Assembly: GCA_963813305.1 (NCBI GenBank)
Contig: CAWEYP010000006.1
Span: 31,056 to 95,055 of the forward strand
Direction: 5' to 3'
DNA length: 64,000 nucleotides
Source of the DNA: an uncultured Chloroflexia bacterium
GTDB taxonomy: Bacteria > Chloroflexota > Limnocylindria > Limnocylindrales > CSP1-4
Below are positions 1 to 64,000 of the stretch, one piece after another. Numbering within the stretch: position 1 is the first letter of the stretch; every line of letters begins with the position of its first letter. The position numbers and the translations under genes were made by a program. The notes beneath the pieces are model-generated. The model was given only the letters and a program-made list of their open reading frames with translations, had not been told where the DNA came from and did no database searches.

Positions 1-182
1 AGGCGCGCCTGGAGGGCATCGAGGCGGCGCTCGCCGACCCGCTGGTCCACCTCCACGTCTACGACAAGCGGCGCGTCTTCGAGCGCCGGAAGATGGGCCA
101 CCTGACCGTCACCGGGGCGGCCGATGTCGACGAGGCGCTGGCCCGCGGTCGGGCTGCCGCCGCGAAGCTGCGGTGGGCGTGA
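1..182 (+). CDS. purK: N5-carboxyaminoimidazole ribonucleotide synthase (PurK), C-terminal fragment entering from the left edge
   Basis: Frame 3 reads ...VHLHVYDKRRVFERRKMGHLTVTGAADVDEALARGRAAAAKLRWA* and ends at TGA 180-182. The RxGRKMGH-type tail is typical of PurK C-termini. It is absent from the ORF track because there is no start in the window. Confidence 0.7.
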   Translation, partial: ARLEGIEAALADPLVHLHVYDKRRVFERRKMGHLTVTGAADVDEALARGRAAAAKLRWA

Positions 183-283
183 CGAGGGTCGTCGTGCGGC
201 GCGCGGTGCGACGCCGGATACCGGCCGGTCGACTCGTCGATCAGCCCGTTCCTCGATCGTCGCCGGGGTGAAGGAGGCAGACC

Positions 284-649
284 GTGAAGTTCATCCTGTT
301 CACCTGGGTCAGCCCGGAGGGGGACGCCCGATGGAACGCCATGACCCGCGAGGAGCGGACCGTCGACGTCGATCGCCACCGGGAGTGGTTCGCGCGCTAC
401 GGCGCCTCGATCACGGCCGGCGAGGAGCTGGGCGATCGGCGCAGCTTCCGCGTCGTGCGGCGAAGTCGCGACGGCCGGCCCCTCGCGACCGACGGCCCAT
501 TCATCGAGACCAAGGAGTGGGTCGGCGGCTTCATCGTCGTCGACGTCCCCGATCGGGCGGCCGCCGAGGCGATGGCGGCCGAGTGGCCCGGCCTCGACTA
601 CCCCGGCCACGCGGTCGAGGTCGTCCCGACCGGGGAGACGGTCCCCTGA
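284..649 (+). CDS. YCII-related (YciI/DGPF family) domain protein
   Basis: ORF 284..649. GTG start lies 6 nt after AAGGAGG (271-277). PLATDGPFIETKEWVGGFIVVDVPDRAAAEAMA matches the YciI/DGPF signature. Confidence 0.8.
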   Translation: MKFILFTWVSPEGDARWNAMTREERTVDVDRHREWFARYGASITAGEELGDRRSFRVVRRSRDGRPLATDGPFIETKEWVGGFIVVDVPDRAAAEAMAAEWPGLDYPGHAVEVVPTGETVP

Positions 650-862
650 GTCCCCGGCCTCCGGACCACGATTCGGTCCGGGCCGGGGGCCGCCCCGCCC
701 GACGGCCCGACCCTCCTCCTCGTCCCGTGCCCGGACTGCCGCGCCCTGGTCCCCGACATCGACGGTCCGACCCACGCCTACATCGGCGGCAACGCCGGCT
801 GCTGGGCCGCCTGGGGTGAGCTACAGGCACGCGCCTACGCGGACCCCGCCCTCGCCGCCGTC

Positions 863-1213
863 ATGCCGCTGGCCGTCGACGCCTACGCGGCGCAACACCA
901 CGGTGTCGAGGGGCGCCGCCAGGCCCAGTCGGTCTGGGTGCACCTCGTCAGCCTCTGCGCGATCCTCGAGCGTGGCCGGACGCCGTTCGACGGCATCCGG
1001 ATCAAGCAGGACCTCCTGCGCGACGACCCCGTCTTCGCCTGGCTCCAGCCGCCGGCCGATCCGGGTGACGTGACGGTCCTCGACGTGGCCGCAGCGTCCG
1101 GCCCGAAGGTTGCGGCCGCCGTGTGGCGATGGGCGCAGTCGGTCTGGGACGCCTCGTCCGCCTACCGTGACGCGATCCGCGCCCGCACCGACGAGGTCGC
1201 CCCGCGACGGTGA
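863..1213 (+). CDS. DUF5946-like protein (first canonical start; the homologous region continues upstream to about 653)
   Basis: ORF 863..1213 (VDAYAAQHHG...VWVHLVSL...VWRWAQSVWDA). The same frame is open and protein-like back to the TGA at 647-649. That stretch encodes a Cys/His N-terminus, CPDCRALVPDIDGPTHAYIGGNAGCW, with no ATG/GTG/TTG upstream of it. Confidence 0.6.
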   Translation: MPLAVDAYAAQHHGVEGRRQAQSVWVHLVSLCAILERGRTPFDGIRIKQDLLRDDPVFAWLQPPADPGDVTVLDVAAASGPKVAAAVWRWAQSVWDASSAYRDAIRARTDEVAPRR

Positions 1214-1308
1214 CCCGGCCCGGCAGGCCAGCCGGGGCCGCGGGACCGGCCGAACCGTCGCTTCGGCCCTACACTCGCCCGCAGCCGGCGCGCTAGGGTC
1301 GCCGCGAG

Positions 1309-1812
1309 GTGAGCGCCATGCCCCACGCCATCGAGATCGCGGAGGTCGACACCCGGTTGCTCCGGGAGGCGATCCGCGTTGCCCGGGTCCGGATGCTGCA
1401 GGGTCGCGGCGGTCCGTTCGGGGCTGTCGTCGCCCGCGACGGGGTCATCGTCGCCCGCGGCTGGAACGCGGTCACCTCGACCAGCGACCCCACCGCCCAT
1501 GCCGAGGTCGTCGCCATCCGCCGCGCCTGCCGGAAGCTGGGCACCTTCAAGCTCGACGGCTGCGTCCTCTACGCGAGCTGCGAGCCGTGCCCGATGTGCC
1601 TGGCGGCGGCCTACTGGGCCCGCGTCGACCGCCTCGTCTACGCGGCCACCCGTGACGACGCCGCCCGCGCCGGCTTCGACGATGCGTTCCTGTACGACCA
1701 GGTCCCGCTCCCGCCTGCCGAGCGCTCGCTCCCGACGTCCCAGCTGCTCCGCACCGAGGCCGTCGCGGTCTTCGACGCGTGGCTGGCGAAGCCGGACCGG
1801 GTGCCGTACTGA
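1309..1812 (+). CDS. Zinc-dependent nucleoside/guanine deaminase (CMP/dCMP deaminase fold)
   Basis: ORF 1309..1812 has the HAE and PCPMC zinc-deaminase motifs. Its size and C-terminal tail resemble GuaD/TadA-related deaminases. An alternative ATG lies at 1318. Confidence 0.85.
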   Translation: MSAMPHAIEIAEVDTRLLREAIRVARVRMLQGRGGPFGAVVARDGVIVARGWNAVTSTSDPTAHAEVVAIRRACRKLGTFKLDGCVLYASCEPCPMCLAAAYWARVDRLVYAATRDDAARAGFDDAFLYDQVPLPPAERSLPTSQLLRTEAVAVFDAWLAKPDRVPY

Positions 1813-1996
1813 GCAGGTCGGGCGGCCCGGCGCCGACGCTGGAGCCCCGCTTCCGGAGTCGCGCCCCACTGCCCGGAAGCCCTGCGTCGTGCCGCGAGCC
1901 GCTTGCGACGCTCGAGCCAGGTGACCCGCCGGCGAGGCCGGATCCGGAGCCTGCCTGATCCGCGCCGCGAGTGCCCTCTCCAGGCGATGCCCTTGG

Positions 1997-2093
1997 GCGC
2001 ATCACCGGCGCATCACCGGTGGGCCGTCGCGCGCGGCGATGATCGCCGGGAGTGTCTCGCGGCCCTCGACCACCGCGATGCGCCGGTGATGCG
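1997..2093. repeat. 17-bp perfect inverted repeat (arms 1998-2014 and 2077-2093) whose left arm lies inside an 11-bp tandem duplication (GCGCATCACCG x2, 1997-2018)
   Basis: Read directly. CGCATCACCGGCGCATC is the exact reverse complement of GATGCGCCGGTGATGCG. The loop is 62 nt and contains a second small palindrome, CGGCGAT-G-ATCGCCG (2034-2048). The element is intergenic between the deaminase gene and icd. Confidence 0.7.
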
Positions 2094-2234
2094 TACACGG
2101 TCATCACGACGAAGGAGGTCGATTCGCCGGCGTGGCTGCCAGGCGCCGCCCCGTCCGGCAGGATGCGGCAGAATCACGCCACGCGACCCCACCCTCTGTC
2201 GCCTTCGAGCGCGCCCCGAGCCAGGAGATCCCCG

Positions 2235-3717
2235 ATGACCGCCCAGCCGCACCGGATCACCGTCATCCCCGGCGACGGGGTGGGCCCGGAGGTCGTCCGG
2301 TCCGCGCAGCGGATCATCGCCGCGGCCGGCGTCGCCATCGACTGGGAGGAGGCCGAGGCCGGCGCCGAGGTCTTCAAGCGGGGCGACACGTCGGGCGTGC
2401 CGAAGGCCACCCGCGAGTCGATCGAACGGACGCGGGTCGTCCTGAAGGGTCCCCTCGAGACGCCGGTCGGCTTCGGCGAGAAGAGCGCCAACGTCACGCT
2501 GCGCAAGCTCTTCGAGACCTACGCCAACGTGCGCCCCGCGCGCGAGCTCCCCGGCGTGCCCACCCGCTACGCGGGCGAGGGCGTGGACATGATCATCGTC
2601 CGCGAGAACATCGAGGACCTGTACGCCGGCATCGAGCACATGCAGACGCAGGACGTCGCGCAGTGCCTGAAGATCATCACCCGCAAGGGCAGCGAGAAGA
2701 TCATTCGCTACGCCTTCGAGCTGGCCCGCCGCGAGGGGCGCCGGAAGGTGACCTGCGCGACCAAGGCCAACATCATGAAGCTGACCGAGGGCCTCTTCAA
2801 GCGGACCTTCGAGGAGCTCAGCGCCGAGTATCCCGGAGATCACGGCCGAGCACCTGATCATCGACAACGTCGCCCACCAGATGGCCAAGAACCCGGCCCA
2901 GTTCGACGTCGTCGTCACGACCAACCTCAACGGCGACATCATCAGCGACCTCGCCTCGGGGCTGGTCGGCGGCCTGGGCTTCGCGCCCTCGGGCAACTAC
3001 GGCGACGACGTGGCGATCTTCGAGGCGGTCCACGGCTCGGCCCCGAAGTACGCCGGCAAGGACGTCATCAACCCGACCGCGCTGATCCTCTCGTCGATCA
3101 TGATGCTGCGGCACGTCGGCGAGACCGCAGCGGCCGATCGGGTCGAGGACGCCGTCCTGGTGACGCTCGAAGAGGGCAAGGCGGTCACCCAGGACCTGGC
3201 CCGCCAGACCGGCGGCGACGTGGAGCACGCGGCGTCGACGACCGGCTTCACCGACTCGATCATCGCGAACCTCGGCAAGCAGCCGACGACCGTCCCGCCG
3301 CGCTCCGACTCGGAGCGCCCGTCGGGCGAGGCGACGCCGAAGCCGTCGTGGAAGTACGGGGCTGCTGTCTCGGCCGCCGTCCCGCGCACGACGGTCGGGG
3401 TCGACCTCTTCCTCGAGACGTGGGAGCCGGCCGACGCGGCCGGGCCAGCGCTCGCGGCGCTCGCCGGCGATGCACTGACACTCCAGATGATCTCCAGCCG
3501 CGGCACGATGGTCTGGCCCAGCACCGGGCTCTCGCCCGACAGCGTGGGCCTGCTGCGGGCACGCTTCGTGGCGCAGGCCGCGCGGCGCCGGCTGTCACGG
3601 ACGCGGAGATCGCCTGCGCTCGTGCTGCGGGTCGGCGAACGGTTCGCCTGGACGCACGTGGAGAAGCTCCACGTCTTCGCCGGCGAGGACGGCTTCACGA
3701 AGGCGCAGGGTCAGTAA
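2235..3717 (+). pseudogene. icd: Isocitrate dehydrogenase (isocitrate/isopropylmalate dehydrogenase family, long C-terminal extension), frame-disrupted as assembled
   Basis: MTAQPHRITVIPGDGVGPEVV... lies in the frame of ORF 2052..4280. It continues as MAKNPAQFDVVVTTNLNGDIISDLASGLVGGLGFAPSGNYG in ORF 2881..3717. The join SAEYP/EITAEHLIIDNVAHQ needs a 1-nt correction near 2830. AGGAGA lies 8 nt before ATG 2235. Confidence 0.85.
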
Positions 3718-3720
3718 GTC

Positions 3721-4252
<532 letters not shown>

Positions 4253-4372
4253 CGGCGGCCGCGACGTGCGAGGCGCCTGACCTCGCGAACCGAGGCGCGC
4301 GTCGAGCGCGCCGTCGCGCCAGTGCCGTCCGGCAGGCGCGCGCCCGAGACGGCTCCTGGCCAGACGGATCGG

Positions 4373-7300
4373 CTACCGGGCCGCGGGGCTCTCCGCGCCG
4401 GCAGTGGTCCCGAGCAGGGTGTCGAAGCGTGCGATCAGCGGGGCGGAGCGGAGCTCGACGAGGATCGCCCGTGCCTCATCGGCGGCGCCGAGGTCGATCG
4501 CCGCCTCGGGCCCGAGCACGGCCGCCACCTCGAGGACCGTGAGCGCGAGGCTGTACCGCATTCCGTGGTCGCGATAGCGGTCGAGCGCCACCCGGTAGCC
4601 GCTGATCGCCTCGTCCCGACGTCCCGCGAGGGCCGCGGCAGCCGCCTCGACCATGGCCAGCTCGGCGAGGACGGCGCGGCGGCCACGCAACGCCACCAGC
4701 GCGGTCCGCATCTCCTCGACCCGCCCGGTGTTGCCGGTCAGCAGCGCGAGCCGGGCCTCGAAGCCGATCTCGGCGGCGGCCCACGTGCTACCCCAGGCGA
4801 TCCTCCCCCGCTCGATCCAGGCCAGCCCGCCGGCGAAGTCGGCGCGGAGGTACGCGGCGCGGGCCAGCGAGCTGGCGGCGTTCCCGAGCGTCTGCGGGTC
4901 GGCGGCGGCCTCGCCCGTCCGCCACATGGCCTCGAGGACGTCGTGATGATCCTCGCCGCGGTAGGTGGCGATCGACGCCGCGATCCACTCGAACCACTGT
5001 CGGGCGCCAGGGTCGCGATGGATCTCCAGCAGCTGCCGCGCCGTGGCCTCGACCCAGCCCCACTCGCCCAGGACCTCGCCCGTCCCGAGCCCGTTGCCCA
5101 TGAAGTACGTGGCGTAGCCCATCAGGCCAAGGCGCGTCACCTCGTCCATGCCGGCCCGGGCGATCTCGAACGCTCCCCGCGGATCCTCGTCGCCTGAGAA
5201 CGAGCCCATGTTGATGCTTGCCCGGAGCGCCACCCAGTGGAAGCCCTCCTGCTGCATCAGCAGCCGGGTACCACCCAGGAGGGCCCACCCCTCGCTCCGG
5301 CGGCCGAGGTTCAGCAGGACGCTGGAGCGCGTCACGAGGGCGTGTCCGCACAGCAGGTCGAGCCCGGCGTCCTCGCAGAGCGTGATGGCGCGATCGCACC
5401 ACGGGAGGGATTCCGCGGACCGAGCGGAGCGGAAGAGCGCCCGCGACCACGCCTCGGCGAATCGCGCGGCGTGGGGGCCCGGCGGCAGAGCCTCCGCCTC
5501 GGCGACGAGGGGCTCCAGGAGGTCGACCGCCGCGCCGATCTCGGCGGCCGTGAGGTAGACGCTGCCGAGCGAACCGCTCGCTCCGATCACGGCCGCCCGG
5601 TCGCCGGTCCGCTCCAGGCGGGCGATCGCCTCACGGAGCAACGGCATGCTGTCGGTCGCGCCGCCCGCGTAGACGAGGGTCTCGCCGGCGCGAACGAGGG
5701 CCGCGGCCGCCTCGGCGTCGCTCGTGGCGATCTCGGCCACGGCACGCAGGTGGATGACACCCTGCTCGAGGGCCCCCACCTCGATCGCCCGGTCGGCGGC
5801 CGCGCGGAGCGCCAGTCGGGCCTGGGCGCCCGCCGCCTCGCCTTCGGGGCCCTCGGGTGCCGCGCGGTAGGCCGCCAGGTACTGCTCGGCGAGCGAGCTC
5901 GCGTGCTCCTCGCCGAGTCCCTCGAAGTGGCGCGCGGCTGCCAGGTGCCGGACCCGGCGATCGCGCCGGGCCAGGGTCGAGTACGCGACGTCCCGGAGGA
6001 GCGCCTGGACGAAGCCGAAGCGGCCGCGGTCCGGTGAGCGCGGATCCGTCTCCAGCGTGAAGACCTCGCGCCGCACGAGACCGCGCATGCGCGGCTCCAG
6101 CGCGGCCGGGTCCTGGCCGCTCACCGCGGCGAGCGCTGCGACCGAGAAGCGCCCGGCGAGCACCGAGGCGTCCTGCACGAGCGCCCGGTCGGCCGCTTCG
6201 AGGCCGTCGAGGCGGGCTCCGACGAGGGCCAGCAGGGACTCGGGCGGCCGCAGGTCGGAGAGGTCGCGGGTCGGCCGGAAGACGCCGTCCGCCTCGACCA
6301 GCGCCCCGTCGGAGAGGAGCATCCGGACGATCTCGACCGCGTAGAGCGGGATGCCCCCGGCCCGCCCCAGGATCCCTTCGACGGCGACCTCGGGGAGGCC
6401 GGGGACCAGGCCGTCGAGCAGGGCGCGCATCGCCTGGTCGCTCAGCGGCTCCAGGCGCACGGCCGTGGCGTTCGGGCGGTCGGTGCCCCACCCCGGCCGC
6501 CGGTCCAGGAGCTCGGGGCGGGCGAGCGTCACGACCAGGAGCGGCTTGTGCCGGCTCCAGTCGAGCAGGTGGTCGATGAAGTCCAGGAGGCCGTCGTCCC
6601 CCCAGTGGAGGTCCTCGAAGACGAGCATCGTGGTGCCGTGGTCGGCGATGCGCTCGAACAGGGTGCGCCACGCGGCGAACAGCTCCTCGCGGCCGCCCGG
6701 CGGGGTCTCGCCGACGCCGAGCAGCGCGAGCAGCCGGGGTTCGACGCGCGCCCGTTCGACGGGGTCGGGAAGCCACTCGGTGCAGGTGTCCGCGATCCGC
6801 CGCCGGGTGACGTTCGCGTCGTCGTCGTCGCCCAGCCTCGCCCGCCGCCGGACCATCTCGGCCAGGGCCCCGAACGCGCTCCCCGCACCGTAGGCGGCGG
6901 ACCGCCCAGCGTGCCAGTAGACGCTCTCGACGACGCCGTCGAGGTACTTCTCCAGCTCCCAGGCAAGTCGCGTCTTGCCGATCCCCGCCTGGCCGACGAT
7001 CGACAGGAGCCGCGCCCGCCCGTCGCGACCGGTGGCATGGAAGCTGTCCTTGAGCAGCCGCAGCTCGTCGTCGCGGCCGACGAAGGGCGGCTCGACGATG
7101 TCGTTGGGCCCGCCGCGACGCTCGCCGACGACGCGCACGGCGCGGAAGGCCGTGACCGGCGCCGGCTTGCCCTTCAGGACGTGGTCGCCCGGCCGCCTCG
7201 AAGAAGATGGCCGGCCCCACGGCCCGCCGCGTGGACTCCCCGACGAGGACGGCCCCGGGCGGCGCCACCGCCTGCAGCCGGGACGCAGTGTTGACGAGGT

Positions 7301-8001
7301 CGCCTGCCACCATCCCCTGGCCCTGGGCGCCAAGGGTGACCGCCGCCTCGCCGGTCAGCACGCCGGCCCGCAGCTGGAGCTCGAGTCCCGCAGCCGGATC
7401 CGAGAGGGTGCGGACGGCGTCGACCAGCTCGAGGGCCGCCCGGACGGCGCGCTCGGCATCGTCCTCGTGTGCCGTCGGCGCGCCCCAGACGGCCATCACG
7501 GCGTCCCCGATGAACTTCTCCACGTTGCCGCCGTAGCGCGCGATGACGTCGCGAGCGGCGTCGAAGTAGCGGCCGAGGAGCTCGCGCGTCGCCTCCGGGT
7601 CGCGGTCCGCGGAGAGCGCGGTGAAGCCGACGAGGTCGGCGAAGAGGACGCTGACGAGCCGGCGCTCGGCCGTGGCGACGCCCGCCCGGGCGCGGTCCTC
7701 GCCCCGACCCGCCGCCGGGCCTGCCGCGATGCCCGGTGCCCGGTGCGCCGGCCGTCCCCGGCGGGCCGCCCGCGTCGATCCGGCCGCCGCAGCTTCCGCA
7801 GAACTTGGCCCCGGCCTCGTTCGAGGCGCCGCAGCTCGGGCACGCGGCCGCCAGCGGGCCGCCGCATTCGAGGCAGAACCGTCGGCCGCCGGTGTTCGAG
7901 GTGCCGCAGGCGGGGCAGATCACGGGACGCTCCGTGGTGTGGTGCGCTGAGAGCGGGAGCGTACTCGACGGCGCCCCGTCGAGGGAACCGGGCGGGCCCA
8001 A
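4373..8001 (-). pseudogene. Double zinc ribbon - class III nucleotide cyclase - AAA/STAND ATPase - TPR signalling protein, two frame changes as assembled
   Basis: Three ORF pieces in three frames join seamlessly. 7174..8001 carries CPACG..CLECG..CPSCG..CGSCG. 5631..7523 carries VEKFIGDAVMAVWGAP...DLVNTASRLQ. 4373..7333 carries Walker A GQAGIGKTRLAWE and then about 650 aa of TPR-like helices. The shifts are at about 7740 and about 7190. Confidence 0.8.
7733..7746. repeat. 7-bp tandem duplication CCGGTGC x2 inside the cyclase gene; it causes the first frame change
   Basis: Read directly and consistent with the ORF-track peptide ...AGAPGTGH... Deleting one copy gives ...AGAPGIAAGPAAGRGEDRARAGVATAERRLVSVLFADLVGFT..., in frame with the cyclase core. 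Confidence 0.75.
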
Positions 8002-8004
8002 GGG

Positions 8005-9838
8005 TCAGCGGCCGCGCAGCTCCCGGACGTTGTCGAGGAGGATGATCGCGGCGAGGCCGATGAGCACGACCACGAGCGCCTGAACGGCGTAGGTCACCGC
8101 CAGGACGATCGCCCCGATCACCGCCAGGAGGAGCGTCAACCGGAGCAGGAGCGTCGTCAGGCGACGCTGGAATGCCGCCTCCACGAAGGCGTAGGCGGCG
8201 ATCACGACGAGGATCGCGACCCACACCGACAGGATGCCGAGGTAGATCAGGGCGATGGTCGCGATCAGCAGGAGGCTGACGCTGATCGCCGACCAGACCT
8301 CGACGAGGATGCCGTACCGCGTCTCCTCGGCGGGGATGGGGTGATGCTCGTGGTGCAGGTGCGATCGAGGGTCGCCCCAGTCGCCGGCGCGGATCCTGCG
8401 CGAGCTCCTCCCGGGCGGCGCGGGCGGTCTCGCCGAGGTCCACCTGCCGCCGCCGGCGTGCGGCCTGGGCCGCCTCGGCCTCCGCGAGCGCCGCCGTCGC
8501 CCGGGTTCGCAGCCCCGCCAGCGACGGCTCGTCGGCCAGCGCGCCGGACCTCGAGCGCCTGCGTGCGCAGCGACGCCCCGGCGGCCTCGATCTCGCGCGT
8601 CGAGGGCGCCTGCGTCGCGGCCTCGAGCTCCGCGATCCGCGCCTCGAGCGCCTCGGGGGCGCGGCTGGGCGGCACGACCTTGTCGAGGCCGGCCCAGCCC
8701 AGCGGGTCGTACCAGGTCTGCCGCACCGTGCCGGTGCGGTTGTACTTCGGGCCGGCCGGGCGCCCGCTCGCCGGCGAAGCGGTCGTAGGTGTCGAGGCCG
8801 AAGAGCCCGCGGTACCCGTCGACCCAGGCGACCGAGTCGTCGATCGGGACGGGCGTCCACTCGGCGCTCCCGCCGGGCCCGACCACCAGCCCGTTGCCGC
8901 GGCCGTAGTCGATGAACCCGACGTTGAGCGAGCCCTCCAGCTTCGCCGCGAGGTCGCCGGGGTCGGGCTGGCGGAGCGTGTTGTGCCAGAAGCCGCGCAG
9001 GACGGCCAGCGGCCCCCGGAGGCGCGAGAGCCCCGGGACGGGCGCCGCGGTGAGGTAGTCGCCCTGCTCGAAGTACGCGGCGTGGGAGCCGCCGCCCGGG
9101 TTGATGAGCGGGTGCGTGCCGTCCTTCGCGAGGGTCGGGTCGTCCCAGCGGCGGCGGAGGTCGTCGCCCGTGTAGTCGTGGGCGGCGCAGGCGACCCACG
9201 CCGGGACCGGGCCGCCCGGCGCGTCGTCGAGGAAGACGAACAGCTGCTCCCAGTCCGCCTCGTGGTCGTTGGCGCCCAGGAACGTGGAGCGCCAGTCGTT
9301 CATGGCGTAGAAGAAGACGTAGTGGAGGACGATCCAGCCGTCCCGGCGCAGGACCCGGGCGTGGTAGACGTAGCGGTCGTCGCTCGGCGCGGATCGCCTC
9401 GTACTTCACCGACGCGGCGGCCGCCGTGCCGCCCGGAACGGTGCCGCGGGCCAGCAGCGAGGCCGTGAAGCCGGCGTCGACGAGGCGGGCGAAGAGCCCG
9501 ACGCGGGCGAGGCGGCCGGGGGTCCGGAAGACGGTCCGGTTCGGGCGGAGCTGCCAGCGGGCGAGCTCGAGCCGCCCGAGCGGCTCCTGGACGAAGCGGA
9601 GGTAGAGCGACTCGCCCTGGCCGGCGGTCGCGGCGGCGAGGCGCTCCGGGGTCACCTCGCCGCGCGGGACGAGCACCCGGCGATCCTTCTCGCCCGTCCC
9701 GGCCAGGACGTCGCACTCGGCGAGGTAGCCGTCCACGGCCATCGGGTAGAACAGCTCGCCGCGGTTGTAGCGCAGGATCGGCTCGTAGGCCCGCAGGAGG
9801 GCCAGGTCGTCCGGAGCGAGGAGGGCCTGCTCGGTCAC
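8005..9838 (-). pseudogene. Vps62/DUF946-like domain protein with a coiled-coil and a C-terminal 3-4 TM anchor, about 4 frame changes as assembled
   Basis: Pieces come from ORFs 7496..10330, 8005..9303 and 8265..8726. The N-terminus has LRYNRGELFYPMAVDGYL and NDHEADWEQLFVFLD (Vps62-like). Next comes AELEAATQ...AEAEAAQAARRRQ (coiled coil). The end is hydrophobic, ILVEVWSAISVSLLLIATIALIYLG...LIGLAAIILL. The GTG start overlaps the upstream stop (GTGA at 9835-9838). Confidence 0.65.
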
Positions 9839-10265
9839 CGACGGCCGCCTTCCGGCGGCGCCAACGGCACGACCCCGGCCCGCTCGACCGGACGCAGGAG
9901 AAGGTCGCGCACCGAGCGACCGTTCAGGTAGAAGGCGGTGACCACGAGGAGCGCCAGGCGGATCGGCTCCGGGTTGCCCAGCGAGCCACTGCCAGAGGGC
10001 CGCCAGGAGCCCGAGCCCGGTCGCCAGCATGAGCAGCACCCAGCCCCAGCGGTGCAGGGTGACGAGGAGGAGGGCACCCGCGAGCAGCATCGCGGACCAG
10101 CCGGCGATGATGACCCGGACGAGCTCCGGCGGACAGCTCGATCCCCTTGAGCGAGAACTCGGGCACGGCGCGCAGCCCCGCCACGCCGGAGAGCGCCCAC
10201 AGGCCGCCGACGACCGCGAGGGCGGCGAGGGCGAGGATCCCGAAGGGACGGCCGGCGATGCGCAT
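9835..10265 (-). pseudogene. Small polytopic membrane protein, 2 frame changes as assembled
   Basis: MRIAGRPFGILALAALAVVGGLWAL (ORF 9924..10289) continues as ELVRVIIAGWSAMLLAGALLLVTLHRWGWVLLMLATGLGLLAALWQWL (ORF 7496..10330 frame). It then continues as NPEPIRLALLVVTAFYLNGRSVRDLL...* (ORF 9835..10200). Confidence 0.5.
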
Positions 10266-10364
10266 CGGCGGAAGTCTACGCGGCGGCAATCCGCCCCGGA
10301 AGACCGGGGTGCCGCCCGGCCCGGCGCCACCGTCGTCGCGTCGGCCGGCCCGGGCGACGCGACG

Positions 10365-11045
10365 CTACAGGACGCCGAGCCCGTTCAGCGCCTTGACCAG
10401 GAACCACGTCCCGAAGACGAGCCCGAGGCCGACCACGAGGACCCGGTTGTACCGCTGGAGCAGGCCGGCGATCCGGTCGAGCACGGCGGCCGAGCGCTCC
10501 GGCATCGCGAAGGCGATCGCAAGGATGGCCAGCAGCACAGACTGGGCCAGCACCACGAAGAGAAGGAACGTGGCGATCGCGGCGGGCTGGCTCATCTCGG
10601 CCGCCTCGATCGCCGCGATGGCACCCAGCGTGAACACCCAGAACTTGGCGCTGGCGATCACCAGGCCGACTCCCATCAGGTAGGCCCTGCCGGGCGTCAC
10701 GCTCTCCACCGTCGCCATCCACCTCGGGGGCGGGGAGTCCTCGTCGGGCTGCTGCAGGAGCTGCTTCGCGGCGCTCACGTAGAACACGATCGCGATCACG
10801 AGCAGGAGCAGCGAGACGGCGCCGCCGGGTCCGTCCGTACCCGAGCCGGTGCCGTTCCCGGCGCCCAGGACCAGCCCGAAGACGAGGCCCTGCGCAAGGC
10901 GCACCGTGGTCATGCCGGCGACCCACGCGACAGCCGCGATCCGGCCCGTCTTCGAGCGCAGCAGCAGCGTCGTGATGACGATCTGGATCGGCACCAGCGC
11001 GCTGCCGATGACGAGCGGGATCAGCGAGGTCCAGAGATCCGACAT
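10365..11045 (-). CDS. GAP family (Sap-like) integral membrane protein
   Basis: This is the C-terminal 226 aa of ORF 10365..12953, starting MSDLWTSLIPLVIGSALVPIQIVITTLLL. It has six hydrophobic segments and family-typical length and pattern. Confidence 0.75.
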   Translation of the reverse strand: MSDLWTSLIPLVIGSALVPIQIVITTLLLRSKTGRIAAVAWVAGMTTVRLAQGLVFGLVLGAGNGTGSGTDGPGGAVSLLLLVIAIVFYVSAAKQLLQQPDEDSPPPRWMATVESVTPGRAYLMGVGLVIASAKFWVFTLGAIAAIEAAEMSQPAAIATFLLFVVLAQSVLLAILAIAFAMPERSAAVLDRIAGLLQRYNRVLVVGLGLVFGTWFLVKALNGLGVL

Positions 11046-11198
11046 GACGTCTCCAGAGGCCGTACGCCGCGGGCGTCCGCGTCGCGCTGACGCTCGGCGG
11101 CGGGGTGATCGCGTGGCTGGCGCTCGGACGCCGAGATCCGCTGGCCACGGTCTATGAGCACCGCGACGAGCGGGAGGTACCCGCGGGTTGACGCCCGC

Positions 11199-11217
11199 GG
11201 CGCGCCTGTCGCGCGCC
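11199..11217 (-). terminator. GC hairpin (7-bp stem GGCGCGC/GCGCGCC, 5-nt loop) between the DUF2252 and GAP genes, without a U-tract
   Basis: Read directly. The position just downstream of the DUF2252 stop fits a terminator or attenuator, but no T-run follows. Confidence 0.25.
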
Positions 11218-11250
11218 CTCGTCAACGGGTGGCCGCTCCCGGCCGGAAGC

Positions 11251-12748
11251 TCAACCGCCGGCCGGCATCGACACCCGTCCGGCTTTGATCGCAGCGAGGT
11301 ACGCCTCGTAGTCGCGCTGGTTGACGTCCGCGTAGGTCTCGGAGAAGTCGGCGATGGCGCCGTCGAAGCTTGTCGCCCGCCCCGAGGTAGGCGGAGATGG
11401 CTGCGGCGTCGCCCGTGCGGGCGTGCGCCCGCGCCAGCGACCAGCCGCAGAGACCCCCGTAGAAGCCCAGGCCGGGAGCCTGGATGGTGGCGATGTCCAC
11501 GGAGCCCTTCATGTCCCAGAGCTGGCGCAGGTAGAAGTCGCGGCCGCCGGGGCCCCGGGTCCAGCCCAGGAAGATGTCGGACGTCGCCTGCATCAGCTGC
11601 TGCCCGACGACCACGCGCTGGGCGTGGTTGGCGTGCCCGCTCGTCTCGACGTACGGCTCCAGGACCGAGGCCGTGGCCTCCTTGGCCTGCAGGATCAGCG
11701 GGTCGTTCTCGTCGCGGCCCTCCAGGACGAGCACGAAGCAGCGCGTCCCGACGCTCCCGACGCCGACCACCTTGAGGGCGAAGTCGACGAAGCGGTAGCG
11801 CTCCAGGAAGGCACGCCAATTCTCGGGCATCGTGGCCCGGTAGTCGGTGAAGACCTTCTCGAGGGCGGCCGGGCCGCCCTCGATCTCGACGTGGATGATG
11901 ACGGGTGGGTCGTCGAGGATGACCCGGCGGCCGTCGACCACCGCGGTCAGCGACTCGAAGGCGCGCATGCCGTCCCGCCGGCGGGCCTTGGTGAAGACGG
12001 CCTCGAGCCGGGCACGGCGCTCGACCGCCGAACGGCCCTGGAGCAGGCCGCTTGCCTCGCCGGCCTCCCGGATGTCGGCGTCGGTGATCTGGACATACCA
12101 GACGTCGAGCAGGCGCATGCCCGCATAGCGGGCCATCCACTGGCGGTAGCCGCGGACGGCCGCCATCGTCGCCGCGCGGTTCTGGGTGGCTGAGAAGCCG
12201 TTGGCCCGACCGGCGATGACGATGCTCGCGGCGAGGCGCTTCACGTCCCACTCCCACGGCCCCGGGAGCGTCTCGTCGAAGTCGTTGGCGTCGAAGACGA
12301 GAGTCCGCTCCGGCGAGGCGAAGAGCCCGAAGTTCGACAGGTGGGCGTCGCCGCTGGCCTGGACGATGATGTCGCTCCGGGGCGTCGAGGCGAGGTCGAA
12401 GGCCATCACCGCGGGCGTGCCCCGGTAGTAGGCGAACGCTGACTCCGCCATCCGCTCGTGGCGCAGGGGCACGAGCTCCTGGAGCCGGTCCTCCTCCTGG
12501 GCCGCAAGAATGGCGATCGGGTTGCGATCGGGCGCCGGCTCGAAGGTGGCGTGGCTCGCCCGCGGAACGCGCTTCCGGGCGTCCCTGCCCTGGGCCGCGC
12601 GCTTCACCGGGTCCACCCACGGCCGGGCCGTCCAGCTGGGCCCCTGCGGCGGGAGATCGGATTGCCACGCGGCGTCGTATTCCGCCGCGGTCGCCTTGTC
12701 GGGGACGGCCTTCCGGCTTCGCCGCACCGGCTTCGTCGGTTCGGTCAT
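11251..12748 (-). pseudogene. DUF2252 domain protein, C-terminal tail shifted as assembled
   Basis: ORF 11222..12748 has RMAESAFAYYRGTPAVMAFDLA and DFYLRQLWDMKGS, typical of DUF2252. After ISAYLGAGDK the expected tail (FDGAIADFSETYADVNQRDYEAYLAAIKAGRVSMPAGG*) is in the adjacent frame, ending at 11251. The shift is near 11375. Confidence 0.8.
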
Positions 12749-12939
12749 GGTTCAGTTCCTCCGGGATGCGGCGAGGGCTCGTTGTCCCCTGTCGGCGACC
12801 ATTCCACGCCCTGCAGACCCCGGACGCACCATCCCGTTCGGATGGTCCGGCGGCGGCAGCGCGGCGATGTTGCCCTCGAGCATAGCCTCCCGGCGGTTCG
12901 CGTCGCACCCTGCTGCGGCCGACTGCGGCGGCCGCCCCG

Positions 12940-12965
12940 CCGGTGGCCGTCACCGGTGGCCGTCA
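12940..12965. repeat. 13-bp tandem duplication (CCGGTGGCCGTCA x2) that includes the stop codon of the oxidoreductase gene
   Basis: Read directly. On the minus strand the unit is TGACGGCCACCGG x2, starting exactly at the TGA stop (12965-12963). Confidence 0.7.
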
Positions 12966-14408
12966 GCCGCGGATGCCGAACTCGTGCCGGATCGCGCTCC
13001 GGGCCGCCCGGTGCCCGGCCATCCCGTGGACGCCTCCACCGGGCGGCGTCGAGGAGGAGCACAGGTAGACCCCGGGGATCGGCGTGCGGTACGGGTCGGC
13101 CGCGAGGGTCGGGCGGGCGAGCACCTGGGGCAGCGTGGCGAGGCCGCCGCCGATGTCGCCGCCGACGTAGTTGGGGTTGTAGCGCTCGTGACCGGCCGCC
13201 GTCCGCACGTGGCGGGCGAGGACGCGGTCGCGGAAGCCGGGCGCGACCCGCTCGACCTCCGCCTCGATCAGCTCGGTCGCGTCGACGTCCGAGCCGTGCG
13301 GGACGTGGGCATAGGCCCAGGCCGTGTGCCGGCCGGCCGGGGCGCGCGTCGGGTCCATGACCGTCGCCTGCACCAGGATCACGAACGGTCGGCGCGGGAT
13401 CCGGCCGGCCGCGACGGCACGCTCGCCCGCCGCGAGCTGGGACAGGCCGCCGCCGAGATGGACCGTGCCGACGACCGCGAGACCCGGATTGCGCCACGGG
13501 ACCGGCCCGTCGAGCGCCCAATCCAGCTTGCAGACGCCAGGGCCGTACCGGAACTGTCCCAGGCGCCGGACATACCCGGCCGGCGCGCGGTCGCCCGCGA
13601 TCGCCACCAGCTGGCGCGGGGTGACGTCGAGGAGGATGGCCCGGGCCGGCGGCATGTCGGCGAGGCGCGTGACCGGGGCGTCCGTGACGACCTCTCCGCC
13701 CAGGCGGGCAAGCTCCGCGACGAGCGCGTCGGCAAGTCGCTGGGATCCACCCGCCACCACCGGCCAGCCGACGGCGTGGGCGGCGGTCGCGAGCACGAGG
13801 CCGTACGCGGCACTCCCCGGTGACTCGAGGGGGACCATCGCGTGCGCCGCCAGCGCGCCGAGCAGCGCCCGGGTCGGCTCTTCGCGGAACGCCAGGCGGG
13901 CCAGCCCCGCCGCCGGGAGCAGGGCCGCCGGCCCGAAGCGCGCCGCCGCGACAAGATGGCGCGTGGGCCGCGGGATGGGACCCAGGATCCACGGCATCAG
14001 CCGCTCCGCGTCGCGCGCCAGCGGCCCGACCAGGCGTCGCCACGCGGCCCCGTCGCGCCCCAGCCCGGACGCCGTCTCCTCGACCGAGCGGTGGAGCAGC
14101 ACGGCACGGTCGGGGGTGAGGACGAGCGCGGCGGGCACGTCCGGGTGGGCCAGGCCCACCCCGAGACCTCCCAGGTCCAGGGAGCGGAAGAAGGGCGAGA
14201 CGAGCGCGGTCGCAACGACCGTCGCGCACGGGTCGTGGACGAACCCGGGGAGCGTCAGCTCGGCGGAGCGCAGGCCGCCGCCCGCGGTCGACGCGCCCTC
14301 GTACACCCGGACCGCCAGGCCGGCGCGGGCGAGGGTGATGGCCGCGGCCAGTCCGTTCGGCCCGCTGCCGACGACGATCGCGTCGAGCGCGTGGTCGGGG
14401 ATGCTCAT
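12963..14408 (-). CDS. NAD(P)/FAD-dependent oxidoreductase, phytoene desaturase (CrtI-like) family
   Basis: ORF 12963..14408 is intact. It has the N-terminal dinucleotide fold DAIVVGSGPNGLAAAITLARAG and a C-terminal GVYLCSSSTPPGGGVHGM typical of this family. Confidence 0.85.
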   Translation of the reverse strand: MSIPDHALDAIVVGSGPNGLAAAITLARAGLAVRVYEGASTAGGGLRSAELTLPGFVHDPCATVVATALVSPFFRSLDLGGLGVGLAHPDVPAALVLTPDRAVLLHRSVEETASGLGRDGAAWRRLVGPLARDAERLMPWILGPIPRPTRHLVAAARFGPAALLPAAGLARLAFREEPTRALLGALAAHAMVPLESPGSAAYGLVLATAAHAVGWPVVAGGSQRLADALVAELARLGGEVVTDAPVTRLADMPPARAILLDVTPRQLVAIAGDRAPAGYVRRLGQFRYGPGVCKLDWALDGPVPWRNPGLAVVGTVHLGGGLSQLAAGERAVAAGRIPRRPFVILVQATVMDPTRAPAGRHTAWAYAHVPHGSDVDATELIEAEVERVAPGFRDRVLARHVRTAAGHERYNPNYVGGDIGGGLATLPQVLARPTLAADPYRTPIPGVYLCSSSTPPGGGVHGMAGHRAARSAIRHEFGIRG

Positions 14409-14460
14409 CGTCTCCGTATCTTCGGCGGTCCGCCGTGCCCCCGGACGCGCGATTCGCCGG

Positions 14461-15213
14461 TCAGGCGCCGCGCCGCCGGAGCATCGATCGCGGGTGCGTC
14501 ATCGTCCAGAGGCCCGACCGGATGGCGGAGTTGTGGCGGATGTTGCCCGCTTGGCGCCACTGGCGCTTACGGTCGACACAGACCTGCTCCGTGGTCGGCG
14601 TGCCCACTGCCCCGAAACGTGTCGCGAGGTTCCGCAGTGTCGCCTCCCAGTGCCGGTTCTCCTGGGCGTGGCCACCGGCCATCAGCATCGCCTCGAAGAA
14701 GGGGTCGCTGGCCCGCAGCAGCGCGCGAACCTGGGCCACGGTCGCCCCGTCAACGTCCCCGTCGCGCTCCGCGCTGAAGGTGATCCAGGCCGCGAAGATG
14801 TGGCCCTCCGGGGTCATGAACGTGAACGACTCGTCGTCCGCGTAGATGACCAGGACGCCGGTCGAGAGGACCTGGCGGCCCGGCACGTCGTTGTTGATCA
14901 GGCCGACCTCGCCAGGCGCGATCTCGGCGAATGGGGCGTAGAAGTGGGCGCCCTTCGGCCAGAAGGAGCCGAACTCGCGCTTCCAGGTCGTGACGACCTC
15001 CTGCGGCGTCGCTTCCGCACCCTCGAGCCGGATCCGGTACGTCTTCTGCCAGAGCTGCCCGAAGCCCTGCAAAGGCCCCGACAGGCGCTTGCCGCTGACG
15101 TTGAGGTTGACCGCCTCGGCGGGCACGGCCCCGAGCGTGAGCCGGTCGACCGGACCCGACCAGGTGACCGTCGGGTCGCGCCGTGCCGGGGCGATGGTGT
15201 CGTCGCTGGCCAT
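14461..15213 (-). CDS. Conserved hypothetical protein (possibly DUF1990/UPF0548-like), last gene of the partner-switching operon
   Basis: ORF 14461..15213 is intact. AAGGGGGAG lies upstream of the ATG. There is weak resemblance (VLVIYADDESFTFMTPEGHIFAAWITFSA) to DUF1990. The function is unknown. Confidence 0.65.
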   Translation of the reverse strand: MASDDTIAPARRDPTVTWSGPVDRLTLGAVPAEAVNLNVSGKRLSGPLQGFGQLWQKTYRIRLEGAEATPQEVVTTWKREFGSFWPKGAHFYAPFAEIAPGEVGLINNDVPGRQVLSTGVLVIYADDESFTFMTPEGHIFAAWITFSAERDGDVDGATVAQVRALLRASDPFFEAMLMAGGHAQENRHWEATLRNLATRFGAVGTPTTEQVCVDRKRQWRQAGNIRHNSAIRSGLWTMTHPRSMLRRRGA

Positions 15214-15240
15214 GGGATCGTCTCCCCCTTCGTCCGCCGC

Positions 15241-15588
15241 TCAGGCGGATGCCGCCGCGAGCGCGGACGGCTCGTCCGCGTGGATGCCGATCGCCTCGTC
15301 CAGCCGCGTCAGCGACAGGATCTGGCGGTAGTGATCGTCGAGGCCCGTCGCCAGCAGGCGCTGGCCGGCCCGCTGGACGCGCACGAGCAGCGTCACGAGG
15401 AGCCCGATCCCGCCGCTGTTCATGTACTCGAGGCCGCCGAAGTCAAGCAGGATGGTCCGGACGCCCCCCTCGGACGCACGCTGGTACGCGTCCATGAGCC
15501 CGGGCTCGCTTGCCGCCGTGACGTCGCCGTGGATGCGGACCACGCCGGCCGATCCGGCGCGCTCCACCTCGAACGTGGTCGCTCCCAT
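15241..15588 (-). CDS. STAS-domain anti-sigma-factor antagonist (SpoIIAA/RsbV-like)
   Basis: ORF 15241..15588, 115 aa. It has LDFGGLEYMNSGGIGLLVTLL and HYRQILSLTRL, typical STAS motifs. Confidence 0.85.
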   Translation of the reverse strand: MGATTFEVERAGSAGVVRIHGDVTAASEPGLMDAYQRASEGGVRTILLDFGGLEYMNSGGIGLLVTLLVRVQRAGQRLLATGLDDHYRQILSLTRLDEAIGIHADEPSALAAASA

Positions 15589-15600
15589 GAGCCCCCTCCC

Positions 15601-15948
15601 TCACTCCGGCGTCGTCGCCGGCTCCTCGATCGTCATGAAGTCCGACAGGCGGGTGATCCGGAAGATCTCCCGGTAGTGGTCGGAGAGGCCGACCGCCCGC
15701 ACCCCGCGCCGCTCGCGCCGCGCCTCGGCCAGGAGGCGCACGACGAGGGCGATCCCCGTGCTGTTGATGTAGCCCGTGCCCCCGAAGTCGAGGACGATCT
15801 CGCCGCCGTCGGTGCCGATGGCGGCCACCGCCTGCGCGTAGGCCCCGGCCAGGACGGCATCGGCGGAACCGTTCAGGTCGCCTGCCATCACGATCCGCGC
15901 GCCGTCTGGCGCGGGCTCGACGTGGGCTGTCAGCCGTTCCACGCTCAT
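15601..15948 (-). CDS. STAS-domain anti-sigma-factor antagonist (second copy)
   Basis: This is the C-terminal 115 aa of ORF 15601..16503 (MSVERLTAHV...LDFGGTGYINSTGIALVVRLL...HYREIFRITRL). Its ATG overlaps the upstream stop (ATGA at 15945-15948). Confidence 0.85.
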   Translation of the reverse strand: MSVERLTAHVEPAPDGARIVMAGDLNGSADAVLAGAYAQAVAAIGTDGGEIVLDFGGTGYINSTGIALVVRLLAEARRERRGVRAVGLSDHYREIFRITRLSDFMTIEEPATTPE

Positions 15949-17588
15949 GCCGGTCCCTCCCCGCGGGTGAGCGCGAGCGTCACCGTCTGCCCGTCCGCGT
16001 GCTGTGTCACGTCCATGCGGTCCACCATGTGGCGGATCAGGAAGAGGCCCCATCCGCGCGGCTTCTGCAGCCCCGCGAGCTTCGCCTCGATGTCGGGCTC
16101 CTCGGCGTCGGAGATCGGCCCGGAGAGCGCTCGATCGGTGATCCGGACGAGGACCTCCAGGTCGGTCGCGCTCACCGCGACTGCCACCGGGATGTCGGGG
16201 CGGCCGGCGCTCCCGTACTCGATCGCGTTCATCGCCGCTTCGCTGACGGCGGTCTTGAGACGCTCGAGGCTGGCCGGCGGGATGTCGAGGCTCGCGACGG
16301 CCGCCGCGACGCGCTCGGCGACGTCGCGCTCGGTGCCGATCTCGCCCGGGATCGAGAAGGTCGCCAGGGTTCGCTCGTCGGTCTCTGCCGCGGCTTCCTG
16401 CGGCTCGTCCGCCAGCTCGGCGCGTCCCGCGGACGCGACGCGGCGAAGGGTCACGATCGTGAGGTCGTCCTCCTGGTCCCAGTCGCGGCCCGTGAAGCGC
16501 CACAGCCCCTCGACCAGGTCGTCCACCAGCTCGTTGCCGCTCCGCCCGGCGGCAAACGCGTCGCGCAGGCGCGGGAAGCCGAACATCGATCCGTCCGGGC
16601 CGTGCGCCTCGACGAAGCCGTCGGAGTAGAGGAGCATGTCGCCGCCTGCCGGCACCGTCATCTCCGCGGTGTCGTAGCGCATCCCCGGCATCAGACCGAG
16701 CGGCAGGCCGGTCGCCCGCACGTCCGCGACCTCGCCGCCGGACCGCACGTACGGCAGGTTGTGGCCGGCGTTCGCGAAGACGAAGCGACCGGTGGCCGGC
16801 TCGAGGATGCCGTAAAGGCAGGTCACGAACATCCTTGAGGGCATCTCCGGGACCAGGAGCTCGTTCACGCGCTCCAGGACGGCGCCGGGATCGTCGTAGC
16901 GGGGCGCCTCGCCGCGGATCGTCGACTGGGTGCGGGCCATGACGAGGGCCGCCGGGACGCCCTTGTCGGTCACGTCGCCCACGACGAGCCCGATGCGGCC
17001 GTCGGCCAGCGAGATGACGTCGTAGAAGTCGCCCCCGACGGCGCGGGCCGGGCCGTAGTAGGCGGCCACCTGCCAGTCGCGGAGCGCGGGAAGCTCCTTG
17101 GGCAGGAACTGCTGCTGGATCATCGTGGCCAGGCGGAGCTCCTGGTCGATCCGCTCCCGCTCGGCGGCTTCGGCCGCCTGCTCGCGGACCAGCTGGGCGA
17201 CCCGGATCGCGGGGGCCGCCTGCGCGGCGAGCGTCCCGAGCAGCCGCCGGTCGTCCGAGGAGTACTCCTGCTCGGACAGGCGCGGGCCGAGGTTCAGGGT
17301 CCCGATCAGCTCTCCCTGGGTTACGAGCGGGACGACCAGGGCGACGCCCGCGTCACGCAGCCGCTGGAGCGCATGCGACGCGAGGTCGAGCCTCGCGAGG
17401 TCGACCGGCCCGGGCGCGGACTGCAGGTAGGCGAACAGGGGATCGATCTCGGGGATCTCGACGGTGACGCCCGGCTGCTCGACGGGGACGGCGGAGGCGC
17501 GGGGGGCTGCCGCGGCAGGGACGGCGGGCGACGGCTCCGGCGTGGACCGGCCGGCGAGGCGACGGAACGGGCGGGTGAGCGCAGTCAT
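15945..17588 (-). CDS. GAF - PP2C (SpoIIE-type) phosphatase - HATPase_c (RsbW-like) fusion protein
   Basis: Lower part of ORF 15945..19058. It has a GAF-like segment (LVVPLVTQGELIGTLNLG), a PP2C segment (GGDFYDV...VVGDVTDKG...YSDG) and a C-terminal N-box-like segment (SEAAMNAIEYG...PRGWGLFLIRHMVD). GGAGGA lies 7 nt upstream of ATG 17588. Confidence 0.85.
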   Translation of the reverse strand: MTALTRPFRRLAGRSTPEPSPAVPAAAAPRASAVPVEQPGVTVEIPEIDPLFAYLQSAPGPVDLARLDLASHALQRLRDAGVALVVPLVTQGELIGTLNLGPRLSEQEYSSDDRRLLGTLAAQAAPAIRVAQLVREQAAEAAERERIDQELRLATMIQQQFLPKELPALRDWQVAAYYGPARAVGGDFYDVISLADGRIGLVVGDVTDKGVPAALVMARTQSTIRGEAPRYDDPGAVLERVNELLVPEMPSRMFVTCLYGILEPATGRFVFANAGHNLPYVRSGGEVADVRATGLPLGLMPGMRYDTAEMTVPAGGDMLLYSDGFVEAHGPDGSMFGFPRLRDAFAAGRSGNELVDDLVEGLWRFTGRDWDQEDDLTIVTLRRVASAGRAELADEPQEAAAETDERTLATFSIPGEIGTERDVAERVAAAVASLDIPPASLERLKTAVSEAAMNAIEYGSAGRPDIPVAVAVSATDLEVLVRITDRALSGPISDAEEPDIEAKLAGLQKPRGWGLFLIRHMVDRMDVTQHADGQTVTLALTRGEGPA

Positions 17589-17595
17589 CGGGGTG

Positions 17596-17629
17596 ATCCT
17601 CCGGGGCGAGCGTCCGGACATCGTTACGG
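17596..17629 (-). promoter_or_regulatory. Copy A of the conserved upstream element ATCCTC-N20-CGTTACGG (plus-strand reading), in front of the PP2C/kinase gene
   Basis: Read directly. It has the same architecture and the same distance to the start codon as copies at 20058-20091 and 25691-25724. It contains two CGTNNNN-type heptamers 11 nt apart (17611 and 17622). Confidence 0.4.
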
Positions 17630-18790
17630 ATTTCGCGATATCGGATGCACGGGAACGGGCTCCCGGATCCAGATCCCGGCGGAGCTGGGCCGGAGCGCCG
17701 CTCCGACGGTGCCCCTGATGTCCGACTCCAGACCCGCGAGGTCCACCTGGTCGCGCAGACGCTCGGCGAAGGCGGCAGCCGTCCGCTCGCCGTCGTATCG
17801 CGCCCGGTCGAAGCGGCGGTCGACGGCTCGCTGGACGCGTCGGCGCAGTGGCTGGAAGAGCGCGAACGCCACGAGTGTCGACGCGGCCACCGCGGGGGTC
17901 TGGTCCTGGGTGAACCCTGCCAGCACCGTCTGGAGGGCGATCACGCCACCTGCGAACACCGCGATGAGCAACCCGCTCACCACCGCCCAGCCGATCGTCC
18001 GGCTGATGAGCCGGTCGATCTCGAAGAGCCGGTAGCGCAGGATCGCGATCCCGATGGCGACCGGGAGCGCGAACATGGCGAGGATCGCCACGCTGCTCAG
18101 GGCGTCGGCCAGCTCGGGGTTCACGGTGTAGAGGACGAGCGCCACCGGAAGGACGACGGCCCCGACGCCGACGACCGCTACGAACCACTTGACCTGCTGG
18201 CGCTGCACCGGATCGCCCCGCCGGAATCGAAGCCAGACCGCGACCACGGCACCGCCGAAGCTCACGAGCGTCGCGAACAGCACGAACGGCTCGAGGGCGG
18301 CGAGGCCGGGGATCGTCGCGGACGCCCCGCCGGGCGACGGACCAAGGATCCCGCCCAGGGTCCACGCGACCATGTTGGCGATGGCGATCCACACAATCCA
18401 CCGGAAGCGGCGCGACAGCAGGCGTCCGTCCGGGAAGACGAGCGGGACCCCGATGAGGGCGATCACGAAGGGGTAGATGAACAGCGTGTCCCCGACGAGC
18501 CGGGCCAGGCCCGAGCCGGGCCACGGTGGCACCTGGAGCGCGCCGAGGTCGGCATACGTCCCGATGACGATGGCAGCGACCAGCACGGTCCCGGCGGCGA
18601 GCAGCAGGACGCCGATGGGGTTCGCGGGAACCCGGGTGCACAGGAGCGCTCCGACCCCCGCAAATGACGCGATCCCGATGGCGTAGAGGACGGCAGCGCC
18701 AACGTCGCCTGCCGGGTCGAACATGCTGGCGACGAGGAAGGCGACGATGTCCAGGCTCGCGATCCCCCAGGCGACACGGCCTCGCCGCAT
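17624..18790 (-). CDS. Sensor-like polytopic membrane protein lacking a kinase domain (paralogue 1)
   Basis: Lower 388 aa of ORF 17624..19681 (MRRGRVAWGIASL...). It has an FPDGRLLSRRFRW loop and the C-terminal conserved block LRYRLFEIDRLISRTIGW...LFQPLRRRVQRAVDRRFDRARYD...LRDQVDL. No HisKA/HATPase is present. Confidence 0.75.
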   Translation of the reverse strand: MRRGRVAWGIASLDIVAFLVASMFDPAGDVGAAVLYAIGIASFAGVGALLCTRVPANPIGVLLLAAGTVLVAAIVIGTYADLGALQVPPWPGSGLARLVGDTLFIYPFVIALIGVPLVFPDGRLLSRRFRWIVWIAIANMVAWTLGGILGPSPGGASATIPGLAALEPFVLFATLVSFGGAVVAVWLRFRRGDPVQRQQVKWFVAVVGVGAVVLPVALVLYTVNPELADALSSVAILAMFALPVAIGIAILRYRLFEIDRLISRTIGWAVVSGLLIAVFAGGVIALQTVLAGFTQDQTPAVAASTLVAFALFQPLRRRVQRAVDRRFDRARYDGERTAAAFAERLRDQVDLAGLESDIRGTVGAALRPSSAGIWIREPVPVHPISRNP

Positions 18791-18804
18791 CGGCCGACGC
18801 TCCT

Positions 18805-20031
18805 TCACCGAACGCCCTCGCCGCCCCGCAGCCAGAGGGTCGCTGCGACCGGGCGCACAGCCTCGTCGGCAGTCTCCATGAGCGCCCTTCGCAGCGCGGC
18901 GAGGTCCACCTCGTCGCGCAAGTGCGCGCCGAAGGCATCGATCGCCCGCTGCGCGTCCACGCGGGCCCGGTTGAAGCGACGGTCCACGGCCCGCTGGACG
19001 CGCCCGCGCAGCGGCTGGAACAGCGCCGCCGCCACCAGCGTGGAGGCGGCGACGGCAAGCGTGTTGTTCCCGGTCGCCGGCTCGAGCGCGAGCTGCAGCC
19101 CGACGACGACCGCGGCGAACACGGCCGCCAGGATGGCCGTCACGACGATCCAGCCGATCGTCCGGCTGATGATCCGGTCGATCTCGTACAGGCGATACCG
19201 CAGGACCGCGATCCCGATCGCCAGCCCGAGGCAGCCGAACGCGACCCCGACAGCCGCGTCGCCCAGGTCGCTGTAGCGGCCCGGGCCGGCGAATACCCCG
19301 TAGAGGGTCATCGCCAGCCCCACCACCACCGCGCCCCCGACGACCCACTTGAGCTGGGCACGCTCCACGAGCCCGCCGCGCCGCCATCGCCCCGCGAGGG
19401 ACACGACGGAGAGCAGCACGGTGGCCACGAGGAGGCCGTAGGCAGTCGTCCAGACGGCGTCGCCCGGGTAGGCGGATGAGCCGAACGGGCTGTCGATCGT
19501 GGGATAGAAGGGCAGGGGACCCGGCCGCAGGGCCACGGAGAGGGTCACCACGGCGACGAGCAGCACCTGGACACCCGGCAGGAGGCGCCACCGGCGGGAC
19601 GGGAGGCGGCCGTCCGGAAAGCGGAGGAAGAACGTCCCGACGAGCAGGAACATGGGCCCGTCGAGGAGGGTCACGAGCCACGCGAGCAGCGGCGCACCGG
19701 GTAGCGTGCCGGGGAGCCGGATGTAGGCGTCGGCAGCAAGGTAGAAGGCGAGGAGGCTCGCGAATGCCAGGAGGATGGGACCGATCCGGTTGCCGGGTCG
19801 CCGCTCGACGATGAGCAGCCCGATGACCGCGTAGAGGACTGCCTCGCCTCCGTAGAGGACCAGGCTCAGGGTCGCCGGCTTGCCGAGTGCCGTCGAGGCG
19901 CCTCCCGCCGTCGGCGCGGCGACGGCCCAGACGCCGGCGGCCACGGCGAGCGCCACCACCGCGCGGGCCGGCCAGCTCCGGACTCGCGTCGACGCCAGCG
20001 TCGGCGTGGTGGCCGCGGACCGCAGGTTCAT
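18805..20031 (-). CDS. Sensor-like polytopic membrane protein lacking a kinase domain (paralogue 2)
   Basis: ORF 18805..20031 is intact. It has FPDGRLPSRRWRL and LRYRLYEIDRIISRTIGW...LFQPLRGRVQRAVDRRFNRARVD...LRDEVDL. Confidence 0.75.
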   Translation of the reverse strand: MNLRSAATTPTLASTRVRSWPARAVVALAVAAGVWAVAAPTAGGASTALGKPATLSLVLYGGEAVLYAVIGLLIVERRPGNRIGPILLAFASLLAFYLAADAYIRLPGTLPGAPLLAWLVTLLDGPMFLLVGTFFLRFPDGRLPSRRWRLLPGVQVLLVAVVTLSVALRPGPLPFYPTIDSPFGSSAYPGDAVWTTAYGLLVATVLLSVVSLAGRWRRGGLVERAQLKWVVGGAVVVGLAMTLYGVFAGPGRYSDLGDAAVGVAFGCLGLAIGIAVLRYRLYEIDRIISRTIGWIVVTAILAAVFAAVVVGLQLALEPATGNNTLAVAASTLVAAALFQPLRGRVQRAVDRRFNRARVDAQRAIDAFGAHLRDEVDLAALRRALMETADEAVRPVAATLWLRGGEGVR

Positions 20032-20057
20032 CGCGATCGCTGCGAAGTCATGGGCGC

Positions 20058-20091
20058 ATCCTCGCGGAGTGGCGTTCGCGGAACGTTACGG
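20058..20091 (-). promoter_or_regulatory. Copy C of the ATCCTC-N20-CGTTACGG element, in the divergent region between paralogue 2 and the SARP gene
   Basis: Read directly. The heptamers CGTTCGC (20073) and CGTTACG (20084) are 11 nt apart. A further CGTTACG lies at 20113-20119. A 7-codon uORF (20051..20028) follows on the minus strand. Confidence 0.4.
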
Positions 20092-20124
20092 CATCGGTCC
20101 GATTCCGACTACCGTTACGTCTCG

Positions 20125-23013
20125 ATGTTCCATCACTCCGAACCCTCCGTCGAGATCCGGCTCCTCGGCCCCGTCGAGGTTCTGGTCGACGGCGCGCCGC
20201 TCGCCGTCGACACCCGCAAGGCCGTCGCCCTGCTGGCCCATCTCGCCGTGGTTGGCCGGCCAGTCGACCGCGACACGCTGGCGGCCCTCCTCTGGCCGGA
20301 GGCGGACGGGGTCGACGCCCGGGGTGCCTTCCGCCGCACGCTCTCCGTGCTCAACGCGGGCCTCGGTGGGACTGGCCTGCGCATCGATCGCCGCGTGGTC
20401 GGGCTGGATGGTGCGACAGCCGGTGTTGACATCCTCCGGTTCCGGGCCGCGCTCGGGCGGGCCCGCGCTCACCGGCACGGGCCGGACGAGCCGTGCGGGA
20501 CATGTCTCGTCGATCTCGACGAGGCCGCGGCGCTCGATCGCGGGGAGTTCATGGCGGGCTTCTCCCTCCGGGACAGCGAGGAGTGGGACGCCTGGCAGCT
20601 CGGGGAGACGGAGGCGCACCGGCGCGACCTCGCGGGGGTGCTGGAGCGCCTCGCGCGGATGCGGGCGGCGGCAGGTGATCACGCTGGCGCGATCGACGCC
20701 GCCCGTCGCTGGGTCAGCCTGGACCCACTCCACGAACCCGCCCAGCGCGTGGTGATCACCGCGCTCGCCCGGGCCGGCGAGACCGGCGCGGCGATCCGCC
20801 AGTACCGCGACGCCGTGGCCGCGCTCGACCGCGAGCTGGGCGTCGCGCCGCTCGCGGAGACGACCGCGCTCTACGAGACGATCCGGGACGGCACCTTTGC
20901 CGCCGCGGTCGCCCCCTTCGCCGCCGCGGTCGCCCACGGCGCCGTCGGGGCCGCTGCCCCGCCGGCGGTCACGCACGGTCGCCCGCCCGCTCCGGCGCGG
21001 CTGCCGTTCGTCGGGCGCGACGGCGAGATGGCCGCGCTGCTCGCCGCCCGCCGCGAGGCCGCGCCGGACGGCCGCCTGGCGATCCTCGAGGGCGCGCCGG
21101 GGATCGGCAAGACCCGGCTGGCCCTGGAGCTCGCCGACGCGGTTCGGGCGGCCGGCGGCGTCGTGCTCGCCGCGACGTGCTACCGCGGGGAGGCGGGCAT
21201 CGCCTTCGAGGGGACTGCCGACCTCCTTCGCGACGGCCTGTCCCTGCCCGACGCGACCGAGCGCCTGGCGTCGATCCCGGAGGCCGCCCGCCTGGAGGCC
21301 GCCCGCCTCGTGCCGGCGCTGCTCCCGACCGGGTGGTCGCCGCCCCCGGCGGCAGCCGACCCCGGGGCCCGCGCCCGCCTCCTCGACGCGCTCGCCGCCG
21401 TCCTGACCGCCCTGGTCGCCGGTCCCGTGCCGGGCGTCATCGTCGTGGACGACCTCCAGTGGGCGGACACCTCGACGCTGGAGGCGCTCGGCTACCTCGC
21501 TCGCCGGCCGGCCGGCCGCTCGCTGCTGATGCTTCTCGCCGTGCGCCGCGAGGACCTCGACGAGCCCGGACGCGCCGCGGTCGGATCGCTCGAGCGCGTG
21601 AGCGATGCCGTCGTCGTGCGCCTGGCCGGGCTGGACGACACGGCGGTCGCCGAGCTGGTGGCGGCCGCCGGCGGCACGCTGGACGCGGCCGCCCTGGCGG
21701 TCGAGTCGGAGGGCCTCCCCTTGTTCGTGGTGGAGGCGCTCGCGGAGCCGCGGTCGGCAGGCGTGCCGCCGGCCGGCGTCCGGGCGCTGCTGGAGGAGCG
21801 GATCGAGCGCGCCGGCGAGGTTGCCGCGCAGGTGTTGGCCGCCGCCGCGATCCTTGGCCGCGCGGCGGATGCGGCGACGCTCCGCGGCACCGGCGGGCGG
21901 ACGGAGGACGAGACCGTCGCCGCCCTCGAGGAGCTGATGGCGCGGGGGATCGTCCGCGAGGGCGTGGCACCCGACGGGTCCGAGCCGACCTACGGCATCG
22001 CCCATGCCGCAATGCGCGATGCGGTCGTGGAGCGGATCAGCCTCGCCCGGCGCCGGCTGCTCCACCGACGGGCCGCCGAGACGCTGCGGGCGGTGCCAGC
22101 CCGGGCCCTCGACCTGGGGCGCCTCGCACGGATCGCAGCCCACGAGCGCGCGGCGGGGCGCGACCGCGAGGCGGCGCTGGCCTACCGCGATGCCGGCGAC
22201 CTCGCCCGCTCGCTCTACGCCAACCGCGAGGCGATCGACCACTTCGAGGCCGCGCTGGCTCTCGGCCACGAGGACGCCTCCCTGATCCACGAGGCACTGG
22301 GCGAGCTGCGGACCCGCACCGGCGACTACGCCGGCGCCGTCGCATCGCTCGAGCGGGCGGCTGCCACGGCCGCCGGAACAGGACGCCTTGCCACGATCGA
22401 GCGCCGCCTGGCGCTGGCGCATCAGCGCGTGGGTGACCACGGTGCCGCGGCGAGCCACCTCGTCGCCGCGCTCGCGCTCCTCGAGCCCGGGGATGAATCC
22501 CGGTCGCGGCTGGTCGCGGAGCAGGCCGTCGTGGCGCTCGGCGCCGGCGATCTCGAGGCTGCCCGCGAGCGGGCCCTGGATGTCCTCGCCCGGGGCGGGG
22601 ACGACCCGGTCGCCGCGGCCCATGCGCACCGTGTTCTCGGGCTCCTCGCGACGGCCGAGTCGCGGCGGGACGATGCCGAGGCCTCGCTGGTCGCCTCCCT
22701 CGCGCTGGCCCACCGGGCGGACGATCCGGGACTCGTCATCGCGGCCCACAATGCGCTGGCCCTCGTCGCGGCGGCCGTGGGGGAGACGCCCGCCGCGCTC
22801 GAACACGGCCTGGCCGCTCTTGTCGAGGCGCGACGCACGGGCGACCTCCACCTCGAGGCCGCCGTGGAGAGCAACCTCGCCGATGTCCTGCACGCGGCCG
22901 GGCGGGATGGCGAGTCGCGCGAGCACCAGCTGCGCGCGGTCGCGCTGTTCGCCGAGGTCGGCGGCGCCCCCGGTGAGCTGCAGCCCGAGATCTGGAAGCT
23001 CAGCGCCTGGTAG
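20125..23013 (+). CDS. SARP/AfsR-family regulator (winged-helix + BTAD + NB-ARC/AAA ATPase + TPR)
   Basis: ORF 20050..23013; the likely start is ATG 20125 (MFHHSEPSVEIRLLGPVEVLVDG). It has BTAD-like DEAAALDRGEFMAGF...RWVSLDPLHEPAQRVVITALARAGETGAAIRQYR, Walker A GAPGIGKTRL, and a TPR-like C-terminus. Confidence 0.85.
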   Translation: MFHHSEPSVEIRLLGPVEVLVDGAPLAVDTRKAVALLAHLAVVGRPVDRDTLAALLWPEADGVDARGAFRRTLSVLNAGLGGTGLRIDRRVVGLDGATAGVDILRFRAALGRARAHRHGPDEPCGTCLVDLDEAAALDRGEFMAGFSLRDSEEWDAWQLGETEAHRRDLAGVLERLARMRAAAGDHAGAIDAARRWVSLDPLHEPAQRVVITALARAGETGAAIRQYRDAVAALDRELGVAPLAETTALYETIRDGTFAAAVAPFAAAVAHGAVGAAAPPAVTHGRPPAPARLPFVGRDGEMAALLAARREAAPDGRLAILEGAPGIGKTRLALELADAVRAAGGVVLAATCYRGEAGIAFEGTADLLRDGLSLPDATERLASIPEAARLEAARLVPALLPTGWSPPPAAADPGARARLLDALAAVLTALVAGPVPGVIVVDDLQWADTSTLEALGYLARRPAGRSLLMLLAVRREDLDEPGRAAVGSLERVSDAVVVRLAGLDDTAVAELVAAAGGTLDAAALAVESEGLPLFVVEALAEPRSAGVPPAGVRALLEERIERAGEVAAQVLAAAAILGRAADAATLRGTGGRTEDETVAALEELMARGIVREGVAPDGSEPTYGIAHAAMRDAVVERISLARRRLLHRRAAETLRAVPARALDLGRLARIAAHERAAGRDREAALAYRDAGDLARSLYANREAIDHFEAALALGHEDASLIHEALGELRTRTGDYAGAVASLERAAATAAGTGRLATIERRLALAHQRVGDHGAAASHLVAALALLEPGDESRSRLVAEQAVVALGAGDLEAARERALDVLARGGDDPVAAAHAHRVLGLLATAESRRDDAEASLVASLALAHRADDPGLVIAAHNALALVAAAVGETPAALEHGLAALVEARRTGDLHLEAAVESNLADVLHAAGRDGESREHQLRAVALFAEVGGAPGELQPEIWKLSAW

Positions 23014-24223
23014 CGTCGACGCCTGGGTCGTGCCGCGCGACGTGGCCGTCGGGCCGGAGCCAGATCCCAACGTGACCCGGCTCGAGCGTCCGGGCGAGGG
23101 CGCCGCGCACCTGGTCCAGGACCGCGCCGACGTCGACCTCGTCGCGCAGGGTCGTCTCCAGGGCACGCGCCTCGTGGTCGACGTCGTACCGGGCGCGGTG
23201 GAAGCGACGGTCGACGGCACGCTGGACCCGCGAGCGGACTGGCTGGAAGAGGCCCGCGGCCAGCAGCGTGGACGCCGCCACCGCCAGTGTGTCACCTCCA
23301 GCCACCTCGGCCAGGAGGCCGCCGAGGACCACGGTGCTCGTCGCGACGACCGCGACCAGGACGCCGGTCACGACCGCGTAGCCGATGGTTCGCGACACGA
23401 TCCGGTCGATCTCGTAGAGGCGGTAGCGGAGCACGGCGACCCCCACCGCCACCGGGAGCGCGACGACACCCGTGCCCAGGAGCGCAGCGGCAACCCAATA
23501 ACCGGCATCGCCGGCGACGAGCGCGACCGGGATCGCGATGATGACCAGGGAGATGGCGGCACCGAGCCAGCGCAGCTGGAGGCGCGTGGTGCGATCCGCG
23601 TGGACGAGGCGGTCGACGAAGGCGCTGATCGACAGGCCGACGAGCAGGACGACGATTGCGATGGTGGGGATCCAGAGCGAATCCCAGGATGACGTGTCAA
23701 GGCCGTCCAGGTGGATCGGCTTCCAGGCGATCCAGGCGCCGATCTGCACGATCTCCGGTCGTAGCGCGACGACGGCCATCAGGATCGCTACGACGACCGC
23801 CAGCGCCGGCACGGCCCACCAGGCGCGTCGCGATGGCCGTCCATCCGGGAAGAGGACGAGCAGGATCGGGCCCGCCATCAACAGGGCGACCGTCGGCGCG
23901 ATGCCGGAGATCCAGATCGCGAGCGCGCCCGCGGGGCCGAGCCCGTCGCCGCTCCGGGCGTCGATGAGCGCCACGGCGCGGCTCGCCAGACCCGCCGCTG
24001 CCACGACACCCGCCGCAAGGCACAGGCGCCCGATCGGATTCGCGGGACGGTGATACACGATGAGAAGGCCAACGAGGCCATAGCCGATCGCCGACGCTGC
24101 CGCGACCGTGGGAAGTCCCGGGTCCGGGAAGGCGCCCGACGCCAGCTCCGCCCACACACCTGCAGCCGCGGCGACCACGATGGCCGCCGCCGCCGCCGCG
24201 AAGAAGGCGGCGCGCCTCCTCAC
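23000..24223 (-). CDS. Sensor-like polytopic membrane protein lacking a kinase domain (paralogue 3)
   Basis: Lower 407 aa of ORF 23000..24805. It has FPDGRPSRRAWW and LRYRLYEIDRIVSRTIGY...LFQPVRSRVQRAVDRRFHRARYD...LRDEVDV. The GTG start overlaps the upstream stop (GTGA at 24220-24223). The 3' end overlaps the SARP 3' end by 14 nt. Confidence 0.75.
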   Translation of the reverse strand: MRRRAAFFAAAAAAIVVAAAAGVWAELASGAFPDPGLPTVAAASAIGYGLVGLLIVYHRPANPIGRLCLAAGVVAAAGLASRAVALIDARSGDGLGPAGALAIWISGIAPTVALLMAGPILLVLFPDGRPSRRAWWAVPALAVVVAILMAVVALRPEIVQIGAWIAWKPIHLDGLDTSSWDSLWIPTIAIVVLLVGLSISAFVDRLVHADRTTRLQLRWLGAAISLVIIAIPVALVAGDAGYWVAAALLGTGVVALPVAVGVAVLRYRLYEIDRIVSRTIGYAVVTGVLVAVVATSTVVLGGLLAEVAGGDTLAVAASTLLAAGLFQPVRSRVQRAVDRRFHRARYDVDHEARALETTLRDEVDVGAVLDQVRGALARTLEPGHVGIWLRPDGHVARHDPGVDATRR

Positions 24224-25683
24224 GGAGAGCCGAGCGTGAAGGGCCGACCCGGCGTGATCGCGAGCGCCGGGTCGTCCCCGGTGAGGCAGACCGGACCGAA
24301 CGTCCCGGCCGGGGCGTCGGCGAAGGCGAACGACGCGTTCCCGGCCTCCGCGGCGAGCCACGCGATCCCGGTCACCCAGTCCGGCTGCGGCTGGCTGGGG
24401 TCGTAGTCCGCGACGAGGGCGAGAAGATCGTCCCAGGTCTTCGGCGCCCGCACCCCGGCGATCAGCATCGCGACTGGTGCCGCACTCCCGTTCTGCAGTC
24501 GGACGGCGTACAGGCCGGGCGCGGACGGCGCGGCCGAGATCGTGCAGACAGCCCCGTCCCAGGTCACGGAGATCTCGCCGACCGGCGCGAACGGGGTCCT
24601 GCGAGGGCCGCCACGCCGGAGCGCCGCGAGCAGCGCCGCCTTGGTGCGGCTTGCGTCGGCGCCGACGGCGGCGCGGATTCGCCGGCCGGCGGGGTCCCTG
24701 GCGACCTGGCCCGCGTTGGGCCGTTCGGTCACGGCGCGTACGGTCGCGTCCTCCCACGTGACCAGGGTGGGATCGAGAAGGGTTAGCGCGGTCAGCGAGT
24801 CCCACAGGTACTGGCCCTCGCCGATCAGGAAGGGATTGCGGGCGTACATCTCGTACACGAGGTCGGCGCCCGCCGCCGCATGGTCGGCCCCGAGCTCGTC
24901 GAGGATGTCGGCGGGCATCGGAACGTCGTTCGTGGCGTCGAGGGGCACGAGCGTCACCGGCACGCCCGTCGCAAGGACGGCTGCCACGGACGCCGGGTCG
25001 GCGCCGAAGTTGTACTCGACGGGGACCTCGAGCGGCGCACCGTCGGCCCAGATGTTCCCCTTGGCGTCGAGCGTGCCGCCCATGGCGTAGATCCCGGCGA
25101 TCCTGTCGACGAGGCCCGGGTCTGCCTCCAGTGCGTCCTTGAGGTTGGTCCAGGGGCCGAGGGCGAAGATGAGCGGGGGCGACGGCGATCCGGCCACTGC
25201 TTCGGCGATCACGCTCACGGCATCGCCGCCGGCGCTCGTGCCAGGGGCCGGGGTGAACGTGATGCCGTAGCCTGCATCGGCGCCGGCCCGCCAGTCGTCA
25301 GGCCAGGGGTAGGCTTCCGGGCCGGCCGCCTCGCGCCCGCAGCCGATCGGGATCCCGCGTGCCCCGAGCTCGGCCAACAGGTTGCGCAGGTTGCGGAGTC
25401 CGGGTCCGCAATGGACCTCGCCCGTCCCGGGGATCGTGATCGCCCGGACGTCGAGGCTCGGGTTGCCCAGGAGAACGGCGATCGCCGTGATGTCGTCACC
25501 CGCCAGGTCGGTGTCGATGATCACGGCACGGGAAGCCGGCGAGGGACCTGGACCGAAGGAGGCACCCGACGACGGGCTTGCCGCTGGGACGGCAATCGAC
25601 GACGAGGGACCGGCCGAACCGCACGCGGCGACGGCAAGGGTGCCGCCGACGACCAGGGCGACTGTGCGGAGTGACGTCTTCAT
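24220..25683 (-). CDS. Lipoprotein inosine-uridine-preferring nucleoside hydrolase family protein with an extra C-terminal ~130-aa domain (copy 2)
   Basis: ORF 24220..25743; the likely start is M21 (MKTSLRTVALVVGGTLAVAAC, a lipobox). It has the IIDTDLAGDD nucleoside hydrolase motif and an uncharacterised two-Cys C-terminal domain. Confidence 0.8.
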   Translation of the reverse strand: MKTSLRTVALVVGGTLAVAACGSAGPSSSIAVPAASPSSGASFGPGPSPASRAVIIDTDLAGDDITAIAVLLGNPSLDVRAITIPGTGEVHCGPGLRNLRNLLAELGARGIPIGCGREAAGPEAYPWPDDWRAGADAGYGITFTPAPGTSAGGDAVSVIAEAVAGSPSPPLIFALGPWTNLKDALEADPGLVDRIAGIYAMGGTLDAKGNIWADGAPLEVPVEYNFGADPASVAAVLATGVPVTLVPLDATNDVPMPADILDELGADHAAAGADLVYEMYARNPFLIGEGQYLWDSLTALTLLDPTLVTWEDATVRAVTERPNAGQVARDPAGRRIRAAVGADASRTKAALLAALRRGGPRRTPFAPVGEISVTWDGAVCTISAAPSAPGLYAVRLQNGSAAPVAMLIAGVRAPKTWDDLLALVADYDPSQPQPDWVTGIAWLAAEAGNASFAFADAPAGTFGPVCLTGDDPALAITPGRPFTLGSP

Positions 25684-25690
25684 GCACCGG

Positions 25691-25724
25691 ATCCTCCCCC
25701 GGCAGCGGTACGACTCCGTTACGG
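25691..25724 (-). promoter_or_regulatory. Copy B of the ATCCTC-N20-CGTTACGG element, between the two nucleoside hydrolase genes
   Basis: Read directly. The heptamers CGGTACG (25706) and CGTTACG (25717) are 11 nt apart. The distance to ATG 25683 is identical to that of copy A to ATG 17588. Confidence 0.4.
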
Positions 25725-25773
25725 ACCGGGGCTGACGCCACATCCGGTCGGTCGCCGCCGCCGCGCGCCGCGG

Positions 25774-27264
25774 TCAGGGAGCGCCGACGTCGAAGGGCGC
25801 CCCGACGACGAGCGCGACGTCCGGCCACTCCCCGGTGGCGCAGACGGCGCCGAAGGTCCCGGCCGGGATCTCGGCGAAGGCGAGGGCGGTGCCCCCTGCG
25901 ACCGCGTCAACGGCCGCGATCCCGATCACCCATTCCGGGGTCGGCTGCGAGGGATCGAGGTTGGCAAGGAGCTCGAGGATGTCGGCCCACGTCTTCGGTG
26001 GCCGGGGGCCCCCGACGAGGAGGCTCACCACCGCCGACGTCCGGTTCTCGATCGAGATCTCGTGCATGCCTGGCGTCGTCGGCACCGTGACGGCGGCGCA
26101 GGAGGTCCCGTCCCAGGTGACGGCGAGCCGTCCCACGGGCGTGAACGGGTGCTCCCGGGGCCCGCCGCGGCGGAGCCCGGCCAGGAGGGCGGCCTCGACC
26201 CGGACAGGATCGGCCGCGGCCGCGTACCGGATGGAGCGTCCGGCGGGGTCGCGCCCGATCCTGCCGGCGTCCGGCCGCGCGGTCGTGACGCTGACCGTCG
26301 CGTCCTGCCAGCTGGCGACCGCCGGATCCAGCAGGGCGACCGCGGCGGTCTGATCCCAGAGGAACTGGCCGTCGCCCGCGAGGAACGGCGACCGGGCGTA
26401 CATCTCGTGGACGAGGTCGGTGCCGGCGGCGCCGTGGTCGGCCTCGAGGGCGGCGACGAAGGACGGGCTGACGGGGACGTCGTCGGTCGCGTCGAGCGGG
26501 ACGAGCGTGACCGGGACGTCGGTTGCCAGGACCGCTGCCACCGCCGCGGGATCCGCCCCGAAGTTGAACTCGACCGGGATGGCGAGCTCCTTCCCGCCGG
26601 CCCAGACGTTGCCCCTGGCGTCCAGCGTCCCGCCCATGGCGTGGATCCCCGCCAGCCGGCCGGGCAGGGTCGTGTCCGCCGCGAAGGCCTCGGCGAGATT
26701 GGTCCACGGGCCGAGGGCGACGATCAGCGGCGGCGTGGGCGACGCCGCCACCGCGTCGGCGATGACCGCCGCCGCGTCGCCACCGGGGCTGGTGGCCGGC
26801 GCCGGCACGAACGTGAGCCCGTAGGCCTGGTCGGTCAACGCACGCCAGTCCTCCGGGAACGGGTAGGCCTCGGGGCCGGCCCCGGCATGCCCGCAGCCGA
26901 TCGGGATCTCGCGCCGGCCGAGATCGGCGATGAGGTTGCGCAGGTTCCGCAGGCCCGGGCCGCAGCGCCCGAGGCCGGTCCTCGGCACCGTGATCGCACG
27001 GACGTCGACGGAGGGGTCGCGCAGGAGGACCGCCAGGGCGGTCAGGTCATCGGCGCCCAGGTCGGTGTCGATGATCACGGCGCGCGACGAGGCCGGTGGA
27101 GTCGGTGCGGCGCTGGTGTCCGGGCCGACGCTGGTGCCGGGTTCCGGGGTCGTGGTGCGCGGCGTCGGAGTCGCCGTCCCGCATCCGGCGAGCGCCAGCG
27201 TCGCCGCGACGAGCAGTCGGGCGAGGCGGTGGTCCGGCGTCACAGCGGCCACGGACAGGTACAT
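25774..27264 (-). CDS. Lipoprotein nucleoside hydrolase family protein with the same extra C-terminal domain (copy 1)
   Basis: Lower part of ORF 25774..27621, starting MYLSVAAVTPDHRLARLLVAATLALAGC (lipobox). It has the IIDTDLGADD motif and is collinear with copy 2 over its full length. Confidence 0.8.
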   Translation of the reverse strand: MYLSVAAVTPDHRLARLLVAATLALAGCGTATPTPRTTTPEPGTSVGPDTSAAPTPPASSRAVIIDTDLGADDLTALAVLLRDPSVDVRAITVPRTGLGRCGPGLRNLRNLIADLGRREIPIGCGHAGAGPEAYPFPEDWRALTDQAYGLTFVPAPATSPGGDAAAVIADAVAASPTPPLIVALGPWTNLAEAFAADTTLPGRLAGIHAMGGTLDARGNVWAGGKELAIPVEFNFGADPAAVAAVLATDVPVTLVPLDATDDVPVSPSFVAALEADHGAAGTDLVHEMYARSPFLAGDGQFLWDQTAAVALLDPAVASWQDATVSVTTARPDAGRIGRDPAGRSIRYAAAADPVRVEAALLAGLRRGGPREHPFTPVGRLAVTWDGTSCAAVTVPTTPGMHEISIENRTSAVVSLLVGGPRPPKTWADILELLANLDPSQPTPEWVIGIAAVDAVAGGTALAFAEIPAGTFGAVCATGEWPDVALVVGAPFDVGAP

Positions 27265-28669
27265 CAGTCGGCAGAGGTCGCCCCGGTGAAGCGCCACGAC
27301 GCGATCCGGAGGGCCGGCACCAGCACCGCCCCCAGCTCGCCCCGGAGCAGGCGCCGCTCCACCGAGACCGCCTCCACGCCCGCCAGCGCGTCCAGGTAGG
27401 ACTGCGTGAAGCGGAGGTTGCGGACCGGCCCCACCACCTCGCCGTCGCGCACCAGGAAGGTGCCGTCGCGGGTCATCCCCGTGATGACGGCGAGCTTCGC
27501 GTGGACCACGTTCGTGTAGTGGAAGCGCGTGACGAGCAGGCCGTCGCCGAGCCCCGCGACCAGCTCCGTCCGGGGCGTCGCGCCCGCGGCCATCGCCGCG
27601 TGGAGCGGGAACGGGCCCCATGGGTTGGGCGCCGGCAGGCCGTGGCCGGTGGACGTCGTGCCGGCCCGCGCCGCGGTCGCCGCGTCGTGGACGATCTCGC
27701 GGCAGACGCCGGCCTCGACCATCACGACCCGGCGCGTCGGGACGCCTTCGTAGTCGAACGAGGCCGGCATCCCGGACGGGTCACGCGCGTCGTCGACGAG
27801 CGTGACGAGCTCGCTCCCGATCCGCCTTCCCCGGCTCGAAGAACGAACGGCCCTCCTGCACCGCGAGGCCCGAGAAGCCGGTGAAGCCCAGGTTGTCCAG
27901 CAGGTCCGTGACGGCGTACTCCTCCAGCACGACGGGGTAGTCGCCGGGCGGCAGGTCGACGGGCCGGGCAGAGCGGCGCGCCTTCTCGGCGGCCTCGCTG
28001 CCGACGGCCGCCGCGTCGATCCGGGTGGCGTCGACCGACGCCGCATCCGCGTAGCCCGTGCCGTCGTCGGGGACCCATCGTCACCACGAGGAGCCGGGCG
28101 CTCGTCCTGGATTCGGCGGCGCGGATTCCCCGGGTGGTCGCGAGGGCGACGGTCTCCACTCCGGTCGAGAACGATCCGAAGGCGGTCACGCCGGCGCGAT
28201 CGGCGGCGTCGACGACGGCGCGCACGCCGTCCGCGCGCAGCTCCGGCGACGCCTCGGCGGTGCCGGCGGCGAAGGCTCCGGCCACCGGCTCGACCGGGCG
28301 CGCTCCCGGCAGGCCGGCCCAGTCCGGCGTCTCCTCGGCGACGGCGGCGATCCGCCCCGCGTTCCGGGCCAGGCGTCGCAGCGCATCCCCGTCGGTCCGG
28401 CCGGACGACGCCACGCCGATCCGCTTCCCGCGGACGAAGCGCAGGTTGATCCGGACGTCGCGCTCGGAGACGTTCTGGTGGATCTCCGAGTTGGCGAAGC
28501 GGGTGAGCGCCTCGTCGCCGGTCGCCACGAGGATCTCGGCCTCGGTGGCGCCCTCGGCCTCTGCCAGCCGCAGGACGAGCTCGGCGAGCTCCAGCGCCTC
28601 CTCGGGCGCGAACGTGGCAGTGGCCTGCTCCGGTCCTCCGGCGGTCCTCGTCGGTCGTCCGGCGCTCAC
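27264..28669 (-). pseudogene. pmbA: PmbA/TldE metalloprotease-family protein, 2 frame changes as assembled
   Basis: The N-terminus is in ORF 27722..28669 (ILVATGDEALTRFANSEIHQNV...). The middle (DDGTGYADAASVDATRIDAAAVGSEAAEKA...LAVQEGRSFFEPGK) is in a third frame. The C-terminus is in ORF 27264..28046 (RIGSELVTLVDDARDP...FHYTNVVH...). The shifts are near 28075 and 27830. Confidence 0.8.
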
Positions 28670-30122
28670 GACATCACCCCGACCTCGACGTCGCGGAAGC
28701 GGGCGCCCCGAGCAGCCGTGGCCGACGTGCCCGCCCTGCCCGGGCTCCCCCTTGCCACAGTTCGCGCGTCGCCCAGCATCACGTAGCTCGAGGCGTCGCC
28801 GATCGCGTCGCAGTTCCCCCAGAACTCGGGCGTGATGCCCGTGTACGTGGCGTTGCGGTAGAGCTGCCCGAGCTTGCCGCCCCTGATCTCGTAGGCCAGC
28901 TCGGTCGCGAACTGGAAGTTGAGGCGCCGGTCGTCGATCGACCAGCTTCGGTTCGTCTCGAGGTAGAGGCCGTCGTCGGTGTCGGCGATGATGTCGTCGA
29001 GGCTCATCCCGGGCTTCGGCTGCAGGTTGATGTTGGTCATCCGGATGAGCGGGATCCGGTTCCAGCCGTCGGCCCGCATGGCGCCCGCCGCAGCGGCGCC
29101 CGATGCGCGGGCGCCGTCTCGCGGCTGGAGAGGTAGCCGACGAAGATGCCGCTCCTGCACGAGCGGCACGCGCTGGGCGGCGACGCCCTCGTCGTCCCAG
29201 CCGAAGGTGCCCAGCCCGCCCGGCGTCGTGGCGTCGGCGACGATGTCGACGATCTCCGAGCCGTAGCGGAAGCCCGCGTCTCGAGCTTGTCCGTCGTCAG
29301 GAAGCTCGTGCCCGCGTAGGCTGGCCTCCGTCCCGAAGACCCGGTCGAGCTCGGTCGGGTGGCCGCAGCTCTCGTGGATCTGCAGGTAGAGCTGCGACGG
29401 ATCCAGGACGATCGTGCGCCGGCCGGGCGGCAGCAGGGGCGCCGTCAGCAGCTGGACGGCCTCCTCGCGAGCCGCTCGGCCGTCCCGGCCAGGTCCAGCG
29501 ATCGGACGTGCTCGTAGCCCGCGCCGCGCCAGGCGCCGCCGGCGTCGGGGTAGCTGCGCCGCTGGTGCTCGTCGCCGTCGACCGCGTTGGCCTCGATGGC
29601 GGCTCCCACGTGGGTGATGACCTGCTCGGTGAGAGCTGCCGTCACTGGCCGCGAACGTCTTCCATTCGCGCAAGGCGCCGTAGTCGGAATCGGTGAAGGC
29701 GATGCCGGGCACCGCGGTCATGGCCTGCTCGGCCGCGAGGAGGTCGCCGACCGTCTGGTCGATGGGCATGGCGAAGGGATCCTCGGCGATCGGCGTCTCG
29801 AAGCGCCCACGCGCCGGCGGCCGATCGTCGAGGACGACCCGGTGGCGCAGCGCCGTGGCGCTGGCCCGGGCGATCCGGACCGCCAGCGGCCGCGACACGG
29901 TCGGCCTCGGCCGGGGTCAGCCGGTGCGACGAGGCGAATCCCCAGGCGCCGTCGACGAGGACGCGCACGCCGAAGCCCTCCGTCTCGTGGCTGAGGACCG
30001 CCAGCCAGGCGACCGCCCTTGACGTCGATCGACTCCTCCTGCCGGCGGACGACGCGAACGTCGGCATAGGACGCCCCGCGAACCCGGGCGGTGTCGAGCG
30101 CCCGGTCGGTGATCTCGTGCAT
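28666..30122 (-). pseudogene. tldD: TldD metalloprotease, about 9-10 frame changes as assembled
   Basis: Pieces come from ORFs 29718..30149, 29642..30067, 28666..29898 and 29445..29645. It starts MHEITDRALDTARVRGASYADVRV and has the HExxxH motif in LYLQIHESCGHPTELD. The C-terminal NCGKGEPGQ..V.HGC motif is only visible after two compensating shifts (about 28775 and 28715). Confidence 0.8.
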
Positions 30123-30312
30123 GGGCCAGCCTACCGGCGCGTGGGGCATGCGTGGCGCCGCGCGAGGCTCGAGCGGCCACCCGGCGGCTGAGCGCGCAGT
30201 GCGCGGTCACCCGGCAGCCCGATCGCGGACTGCGCGTCGTCGGGACCTGGCGGTGGGGACGCGCTAGGGCGCGCGCTCACGCGCGAGCAGGCGCCGCGGA
30301 CGCCAGCCTCGC

Positions 30313-30318
30313 TACTCT
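30313..30318 (+). promoter_or_regulatory. -10-like hexamer TACTCT, 6 nt upstream of the tmk ATG (leaderless-type arrangement)
   Basis: TANNNT pattern read directly. There is no Shine-Dalgarno sequence between it and ATG 30325. Confidence 0.3.
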
Positions 30319-30324
30319 GGCGCC

Positions 30325-30984
30325 ATGACAGCAACACCCCGGCGCGGGGTCTTCATCACGCTCGAGGGCCCCGACGGCAGCGGCAAGACCGTGCAGGCGG
30401 AGCGGCTCCGGGCCGCCCTCGCGGCCACCGGGCGCGACGCGGTGCTGGTACGCGAGCCCGGCGGCACGCCCGCCGGTGAGCGGATCCGGGCGATCCTGAT
30501 GGACCGCGACGAGTCGGCGGTCCGCCTGACCCAGCGCGCCGACGCGCTCCTCTTCATGGCCGCCCGCGCGCAGCTCGTCGAGACGGTGATCCGGCCGGCG
30601 CTGGAGCGCGGTGCCGTCGTCATCTCCGACCGGTACCTCGACTCCACGCTCGCCTACCAGGGATTCGGCGGGCAGCTCGGGATCGACGAGCTCCTCCCGG
30701 TGGGGCGCTTCGCGACCGGCGGACTGCGTCCCGACCTCACCATCCTGTTCGACGTTCCGGTCGAGATCGGCCTCGCCCGCAAGAGCGACGCCGAGACGAC
30801 GCGCTTCGAGGCGCACTTCGACCGGGCCTACCACGAGCGTGTGCGGGCGGGCTACCTGGCCCTCGCGGCCGCCGAGCCCGAGCGCTGGGTCATCGTCGAC
30901 GCGTCCGCCCCGGAGCCGGACGTCCTGGACGCGGCCCGCGCGGCCCTGCTCGACTTCGTCGAACGGGTGATGCCGGCCGGCTGA
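30325..30984 (+). CDS. tmk: Thymidylate kinase
   Basis: ORF 30325..30984 is intact. It has the P-loop ITLEGPDGSGKT, the DRY-type motif SDRYLDSTLAYQG, and LID-region arginines. Confidence 0.9.
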   Translation: MTATPRRGVFITLEGPDGSGKTVQAERLRAALAATGRDAVLVREPGGTPAGERIRAILMDRDESAVRLTQRADALLFMAARAQLVETVIRPALERGAVVISDRYLDSTLAYQGFGGQLGIDELLPVGRFATGGLRPDLTILFDVPVEIGLARKSDAETTRFEAHFDRAYHERVRAGYLALAAAEPERWVIVDASAPEPDVLDAARAALLDFVERVMPAG

Positions 30985-31033
30985 AGTGTCACTCTCGGCC
31001 GAGACCCGGACCGAGCGTCATCGTGACGCACAG

Positions 31034-32050
31034 TTAGCCGACGCGCACCTCGGCGATCGCCCCGGTCCCGGACTCGCGGGCGCCCTCGAGCGCGGCGAGG
31101 GCGGCGGCGAGCAGCTCGTCGGCGCTCGTCCCGTCGGCCGGGAAGCGGGCAACGCCCGCGGAGACCGTCACCGGGACGCCGCCGACCGGCTCCAGCGCGT
31201 CGATCGAGCGAAGGATCCGATCGGCGACGATGATCCCTCCGCTGCCGGGCGCGACGACGACGAACTCGTCGCCGCCGACCCGGGCGACCGTGTCGACCAG
31301 CCGGACCTGCTCGGCGAGAACGGCCGCGACGGCCCGCAGGATGTCGTCGCCGGCTCCCGCACCGGACCGCTCGTTGACGGCGCGGAAGCCGTCGATGTCG
31401 AAGACGGCGACCGAGATGTCGCTCTGCTGGCGCTTCGCACGCTCGATCTCGAGCTCGAGGACGCGGTCGAGCGTGCGCCGGTTCGCCAGGCCGGTGAGCA
31501 GGTCGAGGCCGGCGATCCGGTCCTGCCACTCCGAGCGCTCCTCGCCGAGGGAGGCGAGCCGGGCCCGGTCGATGGCGATGGCCAGCAGGTCGGCTGTCGC
31601 CCGGAGTGTCGCCCCGGTGGCCCCGTCGAGGGTGCGCTCGCCGGGCCATCCGAACGAGGCGACCCCGAGGTGGAGGTCGATGCCGTCGCGGGTGACCGTG
31701 AGCGGCAGGTCGGCGCCGGTCATGGCGGTGCCGTCGGGGCGGGTGCCGACGCGGCCGAGCGCCGGGCGTCCCTCGCGCGCCGCGACGGCGATCGGGTGGT
31801 CGGGATCGCCCGCGACTTCCGCCGCAAAGGCGAGCTCGGCGTCAGGGGCGAAGCCCGCCGTCGCGAAGAGGCGCAGATCGGTGCCGTCGGGCTCGCGGGT
31901 GAACACCGCGGCAAGGCGCGCCCCGGTGAGGCCAGCCGCTCCCTCGAGGAGTCGCCGGACGGTCGGCTCGAGGTCGGTTCCTGCGGCGATGGCGGCGGCG
32001 GCCTGCGCGAGCAGCTCGGCCAGGTCTGCCGGCGCGGAATGGTCGGACAC
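31034..32050 (-). CDS. GAF-like sensor - GGDEF diguanylate cyclase
   Basis: Lower 338 aa of ORF 31034..32392. GTG 32050 lies 5 nt after GGAGGG. It has GLANRR, the I-site RLVD, and the active site RVGGDEFVVV. Confidence 0.8.
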   Translation of the reverse strand: MSDHSAPADLAELLAQAAAAIAAGTDLEPTVRRLLEGAAGLTGARLAAVFTREPDGTDLRLFATAGFAPDAELAFAAEVAGDPDHPIAVAAREGRPALGRVGTRPDGTAMTGADLPLTVTRDGIDLHLGVASFGWPGERTLDGATGATLRATADLLAIAIDRARLASLGEERSEWQDRIAGLDLLTGLANRRTLDRVLELEIERAKRQQSDISVAVFDIDGFRAVNERSGAGAGDDILRAVAAVLAEQVRLVDTVARVGGDEFVVVAPGSGGIIVADRILRSIDALEPVGGVPVTVSAGVARFPADGTSADELLAAALAALEGARESGTGAIAEVRVG

Positions 32051-32184
32051 GGATCCCTCCCCGACGCGGCCCCGCGACGAACGCCCGGGGCCGGGATGGC
32101 GACGATCATACGCGGGCGACGCGTGGTCGCACGAGGCGACGGCGACGCGACGCGACGCGGCACAGAGCGTCCCTCGCGGCACCC

Positions 32185-32190
32185 TATACT
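32185..32190 (+). promoter_or_regulatory. -10-like hexamer TATACT, 7 nt upstream of the darA GTG (leaderless-type arrangement)
   Basis: Read directly. There is no SD between the hexamer and GTG 32198. Confidence 0.3.
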
Positions 32191-32197
32191 CGCCCAC

Positions 32198-32527
32198 GTG
32201 AAGCTCGTCGTTGCCATCGTCAACCCCGAGGACGCCGGCCCCCTCGTCGATGCGCTGCTCGAGCGCGAGTTCCGGGCGACCCGGCTCCACAGCTCCGGCG
32301 GCTTCCTCAAGCAGACGAACGCGACCGTGCTCCTGGGCGTCGAGGACGACGCGATCGAGGAGGTCCTCGGGATCATCCGCGAGACCTGCCACTCGCGGAC
32401 GCAGCTCGTGAACCCGATGCCGCCGATCCTCGAGCCGGGTGAGTTCTTCCTGCCGTACCCGCTCGAGGTCGAGGTCGGCGGCGCCACGGTCTTCGTCGTG
32501 CCGGTCGAGCGTCTCGAGCGCCTGTAG
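32198..32527 (+). CDS. darA: PII-like cyclic-di-AMP receptor (DarA/YaaQ, DUF970)
   Basis: The last 109 aa of ORF 30986..32527 (VKLVVAIVNPEDAGPLVDALLEREFRATRLHSSGGFLKQTNATVLLGVEDD...YPLEVEVGGATVFVVPVERL) are collinear with Bacillus YaaQ/DarA as I recall it. It lies next to tmk, as in Firmicutes. Confidence 0.85.
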   Translation: MKLVVAIVNPEDAGPLVDALLEREFRATRLHSSGGFLKQTNATVLLGVEDDAIEEVLGIIRETCHSRTQLVNPMPPILEPGEFFLPYPLEVEVGGATVFVVPVERLERL

Positions 32528-32536
32528 CGCCTGTAG
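32519..32536. repeat. 9-bp tandem duplication CGCCTGTAG x2 that duplicates the darA stop codon
   Basis: Read directly: ...GAG CGC CTG TAG CGC CTG TAG. It is followed by the palindrome GGGCGCCCGGCGCCC (32544-32558). Confidence 0.7.
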
Positions 32537-32563
32537 CGCCTCCGGGCGCCCGGCGCCCCCGGC

Positions 32564-33081
32564 TCACCAGCGCTCGAGGTGGACCAGGTCGGCCAGCGGC
32601 CGGCGCTCCTTCGGCCGCGGCTCGTCGGCGGGGTAGCCCAGCGGGGTGAAGAGCAGCGGCTCCACGTCGTCCGGCAGGCCCAGCACCTCGCGGGCGGCGG
32701 CCGGGTCGAACGCGGCGACCCAGCAGGTCCCGAGCCCCAGGTCGGTCGCCGCCAGCACCAGGTGATCCATCACGATCGCGGCGTCGACGTCGGCGTAGCT
32801 GCGGCCGTCGATCGCCTCTCGCACCCACGCCTCGCGGGGGACGCGTGCAGACGCCGAGGATCACCGGCGCCGCGGTGAACCAGTCCCGGGCGTAGATCCG
32901 GCGGAGCTCGGCCTCGCGGCCCGCGGTGTGGATCACGAGGATCCGGATCGGCTGCCGGTTGGCGGCGGTCGGAGCCAGCCGGCCGGCCTCCAGCACCTGC
33001 GCGAGCAGGTCGTCCGGGACGGGATCGGGTCGATAGGCGCGGACGGAGTAGCGGGCGCGGATCGAGCTCGGCGAACGACAC
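32564..33081 (-). pseudogene. Nitroreductase family protein, 2 frame changes as assembled
   Basis: GTG 33081 lies after GAAGGAGG and gives VSFAEL. Then IRARYSVRAYRPDPVPDDLLAQVLEAGRLAPTAANRQPIRILV is in the ORF 32373..33203 frame. Then REAIDGRSYADVDAAIVMDHLVLAATDLGLGTCWV...* is in ORF 32564..32824. The shifts are near 33060 and 32830. Confidence 0.75.
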
Positions 33082-33189
33082 GGGGTGCCTCCTTCGGGCG
33101 CTCCACGATAATCGAGGCGATGAGGCCCGCGGCTCTGTCGCGCGGCTTCCGCCGTCACGCGGGGGCCGTCCCGCCGCCGGGGCGGTCGC

Positions 33190-33865
33190 CTTTGCCGAAG
33201 CATCGCCGCATGCCGACGCCGCGACGCCCCTCCCCGCCTGGCTCGCCGCCCTCGCGGCCAATGCCCCCGACCTCGTCGCGCCGTTCCTCGTACTCGAGGA
33301 TGGCCGTCCGCTCCCCGCGCGCCGCGAGGTGCGCCTGCGGGCCGGCGACGGGGCGGCGGCCGTCTCGTGCCCCAGCACGTCGCGGTCAGCGCCGCCTACG
33401 CGCCCACCTGGACGAGCTCCCCGACCGCGCCTTCGAGCTCGCCGGCGGCGAGGAGGAGCGGACGTGGCCCAGGCGCTCGGCCATGCCTTCGACGCCCGGG
33501 GCGGGCTGGCGACCGCCGCGGCCCTCGCGGCGCAGGGACGGTTCCCCGCCGGCGCGCCGACCGTCGTCCCCGGGGTGCCGGGCCCGGCCGACGCGACGCG
33601 GGAGGAGCTTCGCCGTCGACTTGCCGTGAGCCAGCGACTGATCGAGCGGGCGCGCGCTCGATTGCCGGCCACGAGATGGATCCCTGCCCGCTGGAGCACC
33701 CGCTCGTCGGGCGCCTTCGCTGCGGGGAGTGGCTGCTCTTCGCCGGCGTCCACGACCGAGCACCTGGAGCAGCTCGAACGGGCTCGCCCGCGCGGCCGCC
33801 GCCGGGGCGTGAGGCCGGCGACGTGGACGTCCGCGGTCGCAGCCGTCGAGGCGATCGGCCGGTGA
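33190..33865 (+). pseudogene. DinB-superfamily-like gene remnant, several frame changes
   Basis: Fragments in all three plus frames can be chained: ..LGHVAVSAAYAHLDELPDRAFELAGGEEE.., ..AQALGHAFDARGGLATAAALAAQG.., ..DPCPLEHPLVGRLRCGEWLLFAGVHDREHLEQLERA.. The last block resembles the DinB_2 C-terminal helix. It ends at TGA 33863-33865. The start is not resolved. Confidence 0.35.
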
Positions 33866-34358
33866 GCCCGTACCGCCCCGACCTCGTCGAGTGCTGGATC
33901 TTCCGCGTGCCGCCCGGCGGCGAGCCGGAGTTCCTCCTGATCCGCCGCGCTCCCGATCGCATCTTCCCCGGGCTGTGGCAGTGCGTGACCGGTGGCCTGG
34001 AACCCGGCGAGCGGGTCCCGCATGGCCGCCCTGCGCGAGGTCCGCGAGGAGATCGGCTTCGGGCCGGCCGAGATCGAGGCGTTCTACGACCTCGACCAGG
34101 TCACCCACTTCTACGACGAGGGACCCGACGCGATCGTCGCCGGCGCGATCTTCGCCGCTGCGCGTCCGCCCCGACGCCGAGCCCGCGCTCTCCCACGAGC
34201 ACGACGGCGCTCGCTGGGCCGGCCGCGACGAGGCGCTCCGCCTCGTCGTCTGGCCGTCCTACCGGGACACGATCGACCGGATCCTGGGCAAGCTCCTGGA
34301 TCCGGAGGTGGAGCCCTGGTTCCGCCTCGACCTCGAGGGACACCGGCTCGCGCGCTGA
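33862..34358 (+). pseudogene. Nudix hydrolase, 2 frame changes as assembled
   Basis: Correcting 1 nt near 34020 restores a perfect Nudix box, GGLEPGERVPMAALREVREEIGF. The tail RVRPDAEPALSHEHDGARWAGRDEAL... is in ORF 33891..34358 (shift near 34160). The GTG start overlaps the upstream stop (GTGA). Confidence 0.75.
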
Positions 34359-34567
34359 GGGCCGCGGTCGGCCCCTGCGCACGCGACCTCACGCTGGTCC
34401 TGGACCGACCGGGGCGACTCCTCGACCACGCCCGTGTCCGGGCCGTGATGGCGCGGACGGCGGCGAGCGCGCGCGGCACTCGCGGCGAGCGTGGGCGTCA
34501 TCCGCGCCACGCCAGTTGTCCGGTCCAGCGCGAAACCGCCGCCAGATGCGTTACCCCGTCGACGGCT

Positions 34568-36760
<2,193 letters not shown>

Positions 36761-36762
36761 TG

Positions 36763-37110
36763 ATGCCCGACAGCCACGGCGAGCAGCTGACCGCCTGGGG
36801 CAAGGTGGTGATGCTCGAGGTGACCGGCCGGGTGACCGGCAGCGCGATCCGGACGGCGGTCGGCTTCGTGGACGAGCCCGACGGCAGCCTTCTCGTTGCC
36901 GCCAGCAGCTCCCGCGCGGCGTGGGCCCTCAACCTGTTCGCCGATCCGGCCTGCCACGGCACGATCGGCGAGGCGCGGCGCGCCTATCGAGCCGAGGAGC
37001 TCGAGGGGCCAGAGCGGGCCCGTGTCATCACCGCGCTCATCCTCAAGTACGGGACCCCGGCCGAGAGCCTGGGTGCCGGGCCGGCCTTCCGCCTGCGCCC
37101 GACCGACTGA
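36763..37110 (+). CDS. DUF385 / deazaflavin (F420)-dependent nitroreductase family protein
   Basis: ORF 36763..37110 is intact. VVMLEVTGRVTGSAIRTAVGFVDEPDGSLLVAASSSRAAWALNLFADP fits the DUF385 pattern. Confidence 0.7.
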   Translation: MPDSHGEQLTAWGKVVMLEVTGRVTGSAIRTAVGFVDEPDGSLLVAASSSRAAWALNLFADPACHGTIGEARRAYRAEELEGPERARVITALILKYGTPAESLGAGPAFRLRPTD

Positions 37111-39420
37111 GGCTGCGCGCGGGCGCTCCTAGTGCAGGATGCCGTAGGTAACCACGACCCGGACCCTGCCGAGGTCGTAGTTGAGGCCGTTGACGTAGCT
37201 GCCGGAGTCGACAAAGGCACGGACATAGCGCTTGCCCGAGATGGTGGTGACGACCACGGCCGGATCGCCCGCGATCCCGTACCAGGACGAGGTGGACGTC
37301 CCGACTGACCGGCGCGGGCGGGCGCCGTCGTACATCGCCAGCCAGCTCGTGCCGGATCGCCAGTCGTGGAGCCCGATCTTGGGCGCCGTCGGGCCGGACC
37401 ACGGCCCGCCCTGGACGTAGAACGCGACCGACTTGATCGTGCTCGCGGACGGGAGCGTGAATGAGTATCCGAACGCTGCCCAGCCCGGCGCCGCCGGCGC
37501 CTTCGGCGTGATGAGCCGCGCCCCCGTGCTGTACCGCGTGGAGCTGAGCAGCGACGGCGGGCCAGACCAGGCCGACGGGGCGTTGGCGTTCCGGAAGACC
37601 GACGTGGTCCTCCAGTACATCCGCTTCCTGGAGAGGGTCACGTACGACGTGAACGTCTTCCTGAGGGTGGGGACGCTGGAGTAGTCCGAGAGCGTCTGGA
37701 CGATCTTGTACTTGCCGGCCGAGAGGATTGACCCGCGGCTGGACCGCCCGGTCCACGTGGACGCGTAGGCGCCGGTTCCCCCCGCGACCGTGCGGGTCGC
37801 CAGGAGCGAGCCGGTCGGCCGGTAGATCCGGATCGTGACCGAGAGCCGCTCCGTGCGGCTGCCACGGATGCTGATCGTGTCGCGCCACGTGTCCTTGTAC
37901 GGGTAGATCGACGTGCTGCTGACACCGACGCCGGTCGCTTCGACGAGGTTCCTCGCGACCGTTCCGGCGAGCGGGTCGGCCGTCCCCGTCTGGAAGCTCA
38001 CGTCGCCCGAGTAGGTGGCCGTGATCGTGTGGGCGCCGACGGGCAGCAGGCGCGCCGGGAGGATCGCGACGCCTGCCGTGACCGCGATGGTGGTCGGCGT
38101 GCCGCCGTCGATCGCGAACTCGACGGACCCCGTTATCGGGACCGTGATGCCGGTGGCGTTCGGGGCGATCGTCGCGGTGAACGCGAGGGGAACCGTCGAT
38201 TCCCACCTCGCGCGCGACGCGGTGAGGATCGCCGTGACGTCCGACTTGCCGATGCTCTGGACCAGCAGGCCGCTGGCGTTCGCGTAGTTGGTGTCGGGGC
38301 TCGTGAAGACCGCGCGGTACTGGCTCTCGCCATCCGTCGCGGGCAGCGTGATGGTCGCGGTCGACGCGCTGAAGCCAGAGGCGAGGACCGCGCTCTCGAA
38401 GGTGACGAAGGCCAGGCCGTCCCACTCCTGGAAGTCGATCGTCCCGCCCAGCGTCGGGAGCCCGGTGACGGTCGCCGTCAGGGTGACCTGCTGCGTGGGT
38501 GGTGCGGGATTGACCGTCGAGACGAGCGCCACGGTCGTCGCTGCGGGGACCACGGTGAGCAACCCGGCCACGAAGGTGAAGTCGTAGTTGGCGGCGGTGA
38601 GCGTGCCGAGCGCGGCATCGATCGCGTACGGGCCGCCGACGACCGGGCTGGTGAGGTTCGCCGCCGTCGTCAGGGCCGGGCTGCCGGAGACGCCGGAGGT
38701 CCCGAGCGCCTCGCCGTTGACGAAGCCGCCGATGGTCGCGGTGAGGGTCGGATTGGCCGCGCCGAATGGGCGGCTGACCGGATCAGCGGTCACCGTGAGC
38801 GTCGCCTTCACGACGGCTTGCCCGCCGGCCAGGGTCCCGAAGGACCCCCCGACGAAGTTGGAGCCGCCGGGAGCGACGTAGAGGGCCGTGATCTCATGTG
38901 GGCCCGGGACGCTGTCGGGTCGGTTGACCGTGAGGAGGGACGTGCTGAAGGTAGCCGTTCCGCCGACCAGCGGAACCACGTCGCCCGCGTTCTGTCCATT
39001 GACCCGGAACTGGACGGCCCCATCCGGTGTTCCGGCTCCCGGCGCGGCGGGCGCGACCGTGGCCGTGAAGGTGACCGTCTGCCCGTACACGGAGGCCGCG
39101 TCATCGCTTGCGAGGGCCAGCGTCGTCGACGCCTTGATGACCGTGACCGACAAGGCGGCCGAGGTTCGGGCGTTGTAGTTCCCGTCGGCAGCCTTGGTGG
39201 CAGTGACCGAGCAGGTCCCGGTGCTGGAAGTGATCGTGAGCTGATCCGTGGAAACGGAGCAGGCCGTCGAGGCGCCCACGCTGTAGGTGACCGCGCCGAG
39301 GCCGCTGCCGCCCGTGGTCGTCAGTGTCTGGACCGAGCCGAACGGGGCCGGGGAGACGGCAACCGCGGTCAGGGTCGCCTGGTCCGCCTTCTGCACGGTG
39401 ACCGAGAAGGCGGCCGAGGT

Positions 39421-39655
39421 CGTGGCGTTGTAGTTGGCATCGGCGGCCTTGGTGGCAGTGACCGAGCAGGTCCCGGTGCCCGAGACGACGTGGAGCTTGC
39501 CCGAGACGATCGAGCAGGCGGTCGAGGCGCCCTCGTCGAAGGTGACCGCGCCGCTCCCGCTGCCGCCGCTGGTGGTGATCGTCGCGTCGGCGGCCCCGTA
39601 GGTCGCGCTCGCGGGTCCGGTGACCGTCAGGGTCGCCTGGTCGGCCTTGTTGACG
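39421..39655. repeat. Partial third copy (~235 bp) of the near-identical intragenic repeat
   Basis: It aligns almost base-for-base with 40451-40685 and 41271-41505, for example GGCGCCCTCGTCGAAGGTGACCGCGCCGCTCCCGCTGCCGCCGCTGGTGGTGATCGTCGCGTCGGCGGCCCCGTAGGTCGCGCTCGCGGGTCCGGTGACCGTCAGGGTCGCCTGGTCGGCCTTGTTGAC. Confidence 0.8.
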
Positions 39656-40416
39656 GTGACCGGGAAGGGAGCCGAGGTCGTGGCGCTGTAGTTGGCGTCG
39701 GCGGCCCTCGTGGCGGTGATCGTGCAGGTGCCGGCGGCGACGATGGTGACGCTGGCACTGGCGCTCGCCGTGCAGACCGAGGGGGTGCTCGAGGTGAAGG
39801 TGAGGGCGCCGGTCCCCGAGCCGCCGGTGGTGGTCGGGCCGAAGGGGGCGTCGCCGTACGTCCTGGTCGCGGGTCCGGTGATCGCCAGGGTCGCCTGGGC
39901 CGCCTTCTGCACGATGACCGGTTCGGCGGCCGATGTCGTGGCGGTGTAGTTGGCGTCGGCGGCCTTGGTGGCGGTGACCGAGCAGGTCCCGGTCCCGGCG
40001 GTGATCGTGAGCTGATCCGTGGAGACGGAGCAGGCCGTCGAGGCGCCGTCGCTGTAGGTGACCGCGCCGAGGCCGCCGCCGCCGCTCGTGGTCAGCGTCT
40101 GGACCGAGCCGTAGGCGGCCGGGCTGCTGGCGTTGACCGTCAGGGTCGCCTGGGCCGCCTTGTTGACCGTGACCGAGAAGGGGACCGAGGTCGTGGCGTT
40201 GTAGTTCGCGTCGGCGGCCCTGGTGGCGGTGACCGAGCAGGTGCCCGTGCCCGAGAGGACGTGGAGCTGGCCGGCCACGATCGAGCAGGCGGTCGAGGCG
40301 CCCGCGTCGAAGGTGACCACGCCGGTCCCGCTGCCGCCGCTGGTGGTGATCGCCTGGTCGGCGGCCGCGAAGGTCGCGCTCGCGGGTCCGGTGACCGCCA
40401 GGGTCACCTGCGTCGC

Positions 40417-40968
40417 CTTCTGCACGGTGACCGGGAAGGGGGCTGAGGTCGTGGCGTTGTGGTTGGCGTCGGCGGCCTTGGTGGCGGTGACCGAGCAGGT
40501 CCCGGTGCCCGAGAGGACGTGGAGCTTGCCGCAAGACGATCGAGCAGGCGGTCGAGGCGCCCTCGTCGAAGGTGACCGCGCCGCTCCCGCTGCCGCCGCT
40601 GGTGGTGATCGTCGCGTCGGCGGCCCCGTAGGTCGCGCTCGCGGGTCCGGTGACCGTCAGGGTCGCCTGGTCGGCCTTGTTGACCACCTGGCCGCCGGAC
40701 AGCGTCCCGCTGCTGTCGTCGAAGTCGACGAGGTCGTCACTGGCGTAGTCGGCCGTGATGGCGCGGGTGCCTGCCGCGAGGCCCGAGGTCGAGACGGTGG
40801 CCTCGCCGCCGACCAGCGGCTGGGCCGTGTCGAGGTCCACGCCGTCGACCTTGAACTGGACCGTGCCGGTGGGCGTGCCGACCCCGGCGGTGACCGTCGC
40901 GCTGAACGTGACGCTGGTGCCGTACGTCGACGGGTTGGCCGAGGAGGCGACCGCGGTGGTGGTGACCT
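40417..40968. repeat. ~550-bp intragenic direct repeat, copy B
   Basis: It is near-identical to 41238-41787 (offset about 821 bp). The few differences include the indels that break the frame in one copy or the other. Confidence 0.8.
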
Positions 40969-41237
40969 CGGCGGTGCTCACCGTGAACGCCTGCGACCCC
41001 TGCGGCGCAGGCTCGTAGTTGGCGTCTCCTGCCTGGTCCGCATGCAGGGTGCACGTTCCGGCGCCGATGAATGACACGTCCCCCCCGCTGATCGAGCAGA
41101 CGCCGCTCGAGGCGGGTGCGCGGGAGATCGTCACGGTCAGGCCGGACGGCGTTGCGAGGCCGGCCGGCGTCGTAGGTCGGACCTCCGACCCGCGCGTTGG
41201 TCGGGGCGGTCGTCGTGAAGCTGACCGCCTGCGCGGC

Positions 41238-41787
41238 CTTCTGCACGGTGACCGGGAAGGGGACCGAGGTCGTGGCGTTGTAGTTGGCGTCGGCGGCCTT
41301 GGTGGCGGTGACCGAGCAGGTCCCGGTGCCCGAGAGGACGTGGAGCTTGCCCGAGACGATCGAGCAGGCGGTCGAGGCGCCCTCGTCGAAGGTGACCGCG
41401 CCGCTCCCGCTGCCGCCGCTGGTGGTGATCGTCGCGTCGGCGGCCCCGTAGGTCGCGCTCGCGGGTCCGGTGACCGTCAGGGTCGCCTGGTCGGCCTTGT
41501 TGACCACCTGGCCGCCGGACAGGGTCCCGCTGCTGTCGTCGAAGTCGACGAGGTCGTCACTGCTGCGTAGTCGGCCGTGATGGCGTGGGTGCCAGCCGCG
41601 AGGCCCGAGGTCGAGACGGTGGCCTCGCCGCCGACCAGCGGCTGGGCCGTGCCGAGGTCCACGCCGTCGACCTTGAACTGGACCGTGCCGGTGGCGTGCC
41701 GACCCCGGCGGTGACCGTGGCGGTGAACGTGACGCTGGTGCCGTACGTCGACGGGTTGGCCGACGAGGCGACCGCGGTCGTGGTGAC
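41238..41787. repeat. ~550-bp intragenic direct repeat, copy C
   Basis: See copy B. Relative to B it carries CACTGCTGCGTAG versus CACTGGCGTAG (+2), GGTGGCGTGCC versus GGTGGGCGTGCC (-1) and GAGTCACC versus GAGGTCACC (-1). Confidence 0.8.
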
Positions 41788-41914
41788 TCGGCCGCGAGCA
41801 CGACTCCGCCCGGAAGCGCCGGGATCGCCATCAGGGCGGCGAGCGTCGCCACCAGCAACCGAACCCGAATTCGAGCGCGCACGGAACCTCCGCCAAGCAT
41901 CCCCAGCGCCCGCG

Positions 41915-41942
41915 AGTCTAGCGCGCCCGCGGAAAGGCGCTA
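41915..41942 (-). promoter_or_regulatory. Candidate promoter/operator of the giant gene: -10-like TAGACT (minus strand, 41920-41915) overlapping the inverted repeat TAGCGC-N12-GCGCTA (41919-41942)
   Basis: Read directly. The hexamer ends 14 nt upstream of ATG 41900. Confidence 0.25.
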
Positions 41943-42268
41943 AGAGACGAAGGTCCCGAGCGTCGTGCGCGCGCACCGGACGGGAGTCCCATGGCGGACG
42001 GCCGACCCGATGGCGTCCGCACGCGGCCCCGGCGCCCGTCCGCGATCTCGGCTCCGCGCCGCAGCTCCCCGGCCGCGGCCGCCGCCGCCCGGTAGACTTC
42101 CCCGAACGGGAGCAGACCGAGGAGGCGGCGGTTGAGCGACGTGGAGGAGCAGCAGCCGGCGGGTCCGGACCGGCAGCCGGGGCCGCAGGGCGCACCGAGC
42201 GATCCGACGGGCGAGGGAGCTCACGCCGATGACCACCAGGCCCGTTCGCCAGCGGGGCAAGACCGTCC

Positions 42269-43993
42269 ATGGCGAGCTCGCCAACGCCGGCCACCGCGTC
42301 CTCGCTCCCGACGACGCCGAGGTCGAGGCCTACCTGGAGGTCGCGCTCGACGCGCCGGGCGCCGGACCGCCCCGACTTCGACGTCCCCGGCGGCGCCGTC
42401 CCGCGCGGCGAGGCCAGCGACGCCGAGCCGGACACCGTCGTCGTCCTCGACTTCGGGAGCCAGTTCGCCCAGCTGATCGCGCGCCGCGTCCGCGAGCTCC
42501 ACGTCTACTCGGAGCTGCTGCCGCACGACACGCCCGTACGCCGAGCTGGAGCGCCGGCGACCGCGCGCCATCATCCTCTCGGGCGGCCCCAGCTCGGTCT
42601 ACGACGAGGGCGCGCCGCGGCCCGATCCGGCCATCTGGAACGGTCGGATCCCCGTCCTCGGCATCTGCTACGGCGCCCAGCTCATGGCCCTCGAGCTCGG
42701 CGGCGACGTCCTGCCGGCCAGCCCACCGGGAGTACGGTCCGGCGACGATGACGCTCACCGGCGACGACCGCCTGTTCGCCGGCCTCGAGCGCGACCAGCC
42801 GGTCTGGATGAGCCACGGCGACTCGATCACCCGGCTGCCGGCCGGCTTCGTCGCCACGGCCCAGACGCCGTCGACGCCCGTTCGCCGGCCTGGTCGACCG
42901 CGGAGCGCCGGCTGTACGGGATCCAGTTCCACCCCGAGGTGGTGCACACGCCGCGCGGCCGCGACGTGCTGCGCAACTTCGTCGTCGGCATCGCGGGTGC
43001 GCGGCCCACCTGGACGCCGGCGAACTTCGTCGAGTCGACGGTGAACGAGATCCGATCGCGCGTGGACGCCCACGCGCACGAGACCGGGCGGCGACGGCAA
43101 GGTCATCTGCGCGCTGTCGGGCGGCGTGGACTCGGCGGTGGCGGCCGCGCTGGTCCACCGCGCCGTCGGCGACCGCCTCACCTGCATCTACGTCGACCAC
43201 GGCCTGATGCGGAAGAAGGAGTCGGAGCTCCTGCGGGTCACGTTCGAGAAGAACCTGGGCATGAACCTGGTGATGGTCGACGCCCGGGAGCGCTTCCTGG
43301 CCCGGCTGGCCGGCGTCACCGATCCCGGAGCAGAAGCGCCGGATCATCGGCGACGAGTTCATCCGGGTCTTCGAGGAGGAGGCCGCGAAGATCGGCCGGA
43401 TCGACTTCCTGACCCAGGGGACGCTCTACCCCGACGTCATCGAGTCGACCGCGCCCGAGACGAAGGCGGCCCAGAAGATCAAGACCCACCACAACGTCGG
43501 CGGGCTCCCGGAGGACCTCCGGTTCACCCTGATCGAGCCGCTGCGCTACCTGTTCAAGGACGAGGTGCGCCTGGTGGGCCTGGAGCTGGGGCTCCCCGAG
43601 GCGATGGTCTTCCGCCAGCCCTTCCCGGGGCCGGGGCTGGCGATCCGGATCATCGGCGAGGTGACGGCGGAGCGGCTGGACACGCTGCGCGACGCCGACT
43701 GGATCGTGATCGACGAGATCAAGGCGGCCGGGCTGTACCGCTCCCTCTGGCAGATCTTCGCAATCCTGACCCCGCTCCGCAGCGTAGGGGTCATGGGCGA
43801 CGGGCGGACCTACGCCAACGTGTGCGCCATCCGCGCCGTGACCTCCGAGGACGGGATGACGGCCGACTGGGCCAAGCTCCCGTACGACGTCCTGGGCAAG
43901 ATCTCGGCGCGGATCGTGAACGAGGTGCCCGGCGTCAACCGCGTCGTCTACGACATCAGCAGCAAGCCGCCGGCCACGATCGAGTGGGAGTGA
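42269..43993 (+). pseudogene. guaA: GMP synthase (glutamine-hydrolysing), at least 6 frame changes as assembled; the true start is uncertain
   Basis: Pieces come from ORFs 42269..42751 ([35 protein letters not shown]), 42684..43412 (two blocks: [16 protein letters not shown].. and [19 protein letters not shown]..), 42229..43044 ([22 protein letters not shown]), 43126..44010 ([33 protein letters not shown]) and 43565..43993 (..KPPATIEWE*). Each junction moves to the next frame. Confidence 0.85.
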
Positions 43994-44048
43994 CCGGGAA
44001 GCGTCGGTGATCGGGCGCGGGGCGCCCGCCGCGCCGGGAGGAGGCACG

Positions 44049-46109
44049 ATGCGCCCGAGGCTCGCCGCCAGCGCCCTGGTCGCCGTCGCGCTCGTCGTGG
44101 CCGCCTGTGGCTCCGACACGAGCCCCACCTGGACCGGGGTGCCGAGCGGCCAGCCGTCCGCCGGCCCCACCGCGTCGGCGGTCCCCAGCGGCCTGCCGTC
44201 GCCGAGCGCCGCCCCCGCGTCGCCCTCGTCGGCGCCGAGCCCGGCGCCGACCCCGGTCGCGGGTGGCTGGAGCGTCGTGAAGACGGCGCCGTGCCCGGAC
44301 GAGAGCCGCTTCACCTGCGTGACGCTGGCCGTTCCGAAGGACCACTTCGTCGCCGGCGGCCCGACCTGGGACGTCACCTACGCGATCCACCGGGCCGCCG
44401 GGACCCCGAAGGGCACGTTCGTGACGATCACCGGCGGGCCCGGCACGAGCGGCATCTCCGTCGCGGACAGCTACAGCGACGCGTTCCCCGAGGGCGTCGA
44501 GAAGCAGTACGACGTCGTCTTCCTGGACCAGCGTGGGATCGGCCTCTCCGGCCCGATCCAGTGCGCCGAGGCCACCGCCGCGTTCTATGGCTCGACGGCG
44601 CGCCCGCAGGACCCGTCCCAGGCCGCGGCCGCGGGAGCCGCCGCGGCCGCGTACGTCGACGCCTGCCTGGCCGAGGCGAAGGTGGCCGCCGTCGACCTGC
44701 CCTTCTACGCGACGCGCCAGGCGGTCGAGGACCTGGAGGCGATCCGGGAGCAGCTCGGCGTCGCAGAAGCTCCACCTCTACGGCGAGAGCTACGGAACCC
44801 AGTTCGTCCAGACGTACGCCTCGGCTCACCCGGACCGGATCGACACGCTCTTCCTCGACGGGCCGGTGGACCTGACGCTCGACGGCGCGAGCTTCTACGC
44901 GGAGGCGGGGCGGGCGTTCGACGACGTGCTGATCGCGACGCTCAACACGTGTGCCACGGACGAGGCCTGCGCCACGGACCACGAAGGGGCGACGCCGCTC
45001 GCCACCTACGACGCGCTCGCCGCCCGCCTGGCGGGCGGGCCCATCGCCTTCGACTACCCCATGCCCGACGGGACGGTCCAGTCGCGGACCCTTCGCCCTG
45101 ACCGACCTGGAGAACGCCGCCGTCTCGTACCTCTACTCGCCGTTCGATCGCTGGCTGCTGCAGCGCGCGCTCGCGTCGGCGGTCGACGACAACCTGGTCC
45201 CGCTCGCGCGCCTCGCCTACGAGGGAATCGCCGTCAACCCGGACACGCTCGAGGTGGAGCCGGATCCCACGTACTCCGACGCCCTGTACTACGCGGTGGA
45301 GTGCCAGGACTACGTCTACAACGCGGGCGTGCCCGACGGCGACGCGCGCCTCGCCGCGTTCCTCGAGACGGGCCGGGTGCTCGGCGTCGACCGGATGCGC
45401 CTCGGCTCCGTCTACTACGGCGACCTGCCGTGCATCTACTGGCCGAACGACCCGCCCGCCGACCCGCGACCGGCGCCGATCATCGACGCGCCGTACCAGA
45501 CGATCATCCTGGGCGCGACCGGCGATCCGATCACCCCGCCCGCCAACGTCACCCGCCTGGCCAACCGGCTGACGCGGGTCCACACGTTCATCACCACCGG
45601 CGGGCCGCACATCACGTTCGGCTGGGGCGAAGCCTGCCCCGACGAGGCGATGGGTCGCTACCTCCTCGAGGGGAAGCTCCCCGAGGGCAGCGGTGACGGT
45701 CTGTCCCGGCGCCTACGTCGACGAGTACGTCGCGGTGGCGGCCGACGCTCGCCTCGGACTACGCGGACGCCCTTGCGCTCGCCTCGGCGATGGACGACCA
45801 GGTCGTCGGCACGGACGACTACAGCTACCGGCTCGAGGACGAGCCGCTGACGATCGGCTGCGACCACGGCGGGATCGCGTCCGTACTGCGCCCACCGACC
45901 CGGGGACCGACCTGACCCTCGCCGCGTGCGAGTTCACGGAGGGGCTCCCCGTGACCGGGAGCGGCGCGATCGACGACGATTCAGGTGGCCTCGAGATGAC
46001 GATCACGATCCCCGACGGAACGCTGTCCTACGCCCGCGACGGCGACGGCAACCGCAGCGTCACCGGTACCTTCCGCGGGAAGCCGGTCGACCAGCGATCG
46101 GAGGGCTGA
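44049..46109 (+). pseudogene. Lipoprotein alpha/beta hydrolase (tripeptidyl-aminopeptidase/TAP-like) with a C-terminal extra domain, about 5 frame changes as assembled
   Basis: It starts MRPRLAASALVAVALVVAAC (lipobox) after GGAGGAGG. It has the nucleophile elbow YGESYGT. Pieces come from ORFs 44007..45101, 44533..45696, 44951..45850 and 45693..46109, plus one unlisted frame segment. The shifts are near 44765, 45090, 45697, 45748 and 45885. Confidence 0.75.
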
Positions 46110-46150
46110 GACGCGTGCGGGCTGTGCGGCGGCGCACCGCCGGGTGACAA

Positions 46151-46186
46151 TTCGATCGCTCGAATGCAAGGTAGCTTGGGTACAGT
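46151..46186 (+). promoter_or_regulatory. AT-richest spot of the window: inverted repeat TTCGA-TCGC-TCGAA (46151-46164) followed by the -10-like TACAGT (46181-46186), 5 nt before ATG 46192
   Basis: Read directly. This is a candidate operator plus a leaderless-type promoter for the downstream zinc-ribbon gene. Confidence 0.3.
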
Positions 46187-46191
46187 GTGTC

Positions 46192-47320
46192 ATGGTCGAC
46201 GACTCGAGCCCCGTCCCGCCCGCGCCCGACCCGGAACCCGGTCCTCGGCCGGGATCCGGCCGGCCGCGCGCCGGCCGTGCCCCTGGTGCTCGGCCGTGCT
46301 GCCCACCGCGGCGCCGCGTCTGCCCGACCTGCGAGGCTCGCCTGGTCGAGGAGCAGGAGGTCGAGATCCCCGGGGTGACCACCGTCGAACCGGGACCTGC
46401 TCGCCTCGGCTGCCGCGCCGCGCAAGATCACGCCGACGTTCGGCGCCCTGTTCGTCGGCTCGAACGACGACGACGTCCGTGCCGTCCGAGGCGGAGCTCC
46501 CTGCCCTCGCGCCGCCCGATCTCGACGTGCGGCGGGAGATGCTGCGCCTCGAGCTGGACGCCCGGCTGGCGGCGCTCCAGGCCGAGGTCACGCCGATCGA
46601 GTCGGAGAGCGGTGCCCACCTGGCCCTGCCCGTGGAGCCCGCGGAGGCCGGGGACCTGGTCGAGGAGCCGTCCGGCGCGGCTGCCGACGCGCCGGCCGGG
46701 AGCCGCCCGCCGGGGAACCGCCCGCCGCCGGCGAACCGCCCGCCGCCGGCGAACCGCCGGCCGGCGCCGAGTAGCCCGCCGGCCGCGAACCTCCCGCCAG
46801 CCGGCGTGGGCCCGCCCGCGGGTCCGCCCGGGGATCCCGGCCGAGCCCGGTATCCTTGCCGGCGATGTCGAGCCGTCTCCAGCCGCCCGCAGCCTCGTTC
46901 ATCCGCGAGCACGAGGTCCAGGTCGGCGACCTCCGTCTCCGCGCCGGCATGGACCGTCCCAGCGAGATCGAGGGTTGGTGGCTGGCCGTGCTGTGGGTCG
47001 CCGACGGCGAGGGGATCGTGCCGTGCCGCACGGTAGCGCCCGCCGCGGGACCGCCCCCCGACCCGCCGCACGTCCGGCTCGGCCCGCTCGTGTCGGGCGG
47101 GCTCTCGGGCTTCGTCCTGGAGGATGGGGGCCGCCAGCAGCTTCGCCTCCGCCTCCCGGTGCCGCCCGTCGACGAGGCCCGACCGTGGACCGCTCCGCTC
47201 GTCGTCCAGCTCGCGGTTCGATGGGAGCCGGCGCGCGCGGCGGGGATGACGGCCACCGGGCTCGCGGACGTCGCGCTGGCGGCGTTCCGTCGCGCGGTCG
47301 AGGCGGTCAACCGGCCGTGA
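46192..47320 (+). pseudogene. Hypothetical protein: CxxC-N9-CxxC zinc ribbon, coiled segment, Pro-rich tandem repeat, ~150-aa C-terminal domain; several frame changes; the reading is uncertain
   Basis: These pieces can be chained: CPWCSAVLPTAAP/VCPTCEARLVEEQEVEIPG, SEAELPALAPPDLDVRREMLRLELDARLAALQAEV (ORF 46164..47036), and FIREHEVQVGDLRLRAGMDRPSEIEGWWLAVLWVADGEG...AFRRAVEAVNRP* (ORF 46856..47320). No family is recognised. Confidence 0.4.
46715..46768 (+). repeat. 18-bp tandem repeat GAACCGCCCGCCGCCGGC, two perfect copies plus one degenerate copy
   Basis: Read directly. It encodes a Pro/Ala-rich hexapeptide repeat in whichever frame is used. Confidence 0.7.
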
Positions 47321-47356
47321 ATCGCGGCTCCGCGCACGCCGGGCAAGGGTCCCGCG

Positions 47357-47362
47357 TAGAGT
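47357..47362 (+). promoter_or_regulatory. -10-like hexamer TAGAGT, 8 nt upstream of the UPF0182 ATG (leaderless-type arrangement)
   Basis: Read directly. There is no SD before ATG 47371. Confidence 0.3.
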
Positions 47363-47370
47363 AGGCCGCG

Positions 47371-50300
47371 ATGCGTGACCTCTTCGACGATTTCCTCCGT
47401 GAGCTGAACGAACGCCAGGGCAAGGCCACCGGTGGTGGCGAGCCTCGCCGCCCGGACGATGGCAAGGACCACGACGACGCCCCCGGCGATCCGGACGATG
47501 ACGCCCGAGGCGGCCGACGACGCGGTCGCCGAGGCGGCCGATGACGCGCGACGCGACCCCTGCCGGCGAGCGCACGGACGAGACGCCCGCGTCCGACGAC
47601 GCGGACGAGACCTCGGCCGACGAGACGGACGACGACGGCCGCACGGAGGAGCCCATCGTCCTCCCGCCGGCGCAGCGCGGAGGCGGTGGCCGTCGCGGCG
47701 GAGGTGGCGGACGGCCGCCCCGAGCGCCCGACCGGCGGCCCGAACGACGGTGGCTCGTCGCGCAGCCGTGCCGGAAGGCTGGGTCCGCAGGTCCTCCTCG
47801 TCGTCGTCGGCCTGATCCTGTTCGCCGCGGTCTTCCTCGTCGGCGCGGGCCTGGATCTCGCGACGGACGCCATCTGGTTCAAGAGCGTCGGCTACGACCC
47901 CGTCTTCTGGACGACTCTCGGGTCGCAGGTTGGCCTGTTCCTCGGGGGCCTCGTCGCCGCGCTGATCTTCCTCCTCGCGAACCTGTGGCTCGCCGGGCGC
48001 CTCGCGCCGCCGCCGGACGCGGCCGCCGGAGAGCGGGTGCGTGGCATCGTCGGCCGTCTCGGCGACGCCGCCCGCTCCAGCGACCGAGGGGCAATGGGGA
48101 CGCGGCGATCCGTTCGGCGGACCGCGCCGCGGTGCCTTCGGGCGCACCGACGACGACCGACCGGCGCGGTCGCCGATCACGTTCGAGGCCGAGGAGATCC
48201 CCGACCTGTCGCCGCTCGCGATCGCCGGCCTGGTGGTCGTCGCCATCCTCGCCGCGCTCGGCGTGGCCGGGGCGCTCGCCGGCAGCTGGGAGACGGTCCT
48301 GCTGTGGCAGCACCAGGTGCCCACGGTCACTGTCGCAGGGTCGCCGGTCGTGGACCCGGTCTTCGGGCGTGACGTCTCCTACTACCTCTTCCAGCTCCCG
48401 TTCCTGCGCCTCGTCCAGGCCACGGTCGGCGGGCTGCTGATCGCGGCCCTGATCGTGGCCGGCGGGCGCTACCTGCTCGCCGCGGCGCGCGGCGGCGGCT
48501 TCCCCACGCCCGTGCGCGTCCATCTCGGCATCCTGGGCGGCCTCTACCTGCTCACGGTCGCGGCGGGCTACCAGCTCGACAAGCTGGAGCTGGTCTACAG
48601 CGCGCGCGGCGTGGCGACCGGCGTCAGCTTCACCGATCAGGCGGCGCTCTTCTTCGCCTTCGACGCGCTTACGATCGTCGCCGGCGTGGTCGCGGCGCTC
48701 CTCGTCGGCGGGGCCTTCACCCGCTGGATCTGGCCCCTGGGCGCCGGGATCGCGGTCTGGTTCGGGCTCTCGATCCTGCTCGGCCAGGTCTACCCGGAGA
48801 TCATCCAGCGCTTCACCGTCGAGCCGAACGAGTACGCCAAGGAGCAGCCGTACATCGTCAACAACGTCAACATGACGCGGCTCAGCTATGGCGTTGACCA
48901 ATGGGAGGACAAGAGCTACCAGGGAGACGCGCCGCTCACCGCGCAGGACCTGGTCGACGAGAAGTCGACGTTCACGAACGCGCGCCTCTGGGACTACCGC
49001 CCGCTCCAGACGACGCTCGACCAGATCCAGACCCTGCGCCAGTACTACGACTTCGTCGACGTCGACGTGGATCGCTACCCGGTCGGCTCGGAGACCCGCC
49101 AGGTGATGCTCTCGGCACGCGAGCTGGACCCGCAGCGGAACACGCAGGCCGGCTCGTGGGTCAACCAGCGGATCGTCTTCACCCACGGCTTCGGGATCAC
49201 CATGGTCCCGGTCAACGAGGTCGACGAGCAGGGCCTGCCGAGGCTCTGGATCCGCGACATGCCGCCGCGCTCGACGGCGGGCGCGCCCGACGGTGACCCA
49301 GCCGCGGATCTACTTCGGCGAGCGCCCCAGCGACTGGATCGTGGTCGGCGCGCAGCAGGATGAGTTCGACTATCCGCTGGGCACCGGCGATGGCACCGGC
49401 GGCGACGAGAGCCAGGTGGAGACGCGCTGGTCCGGCACCACCGGGATCAAGCTCGACAGCATCCTCAGCCGGCTCCTGTTCGCGGCGCGGTTCCGGGATC
49501 TCAACCTGCTGATCTCCGACCAGGTGACGGCGGAGAGCCAGCTGCTGATGCACCGGTCGCTGGGTGACCGGCTGGGCCGGATCGCCCCGTTCCTCGCCTT
49601 CGACAAGGACCCCTACTCGGTCGTGACCGACGACGGCCGGCTCGTCTGGATCCAGGACGCCTACACGCTCACGGATCGGTTCCCCAATGCGCAGGAGTTC
49701 AGCGGCACCTCGCTGGGCGAGAACAGCGGCCTCGCCGGGCTGACCTTCAACTACCTGCGCAACAGCGTGAAGATCGTCGAGAACGCGTACGACGGGACGA
49801 TGACGTTCTACGTGGCCGACCCGAGCGACCCGCTGATCCAGGCGTGGCAGGGCGTCTTCCCGACGCTCTTCCGCCCGCTCAGCGAGCTTCCGGCGGGCCT
49901 GCGCTCCCACCTCCGGGTGCCGGAGGAGCTCTTCAACGTCCAGACACGGATCTTCGCCCGCTACCACGTCACCGACCCACTGACGTTCTTCCAGGGCGAC
50001 GACCTCTGGACGGTGCCCCAGAACCCCACCGCCGAATCCGGCCAGCTGCCGCTGGAGGCCTACTACGTCTACATGCGGATGCCCGGCGAGCAGAACGCCG
50101 AGTTCCTGCTCCTCCAGCCCATGGTCCCGGCGACGCGGCCGAACATGATTGCCTGGATCGCGGCGCGCAACGACGGCCCGGAGTACGGCAACGTTCGCGT
50201 CTACCGCTTCCCGCGCGACACGTCCATCTTCGGGCCGGTCCAGATCGAGGCCCGCATCGACCAGGATCCCCAGATCAGCTCGCAGCTCACGCTCTGGGAC

Positions 50301-50771
50301 CAGGCGGGCAGCGACGTGGTGCGCGGCAACCTGATCGTCGTGCCGGTCCAGAACTCGATCATCTACCTGGAGCCCATCTACCTCCAGTCGACCGGGTCGG
50401 CGATCCCCGAGTTCACCAAGATCGTCGTGGCCAGCCCGACGAAGGTCGTCTGGGGTGACACGCTCGAGGAGGCGCTGACGCTCCTGCTCGCCGGCGGGCC
50501 GACCCCGACCCCGACGCCGACACCCACGCCCGGGCCGAGCGCGTCGCCCGGCACCTCGCCGACCCCGACCCCGACCAGCGGGCCGAACGTGACGCCGCAG
50601 CCCGACGACATCCAGGCCCTCATCCGCTACGCGAACGAGCACTTCGAGGCGGCCCAGGAGGCGCTCCGCCGCGGCGATTTCGCGACGTACGGCGAGGAGA
50701 TCGCCGAGGTGGAGCGGACGCTCCAGCAGCTCGAGATCCTGGCCGGCGGGAGCCCGACGCCCGCGCCGTGA
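47371..50771 (+). pseudogene. UPF0182 family large membrane protein with an acidic N-terminal extension, 5 frame changes as assembled
   Basis: MRDLFDDFLRELNERQGK (ATG 47371) is followed by pieces in ORFs 47432.., 47541.., 47686..48372 (TM helices, DAIWFKSVGYDPVFWT), 48041..49363 and 49293..50771 (PRIYFGERPSDW...NLIVVPVQNSIIYLEPIYLQ). Each junction moves to the next frame (about 47500, 47545, 47700, 48055 and 49292). Confidence 0.8.
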
Positions 50772-51910
50772 CCGAACCGGACGTCTCGGCGCCGCCGGCG
50801 CCGGACGGCATCCCTCCCGGGGGCGCGCTGGAGGAGCTGGACGGGACGCCCGTCGGGCGCTCCGCTGCCGGCGCGCCGGCCCGTTTCGTCCCGTGGCGCC
50901 GTGGCGCCGTGGCGGCCGCTGCCGTGTCGGCAGCGCGCCCGCGCCTGTGGATGTATGCGCTCGTCGCCTTCCTGGCCCGCGGCGGCGTCATCCTGCTGGT
51001 GCTGCCGATCGTCGTCCTGCCCACCTTCATCGGCGCGGCGAACGCGATCGGCCCGGCATTCGTGTCGGCCGAGGGCCCCAGCGCGCGCGTCATCGCGCTG
51101 ATCGTGGCTGGGATCGCGACGGTCACCCTGGTCGCCGTCGTCGGGACGATCATCGCCGCGGCCGGGGAGGTCGCCCTGCACCGGGCGACCGTCGAGCCCG
51201 ACCCCGACGATGCCCGGGGAGGTGCCGAGCCCGAGGTGTCCTTCATGGTCCTGGCGCCCCCGCCCGGGGGAGGCCGCGCGATCGCGCGGGTCGCCGCGCT
51301 GAGGCTGCTGCTGCTGCTTCCCGTCGCCGCCGTCACCGCGGCCGCCGTCCCGGCCTGGATCGCCGTCGCCTACCGCGAGCTGACCCTTCCCGGCGACGTG
51401 GCCGCGCCGCTCCTGCTGCGCGTCCTGGCAGGCGCTCCCGTCGCCGGCGCTGCCGTCGTCCTTGCCTGGCTCGCGGCCGAGATCGTCGGCGGCTTCGCGA
51501 CGCGACGCGTCGTGCTGCTCGGAACGTCGGTGCCGCGCGCCCTGGGTGCCGGGATCGTCGATCCGCTGCGCGCGCCGGTCGGGACGGCCCTCACCGTGCT
51601 CCTCGCGCTCGGCGTCAGCGTGATCGCCCTGTTGCCGGCGATCTGGGCCCTGGCGGCCGCATGGGACGCGACGCGCCGGGTCCTCGTGGACGACCCGGTC
51701 GGGGTCGCGGTGCTGGCCGCCGCGCTCGCCATGGCAGCGGCGTGGCTCGTCGCCCTCGTCCTGGCCGGGATCGCCGCTGCCGGCCGCGCCACGTTGATGA
51801 CCGCGGAGCTCCTGCGGCGCGCGCCCGCGGCGGGCTCGCGGGAGGAATCCAGTCCAGCGTCGCCTGACGGCCCGGCACGTCACGCGGTGGCGGGCCCGCA
51901 CGTCGGATGA
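50768..51910 (+). CDS. Hypothetical polytopic membrane protein
   Basis: ORF 50768..51910 is intact. GTG overlaps the UPF0182 stop (GTGA). It has six or more hydrophobic segments. No family is recognised. Confidence 0.65.
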   Translation: MTEPDVSAPPAPDGIPPGGALEELDGTPVGRSAAGAPARFVPWRRGAVAAAAVSAARPRLWMYALVAFLARGGVILLVLPIVVLPTFIGAANAIGPAFVSAEGPSARVIALIVAGIATVTLVAVVGTIIAAAGEVALHRATVEPDPDDARGGAEPEVSFMVLAPPPGGGRAIARVAALRLLLLLPVAAVTAAAVPAWIAVAYRELTLPGDVAAPLLLRVLAGAPVAGAAVVLAWLAAEIVGGFATRRVVLLGTSVPRALGAGIVDPLRAPVGTALTVLLALGVSVIALLPAIWALAAAWDATRRVLVDDPVGVAVLAAALAMAAAWLVALVLAGIAAAGRATLMTAELLRRAPAAGSREESSPASPDGPARHAVAGPHVG

Positions 51911-52025
51911 GCACGCGACGGCGGAACGCGCCAAGCGCCCTGCTACACTGCGCCGCGTGTGCCGCTGGCAGCCCGTCGTCGGTGCACGATGGAGCCCCCC
52001 GCACGGAGATGGGTGACCCCACCGC

Positions 52026-52712
52026 ATGGACCTGAGCTTCCTCTCGGGGATCGGCGACGCGATCGCCTCGTTCTTCAACAGCCCGCTCGTCCAGACGGGC
52101 ATCCAGGCGATCGGCATCTACATCGTCGTGATCTGGCTCGCGTCGGCCTACTGGGCCTTCCGCGACATGCAGGGCCGGACGGCGAACCCCGTGCTGCCGT
52201 ACCTGGCCGCGGCCCTCGTGATCGGCTTCACGCCGATCTTCTTCCTGTTCGGGATCATCGTCTACCGGATCATCCGGCCCCAGGAGCGCCTCGGTGAGGC
52301 GTACGAGCGCGGCCTTGCCGAGGAGGCGCTCATCGCGGAAATCGAGCAGATCGAGCACTGCGCGACCTGCGGGCGCAAGGTCGATGACGACTGGATCATC
52401 TGCCCGACCTGCCGGACCCGTCTCAAGCGCGTCTGCCCGCACTGCTCGAAGCTCGTCGGGCTCGACTGGTCGCTGTGCGCCTGGTGTGGCCGCGACTTCG
52501 AGCGCCGCGAGGCGCTGGCGTCGGTCGGCACGATGCCGGTGCGGCCGCTCCGTGAGCCCGCGCCCGAGCCCGGCCCCGAGCCGATCGCAGAGCCGGTCGC
52601 CGCGGCGGTCACCACGACCCGGACAACGAGGTCGGCGCGAGCATCCGCGGCCGGCGGCGCCACGCCGCGCCCGGCCGGCAGCTCGGCCACGCGCCCCACG
52701 ACCCAGGGCTGA
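52026..52712 (+). CDS. Membrane-anchored double zinc-ribbon protein
   Basis: ORF 52026..52712. It has two N-terminal TM helices, then CATCGRKVDDDWIICPTCRTRLKRVCPHCSKLVGLDWSLCAWCG (four CxxC pairs) and a low-complexity tail. ACGGAGA lies upstream of the ATG. Confidence 0.8.
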   Translation: MDLSFLSGIGDAIASFFNSPLVQTGIQAIGIYIVVIWLASAYWAFRDMQGRTANPVLPYLAAALVIGFTPIFFLFGIIVYRIIRPQERLGEAYERGLAEEALIAEIEQIEHCATCGRKVDDDWIICPTCRTRLKRVCPHCSKLVGLDWSLCAWCGRDFERREALASVGTMPVRPLREPAPEPGPEPIAEPVAAAVTTTRTTRSARASAAGGATPRPAGSSATRPTTQG

Positions 52713-52982
52713 GCCACGACGCTGGACGACCCCCGCGCTCCGTCGCCGGGGGAGCCCGCCGCGACGCCTGGAGTCCCGACCGACGGTGGTGCGGCGCCCG
52801 GCGAAGTTGCCGACCCCGCCGGCGAAGGGGTCCCGGGCGCGGCGACCGACCCCGACGCGGCGACGGACCCCGACGCCGCCGCGCCGCCGGCGGCTCCACC
52901 GGCGGCCGGGCGGCGCCGATCGACCTTCGAGCTCGACGGCCGCGCCGCCCCCGGCCTCTACCTCGCCGCCTGGGCGTTCGTC

Positions 52983-53858
52983 GTGGCCGGGCTCGGGGCG
53001 ATCTTCATCGCCATCGCCAGCGGCGGCGCCGGCGGATCGGAGGTCGCGTTCGTGCTCGGCATCGCCGGCCTCGGGCTCGGCCTGACCGCCGGCGCGGGGT
53101 CGCAGGCGCTCCAGCGTCGCGCCGACGGGGCAATCTACGCCGGCCCGTCGCCGGTCCTCGTGTTCGCGGCTGCGCTCGCCCTCACCCTCGTGGCCGGGTT
53201 CGTGCTGGCCGCCCTCGGGGTGGTGCCGGAAGGGCCAGGCTCCGTGCTGGCGTCGGTGCTGATCCAGGCGGCGATCTCGGTCGGGCTGATCGCCCTCGTC
53301 GTGGTGTCGCCGGGCTCGCTCAGCTGGCGCGAGATGGGGTTGCGCCTGCCGCGCGCCGGCGAGGGCTCGGTCGTCGCCGACGTGGCCTGGGGCGTCGCCC
53401 TCGCGGTCCCGACGCTGTTCGGGGCGGGCCTCCTGGCCGTCGTCCTCGTCTCCCTCCTCGGAGTCGCCCCGGAGTCGCCGCTTTCCCCGGCGACGGACCC
53501 GGCCGGCGTGCTCGTGAACCTGCTGGCCGCCGCGGTCATCGCGCCCGCCTGGGAGGAGCTGTTCTTCCGCGGCTTCACGACGACCGCCTGGCTGCGAGCC
53601 GCCGGTGCCCGGGCGGCGATCGTCCGCGGCGCCGTCTTCTTCGCCCTCGTCCACGTGGTCACGCTGGTCGGGAGCGACTTCGACACGGCGCTCCGGACCG
53701 CGCTGATCGCGTTCGTGATCCGGCTTCCCGTGGGACTCGTCCTCGGCTGGGTCTTCCTGCGCCGGCGAACGCTGGTCGCCCCGATCGCGCTTCACGCGGC
53801 GTACAACGTGATCCCGGTCCTGCTGGTCGCCCTCGGCGCGGGCTCGACCCCGACCTGA
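52983..53858 (+). CDS. CPBP (CAAX) family intramembrane glutamic protease; the first canonical start probably truncates it
   Basis: ORF 52983..53858 has the EELFFRG and FALVH motifs, plus HAAYN. The GTG at 52983 lies inside the first TM helix (LYLAAWAFVVAGLGAIFIAIA). The frame is open back to the TGA at 52710-52712. Confidence 0.75.
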   Translation: MAGLGAIFIAIASGGAGGSEVAFVLGIAGLGLGLTAGAGSQALQRRADGAIYAGPSPVLVFAAALALTLVAGFVLAALGVVPEGPGSVLASVLIQAAISVGLIALVVVSPGSLSWREMGLRLPRAGEGSVVADVAWGVALAVPTLFGAGLLAVVLVSLLGVAPESPLSPATDPAGVLVNLLAAAVIAPAWEELFFRGFTTTAWLRAAGARAAIVRGAVFFALVHVVTLVGSDFDTALRTALIAFVIRLPVGLVLGWVFLRRRTLVAPIALHAAYNVIPVLLVALGAGSTPT

Positions 53859-54122
53859 CCTCGCCGCACGTGCGAGCCGCGCGTGAAGTCCCGGCCAAGC
53901 GGCGGATGAGCGCCCGGTGAGGCCCGCTCCCTAGGATGCGGGACGTCCCCGGGTCCGGATGGCGGGGGAATCGGCGGGCTCCGTCGTCCGGGCCCGGGGA
54001 CCCATTCGACACCGCGACGGTCGCGGAGGTTGGCACGCGTGGCAGATCCCGGTCCCGGATTCCCGCCACCTGGCATCGGCTCCTCGCATCGGCCCCGACG
54101 CGCGCGCGTCCGGCGCCGGCGG

Positions 54123-54839
54123 GTGCGCGAGATCCCTGCCGCGGAGCGTCCCCGCGAGCGGCTCGCGGCTCGCGGCGCCGCGGGCCTGACGTCCGCCGAG
54201 CTGATCGCGCTGGTCTGGGGCTCGGGCGCGCGCGGCCTCGGCGCGGTCGATCTGGCGGAGGAGGCGCTGGCGCGCCACGACGGGCTCGCGGGGCTGGCCC
54301 GGGCCAGTGAGCTCGAGCTCGTCGACCTGCCGGGCGTGGGGGCGGCGAAGGCGGCCCAGCTGACCGCCTCCTTCGAGCTCGGACGGCGCCTCGTCGCCGA
54401 CTGGCCGGCGGGTCGCTGGATGGTCCGGGCCCCGCGCGACGTCGCCGACCGGCTCCTCCCGCTGATGGGACACCTGGAGCGCGAGGAGCTGCGGGTGGTC
54501 CTGCTGAACGCCAAGAACACCGTCCTGAAGGTCGTGACGGTCTACCAGGGCAACGTGCTCGCGCGCCTCGTCCGGGTGGGGGAGCTCTTCCGGGACGCGG
54601 TGCGGATCAGCGCCGCGGGCGCGATCCTCGTCCACAACCACCCGTCCGGCGACCCCACGCCGTCGCCCGACGACCTCCACCTGACCGCCGAGGCCCTCGC
54701 GGCCGGCCGGCTCCTCGACATCGAGCTCCTCGACCACGTGGTCATCGGCCACGACGCGTTCGTCTCGCTGCGCGACCGGGGCGTCGCCTTCGACCGGGTC
54801 GGTCCTGGGCTGCGGGGTCGGGCGACGGCGGCGGAGTGA
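54123..54839 (+). CDS. radC: RadC-family JAB-domain protein (UPF0758)
   Basis: ORF 54030..54839. The likely start is GTG 54123 (VREIPAAERPRERL, the usual RadC N-terminus). It has HhH LPGVGAAKAAQL and the JAMM-like HNHPSGDPTPSPDD. It lies upstream of mreB, as in many Gram-positives. Confidence 0.8.
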   Translation: MREIPAAERPRERLAARGAAGLTSAELIALVWGSGARGLGAVDLAEEALARHDGLAGLARASELELVDLPGVGAAKAAQLTASFELGRRLVADWPAGRWMVRAPRDVADRLLPLMGHLEREELRVVLLNAKNTVLKVVTVYQGNVLARLVRVGELFRDAVRISAAGAILVHNHPSGDPTPSPDDLHLTAEALAAGRLLDIELLDHVVIGHDAFVSLRDRGVAFDRVGPGLRGRATAAE

Positions 54840-55041
54840 GCGCCGGGCAGGCGCCGGGGCGGAGCCGCGCGGAGGGCCTGGCCCGCTGACGCCCGGCTGC
54901 CGGCGCGGGCCCGCCCGTCGCCCCGGGGTATACTCCGCGGGCGGTCGGGAACGTCCGCACGCGCCGCCGCGCCCCCGAGACCACGGGGCGCCCGCCGCGG
55001 GCGGCCCCGAGCGATCCAGCCGAAGGACACCCCCCCGCATC

Positions 55042-56094
55042 ATGCTCGACGCGCTCCTCAGCCTCTTCTCCCGCGACATCGGCATCGACCTCGGGACCGC
55101 GAACACGCTCGTTCACGTGCGCGACCGCGGGATCGTGATCAGCGAGCCGAGCGTCGTGGCCATCGACGCCAAGACGAAGAAGGTCCTGGCGATCGGCGCC
55201 GAGGCGAAGCGGATGGTCGGCCGCACGCCGGCGAACATCATCGCCATCCGGCCGCTGCGCGACGGGGTCATCAGCGACTTCGACGTCACCGAGCAGATGA
55301 TCAAGTACTTCGTGCACCGGGTCCACGACCGGATCGGGCTGATCCCGCGGCCCCGGATGGTGCTGGGGATCCCGTCCGGCGTGACCGAGGTGGAGAAGCG
55401 CGCCGTGCGCGACGCGGCCCTCAACGCGGGGGCCCGCTGGGCCCGCCTGATCGAGGAGCCGATGGCCGCGGCGATCGGCGCCGGCCTCCCGGTCTCCGAG
55501 CCGACCGGCTCGCTGATCGTCGACATCGGCGGCGGCACGACCGAGGTCGCGGTCATCAGCCTGGGCGGCATCGTCGTGAGCCGGAGCATCCGGATCGGCG
55601 GCGACGAGATGGACATGGACATCGTCGCCTTCGCCCGCCGGGAGTACAACCTGCTCCTCGGCGAGCGCACCGCCGAGGACATCAAGATCGCCATCGGCTC
55701 GGCGTACCCCGGCGACTGGGACGCCCAGCGGGTGCTGCTCCGCGGCCGCGACCTCCTGACCGGGCTCCCGCGCAGCGTCGAGGTCGGCGCCGACCAGGTG
55801 CGCGAGGCCATCGAGCCGTCCGTCCAGCAGATCGTCGACACGATCAAGGACACGATCGAGGAGACGCCGCCGGAGCTCGTCGCCGACATCATGGACCAGG
55901 GCATCGTGCTGGCCGGCGGCGGCGCGCTCCTGCTGGGCCTCGATCGCCGCGTCGCCGAGGCGACCCAGATGCCGGTCCACATCGCCGACGACCCGCTGAC
56001 CTGCGTGGCGCGCGGCACGGGCGTCGTGCTCCAGGAGCTCGACCGGATGAAGCGCGTGCTCGTGGCCGACACCTACTCGCGGCCGCTGCGGTAG
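55042..56094 (+). CDS. mreB: Rod-shape-determining actin homologue MreB
   Basis: ORF 55042..56094 is intact. It has DIGIDLGTANTLV, GGGTTEVAVISLGG and GIVLAGGGALL. Confidence 0.95.
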   Translation: MLDALLSLFSRDIGIDLGTANTLVHVRDRGIVISEPSVVAIDAKTKKVLAIGAEAKRMVGRTPANIIAIRPLRDGVISDFDVTEQMIKYFVHRVHDRIGLIPRPRMVLGIPSGVTEVEKRAVRDAALNAGARWARLIEEPMAAAIGAGLPVSEPTGSLIVDIGGGTTEVAVISLGGIVVSRSIRIGGDEMDMDIVAFARREYNLLLGERTAEDIKIAIGSAYPGDWDAQRVLLRGRDLLTGLPRSVEVGADQVREAIEPSVQQIVDTIKDTIEETPPELVADIMDQGIVLAGGGALLLGLDRRVAEATQMPVHIADDPLTCVARGTGVVLQELDRMKRVLVADTYSRPLR

Positions 56095-56105
56095 GGAGCG
56101 CCGAG

Positions 56106-57088
56106 ATGACCGGCCGGCTCGCCGGCTACGGGCACCGCGCCCCGCGGATCGCACGGCGCCGCGCGGTCGTCTTCGCCGATCCTCCTCGGGGTCACGATGA
56201 TCCTGATGATCGCCAGCGCCACGGCGCCCGTCGCGGAGCTGCAGCGGGGCCTGGCCTTCGCCCTGTCGCCCTTCGCGGAGGCCGTGAACGGGTCGGCGCC
56301 CAGGCCCGCTCGGTCGTCGACGCGGCCGCGGAGATCGACCGGCTGCGCAACGAGAACGCCAGCCCTCCGCGCCGACAACGACCGCCTGGAGCAGCACAAC
56401 CGGAACCTGGCGGCGCTCGCGACCGAGAACGAGCAGCTGACCGCGCTGCTCGCCATCCGCAACTCGCTGGACTACTCGACCGTGGCCGCGCGGGTGATCT
56501 CGCGGGAGCTCGCCGACGTCAACCGCGTGGTGATGATCGACGCCGGGAGCGAGGACGGCCTCAAGATCGGCGACGTCGTGATCGGGGCCGGCGGCGCCCT
56601 CGCCGGGCGCGTGACCGAGCTCGGGACCAGCGCCGCGCGGGTGACCCTCATCAACGACCCCGCGTCGACGGTGATCGGCGAGATCGTCACGAGCCGCGCC
56701 ATCGGGCGAGGTCGTCGGCGACCTGGGCGGGGCGCTGGTCATGGACAAGATCGACGCGACCCAGCGCATCACCATCGGCGACGAGGTGGTGACGGCAGGG
56801 ATCAGCCTGGGCGAGGCCGTCCGCTCGCCGTATCCCAAGGGCCTGGTGATCGGCCGGATCATCGACGTCACGCGCGACCCGAACGCCGTCGTCCAGACGG
56901 CGTTCGTCGAGGCCGCCATCGACCTCGACCGCCTGGAGGCGGTCCTGGTGATCACCGACTACGAGGGAGGCATCCCCGGGACCGACCTCCTGCCGACCGA
57001 CGACATCAACCCGGACGGGACGCTGCCCGACTCCGAGCAGCCGTTCGCGACCCAGGCGCCCACCCCGCGTCCGACGCGGCGGCCGTGA
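56106..57088 (+). pseudogene. mreC: Rod-shape protein MreC, about 4 frame changes as assembled
   Basis: It begins MTGRLAGYGHRAPRIARRRAVVFA (ORF 56106..). The TM helix and coiled coil alternate between ORFs 56197.. and 56106.. (AEIDRLRNENA / LRADNDRLEQHNRNLAALATENEQL). The beta domain is in 56197.. (VMIDAGSEDGLKIGDVVI) and in 56741..57088 (ITIGDEVVTAGISLGEAVRSPYPKGLVIGRI). Confidence 0.8.
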
Positions 57089-57119
57089 CGGCCGGCCCGG
57101 GTTCGCCTCGAAGCGCTGC

Positions 57120-57125
57120 TAGGAT
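57120..57125 (+). promoter_or_regulatory. -10-like hexamer TAGGAT, 9 nt upstream of the rmlA ATG
   Basis: Read directly. There is no SD before ATG 57135. Confidence 0.25.
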
Positions 57126-57134
57126 CGAGCGAGC

Positions 57135-57897
57135 ATGAAGGGCCTGATCCTCGCCGGCGGCACGGCCACCCGGCTGTTCCCGCTCACGATCGTCACCAAC
57201 AAGCACCTGCTGCCGATCTACGACCGGCCGATGATCTACTACCCGCTCGAGACCCTCGCCGGGATGGGGATCCGCGAGGTCCTCGTGATCGTCGGCGGCA
57301 AGAGCGTCGGCGACGTCGTCGAGCTGCTGGGCGACGGCGAGCACTTCGGCCTGAGCCTGACGTACCGCTACCAGCGCGGCGCGCTCGGGATCGCCCACGC
57401 CATCGGGCTGGCCCGCGAGTTCGTCGGCGAGGACTCCTTCTGCGTGGTTCTCGGGGACAACATCCTTCGCGGGCCGGCCCTCGAGCCGGTCGCGTCCGCC
57501 TTCGAGGTGGGCCCGTGGGGCGGCGGCACGCTGCTCTACGAGGTCCCCGATCCGGAGCGCTTCGGCGTCGCCGAGCTGGACGCGGACGGGCGAGTCGTCG
57601 GGTTCGAGGAGAAGCCGGCCCACCCCCGGAGCAACCTGATCCCGATCGGCGTCTACTTCCTGCGCCCTGACGCCTTCGACGTCATCGACACGCTCGCGCC
57701 GTCGGGTCGCGGCGAGCTCGAGATCACCGACGTGCTCAACCACTACGTGGCCGGAGGCCGGCCTCTACGCGCCTCGCTACGAAGGCCACTGGACGGATGC
57801 CGGCACGGTGCCGTCGCTGCTTCGGGCGGCCGAGCTCGCGGAGGCCTCGCAGGCCGAGGGCCTCCTGGCACCGCCCCCGGAGCGCCCCTCCGCGTGA
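57135..57897 (+). pseudogene. rmlA: Glucose-1-phosphate thymidylyltransferase (short form), C-terminal tail shifted as assembled
   Basis: It has MKGLILAGGTATRLFPLT, LGDNI and ERFGV. After ITDVLNHYVAGG the natural tail (..YEGHWTDAGTVPSLLRAAELAE...*) is in the +1 frame, ending at TGA 57895-57897. In the given frame the ORF runs on into rmlB, producing the ORF-track entry 57135..58997. Confidence 0.85.
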
Positions 57898-58997
57898 CCG
57901 GCGCGAAGCGGCACCGGCGGCTCCTGGTGGCGGGCGGGGCCGGCTTCATCGGGAGCTGCTTCGTCCGCGACGTCCTGGGGCGCCGCGACGGGACGGGGAT
58001 CACCGTGCTCGACAAGCTGACGTACGCGGGCAACCGGGCCAACCTGGCCGACGTGGAGGCCGACCCCGAGATGGCGGCCCGGTTCACCTTCGTGCGCGGC
58101 GACATCGCCGATCCAGCGGTCGTGCTGCCCCTGGTGGCCGAGGCCGACGCGGTCGTCAACTTCGCGGCGGAGAGCCACGTCGACCGCTCGATCCTCGAGC
58201 CGGCCGCGTTCCTGCGGACCGGGGTCGACGGCGTCCACGTGCTGCTGGAGGCCGTGCGCGTCGAGACACAGCGGGCCCGCGCCGGCGAGCGGACCGCGCC
58301 GCGCCTCCTCCAGGTCTCCACCGACGAGGTGTACGGCTCGATCGAGGAGGGGAGCTCGGTCGAGACGAATGCGCTGGCGCCGCGCTCCCCGTACGCCGCA
58401 GCCAAGGCTGCCGGGGAGCTTCTGGCGCGGGCCTACCACGTGACCTACGGCCTTGACGTCGTCGTCACCCGGGGCTCGAACACCTACGGCCCGTATCACC
58501 ACCCCGAGAAGCTGATCCCGCTGTTCGTGACGAACGCGCTGGACGACCAGCCGCTGCCGCTGTACGGCGATGGCCTGCAGCGACGGGACTGGCTCTTCGT
58601 GAGCGACCATGCCGGGGCGGTGGCCCACGTCCTGGAGCACGGCCTGCCCGGCGAGGTCTACAACGTCCCCGGCGCGGCCGAGCTCACGAACCGCGACGTG
58701 GCCGCACGTCTCCTCGCCCTCCTCGGCAAGCCCTGGTCGCTGGTGCGCTCGGTGGCCGACCGGCCCGGCCACGACCGCCGCTACGCGATGGACGGCGCTC
58801 GACTCCGCTCCCTCGGGTGGACCAACCGGGTCGGCTTCGACGACGGGCTGGCCTTGACCGTCACGTGGTACCGCGACCACCCGGCCTGGTGGCGGGCGGC
58901 CCGCGACGATGACTGGGACGCCTACTACGCACGCCAGTACGCCGACCGGATCGCGACGTCCACGCCCGCCGCCGCCCCGCCGGGGGAGCCCGGCTGA
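57894..58997 (+). CDS. rmlB: dTDP-glucose 4,6-dehydratase
   Basis: GTG 57894 overlaps the natural rmlA stop (GTGA). It has VAGGAGFIGS and the SPYAAAK (YxxxK) motif. It shows full-length collinearity with RmlB. Confidence 0.9.
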   Translation: MTGAKRHRRLLVAGGAGFIGSCFVRDVLGRRDGTGITVLDKLTYAGNRANLADVEADPEMAARFTFVRGDIADPAVVLPLVAEADAVVNFAAESHVDRSILEPAAFLRTGVDGVHVLLEAVRVETQRARAGERTAPRLLQVSTDEVYGSIEEGSSVETNALAPRSPYAAAKAAGELLARAYHVTYGLDVVVTRGSNTYGPYHHPEKLIPLFVTNALDDQPLPLYGDGLQRRDWLFVSDHAGAVAHVLEHGLPGEVYNVPGAAELTNRDVAARLLALLGKPWSLVRSVADRPGHDRRYAMDGARLRSLGWTNRVGFDDGLALTVTWYRDHPAWWRAARDDDWDAYYARQYADRIATSTPAAAPPGEPG

Positions 58998-59947
58998 TGC
59001 GCGTCGCCGTGACCGGAGCCGGCGGCCGCCTGGGTCGTGCCCTGGTCGCCGCCCTCGAGGACGCCCCGTTCACCGGCCCCGCCGGGCCGCTGGCCTGGAG
59101 CCGCCCGGACTACGACCTCGACGATCCCGCTGCGGCCGCCCGGGTCGTCGGCCGCGACGCGCCCGACGTGGTCATCCACGCTGCCGCCTGGACCGATGTC
59201 GACGGCTGCGCCCGCGAGCCCGGACGCGCGATGCGGCGCAACGCCATCGCCGCCGCCGAGATGGCGGACGCCTGCGCCACCGTCGGGATCGACCTGATCC
59301 TCGTCTCGACGAACGAGGTCTTCGACGGCCGGCGCGTCGACGGACGTGGGTACGCGGCCAACGACCGTCCCGCTCCGGTCAACGCGTACGGCACCAGCAA
59401 GCTGACCGGCGAGACCGCAGCCCAGGCCGCCTACCTGCGCCGCGGCGGCGTGCTCGACGCCGATCCGGCCGGCGAGGCGCCCGGGGGGTCGCAGCTGGCG
59501 ATCGTCCGGACGGCCTGGCTCTTCGGGCCTCCCGGCAACGATTTCCCGGCCCGGATTCTGGGAGCCGCCGACCGGGCGCTCGCGGCCGGCGAGCCGCTGC
59601 GCGTGGTCGGCGACGAGGTGGGCTCGCCGACCTACGCCCACGACCTTGCCGACGCGATCGTCGAGCTCCTGGGGGCTGGCTCCTTCGCCGGTGTCCACCA
59701 CGTCGTCAACGCCGGCGCGACCAGCAGGGCCGCCTGGGCTCGCGCCGTCCTGGCCGCGGCCCGCCTGTCCGTGGAGGTCCGCGAGGTTCCCCTGAGCAGC
59801 TGGACGCGCCCCTCGGCCGTCCCGGCCTGGGCCGTCCTTGCCCCGACGCCGCTGCCGTCCGGCGAGCCCCTTCGAACATGGGAGGCCGCCTTCGCCGACT
59901 ACGTCCCGGCGCTCCTGCGCACGCGGACGGCCGGGACCCGTCGATGA
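58997..59947 (+). CDS. rmlD: dTDP-4-dehydrorhamnose reductase
   Basis: ORF 58997..59947 is intact. It has VTGAGGRLG and NAYGTSK (YxxxK). The ATG overlaps the rmlB stop by 1 nt. Confidence 0.9.
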   Translation: MRVAVTGAGGRLGRALVAALEDAPFTGPAGPLAWSRPDYDLDDPAAAARVVGRDAPDVVIHAAAWTDVDGCAREPGRAMRRNAIAAAEMADACATVGIDLILVSTNEVFDGRRVDGRGYAANDRPAPVNAYGTSKLTGETAAQAAYLRRGGVLDADPAGEAPGGSQLAIVRTAWLFGPPGNDFPARILGAADRALAAGEPLRVVGDEVGSPTYAHDLADAIVELLGAGSFAGVHHVVNAGATSRAAWARAVLAAARLSVEVREVPLSSWTRPSAVPAWAVLAPTPLPSGEPLRTWEAAFADYVPALLRTRTAGTRR

Positions 59948-60534
59948 GCGACCGGCTGCGCTCCGGCGGCTCGCCGATCCCCGGGGTGGCGTGGGGCGCG
60001 GTCGTCCGCCACGCCGACGCGCGCGGAAGCTTTCGGGAGCTGTGGCGGGCGAGCGCCTTCGGGGAGCTCGGTGTCGAGCGGACCGGACGGGACGGCGCGG
60101 CGTTCGTGCAGGCGAACCTGTCGACGTCGGCGCCGGGGGTGCTCCGCGGCCTGCACTCCCACCGGCGTCAGCTGGACCACTGGGTCGTCGCATCCGGACG
60201 GGCGTTCGTCGCGCTCGTCGACGTGCGCCCGCTCATCGCCGCGACGGCCGACCGCCCGCCGGTCGAGGTTCGCGAGATCGCGGCGGACGACACCCTCACC
60301 ATTCCCGCGGGCGTCGCCCACGGCTTCCTCGCCGTCGAGCCGCTCGAGCTCGTGTACTTCGTGACGGGCGAGTTCGACGGGAGCGACGAGCTCGGCTTCG
60401 CCTGGGACGACCCGCTCGCGGGGGTGCCGTGGCCGACGATTCCCGGGACGCCCGACGGACGGCCGATCCTGTCGGGCCGCGACCGCGCGAACCCGTCGCT
60501 CCCGGAGCTGGTGGCCCGCCTCCGCGCGATGTGA
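59944..60534 (+). CDS. rmlC: dTDP-4-dehydrorhamnose 3,5-epimerase
   Basis: The last 196 aa of ORF 58909..60534 (MSDRLRSGG...RGSFRELW...LRGLHSH...GVAHGFLA). There is an ATGA overlap with rmlD. Confidence 0.9.
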   Translation: MSDRLRSGGSPIPGVAWGAVVRHADARGSFRELWRASAFGELGVERTGRDGAAFVQANLSTSAPGVLRGLHSHRRQLDHWVVASGRAFVALVDVRPLIAATADRPPVEVREIAADDTLTIPAGVAHGFLAVEPLELVYFVTGEFDGSDELGFAWDDPLAGVPWPTIPGTPDGRPILSGRDRANPSLPELVARLRAM

Positions 60535-60761
60535 CGCCCAGGGTGCCGTCGGGCACCACCGGGCGTGGTGCGCCGACGCACCGCAGCGACCGGGCACGAA
60601 GGGCACCCGTCCCGTCGCGACCCCACCGGACTGCCCGGGAGTCGCCGCCGGCATAGCCCTTCGGAGCCATGGGACGCCGCCGAAGGCGCGATTGAGGGGC
60701 GTGGGCGGCGCCGCCACGGTGGATGTGTCCTCATCCGCGCTCCGTTCCGGAGGCACCCATC

Positions 60762-63074
60762 GTGCGTCGCGTCGCCGCCGGCATCCTGGCCGGCCTGCTC
60801 CTCTTCGCGCTGGCCTGGACGGGCACGCCCGCGCCCGCCGCCGCCGTCGTGCCGAGCGACCCGAAGGTCGTCCTCGTCGTCGGCGCCACGCACGGGACGA
60901 CGTCGCAGTACCGCTCATACATGAACGTCGTGGCCGCGACGGCCGCCCGGTACTCGCGGAACGTGGTGAAGGTGTACAGCCCCAACGCCACCTGGTCGGC
61001 CGTCAGGGCCGCGCTCAAGGGAGCCAGCATCGTGGTCTACATGGGCCACGGCAACGGCTTCCCCAGCCCGTACTCCACGACGCCGAACCCGTACACCCAG
61101 AACGGGATGGGGCTCAACCTGACCGCCGGGGCCGGCGATTCGAACACGAAGTACTACGGCGAGCAGTATTTCGCCAACTACGTCGACCTGGCCCCGAACG
61201 CGGTCGTCATCCTCAGCCACAACTGCTATGCGTCGGGCAACTCCGAGCCGGGCAGGGCGGAGCCGTCGCTGGCGGTCGCCAAGGCCCGGATCGACAACTT
61301 CGCCGCCGGGTTCCTGCGGGCGGGCGCGCGCGCCGTGATCGCCGACGGCCACAGCGACCCGTCCTGGTACGTCGAGCAGCTCTTCACCACGCATCGCACG
61401 GTCGAGCAGATCTGGCGCAGCGGGCCGCGTCCCCACGGGAACACGTTCACCTTCGCCAGCGTCCGGACGCCCGGCTACACCGCGTTCTCCGACCCCGATC
61501 ACCGCTCGGGCTCCACGATCACCGGGTTCTACCGGTCGCTGGTCGCGAAGCCGACGCTCACCTCCGACCAGGTGACCGGCGCGCGCCACGCGCGGACCGA
61601 CGCGCACCCCGGCTTCTTCGTCGTGCCGGGCGCTGCCGCGGTCAGCGCGGTCGAAGGGGTCGGCCTCTACGCGGACGCGACGCTGACCCCGGATCCGGCG
61701 ACGGGCCTCGCCGCCGCGACGCTCCCCCTCGGGACGCGCCTGCGGGTCCGGGCGGCGGCCGGGACCAGCCCGACGGGGTCGGCGATCTACGACGTGGCGA
61801 CCCTCGATGGTGCGACGAGCGGGTTCGTCACGGCGGCCGGCCTCGTGCCCCGGGATTCGGCGAGCCCCGTCATCTTCGAGCTCGACCCGGGGACGGGCAC
61901 GGTCAGCCCGGCAGCCGGATCCACGACCGCCATCACGGCGCGCGCCTCGGAGGCGGTCTCGTGGCACGTGGAGGTCCGCGCTCAGGACGGCTCGGCGGTC
62001 GCCACGATGGCGGCCGAGGGCGAGGAGCTGGCCACGTCGTGGGACGGCCGGACCGACGGCGCCGCGGCTCCCGAGGGTGCCTACGAGGTCGTCGTCAAGG
62101 CCTACGACGGGTGGGGCAACCCGCCGGCCACGGCGTCGACCGTCGTCATCGTCGACGTCACGCCGCCGACGCTCTCGTCCGTGGCCGTGATGGGCGGCGT
62201 CGCGACGTTCTCCCCGAACGGCGACGGCGCGGGCGACACGGCCCGCTTCGCCTTCCACATGAGCGAGCCCGGCCTGGTCTTCGGGACCGTGCGCGACGCG
62301 AACGGCGACAAGACGACCACCTTCTCCGGCCAGGCGGCGACGACCAGCGGGACCGTGAGCTGGGACGGCCGGCGAGCCGACGGCTCGTACGTGCCCGACG
62401 GCGTCTACTCGGTCGCCCTCTCGCCCCGCGACGTGGCCGGCAACGTCGGCTCGTCGGTGGGCACCAGCGTGGCCGTCTACACCGCGCTGTCGCGGGTCAA
62501 GGCCGCCTCCTACGCGTTCTGGCCGAACGACCGGGACGGCTACGCCTCGCGGATGTGGCTCGCCTTCGAGCTCGACACCGCGGCGCGGGTGACGTGGACG
62601 CTGAGCGACCCCGCCGGCGCCACCGTCATGACCTTCCTGGACGACGTCGAGTCGCCCGCCGGTCGGTACGCCATCCCCTGGGACGGGCGGCTTCCCGGCG
62701 GACGCTTCGCCCCGGCCGGGATCTACACGTCGCGGGTGGTCGTCACGGACGGGACCCTCGTGGGGTCGGGGGCGGCGCGCTTCCATGTCAACGCCTTCCG
62801 CCTGTCGCTCTCGACGTCGAGCCCGTCGCGCGGCGGCGCCGTGACGGCGACCATCGTGGCCACGGAGCCGATGAAGGCGAACCCGTCGATCACCGTCAGC
62901 CAGCCCGGCGTCGCCTCCTACACCGTGCGGACCGTGAAGACCAGCACCTACGGGTACCGCGCGACGTTCCGGCTCTCCCGGGGCGGCGCGGCCGGCACGA
63001 TCACGCTCACGGTGAAGGGCTACGATGCCCGCGGTGGGTACAACTGGTCGCGGTTCGCCTTCCCGCTTCGCTGA
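60762..63074 (+). CDS. Secreted multidomain protein: N-terminal His/Cys-dyad domain (clan CD caspase/gingipain-like by motif) plus three to four FlgD-Ig-like domains
   Basis: ORF 60723..63074. GTG 60762 lies after GGAGG. The signal peptide is VRRVAAGILAGLLLFALAWTGTPAPAAA. It has ASIVVYMGHGNG and AVVILSHNCYASGN (beta-strand-H-G and beta-strand-C). It has repeated FSPNGDG...WDGR...G.Y modules, e.g. ATFSPNGDGAGDTARFAF...VSWDGRRADGSYVPDGVY. Confidence 0.75.
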   Translation: MRRVAAGILAGLLLFALAWTGTPAPAAAVVPSDPKVVLVVGATHGTTSQYRSYMNVVAATAARYSRNVVKVYSPNATWSAVRAALKGASIVVYMGHGNGFPSPYSTTPNPYTQNGMGLNLTAGAGDSNTKYYGEQYFANYVDLAPNAVVILSHNCYASGNSEPGRAEPSLAVAKARIDNFAAGFLRAGARAVIADGHSDPSWYVEQLFTTHRTVEQIWRSGPRPHGNTFTFASVRTPGYTAFSDPDHRSGSTITGFYRSLVAKPTLTSDQVTGARHARTDAHPGFFVVPGAAAVSAVEGVGLYADATLTPDPATGLAAATLPLGTRLRVRAAAGTSPTGSAIYDVATLDGATSGFVTAAGLVPRDSASPVIFELDPGTGTVSPAAGSTTAITARASEAVSWHVEVRAQDGSAVATMAAEGEELATSWDGRTDGAAAPEGAYEVVVKAYDGWGNPPATASTVVIVDVTPPTLSSVAVMGGVATFSPNGDGAGDTARFAFHMSEPGLVFGTVRDANGDKTTTFSGQAATTSGTVSWDGRRADGSYVPDGVYSVALSPRDVAGNVGSSVGTSVAVYTALSRVKAASYAFWPNDRDGYASRMWLAFELDTAARVTWTLSDPAGATVMTFLDDVESPAGRYAIPWDGRLPGGRFAPAGIYTSRVVVTDGTLVGSGAARFHVNAFRLSLSTSSPSRGGAVTATIVATEPMKANPSITVSQPGVASYTVRTVKTSTYGYRATFRLSRGGAAGTITLTVKGYDARGGYNWSRFAFPLR

Positions 63075-63194
63075 GGAGCGACCCCGACGGGCGCCCCCCA
63101 CGGGCATCGCCGAGCGCACCGGACCGCACCAGACCGCCCGGTACCACCCCTGCGCGGGACCATCGGCTCAATGGTGCGACCGGGCGTCCCGGCG

Positions 63195-63200
63195 TAGGGT
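63195..63200 (+). promoter_or_regulatory. -10-like hexamer TAGGGT, 9 nt upstream of ATG 63210
   Basis: Read directly. There is no obvious SD. Confidence 0.25.
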
Positions 63201-63209
63201 TCCGGGGTC

Positions 63210-64000
63210 ATGACGAACCGCCCTGACGGCGAGCCCGCGCGCTCCCGCCGCCGTCACCTGCTCGCCATCCTGCTGGGGCTGACGCTCGTCGCGGGCCTCC
63301 CGGCGGGCGCCGTGGGCCGCGATCCGGCGCCGTTCCGGGCCCTGCCCGACGCCTCGGCCACGGTCCCGCCGACCGTCGCCCCGGCGGTCGATCCGCCGGC
63401 CGTGCCGCCACGTGACGGGGCTCCCCCGGATCCGCGGGCCTTCCAGGTCATGCCCGGCGATGCGCCGAGCCAGATGTACCTGGACCTGCTCGCGGCCGGC
63501 GGCGAGGAGATCGAGTTCGTCCCGGGCGGCCGGGTGACCGTTCCCTTCGTCCCGCGGGCGGACGACTCGTGGCCGGTCGGCGGCACGAGCCCACGGCCAC
63601 TCCCCGCCGGACTGGAATCGGGCGCTGAGATGGCTGGCGTCGAGGCAACCCCGAAGCCCGACCCGACCCCGTCGACCCCGGCAACGCCCGACCCGACGCC
63701 CGGGCCGACACCGGCAACGCCCGACCCGTCGCCCGAGACACCGCCCGACCCGTCGCCCATTCCCGCCGTGGGAGCCTCCTGGGTCTCCCCGGGCGACCAG
63801 GCCGCGATGGCCCCCGCGGCCACGAGCATGCGCCGCGAGGTCTACGGCTTCCTGCCGTACTGGGAGGTCGGCGACAGCGACACGCGCCTCGACTTCTCCA
63901 TCGTCACCCATCTCGCCTACTTCTCGGTGGGGGCAGACGGCGGCGGCAACCTGCGCAAGCGGGAGAGCAGCGGCTCGCTGACCACCGGCTGGGCCGGCTG
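63210..64000 (+). CDS. Secreted (Tat-like signal) protein with a Pro/Thr-rich linker and the start of a glycoside hydrolase family 18-like domain; runs off the right edge
   Basis: It reads MTNRPDGEPARSRRRHLLAILLGLTLVAGLPAGAVG, then the linker TPKPDPTPSTPATPDPTPGPTPATPDPSPETPPDPSP, then REVYGFLPYWEVGDSDTRLDFSIVTHLAYFSVG, typical of the first strands of GH18/YaaH-like domains. It is absent from the ORF track because there is no stop in the window. Confidence 0.6.
   Translation, partial: MTNRPDGEPARSRRRHLLAILLGLTLVAGLPAGAVGRDPAPFRALPDASATVPPTVAPAVDPPAVPPRDGAPPDPRAFQVMPGDAPSQMYLDLLAAGGEEIEFVPGGRVTVPFVPRADDSWPVGGTSPRPLPAGLESGAEMAGVEATPKPDPTPSTPATPDPTPGPTPATPDPSPETPPDPSPIPAVGASWVSPGDQAAMAPAATSMRREVYGFLPYWEVGDSDTRLDFSIVTHLAYFSVGADGGGNLRKRESSGSLTTGWAG

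Follow-up and report, generated by a model that had tools for sequence, protein, structure and literature searches.

Frameshifts in a 64,000-nucleotide stretch of an uncultured Chloroflexota genome are very probably long-read consensus errors, perhaps arising at strain-polymorphic sites

The stretch of DNA analysed here (the window) is 64,000 nucleotides long and belongs to a member of the Chloroflexota (Limnocylindrales group). It carries about 54 genes, 20 of which (~37%) are broken by frame-changing indels; an earlier note on this DNA had put the share at about half, which is too high. The broken genes and the event-free stretches are given below with the positions of the events and the evidence used.

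2235 to 3714, plus strand: icd (isocitrate dehydrogenase), inserted G at 2835 (CCC[G]GAG), placed at 2832 by frameshift-aware alignment with relatives L163, L164 and L165; continuous Pfam match, window-only column
3721 to 4249, plus strand: purE, one inserted base at 4173-4177; Pfam and alignments
4376 to 7923, minus strand: adenylate/guanylate cyclase with AAA_16 domain (1182 aa), insertions 7187 (C within a G run) and 7732-7734 (G), neither found in the same-species contig L166; Pfam and alignments
8008 to 9838, minus strand: conserved 608-aa protein (called Vps62-like in the earlier note), private insertions 8399, 8596, 8612 and 9385, and three common to L166 (8545, 8611, 8757); alignments
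9838 to 10265, minus strand: 142-aa membrane protein, insertions 9982 and 10126 (GCC[G]GAG); alignments including L166
11257 to 12748, minus strand: DUF2252 gene, one insertion (11368) near the 3' end; Pfam and alignments
11369 to 27826: clean block of 16.5 kb with ~12 genes, in which the same-species contig has ~30 private extra bases; segmentation and alignments
27267 to 28609, minus strand: pmbA, insertions 27827 (A) and 28068-28073 (T where a G run meets a C run); Pfam and alignments
28669 to 30122, minus strand: tldD, 12 inserted bases (28705, 28766, 28770, 29087, 29112, 29153, 29281, 29283, 29319, 29634, 29883, 30000) and one deletion (29464); alignments
30331 to 32524: clean stretch with tmk, a GGDEF gene and a CdAMP_rec gene, all intact; alignments with relatives
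32567 to 33081, minus strand: nitroreductase, insertions 32844 and 33064; Pfam and alignments
33218 to 33862, plus strand: DinB_2 gene, deletions 33360, 33401, 33460 and 33651, about three insertions (33760, ~33778, ~33818); outgroup alignments
33862 to 34355, plus strand: Nudix hydrolase, insertions 34020 and 34155-34158; alignments
34571 to 35358, minus strand: second cyclase (264 aa), insertions 35095 and ~35320; alignments
35569 to 36737, plus strand: IMPDH-like (guaB3-like) gene, insertions 35578 and 36575-36581; alignments
37135 to 41855, minus strand: giant Big_3_5 repeat gene, clean over 37135-40530, then insertions 40531 and ~41180, a 2-nt insertion 41563-4 and deletions 41692 and 41786; segmentation, alignment with L081, internal duplication
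42132 to 43990, plus strand: guaA, seven window-only single bases (42357/42361, 42533, 42718, 42877, 42898/42900, 43086, 43324); alignments
44337 to 46106, plus strand: alpha/beta hydrolase (TAP-like), 5-6 events, mostly insertions (~44763, 45095, 45671, 45750, 45883-45887), positions approximate at the 52-55% identity of the references; segmentation, alignment, Pfam
46215 to 46709, plus strand: hypothetical 156-aa gene, three insertions (~46305, 46392, 46475); segmentation and alignment
47371 to 50768, plus strand: UPF0182 gene, insertions 47506, 47549, 47723, 48077-48082 and 49286, final 1.5 kb clean; alignments
49287 to 56289: clean block of 7.0 kb with hyp386, DZR, Rce1-like, RadC and MreB genes; segmentation and alignments
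56173 to 57058, plus strand: mreC, -1 change at ~56290, +1 changes at ~56361 and ~56704; segmentation, alignment with MreC of L009
57129 to 57884, plus strand: rmlA, one insertion at ~57753; segmentation, Pfam NTP_transferase match 1-242/245 over the junction
57754 to 64000: clean block of 6.2 kb with rfbB, rfbD, rfbC and downstream genes; codon-usage model only

Reading frames were called by codon-usage Viterbi segmentation, which showed many frame changes on the same strand. It replaced a GC3 frame plot that recovered the frames but gave noisy strand calls, and it overlooks close compensating events such as the three insertions at 29086-29153. When stop-to-stop ORFs of relatives were used in a tblastn search, off-frame and antisense ORFs, which remain open at 74% GC, drowned out the true matches. 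A custom frameshift-aware protein-to-DNA alignment was used in its place; intact proteins of relatives span the breaks in it, and the junctions could be placed. Sites in the giant gene were checked by comparing its internal 566-nt duplication (40407-40972 with 41228-41792). The earlier observation that the pieces of split genes join without loss of homology was borne out, as the stitched pieces give a single continuous Pfam match over the junctions in icd, purE, the cyclase, DUF2252, pmbA, tldD, nitroreductase, alpha/beta hydrolase, MreC (1-147/147, spanning a junction) and RmlA, and the intact proteins of relatives align over the breaks. In nucleotide alignments with relatives the events appear as columns occupied by the window alone, and removal of the seven such columns from guaA yields one clean ORF.

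About 76 frame-changing indels, representing 68 inserted and 8 deleted bases, were compiled by hand from the alignments, those in the alpha/beta hydrolase, the 156-aa gene and mreC and at position 41180 being approximate in site. The earlier estimate of ~60 frame changes was too low. The strong bias to +1 was confirmed: the excess of insertions over deletions has a binomial p of 5.6e-13, and one-base insertions make up 89% of the spectrum. Changes formerly read as -1 or +2 proved to be of mixed origin. True deletions do occur (29464; 33360, 33401, 33460 and 33651 in DinB_2; 41692 and 41786 in the giant gene; ~56290), but several of these changes are paired insertions (guaA 42877 + 42900) or 2-nt insertions (29281/29283, 41563-4). 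For UPF0182 the five shifts counted before correspond to five insertions, while guaA has seven insertions in place of six shifts, or eight if an uncertain one in the N-terminal extension (42237) is counted. The densest gene is tldD, with ~9 events per kb, and DinB_2 holds the sole local cluster of deletions in the window.

The events are strongly clustered (index of dispersion 4.9; chi-square p = 4e-18), in agreement with the uneven blocks described before. No event lies between 11368 and 27827 (16,459 nt; P = 3e-9 under a uniform rate), and 37135-40530 in the giant gene, 49287-56289 and everything past 57753 are also event-free. The three stretches reported clean by the earlier note (~11.4-27.3 kb, the lower 3.4 kb of the giant gene and 57.9-63.1 kb) are all free of events. 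In contrast, 15 events fall in 27.8-30.0 kb, ~15 in 32.8-36.6 kb and ~27 in 40.5-49.3 kb. The edges of blocks lie inside DUF2252, the giant gene and UPF0182; DUF2252 is clean apart from 11368, so that the block boundary falls within the gene.

The coding sequence beneath the frameshifts is fully conserved. After correction, 13 broken genes (6,488 codons) showed a pN/pS of 0.209, compared with 0.213 in 19 intact genes, and had not a single in-frame stop; the earlier note, too, had seen no such stops. Relatives whose proteins are 92-96% identical have the 608-aa gene and guaA intact, the latter in relatives of 95-96% identity. Programmed recoding, by which ribosomal frameshifting or transcriptional slippage would restore the frames, has nothing in its favour beyond the joining of the pieces without loss of homology, and its probability is practically negligible, as the orthologues of all relatives read through these positions in one frame, the sites have no common slippery motif and a single gene has up to 13 events.

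Nearest to the window among its relatives are genome bins of the Microflora Danica (MFD) Nanopore set and ENA assembly contigs whose names follow the Flye style. Judging from the contig naming and from the MFD bins among the relatives, ERZ25039459, ERZ25039502 and ERZ25039554 appear to be MFD assemblies. MFD genomes were assembled by Flye 2.9.2 (--meta --nano-hq) and polished by one round of Medaka 1.8.0 (PMC12313526), and the relatives suggest that the window is very probably also a Nanopore R10.4.1 product of metaFlye and one Medaka round. Private 1-nt insertions are present in the Nanopore relatives L017, L078 and L082, while none was found in the well-aligned genes of the presumed short-read relatives.

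A second assembly of the same species, contig_93471 of ERZ25039502 (L166 and L167), is 98.2% identical to the window over 4469-25195 and 96.5-97.3% identical over 21045-37110. Its gaps relative to the window coincide with the frameshift sites of the window, and nearly all window insertions are absent from it. The tldD, Nudix, nitroreductase, second cyclase and DinB_2 genes are intact in L167; in tldD (481 aa) each site is a gap between the window and L167, and the outgroup DinB_2 proteins of L001 and L004 align without shifts to L167 but need shifts in the window. L166 has private insertions of its own, partly within the clean block of the window. With the JGI metagenome contig L163, taken as a short-read assembly, as outgroup, the polarised private columns were 18 insertions against 1 deletion in the window and ~32 against 2 in L166. 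L081 and L082 were also considered as a second same-species pair, and were dropped as they are only ~80% identical.

Only 3 of ~15 window insertions in the compared stretch recur in L166 (8545, 8611, 8757), against ~0.04 coincidences expected by chance; two of the three stand in a CC-GC to CCGGC context. Together they add up to +3 and might reflect a real change of very recent date. Their interpretation as an old, real compensated frameshift was rejected, since the original frame of the DNA continues to code for the conserved peptide: without all seven insertions the 608-aa gene gives a peptide ~90% identical to that of L163, and with the three common ones kept it gives an off-frame sequence rich in Arg, Pro and Gly.

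The frameshifts are private to this assembly, nearly all single-base insertions, and arranged in kilobase-scale blocks regardless of gene boundaries. With high confidence, the sequence comparisons attribute them to errors in the consensus of a long-read metagenome assembly rather than to mutation in the organism, since the other same-species assembly is almost free of them and has a different set of its own. This agrees with the earlier reading of insertion-prone long-read consensus errors, which the private indels, the equal pN/pS and the same defect in some of the Nanopore relatives all favour. A real and recent mass pseudogenisation of the lineage by a burst of +1 insertion mutations would also leave ~37% of the genes disrupted in the deposited sequence, and could account for the three indels common to two assemblies from different samples. 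It is nevertheless very improbable, as a 98% identical genome without nearly all of these indels and with different ones exists, pN/pS is alike in broken and intact genes with no stops, the blocks cut through genes, and central genes are struck (guaA, icd, purE, mreC, and tldD by 13 events). Bacterial mutation has a deletional bias, to which a spectrum of 89% one-base insertions is contrary. The organism almost certainly has intact icd, purE, guaA, tldD/pmbA, mreC and other genes.

The sequence context of 89 insertions was compared with expectation. CCGG stood at background level, overlapping 6 of them (7%) against 7.1 expected (8%) and lying within 5 nt of 13 against 13.4 expected. The earlier note had tentatively raised a methylation-linked CCGG effect, and neither this result nor the low recurrence in the second assembly sustains it. 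A systematic base-calling error at a methylated motif such as CCGG would fit the sites reading CCCGGAG or GCCGGAG and the recurrence of three sites in the second same-species assembly, two of them as CC-GC to CCGGC. It is an improbable cause all the same, given the background frequency of CCGG, the ~95% of insertion sites that the two assemblies do not share though their local sequence is alike, and the presence of the same motifs in the clean blocks.

Extension of homopolymers was depleted: the inserted base equals a neighbouring base in 29 of the 89 insertions (33%) against 47.3 expected (53%). It was unlike both neighbours in 60 (run length 1), with runs of 2 in 25 and runs of 3-4 in 4. Insertions of the type G[C]G or C[G]C were 3.5-fold enriched (29% vs 8% expected). 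In 26 of 39 insertions the inserted base was the allele of relatives at the adjacent column (null 9.3 +/- 2.6, which is unconditioned on codon position or local context, the rough conditional expectation being about half of the observed match). This adjacent matching column was a third codon position in 20 of the 39 (null 6.1), and 33 of the 39 abut a third codon position. The allele match was replicated in L166 (12 of 21; null 1.4). The allele match would also be raised by an error that depends purely on context and places a C between two Gs where codon positions 3 and 1 meet.

These context data appear to point to a consensus failure at strain-polymorphic sites rather than to uneven polishing, and the balance tilts slightly towards a mechanism in which, at SNPs between strains, the consensus retains the two alleles in succession. 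According to PMC8302730, Flye merges strains ~98.65% identical into one consensus, and a strain or sister lineage 98.2% identical to the window is demonstrably present in the same soil sample set. The contig would then be a collapsed consensus of co-occurring strains, the strain mixture and the coverage being themselves presumed. Reads would disagree at a SNP, mostly a synonymous G/C third position in this 74% GC genome, and the consensus step would emit both alleles next to each other ('GC' for 'G' or 'C'), adding one base. Blocks would be stretches that recruit a second strain or are thinly covered, and sites recurring in the assembly of another sample would be shared polymorphisms. Such doublets would explain the +1 bias, the lack of a link to homopolymers, the G[C]G/C[G]C excess, the blocks and the recurring sites. 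Several insertions of homopolymer type lie outside this model, as do the eight deletions, half of which are grouped in DinB_2. Private substitutions showed no clear excess in the dense blocks, save in one 1-kb bin at 5-6 kb.

A possible though rather doubtful alternative is generic noise of low-coverage or unpolished Nanopore sequence, in which the dense blocks would rest on 1-3 reads and strain variation would be irrelevant; it corresponds to the 'uneven polishing' of the earlier note. In Nanopore read errors deletions are no rarer than insertions and homopolymers are preferred sites, whereas here 68 insertions stand against 8 deletions and homopolymer extension is depleted. Plain noise would match neither the neighbouring allele of relatives nor the vicinity of third codon positions, and would not recur at three identical sites in another sample. 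On the other side, blocks of 2-9 kb that ignore gene boundaries are of single-read scale, the indel density of tldD (~0.9%) is near single-read error, the deletion cluster of DinB_2 resembles such noise, and consensus quality depends on coverage, ~40x of R10.4 data being needed for a near-finished consensus (PMC9262707). Low or uneven coverage may still contribute to the consensus errors.

No description of insertions at SNP sites was found in the literature searched, and it is an even call whether such doublets form a specific, homopolymer-independent failure mode of long-read metagenome consensus, with blocks of +1 changes, that this literature has not described before. The relevance lies in the quality control of high-GC long-read MAGs and not in a biological phenomenon. 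About a third of the predicted proteins of the contig are truncated or chimeric, which would make pathway completeness look too low and seed databases with fragments and off-frame 'proteins'. If the doublet mechanism is true, it would be a repairable weakness of consensus tools when strains are mixed and would suggest a simple correction rule, and blocks of this kind may be widespread among the high-GC bins with low coverage in public Nanopore catalogues. Quality control by coding density or ORF length would then miss such insertions, as off-frame ORFs stay open in 74% GC DNA; the seemingly intact 610-aa gene of L166, which conceals six insertions, is an example.

Mycobacterium leprae has a pseudogene-rich genome under reductive evolution. 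The window is like decay of this type in the large share of conserved genes that are frameshifted, but the other marks of such decay, namely changes shared by the lineage, stops, larger deletions and relaxed selection, are not seen in it. Classical Nanopore errors concern homopolymer length and are often deletions, unlike the present set, in which insertions predominate, homopolymer extension falls below expectation and the base added tends to match the other allele of an adjoining polymorphic site. In other respects the indel errors known from Nanopore-only genomes and MAGs (PMC9262707) are like those of the window: one-base indels fragment gene calls, are worse at low coverage, are absent from short-read assemblies of relatives and are open to homology-based correction, proovframe and Homopolish being among the frameshift-correction tools cited in that paper. 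The strain collapse of metaFlye treated in the Strainberry paper (PMC8302730) is similar in that strains ~98-99% identical are merged into one contig; passages of that paper speak broadly of indels and of a consensus that is mixed or mosaic, with no account in them of SNPs becoming two-base doublets, and this last step is what we infer from the window.

The window was divided into reading frames by a codon-usage Viterbi segmentation. Between long single-frame stretches lay series of short segments on the same strand, in which the frame index almost always moved by +1 as the coordinate grew. When the pieces were stitched, one unbroken Pfam match ran over the junctions in icd, purE, a cyclase, DUF2252, pmbA, tldD, the nitroreductase, the alpha/beta hydrolase, MreC (1-147/147) and RmlA (1-242/245). 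A custom frameshift-aware protein-to-DNA aligner, a kind of analysis which the earlier note had proposed, was run with the intact proteins of four relatives (L081, L163, L164 and L165; 85-96% identical) and bridged all breaks, nearly always via one skipped window base. In nucleotide alignments with relatives some columns were filled only by the window, and removal of seven such columns from guaA gave a single clean ORF. All three approaches agree that conserved proteins are split over frames, as the earlier note had described.

The indels were counted by hand from the alignments, part of the positions being approximate. The census gave 68 inserted bases and 8 deletions across 20 of about 54 genes (~37%). 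The former estimate of about 60 frame changes was thus right in kind and somewhat low in number, while the share of broken genes had been overstated as about half. The strong +1 bias was evident (p = 5.6e-13 for insertion over deletion). Several changes formerly read as -1 or +2 proved to be paired nearby insertions or 2-nt insertions, but true deletions exist as follows.

29464: one deletion
33360-33651: four deletions inside 300 nt, DinB_2 gene
41692 and 41786: deletions in the giant Big_3_5 repeat gene (37135-41855, minus strand), placed on the basis of its internal duplication
about 56290: one deletion

The DinB_2 cluster stands out, the remainder of the window being insertion-dominated. 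The giant gene is built of many 258-nt-scale Ig-like repeats and carries a 566-nt internal duplication (40407-40972 vs 41228-41792, 96.7% identical). The events were clustered (index of dispersion 4.9, chi-square p = 4e-18), in keeping with the uneven, block-wise spread noticed before. The 16,459 nt from 11368 to 27827 were free of events (P = 3e-9), as were 49287-56289 and everything past 57753. Block edges were found inside DUF2252, the giant gene and UPF0182.

The contig ERZ25039502:contig_93471 (60.9 kb; L166) was reached by exact-protein look-up of an intact 250-aa window protein, and its remainder (L167) from a protein in the same cluster as the GGDEF protein of the window. Identity to the window was 98.2% over 4469-25195 and 96.5-97.3% over 21045-37110, indicating that this contig is the same species assembled from another sample. 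Gaps between the two coincided exactly with the window frameshift sites, with the extra base on the window side. Intact in L166/L167 were tldD, which has 13 events in the window, and the Nudix, nitroreductase, cyclase-2 and DinB_2 genes, while pmbA, IMPDH-like, SpoIIE and DUF2252 were broken at sites other than those of the window. L166/L167 also had many extra bases of their own, about 30 of them within the clean block of the window. Polarisation with L163, a JGI metagenome contig presumed to be a short-read assembly, gave 18 private insertion columns vs 1 deletion for the window and about 32 vs 2 for L166. Therefore each of the two assemblies of one species has its own insertion-biased set of frameshifts.

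The pN/pS against relatives was 0.209 in 13 corrected broken genes and 0.213 in 19 intact genes. No in-frame stop was present in the 6,488 codons of the corrected genes, confirming the earlier observation, and gene decay was therefore ruled out. The private indel sets of two same-species assemblies and the equal pN/pS support the earlier reading as consensus errors, and the window frameshifts are very probably assembly artefacts. The finding is of low biological interest.

For the error signature, isolated insertions of the window (40) and of L166/L167 (49) were analysed together, 89 in all. In base composition they resembled the background (76% G/C). They extended homopolymers less often than expected (33% vs 53%), created CpG more often (51% vs 28%) and placed C between Gs or G between Cs with 3.5-fold enrichment (29% vs 8%). 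A CCGG-linked base-calling error, formerly considered, was not favoured, as CCGG was not enriched at these insertions (7% vs 8% expected). The signature was alike in the two assemblies, which points to a shared technical process behind the insertions of both.

Flye merges strains ~98.65% identical (PMC8302730). At a SNP on which reads from co-assembled strains disagree, the consensus step would emit both alleles in tandem and so gain one base. The inserted base equalled the relatives' allele at the directly neighbouring column, where the window differs, in 26 of 39 window insertions (null 9.3 +/- 2.6), and the matching column was a third codon position in 20 of 39 (null 6.1), the null being without conditioning on codon position or flanking context. 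A third codon position was adjoined by 33 of the 39. Private insertions of L166 showed the allele match in 12 of 21 (null 1.4). The rare base A gives examples, CCCG[A]CC in L166 vs CCCA-CC in L163 and CTCG[A]CGG in the window vs CTCG-AGG in L163. Because of this allele match, the SNP-doublet mechanism appears plausible, with a slightly better than even chance. It would account for the +1 bias, G/C composition, homopolymer independence and block structure, and also for three insertions common to both assemblies. Deletions and some homopolymer-type insertions need another cause, probably thin coverage. The doublets leave the DinB_2 deletion cluster unexplained. The mechanism is possibly a methodological point worth testing.

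The common insertions lie at 8545, 8611 and 8757 in a conserved 608-aa gene (8008-9838, minus strand), in assemblies of different samples, with about 0.04 chance coincidences expected. They total +3 and turn about 70 conserved residues into off-frame sequence, and the DNA still encodes the conserved peptide in the original frame. Either errors recurred here at polymorphic sites common to both, or a real change took place very recently. The L166 orthologue (15382-17214) has a seemingly intact 610-aa ORF which conceals six 1-base insertions, the frame straying and coming back with no stop met. At 74% GC, the content of the window, off-frame ORFs stay open, so checks of ORF length and coding density overlook such errors.

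Other local differences were also observed. The region 44045-46106, between guaA and hyp156, contains an alpha/beta hydrolase (TAP-like) and a short antisense-looking ORF (44045-44332), neither of which is present there in L081 and L082, two near relatives, indicating a local gene-content difference. The giant gene is ~76% identical to the same-species contig and its flanks 96-98%. Intergenic 30125-30310 and 33095-33217 show dense mixed indel differences from that contig, either real variation or errors. Window-private substitutions reach 41 per kb at 5000-6000, the C-terminal part of the cyclase/AAA_16 gene, compared with 4 for L166 there and with 0-18 per kb at other positions; the excess may reflect a switch to the haplotype of another strain (mosaic consensus) or a recombined segment.

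The genes of the window are closest to those of MAGs assigned to Chloroflexota / Candidatus Limnocylindrales. Many of these MAGs were produced by the Microflora Danica long-read project (names like 'MFDxxxxx.bin' and 'contig_NNN'), and the window presumably comes from this project too. Private 1-nt insertions were also found in the Nanopore-assembly relatives L017, L078 and L082, and were absent from well-aligned genes of presumed short-read contigs. L082 (ERZ25039459 contig_18110) is Flye-named and shares its assembly with L081, which is clean. Its UPF0182 region (13000-19000) is likewise broken, into ORFs of 49-495 aa with no Pfam matches, so the block-wise frameshift problem is not confined to the window. 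A near-finished R10.4 consensus takes about 40x coverage (PMC9262707). In the Microflora Danica project, data from kit-114 chemistry were base-called with Guppy (super-accurate mode), assembled with Flye 2.9.2 (--meta --nano-hq) and passed once through Medaka 1.8.0. Coding density was the sole error check of the authors, who associated low values with genomes of low GC that contain long homopolymers (PMC12313526).

Follow-up and report, generated by a model that had tools for sequence, protein, structure and literature searches.

Target promoters of SARPs have been reported to carry repeats at a distance of 11 or 22 bp from each other, the 3' one being separated from the -10 by 8 bp (PMC10936776). 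The closest described system is that of AfsR, a large SARP that has a SARP domain, a NOD and TPR and whose box consists of two 11-bp units, overlaps or replaces the -35, precedes a suboptimal -10 and is expected to hold two protomers side by side; in all these respects the locus analyzed here is alike (PMC10936776). If the ATG at 17588 is taken as +1, its 22-bp box lies at -40 to -19, a position identical to that of the afs box in Streptomyces coelicolor, where the box belongs to the afsS promoter (PMC10936776). The differences are that the repeats found here (CGTAACG/CCGGACG) are unrelated to those of the afs box, that AfsR controls a regulator of antibiotic synthesis whereas the genes predicted to be controlled here encode membrane proteins, a nucleoside hydrolase and a PP2C/anti-sigma kinase cassette, and that in this Chloroflexota-like host the targets are apparently leaderless and one heptamer is common to two divergent promoters. 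The afs-box repeats are themselves a PHO-box-like sequence. In addition, the distance to the -10 is 9 bp in the putative SARP targets described here, as opposed to the canonical 8 bp.

Three other groups of regulators deserve comparison. The small SARPs (ActII-ORF4, DnrI, RedD) likewise have 11-bp-periodic heptamers adjoining the -10 and a regulator gene beside the targets, but they have no domains besides the DNA-binding domain and BTAD, their targets are biosynthetic gene clusters, and their repeats are near-identical and often three in number, whereas the heptamers here differ at 3/7 positions. The boxes of PhoB/PhoP-type regulators (OmpR family) are also direct repeats of 7+4 bp that take the place of the -35 and keep a constant distance to the -10; the conserved cluster described below, however, has no response regulator, and the adjacent regulator belongs to the STAND-type SARPs. 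EmbR of Mycobacterium tuberculosis has a C-terminal FHA domain in place of NOD and TPR, and its targets differ. It is nonetheless the best solved-structure match to the N-terminal 250 residues of the regulator (PDB 2FEZ, E 5.5e-8), of which residues 8-253 align both to EmbR and to AfsR (8HVR).

The element and its occurrences in the window

Throughout the text we refer to the whole stretch of 64,000 nucleotides that was analyzed as the window. The pattern ATCCTC-N20-CGTTACGG occurs exactly three times in it, with ATCCTC at 17596, 20058 and 25691, CGTTACGG at 17622, 20084 and 25717 (26 nt from A to C in every case), and the CAT that represents a minus-strand ATG ending at 17588, 20051 and 25683. 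Read on the minus strand, each copy has the form CGTAACG-N4-(CCGGACG/GCGAACG/CGTACCG)-N9-GAGGAT-N6/7-ATG (Table 1). These coordinates, the constant spacing and a fourth CGTTACG at 20113-20119 had been listed in the original prediction, and all were correct on rechecking.

A composite with such fixed distances had also been considered very improbable, and the counts bear this out: the exact pattern is matched 3 times versus 0.00 expected, and 0 times in 100 dinucleotide shuffles. The number of CGTTACG heptamers alone is not significant (4 observed versus 2.96 expected, with at least 4 in 32 of 100 shuffles); the non-random features are that the four copies are all on the same strand, in non-coding spacers and within 8 kb, and that three of them have a fixed spacing to the hexamer. 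With a weight matrix derived from 30 sites, all from other genomes, the three window sites score 42.1, 30.6 and 19.8 bits and no other window site more than 11.4, while in 100 simulated windows the mean maximum was 9.3 and no score was higher than 17.8 bits.

The second heptamers, which had been claimed to follow the first in an 11-nt phase, are real: CCGGACG and GCGAACG are kept in orthologous promoters, and CGTACCG is weak, its counterpart in locus L201, CGCAGCG, being equally far from the consensus. The members of a heptamer pair are identical at 4/7 positions, and thus form weaker direct repeats than those of classical SARP boxes. The description of the copies as preceding three operon starts holds for the copy at 20058-20091, the only one within a divergent intergenic region. 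The other two appear to be internal promoters, because they sit in gaps 3' of other genes: the 17596 copy in the 35-nt gap that follows membrane gene F, which is co-directional and has its TAA stop (17624-17626) within the first heptamer, and the 25691 copy in a 90-nt gap after nucleoside hydrolase A.

Table 1. Positions in the window of the repeats, candidate -10 hexamers and genes of the locus.
Feature	Position	Strand	Remarks
DRup CGTAACG	17622..17628	-	before all 15 protein-ascertained G orthologues
DRdown CCGGACG	17611..17617	-	starts 11 nt past the start of DRup
Candidate -10 hexamer GAGGAT	17596..17601	-	9 nt past DRdown, 7 nt before ATG
Gene G	15945..17588	-	GAF + PP2C (SpoIIE) phosphatase + RsbW-like kinase (HATPase_c_2) fusion; Pfam, NCBIfam
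Membrane paralogue E	18805..20031	-	followed by paralogue F (17624-18808)
Mini-ORF of 7 codons, MTSQRSR*	20028..20051	-	predicted leaderless; TGA overlaps ATG of membrane gene E (ATGA)
Candidate -10 hexamer GAGGAT	20058..20063	-	6 nt before ATG 20051
DRdown GCGAACG	20073..20079	-	promoter of mini-ORF/membrane gene E
Quasi-palindromic heptamer	20084..20090	both	CGTAACG as DRup of the minus-strand promoter; CGTTACG for the SARP promoter
Candidate -10 hexamer TACCGT	20110..20115	+	SARP promoter; 9 nt before ATG 20125; overlaps CGTTACG 20113-20119
Large AfsR-like SARP	20125..23013	+	OmpR-type DNA-binding domain, BTAD, AAA_16/NOD, TPR; Pfam
Target unit B-C	23000..25683	-	lipoprotein nucleoside hydrolase B 24220-25683; membrane paralogue C 23000 to ~24223
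Candidate -10 hexamer GAGGAT	25691..25696	-	7 nt before ATG 25683
Degenerate DRdown CGTACCG	25706..25712	-	weakest of the three boxes, 19.8 bits
DRup CGTAACG	25717..25723	-	promoter of nucleoside hydrolase B, then membrane paralogue C downstream

Conservation of the element, the regulator and the neighboring genes

The 34-nt element is real, and it is conserved across bacterial phyla. It had been suggested that it be looked for in front of orthologous operons, and there it is found: in all 15 of 15 loci identified by protein similarity alone the architecture immediately precedes the orthologue of the GAF-PP2C-kinase gene, and in 14 of 14 it adjoins an orthologue of the SARP. These loci belong to MAGs of Chloroflexota (Ca. 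Limnocylindrales). The original framing in terms of Streptomyces was off, the closest relatives being Chloroflexota MAGs; classes of Actinomycetota were added by the SARP-ascertained and motif-scan loci. Over 24 protein-ascertained loci there are 52 sites versus 5.15 expected.

The cluster that recurs in Chloroflexota and Actinomycetota (the latter including Rubrobacteraceae, Solirubrobacteraceae, Gaiellales and Acidimicrobiia), examined over at most 22 kb around each instance, consists of the SARP, 1-6 tandem membrane paralogues, G, a STAS gene and gene I. Overall, the box co-occurs with orthologues of the regulator and of the neighbor genes in about 30 genomes of the two phyla. Blocks and spacings are kept where the proteins share only 35-65% identity, and the spacers that separate the conserved blocks are unrelated in sequence. 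At the position of the second heptamer most promoters of G orthologues have CCGGACG or CCGAACG, and the N-terminus of gene G, MTALTRPFRRL, is kept in L089, L149, L156, L201 and L202. GCGAACG is kept at the mini-ORF/E promoter in L201-L203 and L208-L213; L208-L211 and L213 have, in the place of the mini-ORF, 9-codon mini-ORFs that end in VP* and are also predicted to be leaderless. In L201 a hydrolase remnant is preceded by CGTAACG-N20-GAGGAT-N6-ATG. Searches of Pfam, NCBIfam and PDB with membrane paralogue E gave no match.

The proposal that the heptamers are a SARP operator linking the regulator to the three units is supported by the co-occurrence of orthologues, by the published geometry of SARP promoters and by the regulator itself, which is a bona fide large SARP, having BTAD, AAA_16 and TPR domains and an N-terminus that can be aligned to EmbR and AfsR. 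Its helix ARGA[LF]RRTLSxL is conserved in the homologues that have the box and different in most of those without it. This co-occurrence of helix and box may merely reflect orthology.

The hexamer and a proposed mechanism

In the original prediction ATCCTC was read as the complement of a Shine-Dalgarno sequence. This part did not survive comparison with the orthologues: the hexamer is more likely a -10 element, and the genes in the window are probably leaderless, because the hexamers vary in sequence, stand at a distance fixed to the box (a constant 9 nt from the second heptamer) and variable to the start codon, and are accompanied by a separate Shine-Dalgarno at those sites whose start codon is 18-43 nt further on. 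The orthologous hexamers at the fixed distance include TAGAAC, TACAAC, CAGGCT, GACGAT and TAAAAT, none of them similar to a Shine-Dalgarno, and CACGAT. Those before gene G are TAGAAC, TACAAC, CAGGCT, GAAGAT and TAAAAT, and those at the mini-ORF/E promoter CAGGAT, GAACAT, GAGCAT and GACGAT. Position 2 is A in 45 of the 52 sites, and an ATG is found 5-9 nt past the hexamer in 37 of the 52, against a background of 4.8%. Transcription of gene G probably starts at its ATG (17588). No sigma-70 -35/-10 pair was found between 17400 and 26000, and a search for RNA runs containing the sequence gave none. By sigma-70 standards the hexamers of the window's lineage are poor -10s, as they begin with G or C instead of T and several end with C.

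The SARP has a candidate promoter of its own, CGTTACG-N19-TACCGT-N9-ATG, which uses the heptamer at 20084-20090 and accounts for the fourth CGTTACG; the general form CGTTACG-N19-TA[CT][CG]GT-N6-9-start is present in the window and in 16 other genomes.

We consider it quite likely, judging from the layout of the DNA, that each copy is a complete activator-dependent promoter composed of two SARP sites and a -10, that it gives rise to a leaderless mRNA, and that the adjacent SARP is its activator. The two heptamers, with starts 11 bp apart, would occupy the place of the -35; the -10 hexamer GAGGAT would follow 9 bp beyond them and the ATG 6-7 nt later, such that transcription would start at or beside the start codon. 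Two protomers of the SARP would bind side by side on the repeats and recruit RNA polymerase, activating rather than repressing, in the manner of AfsR at the afsS promoter. Three units would be switched on in this way: (i) the mini-ORF together with E and F, which encode membrane proteins, (ii) gene G (GAF-PP2C-RsbW-like) followed by the STAS gene and gene I, and (iii) the genes of nucleoside hydrolase B and membrane paralogue C. The leaderless promoter of the SARP would point in the opposite direction from the common heptamer 20084-20090, and the regulator would therefore control itself too.

Alternative explanations

One alternative, which we regard as unlikely, keeps the promoter architecture described above but assigns the box to another regulator encoded elsewhere, for example a response regulator of the OmpR/PhoB family. 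Members of that family, too, recognize direct repeats in an 11-bp phase in place of a -35, and a geometry of repeats plus -10 is common to the PhoB/PhoP-type activators; our inspection, moreover, reached at most 22 kb around each cluster. This alternative is challenged by the observation that no DNA-binding protein other than the SARP is conserved in the cluster, with the box lying beside the SARP gene in all 14 loci and in the SARP promoter in 17 genomes including the window, and by a recognition helix that tracks the presence of the box.

Less probable still is the explanation that the promoter lies upstream, that GGAGGAT serves as a Shine-Dalgarno in the 5' UTR, and that CCGTAACG acts together with its partner as an operator or RNA element in the transcript. 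At each of the three window sites GGAGG does occur 8-9 nt ahead of the ATG, and a read-through mRNA containing the element is likely, since G and B follow co-directional genes and no terminator was found between either of them and the preceding gene. However, the orthologous hexamers are not Shine-Dalgarno-like, their position is tied to the box and not to the start codon, and promoters with long leaders have a separate Shine-Dalgarno; there is also no conserved RNA structure (consensus energy -0.65 kcal/mol, 0 covarying pairs), and a search of Rfam gave no credible match, the sole hit being inside the SARP gene and below the family threshold. With the hexamer read as a -10, GGAGGAT, at 8-9 nt from the ATG, would still make a good Shine-Dalgarno and could act as such on transcripts reading through from F or A.

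A promoter of an alternative sigma factor, for instance one under the control of the cluster's PP2C/RsbW/STAS partner-switching genes, with CGTAACG or CCGGACG as the -35, seems very improbable, even if gene G has an RsbW-like anti-sigma kinase domain, a STAS antagonist comes next, and the sigma factor of a partner-switching operon often controls the operon itself. The spacing to the hexamer is 20 nt for CGTAACG and 9 nt for CCGGACG, and neither distance fits the -35/-10 spacers of the known sigma families, which to our knowledge are of 12-19 nt; furthermore, the conserved cluster has no sigma gene, and the motif is unlike the GTTT/GGGTAT or AAC/CGT consensus sequences.

Finally, the notion that the likeness is due to chance or is a functionless relic of local duplication, as might be suggested by the paralogues in the window (two hydrolases and three membrane proteins) and by the non-significant count of CGTTACG alone, can be practically dismissed: it is refuted by the conservation data, with blocks and spacings kept at 35-65% protein identity around unrelated spacers, and the composite is absent from the shuffles.

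Position and spacing of the element in the window

Three copies of ATCCTC-N20-CGTTACGG are present in the window (17596-17629, 20058-20091 and 25691-25724), starting exactly where the original prediction had placed them, and each lies 5-7 nt from a minus-strand ATG (17588, 20051 and 25683). Read on the coding strand of the genes concerned, the element is a box made of CGTAACG and a second heptamer (CCGGACG, GCGAACG or CGTACCG), followed after 9 nt by the hexamer GAGGAT. The copy at 20058-20091 is the only one in a divergent spacer; the copy at 17596 sits inside the 35-nt gap after the membrane paralogue F, whose TAA stop falls within the heptamer, and the copy at 25691 inside the 90-nt gap after the nucleoside hydrolase gene A.

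The exact composite pattern gave 3 matches in the window versus none in 100 dinucleotide-preserving shuffles, whereas CGTTACG alone occurs 4 times versus 2.96 expected, a count reached in 32 of 100 shuffles and thus not significant. The signal is carried by the fixed spacing, the use of one strand and the non-coding location, not by the number of heptamers, and the back-of-envelope argument originally drawn from the rarity of CGTTACG is therefore weaker than claimed. With a weight matrix derived from 30 sites outside the window, in which C or T precedes both CGTAACG and CCGGACG, the three window sites score 42.1, 30.6 and 19.8 bits; the best other score in the window is 11.4 bits, and 100 simulated windows gave a mean maximum of 9.3 and a peak of 17.8.

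Features around the element. Genes were called from GC3 frame analysis and Pfam; negative positions are relative to ATG 17588, with its A taken as +1 and as the assumed transcription start
Feature	Position	Strand	Description
A	27264-25774	minus	nucleoside hydrolase
B	25683-24220	minus	nucleoside hydrolase, lipoprotein
C	about 24223-23000	minus	membrane paralogue
regulator	20125-23013	plus	BTAD + AAA_16 + TPR
mini-ORF	20051-20028	minus	7 codons (MTSQRSR*); TGA overlaps ATG of E
E	20031-18805	minus	membrane paralogue
F	18808-17624	minus	membrane paralogue
G	17588-15945	minus	GAF-PP2C(SpoIIE)-HATPase_c_2
H	15588-15241	minus	STAS protein
I	15213-14461	minus	250 aa, without family match
GAGGAT	-13 to -8		hexamer
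CCGGACG	-29 to -23		second heptamer
CGTAACG	-40 to -34		first heptamer
22-bp box	-40 to -19		

At SARP targets, direct repeats recur at a spacing of 11 or 22 bp, the 3' one lying 8 bp from the -10, and each 11-bp unit is occupied by one protomer (PMC10936776). All three window sites show an 11-nt offset between heptamer starts (17628/17617, 20090/20079 and 25723/25712), as do about 46 sites of other genomes. CGTAACG and CCGGACG, which may be copies of one heptamer, have four of seven positions in common (C1, A5, C6 and G7). The afs box of AfsR is 22 bp long and spans -40 to -19, overlapping the -35 (PMC10936776); if ATG 17588 is +1, the window box has the same span, and given that assumed start its placement relative to the -10 and -35 is that of a SARP box. 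Where the gap between hexamer and ATG is 6 nt instead, every position shifts by 1. With the heptamers framed in this way, the second one is 9 bp from the -10 at the target promoters; at the promoter of the SARP gene itself this gap is 8 bp.

Conservation of the box and the candidate regulator

The closest orthologues of G, the PP2C/kinase gene (87-97% identity), are found in MAGs labelled uncultured Chloroflexia and the more distant ones in MAGs labelled Candidatus Limnocylindrales, phylum Chloroflexota, so that the Streptomyces framing of the original prediction does not apply to this organism. The window has a G+C content of 74%, and a lookup of the exact G protein gave no recorded entry. 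A tblastn map delineates a conserved cluster in which the SARP gene diverges from 1-6 tandem membrane paralogues, followed by G, 1-2 STAS genes and I; its hosts are Chloroflexia MAGs as well as MAGs of Solirubrobacteraceae, Gaiellales, Acidimicrobiia and other Actinomycetota. One Rubrobacteraceae MAG (L001) has no membrane genes, and its G-STAS-I cassette is downstream of the SARP gene.

CGTTACG is found close upstream of the regulator homologue in many genomes among loci fetched by regulator similarity. To avoid circularity, a second set of loci was fetched by similarity to protein G alone: the box immediately precedes G in 15 of these 15 loci, which is the conservation before orthologous operons that the original prediction had named as a check, and it stands beside the SARP gene in all 14 that reach that gene. 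A loose regular expression found 52 sites in the 24 protein-ascertained loci (474 kb), versus 5.15 expected and a simulation maximum of 9. Among the matches listed in the genome-wide scan with CGTAACGNNNNCCGGACG, most were intragenic and attributable to chance, and only those in cluster context were used. Read along the coding strand of the target genes, the motif is wider: yCGTAACG-aTty-CCGGACG-N9-hexamer. In L201, a locus that shares 80-85% DNA identity with the window in the stretch downstream of the SARP gene, CGTAACG-N20-GAGGAT-N6-ATG is kept before a hydrolase remnant, which backs the third and weakest of the window sites. Overall, this comparative evidence supports the proposed SARP operator, in which heptamers phased at 11 nt connect the regulator with three units, and extends the proposal to the regulator's own gene. 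Extra boxes precede small genes, encoding for example an SRPBCC-like protein, 140-aa membrane proteins and a secreted protein (L208 16972, L209 15276, L210 15381, L211 15500, L213 15310, L009 4005, L156 840 and L102 1092), suggesting that the regulon varies between lineages.

The regulator contains BTAD (E 2.7e-19), AAA_16 (E 1.4e-21) and TPR_12 (E 9e-10) domains, the latter two corresponding to a NOD/NB-ARC module with C-terminal TPRs; Pfam Trans_reg_C gave no match in it at E 1e-3. Its residues 8-253 align to residues 10-254 of EmbR (2FEZ, E 5.5e-8) and also to the SARP domain of AfsR (residues 45-280, 8HVR), giving the combination of an N-terminal OmpR-type DNA-binding domain and BTAD that characterizes a large SARP; these alignments identify it as a large SARP of the AfsR type. 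Within the up to 22 kb covered per locus, no DNA-binding protein other than the SARP is conserved in the cluster. Aligning 34 homologues shows that DTRKA and the predicted recognition helix ARGA[LF]RRTLSxL are kept in those that bear a box, and the helices of more distant homologues, which have no box, differ from it. A role of the SARP as cognate binder fits the synteny in 14 of 14 loci and this co-occurrence of helix and box, although the co-occurrence may also just reflect orthology; with lower probability, the box is read by a different OmpR-type activator. We infer binding, activation and transcription starts at the boxes from these comparisons; sequence of the window was present in DNA metagenomes alone (at most 11% of sampled words) and in none of the RNA runs.

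The hexamer as a candidate -10 element

The original prediction had taken ATCCTC as the complement of a Shine-Dalgarno (SD) sequence. The hexamers found 9 nt after the second heptamer before G orthologues (GAGGAT, GAAGAT, GAGTAT, GAGTCT, CAGGCT, CACGCT, TAGAAC, TAGAAA, TAGAAG, TACAAC, TACAAA, TACAAG, TAAAAG, TACGGT and TAAAAT), together with the further orthologous GACGAT and CACGAT, are not SD-like. Position 2 is A in 45 of the 52 sites, and the exceptions are mostly intragenic chance matches. The distance between box and hexamer is constant and that between hexamer and start codon is bimodal: in 37/52 sites the start codon comes 5-9 nt past the hexamer (mode 6 nt; background 4.8%), and in the other mode it comes 18-43 nt past it, with a separate SD of the GGAGG or AAGGAG type before the ATG (for example L001, L006 4630, L008 9909, L087, L102 1092, L136 6891 and L156 840). 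A variable, -10-like sequence at a fixed distance from the box argues that GAGGAT is a -10 element and not the complement of an anti-SD; with its spacing tied to the box, and with long leaders carrying an SD of their own, the SD assignment is not sustained. On the same grounds, the three window genes are probably leaderless, as are most orthologues, although GGAGGAT in the window could also serve as an SD when transcription reads through from F or A. An annotation trap is thereby corrected, in that a GGAGGAT beside an ATG is probably the -10 element of a leaderless gene.

A promoter scan of 17400-26000 detected no -35/-10 pair of the sigma-70 type, as expected of activator-dependent promoters. 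Alternative sigma factors of the ECF or SigB/F type recognize promoters in which -35 and -10 are about 12-19 nt apart. Here heptamers and hexamer are separated by 20 nt and 9 nt, and the conserved cluster has no sigma gene, making it unlikely that the element is a promoter of this kind; a role for CGTAACG as a -10, or as the -35 of an ECF promoter, was likewise discarded, in view of the lack of a conserved partner at compatible spacing and of the invariant A in the downstream hexamer. A structured RNA or riboswitch is also unlikely: RNAalifold gave -0.65 kcal/mol with no compensatory pairs (14 sequences), and the sole Rfam match, the CC1840 sRNA at 20335-20428, is within the SARP gene and away from every element, with 31.8 bits versus a gathering score of 50 bits (E 0.55); with no consensus structure and only a weak match off the element, readings at the RNA level were rejected. 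Chance or a relic of duplication is excluded by conservation.

The regulator's own putative promoter, the predicted regulon and neighboring genes

On the plus strand the regulator is preceded by CGTTACG (20084-20090), N19, TACCGT (20110-20115) and N9 before its ATG, and the arrangement CGTTACG-N19-TA[CT][CG]GT-N6-9-start recurs before the SARP orthologue in 16 other genomes; in five of the fetched loci (L208-L211 and L213) the second heptamer of this promoter is complete (CGGAACG or TGGAACG). The SARP promoter uses as its upstream heptamer the one of the divergent membrane-gene promoter in the window, L089, L195 and L201-L202, which is feasible because CGT(A/T)ACG is palindromic around its center; each promoter has a heptamer of its own in L008 and L208-L213. 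The fourth CGTTACG of the window (20113-20119) lies within the -10 TACCGT and the TACG that follows, and TAC(C/G)GTTACG recurs over the -10 and discriminator in many genomes (17 SARP promoters compared). At 29 nt from the shared heptamer, this heptamer-like sequence (20110-20119, plus strand) is out of helical phase with it; it may be an autorepression site, conferring negative autoregulation.

According to a review, SARPs are exclusive to actinobacteria and control antibiotic or secondary-metabolite clusters (PMC10972967). Here the closest relatives are MAGs labelled Chloroflexia or Ca. Limnocylindrales, and the targets are not biosynthetic genes; that setting is a habit of the SARP family, not a structural criterion. 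The pairing of a large SARP and a SARP box is a kind of system already known. What is new is the regulator clade, its motif and its presence in Chloroflexota-like genomes, together with a predicted regulon of membrane paralogues, a PP2C/anti-sigma kinase cassette and a nucleoside hydrolase; literature searches on the motif and on a link between SARPs and partner switching returned no description of this system. Uncultured Chloroflexota and deep-branching lineages of actinobacteria keep a large SARP together with a putative operator that is readable from sequence, and this regulator seems to be linked with a phosphatase/anti-sigma-kinase switch and with membrane proteins present in several copies. 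A broader proposal, to which we give rather less than even credence, is that of an ancient signalling module common to Chloroflexota and several deep Actinomycetota classes, in which an AfsR-type STAND regulator would directly fire leaderless promoters for its own gene, the membrane-paralogue arrays and the GAF-PP2C-RsbW/STAS partner-switching cassette. In it, one quasi-palindromic heptamer would serve two back-to-back promoters, so that one assembly of bound regulator could activate transcription either way. If true, the SARP mechanism would be older than antibiotic regulation in actinomycetes and independent of it. The fixed distances between box, -10 and start codon provide a compact, testable promoter model for organisms without genetics, and yCGTAACG-aTty-CCGGACG-N9-nAnnAT can be used to define the regulon in metagenomes.

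The membrane paralogues and protein I have no match in Pfam, NCBIfam or PDB, and a thioredoxin match for I was at chance level (E 0.38). The membrane proteins (17624-20031 and 23000-24223) are about 400 aa long with a conserved C-terminal LRYRLYEIDR...AVDRRF.RARYD, and occur 1-6 in tandem per cluster (L003, L118, L173, L204, L214 and others); they are an expanding family without assigned function. The mini-ORF (20028-20051, minus strand) begins at the probable leaderless ATG that the divergent promoter serves and may be a translationally coupled leader peptide; five genomes (L208-L211 and L213) have in its place a 9-codon mini-ORF ending VP*, and in L203, L204 and L215 the membrane protein itself begins at the leaderless start. 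The TAA of F (17624-17626, minus strand) is inside the CGTAACG of the next promoter in L201 and L202 as well, and such stops are rare at this G+C content. The SARP gene (plus strand) and C (minus strand) have convergent 3' ends overlapping by 14 nt (23000-23013). A and B are tandem lipoprotein paralogues with a box at B only; A has an ATGA overlap with the stop of the preceding gene (27255-27270, minus strand), and a PmbA/TldD-family gene (28666-29916) lies further upstream.

Elsewhere in the window, a second large STAND-type protein (4373-7354, minus strand; 993 aa) contains AAA_16, with BTAD not detectable and no box nearby. A UPF0182 protein (47966-50771, plus strand) is split into two overlapping ORFs covering profile positions 98-452 and 450-770, suggesting a frameshift from a pseudogene or an assembly error. 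A very large surface protein (about 37129-42435, minus strand) has MBG_2 and lectin-like domains as well as repeated Ig-like (Big_3_5) modules, to which near-identical 40-nt strings at 39631, 40661 and 41481 belong.
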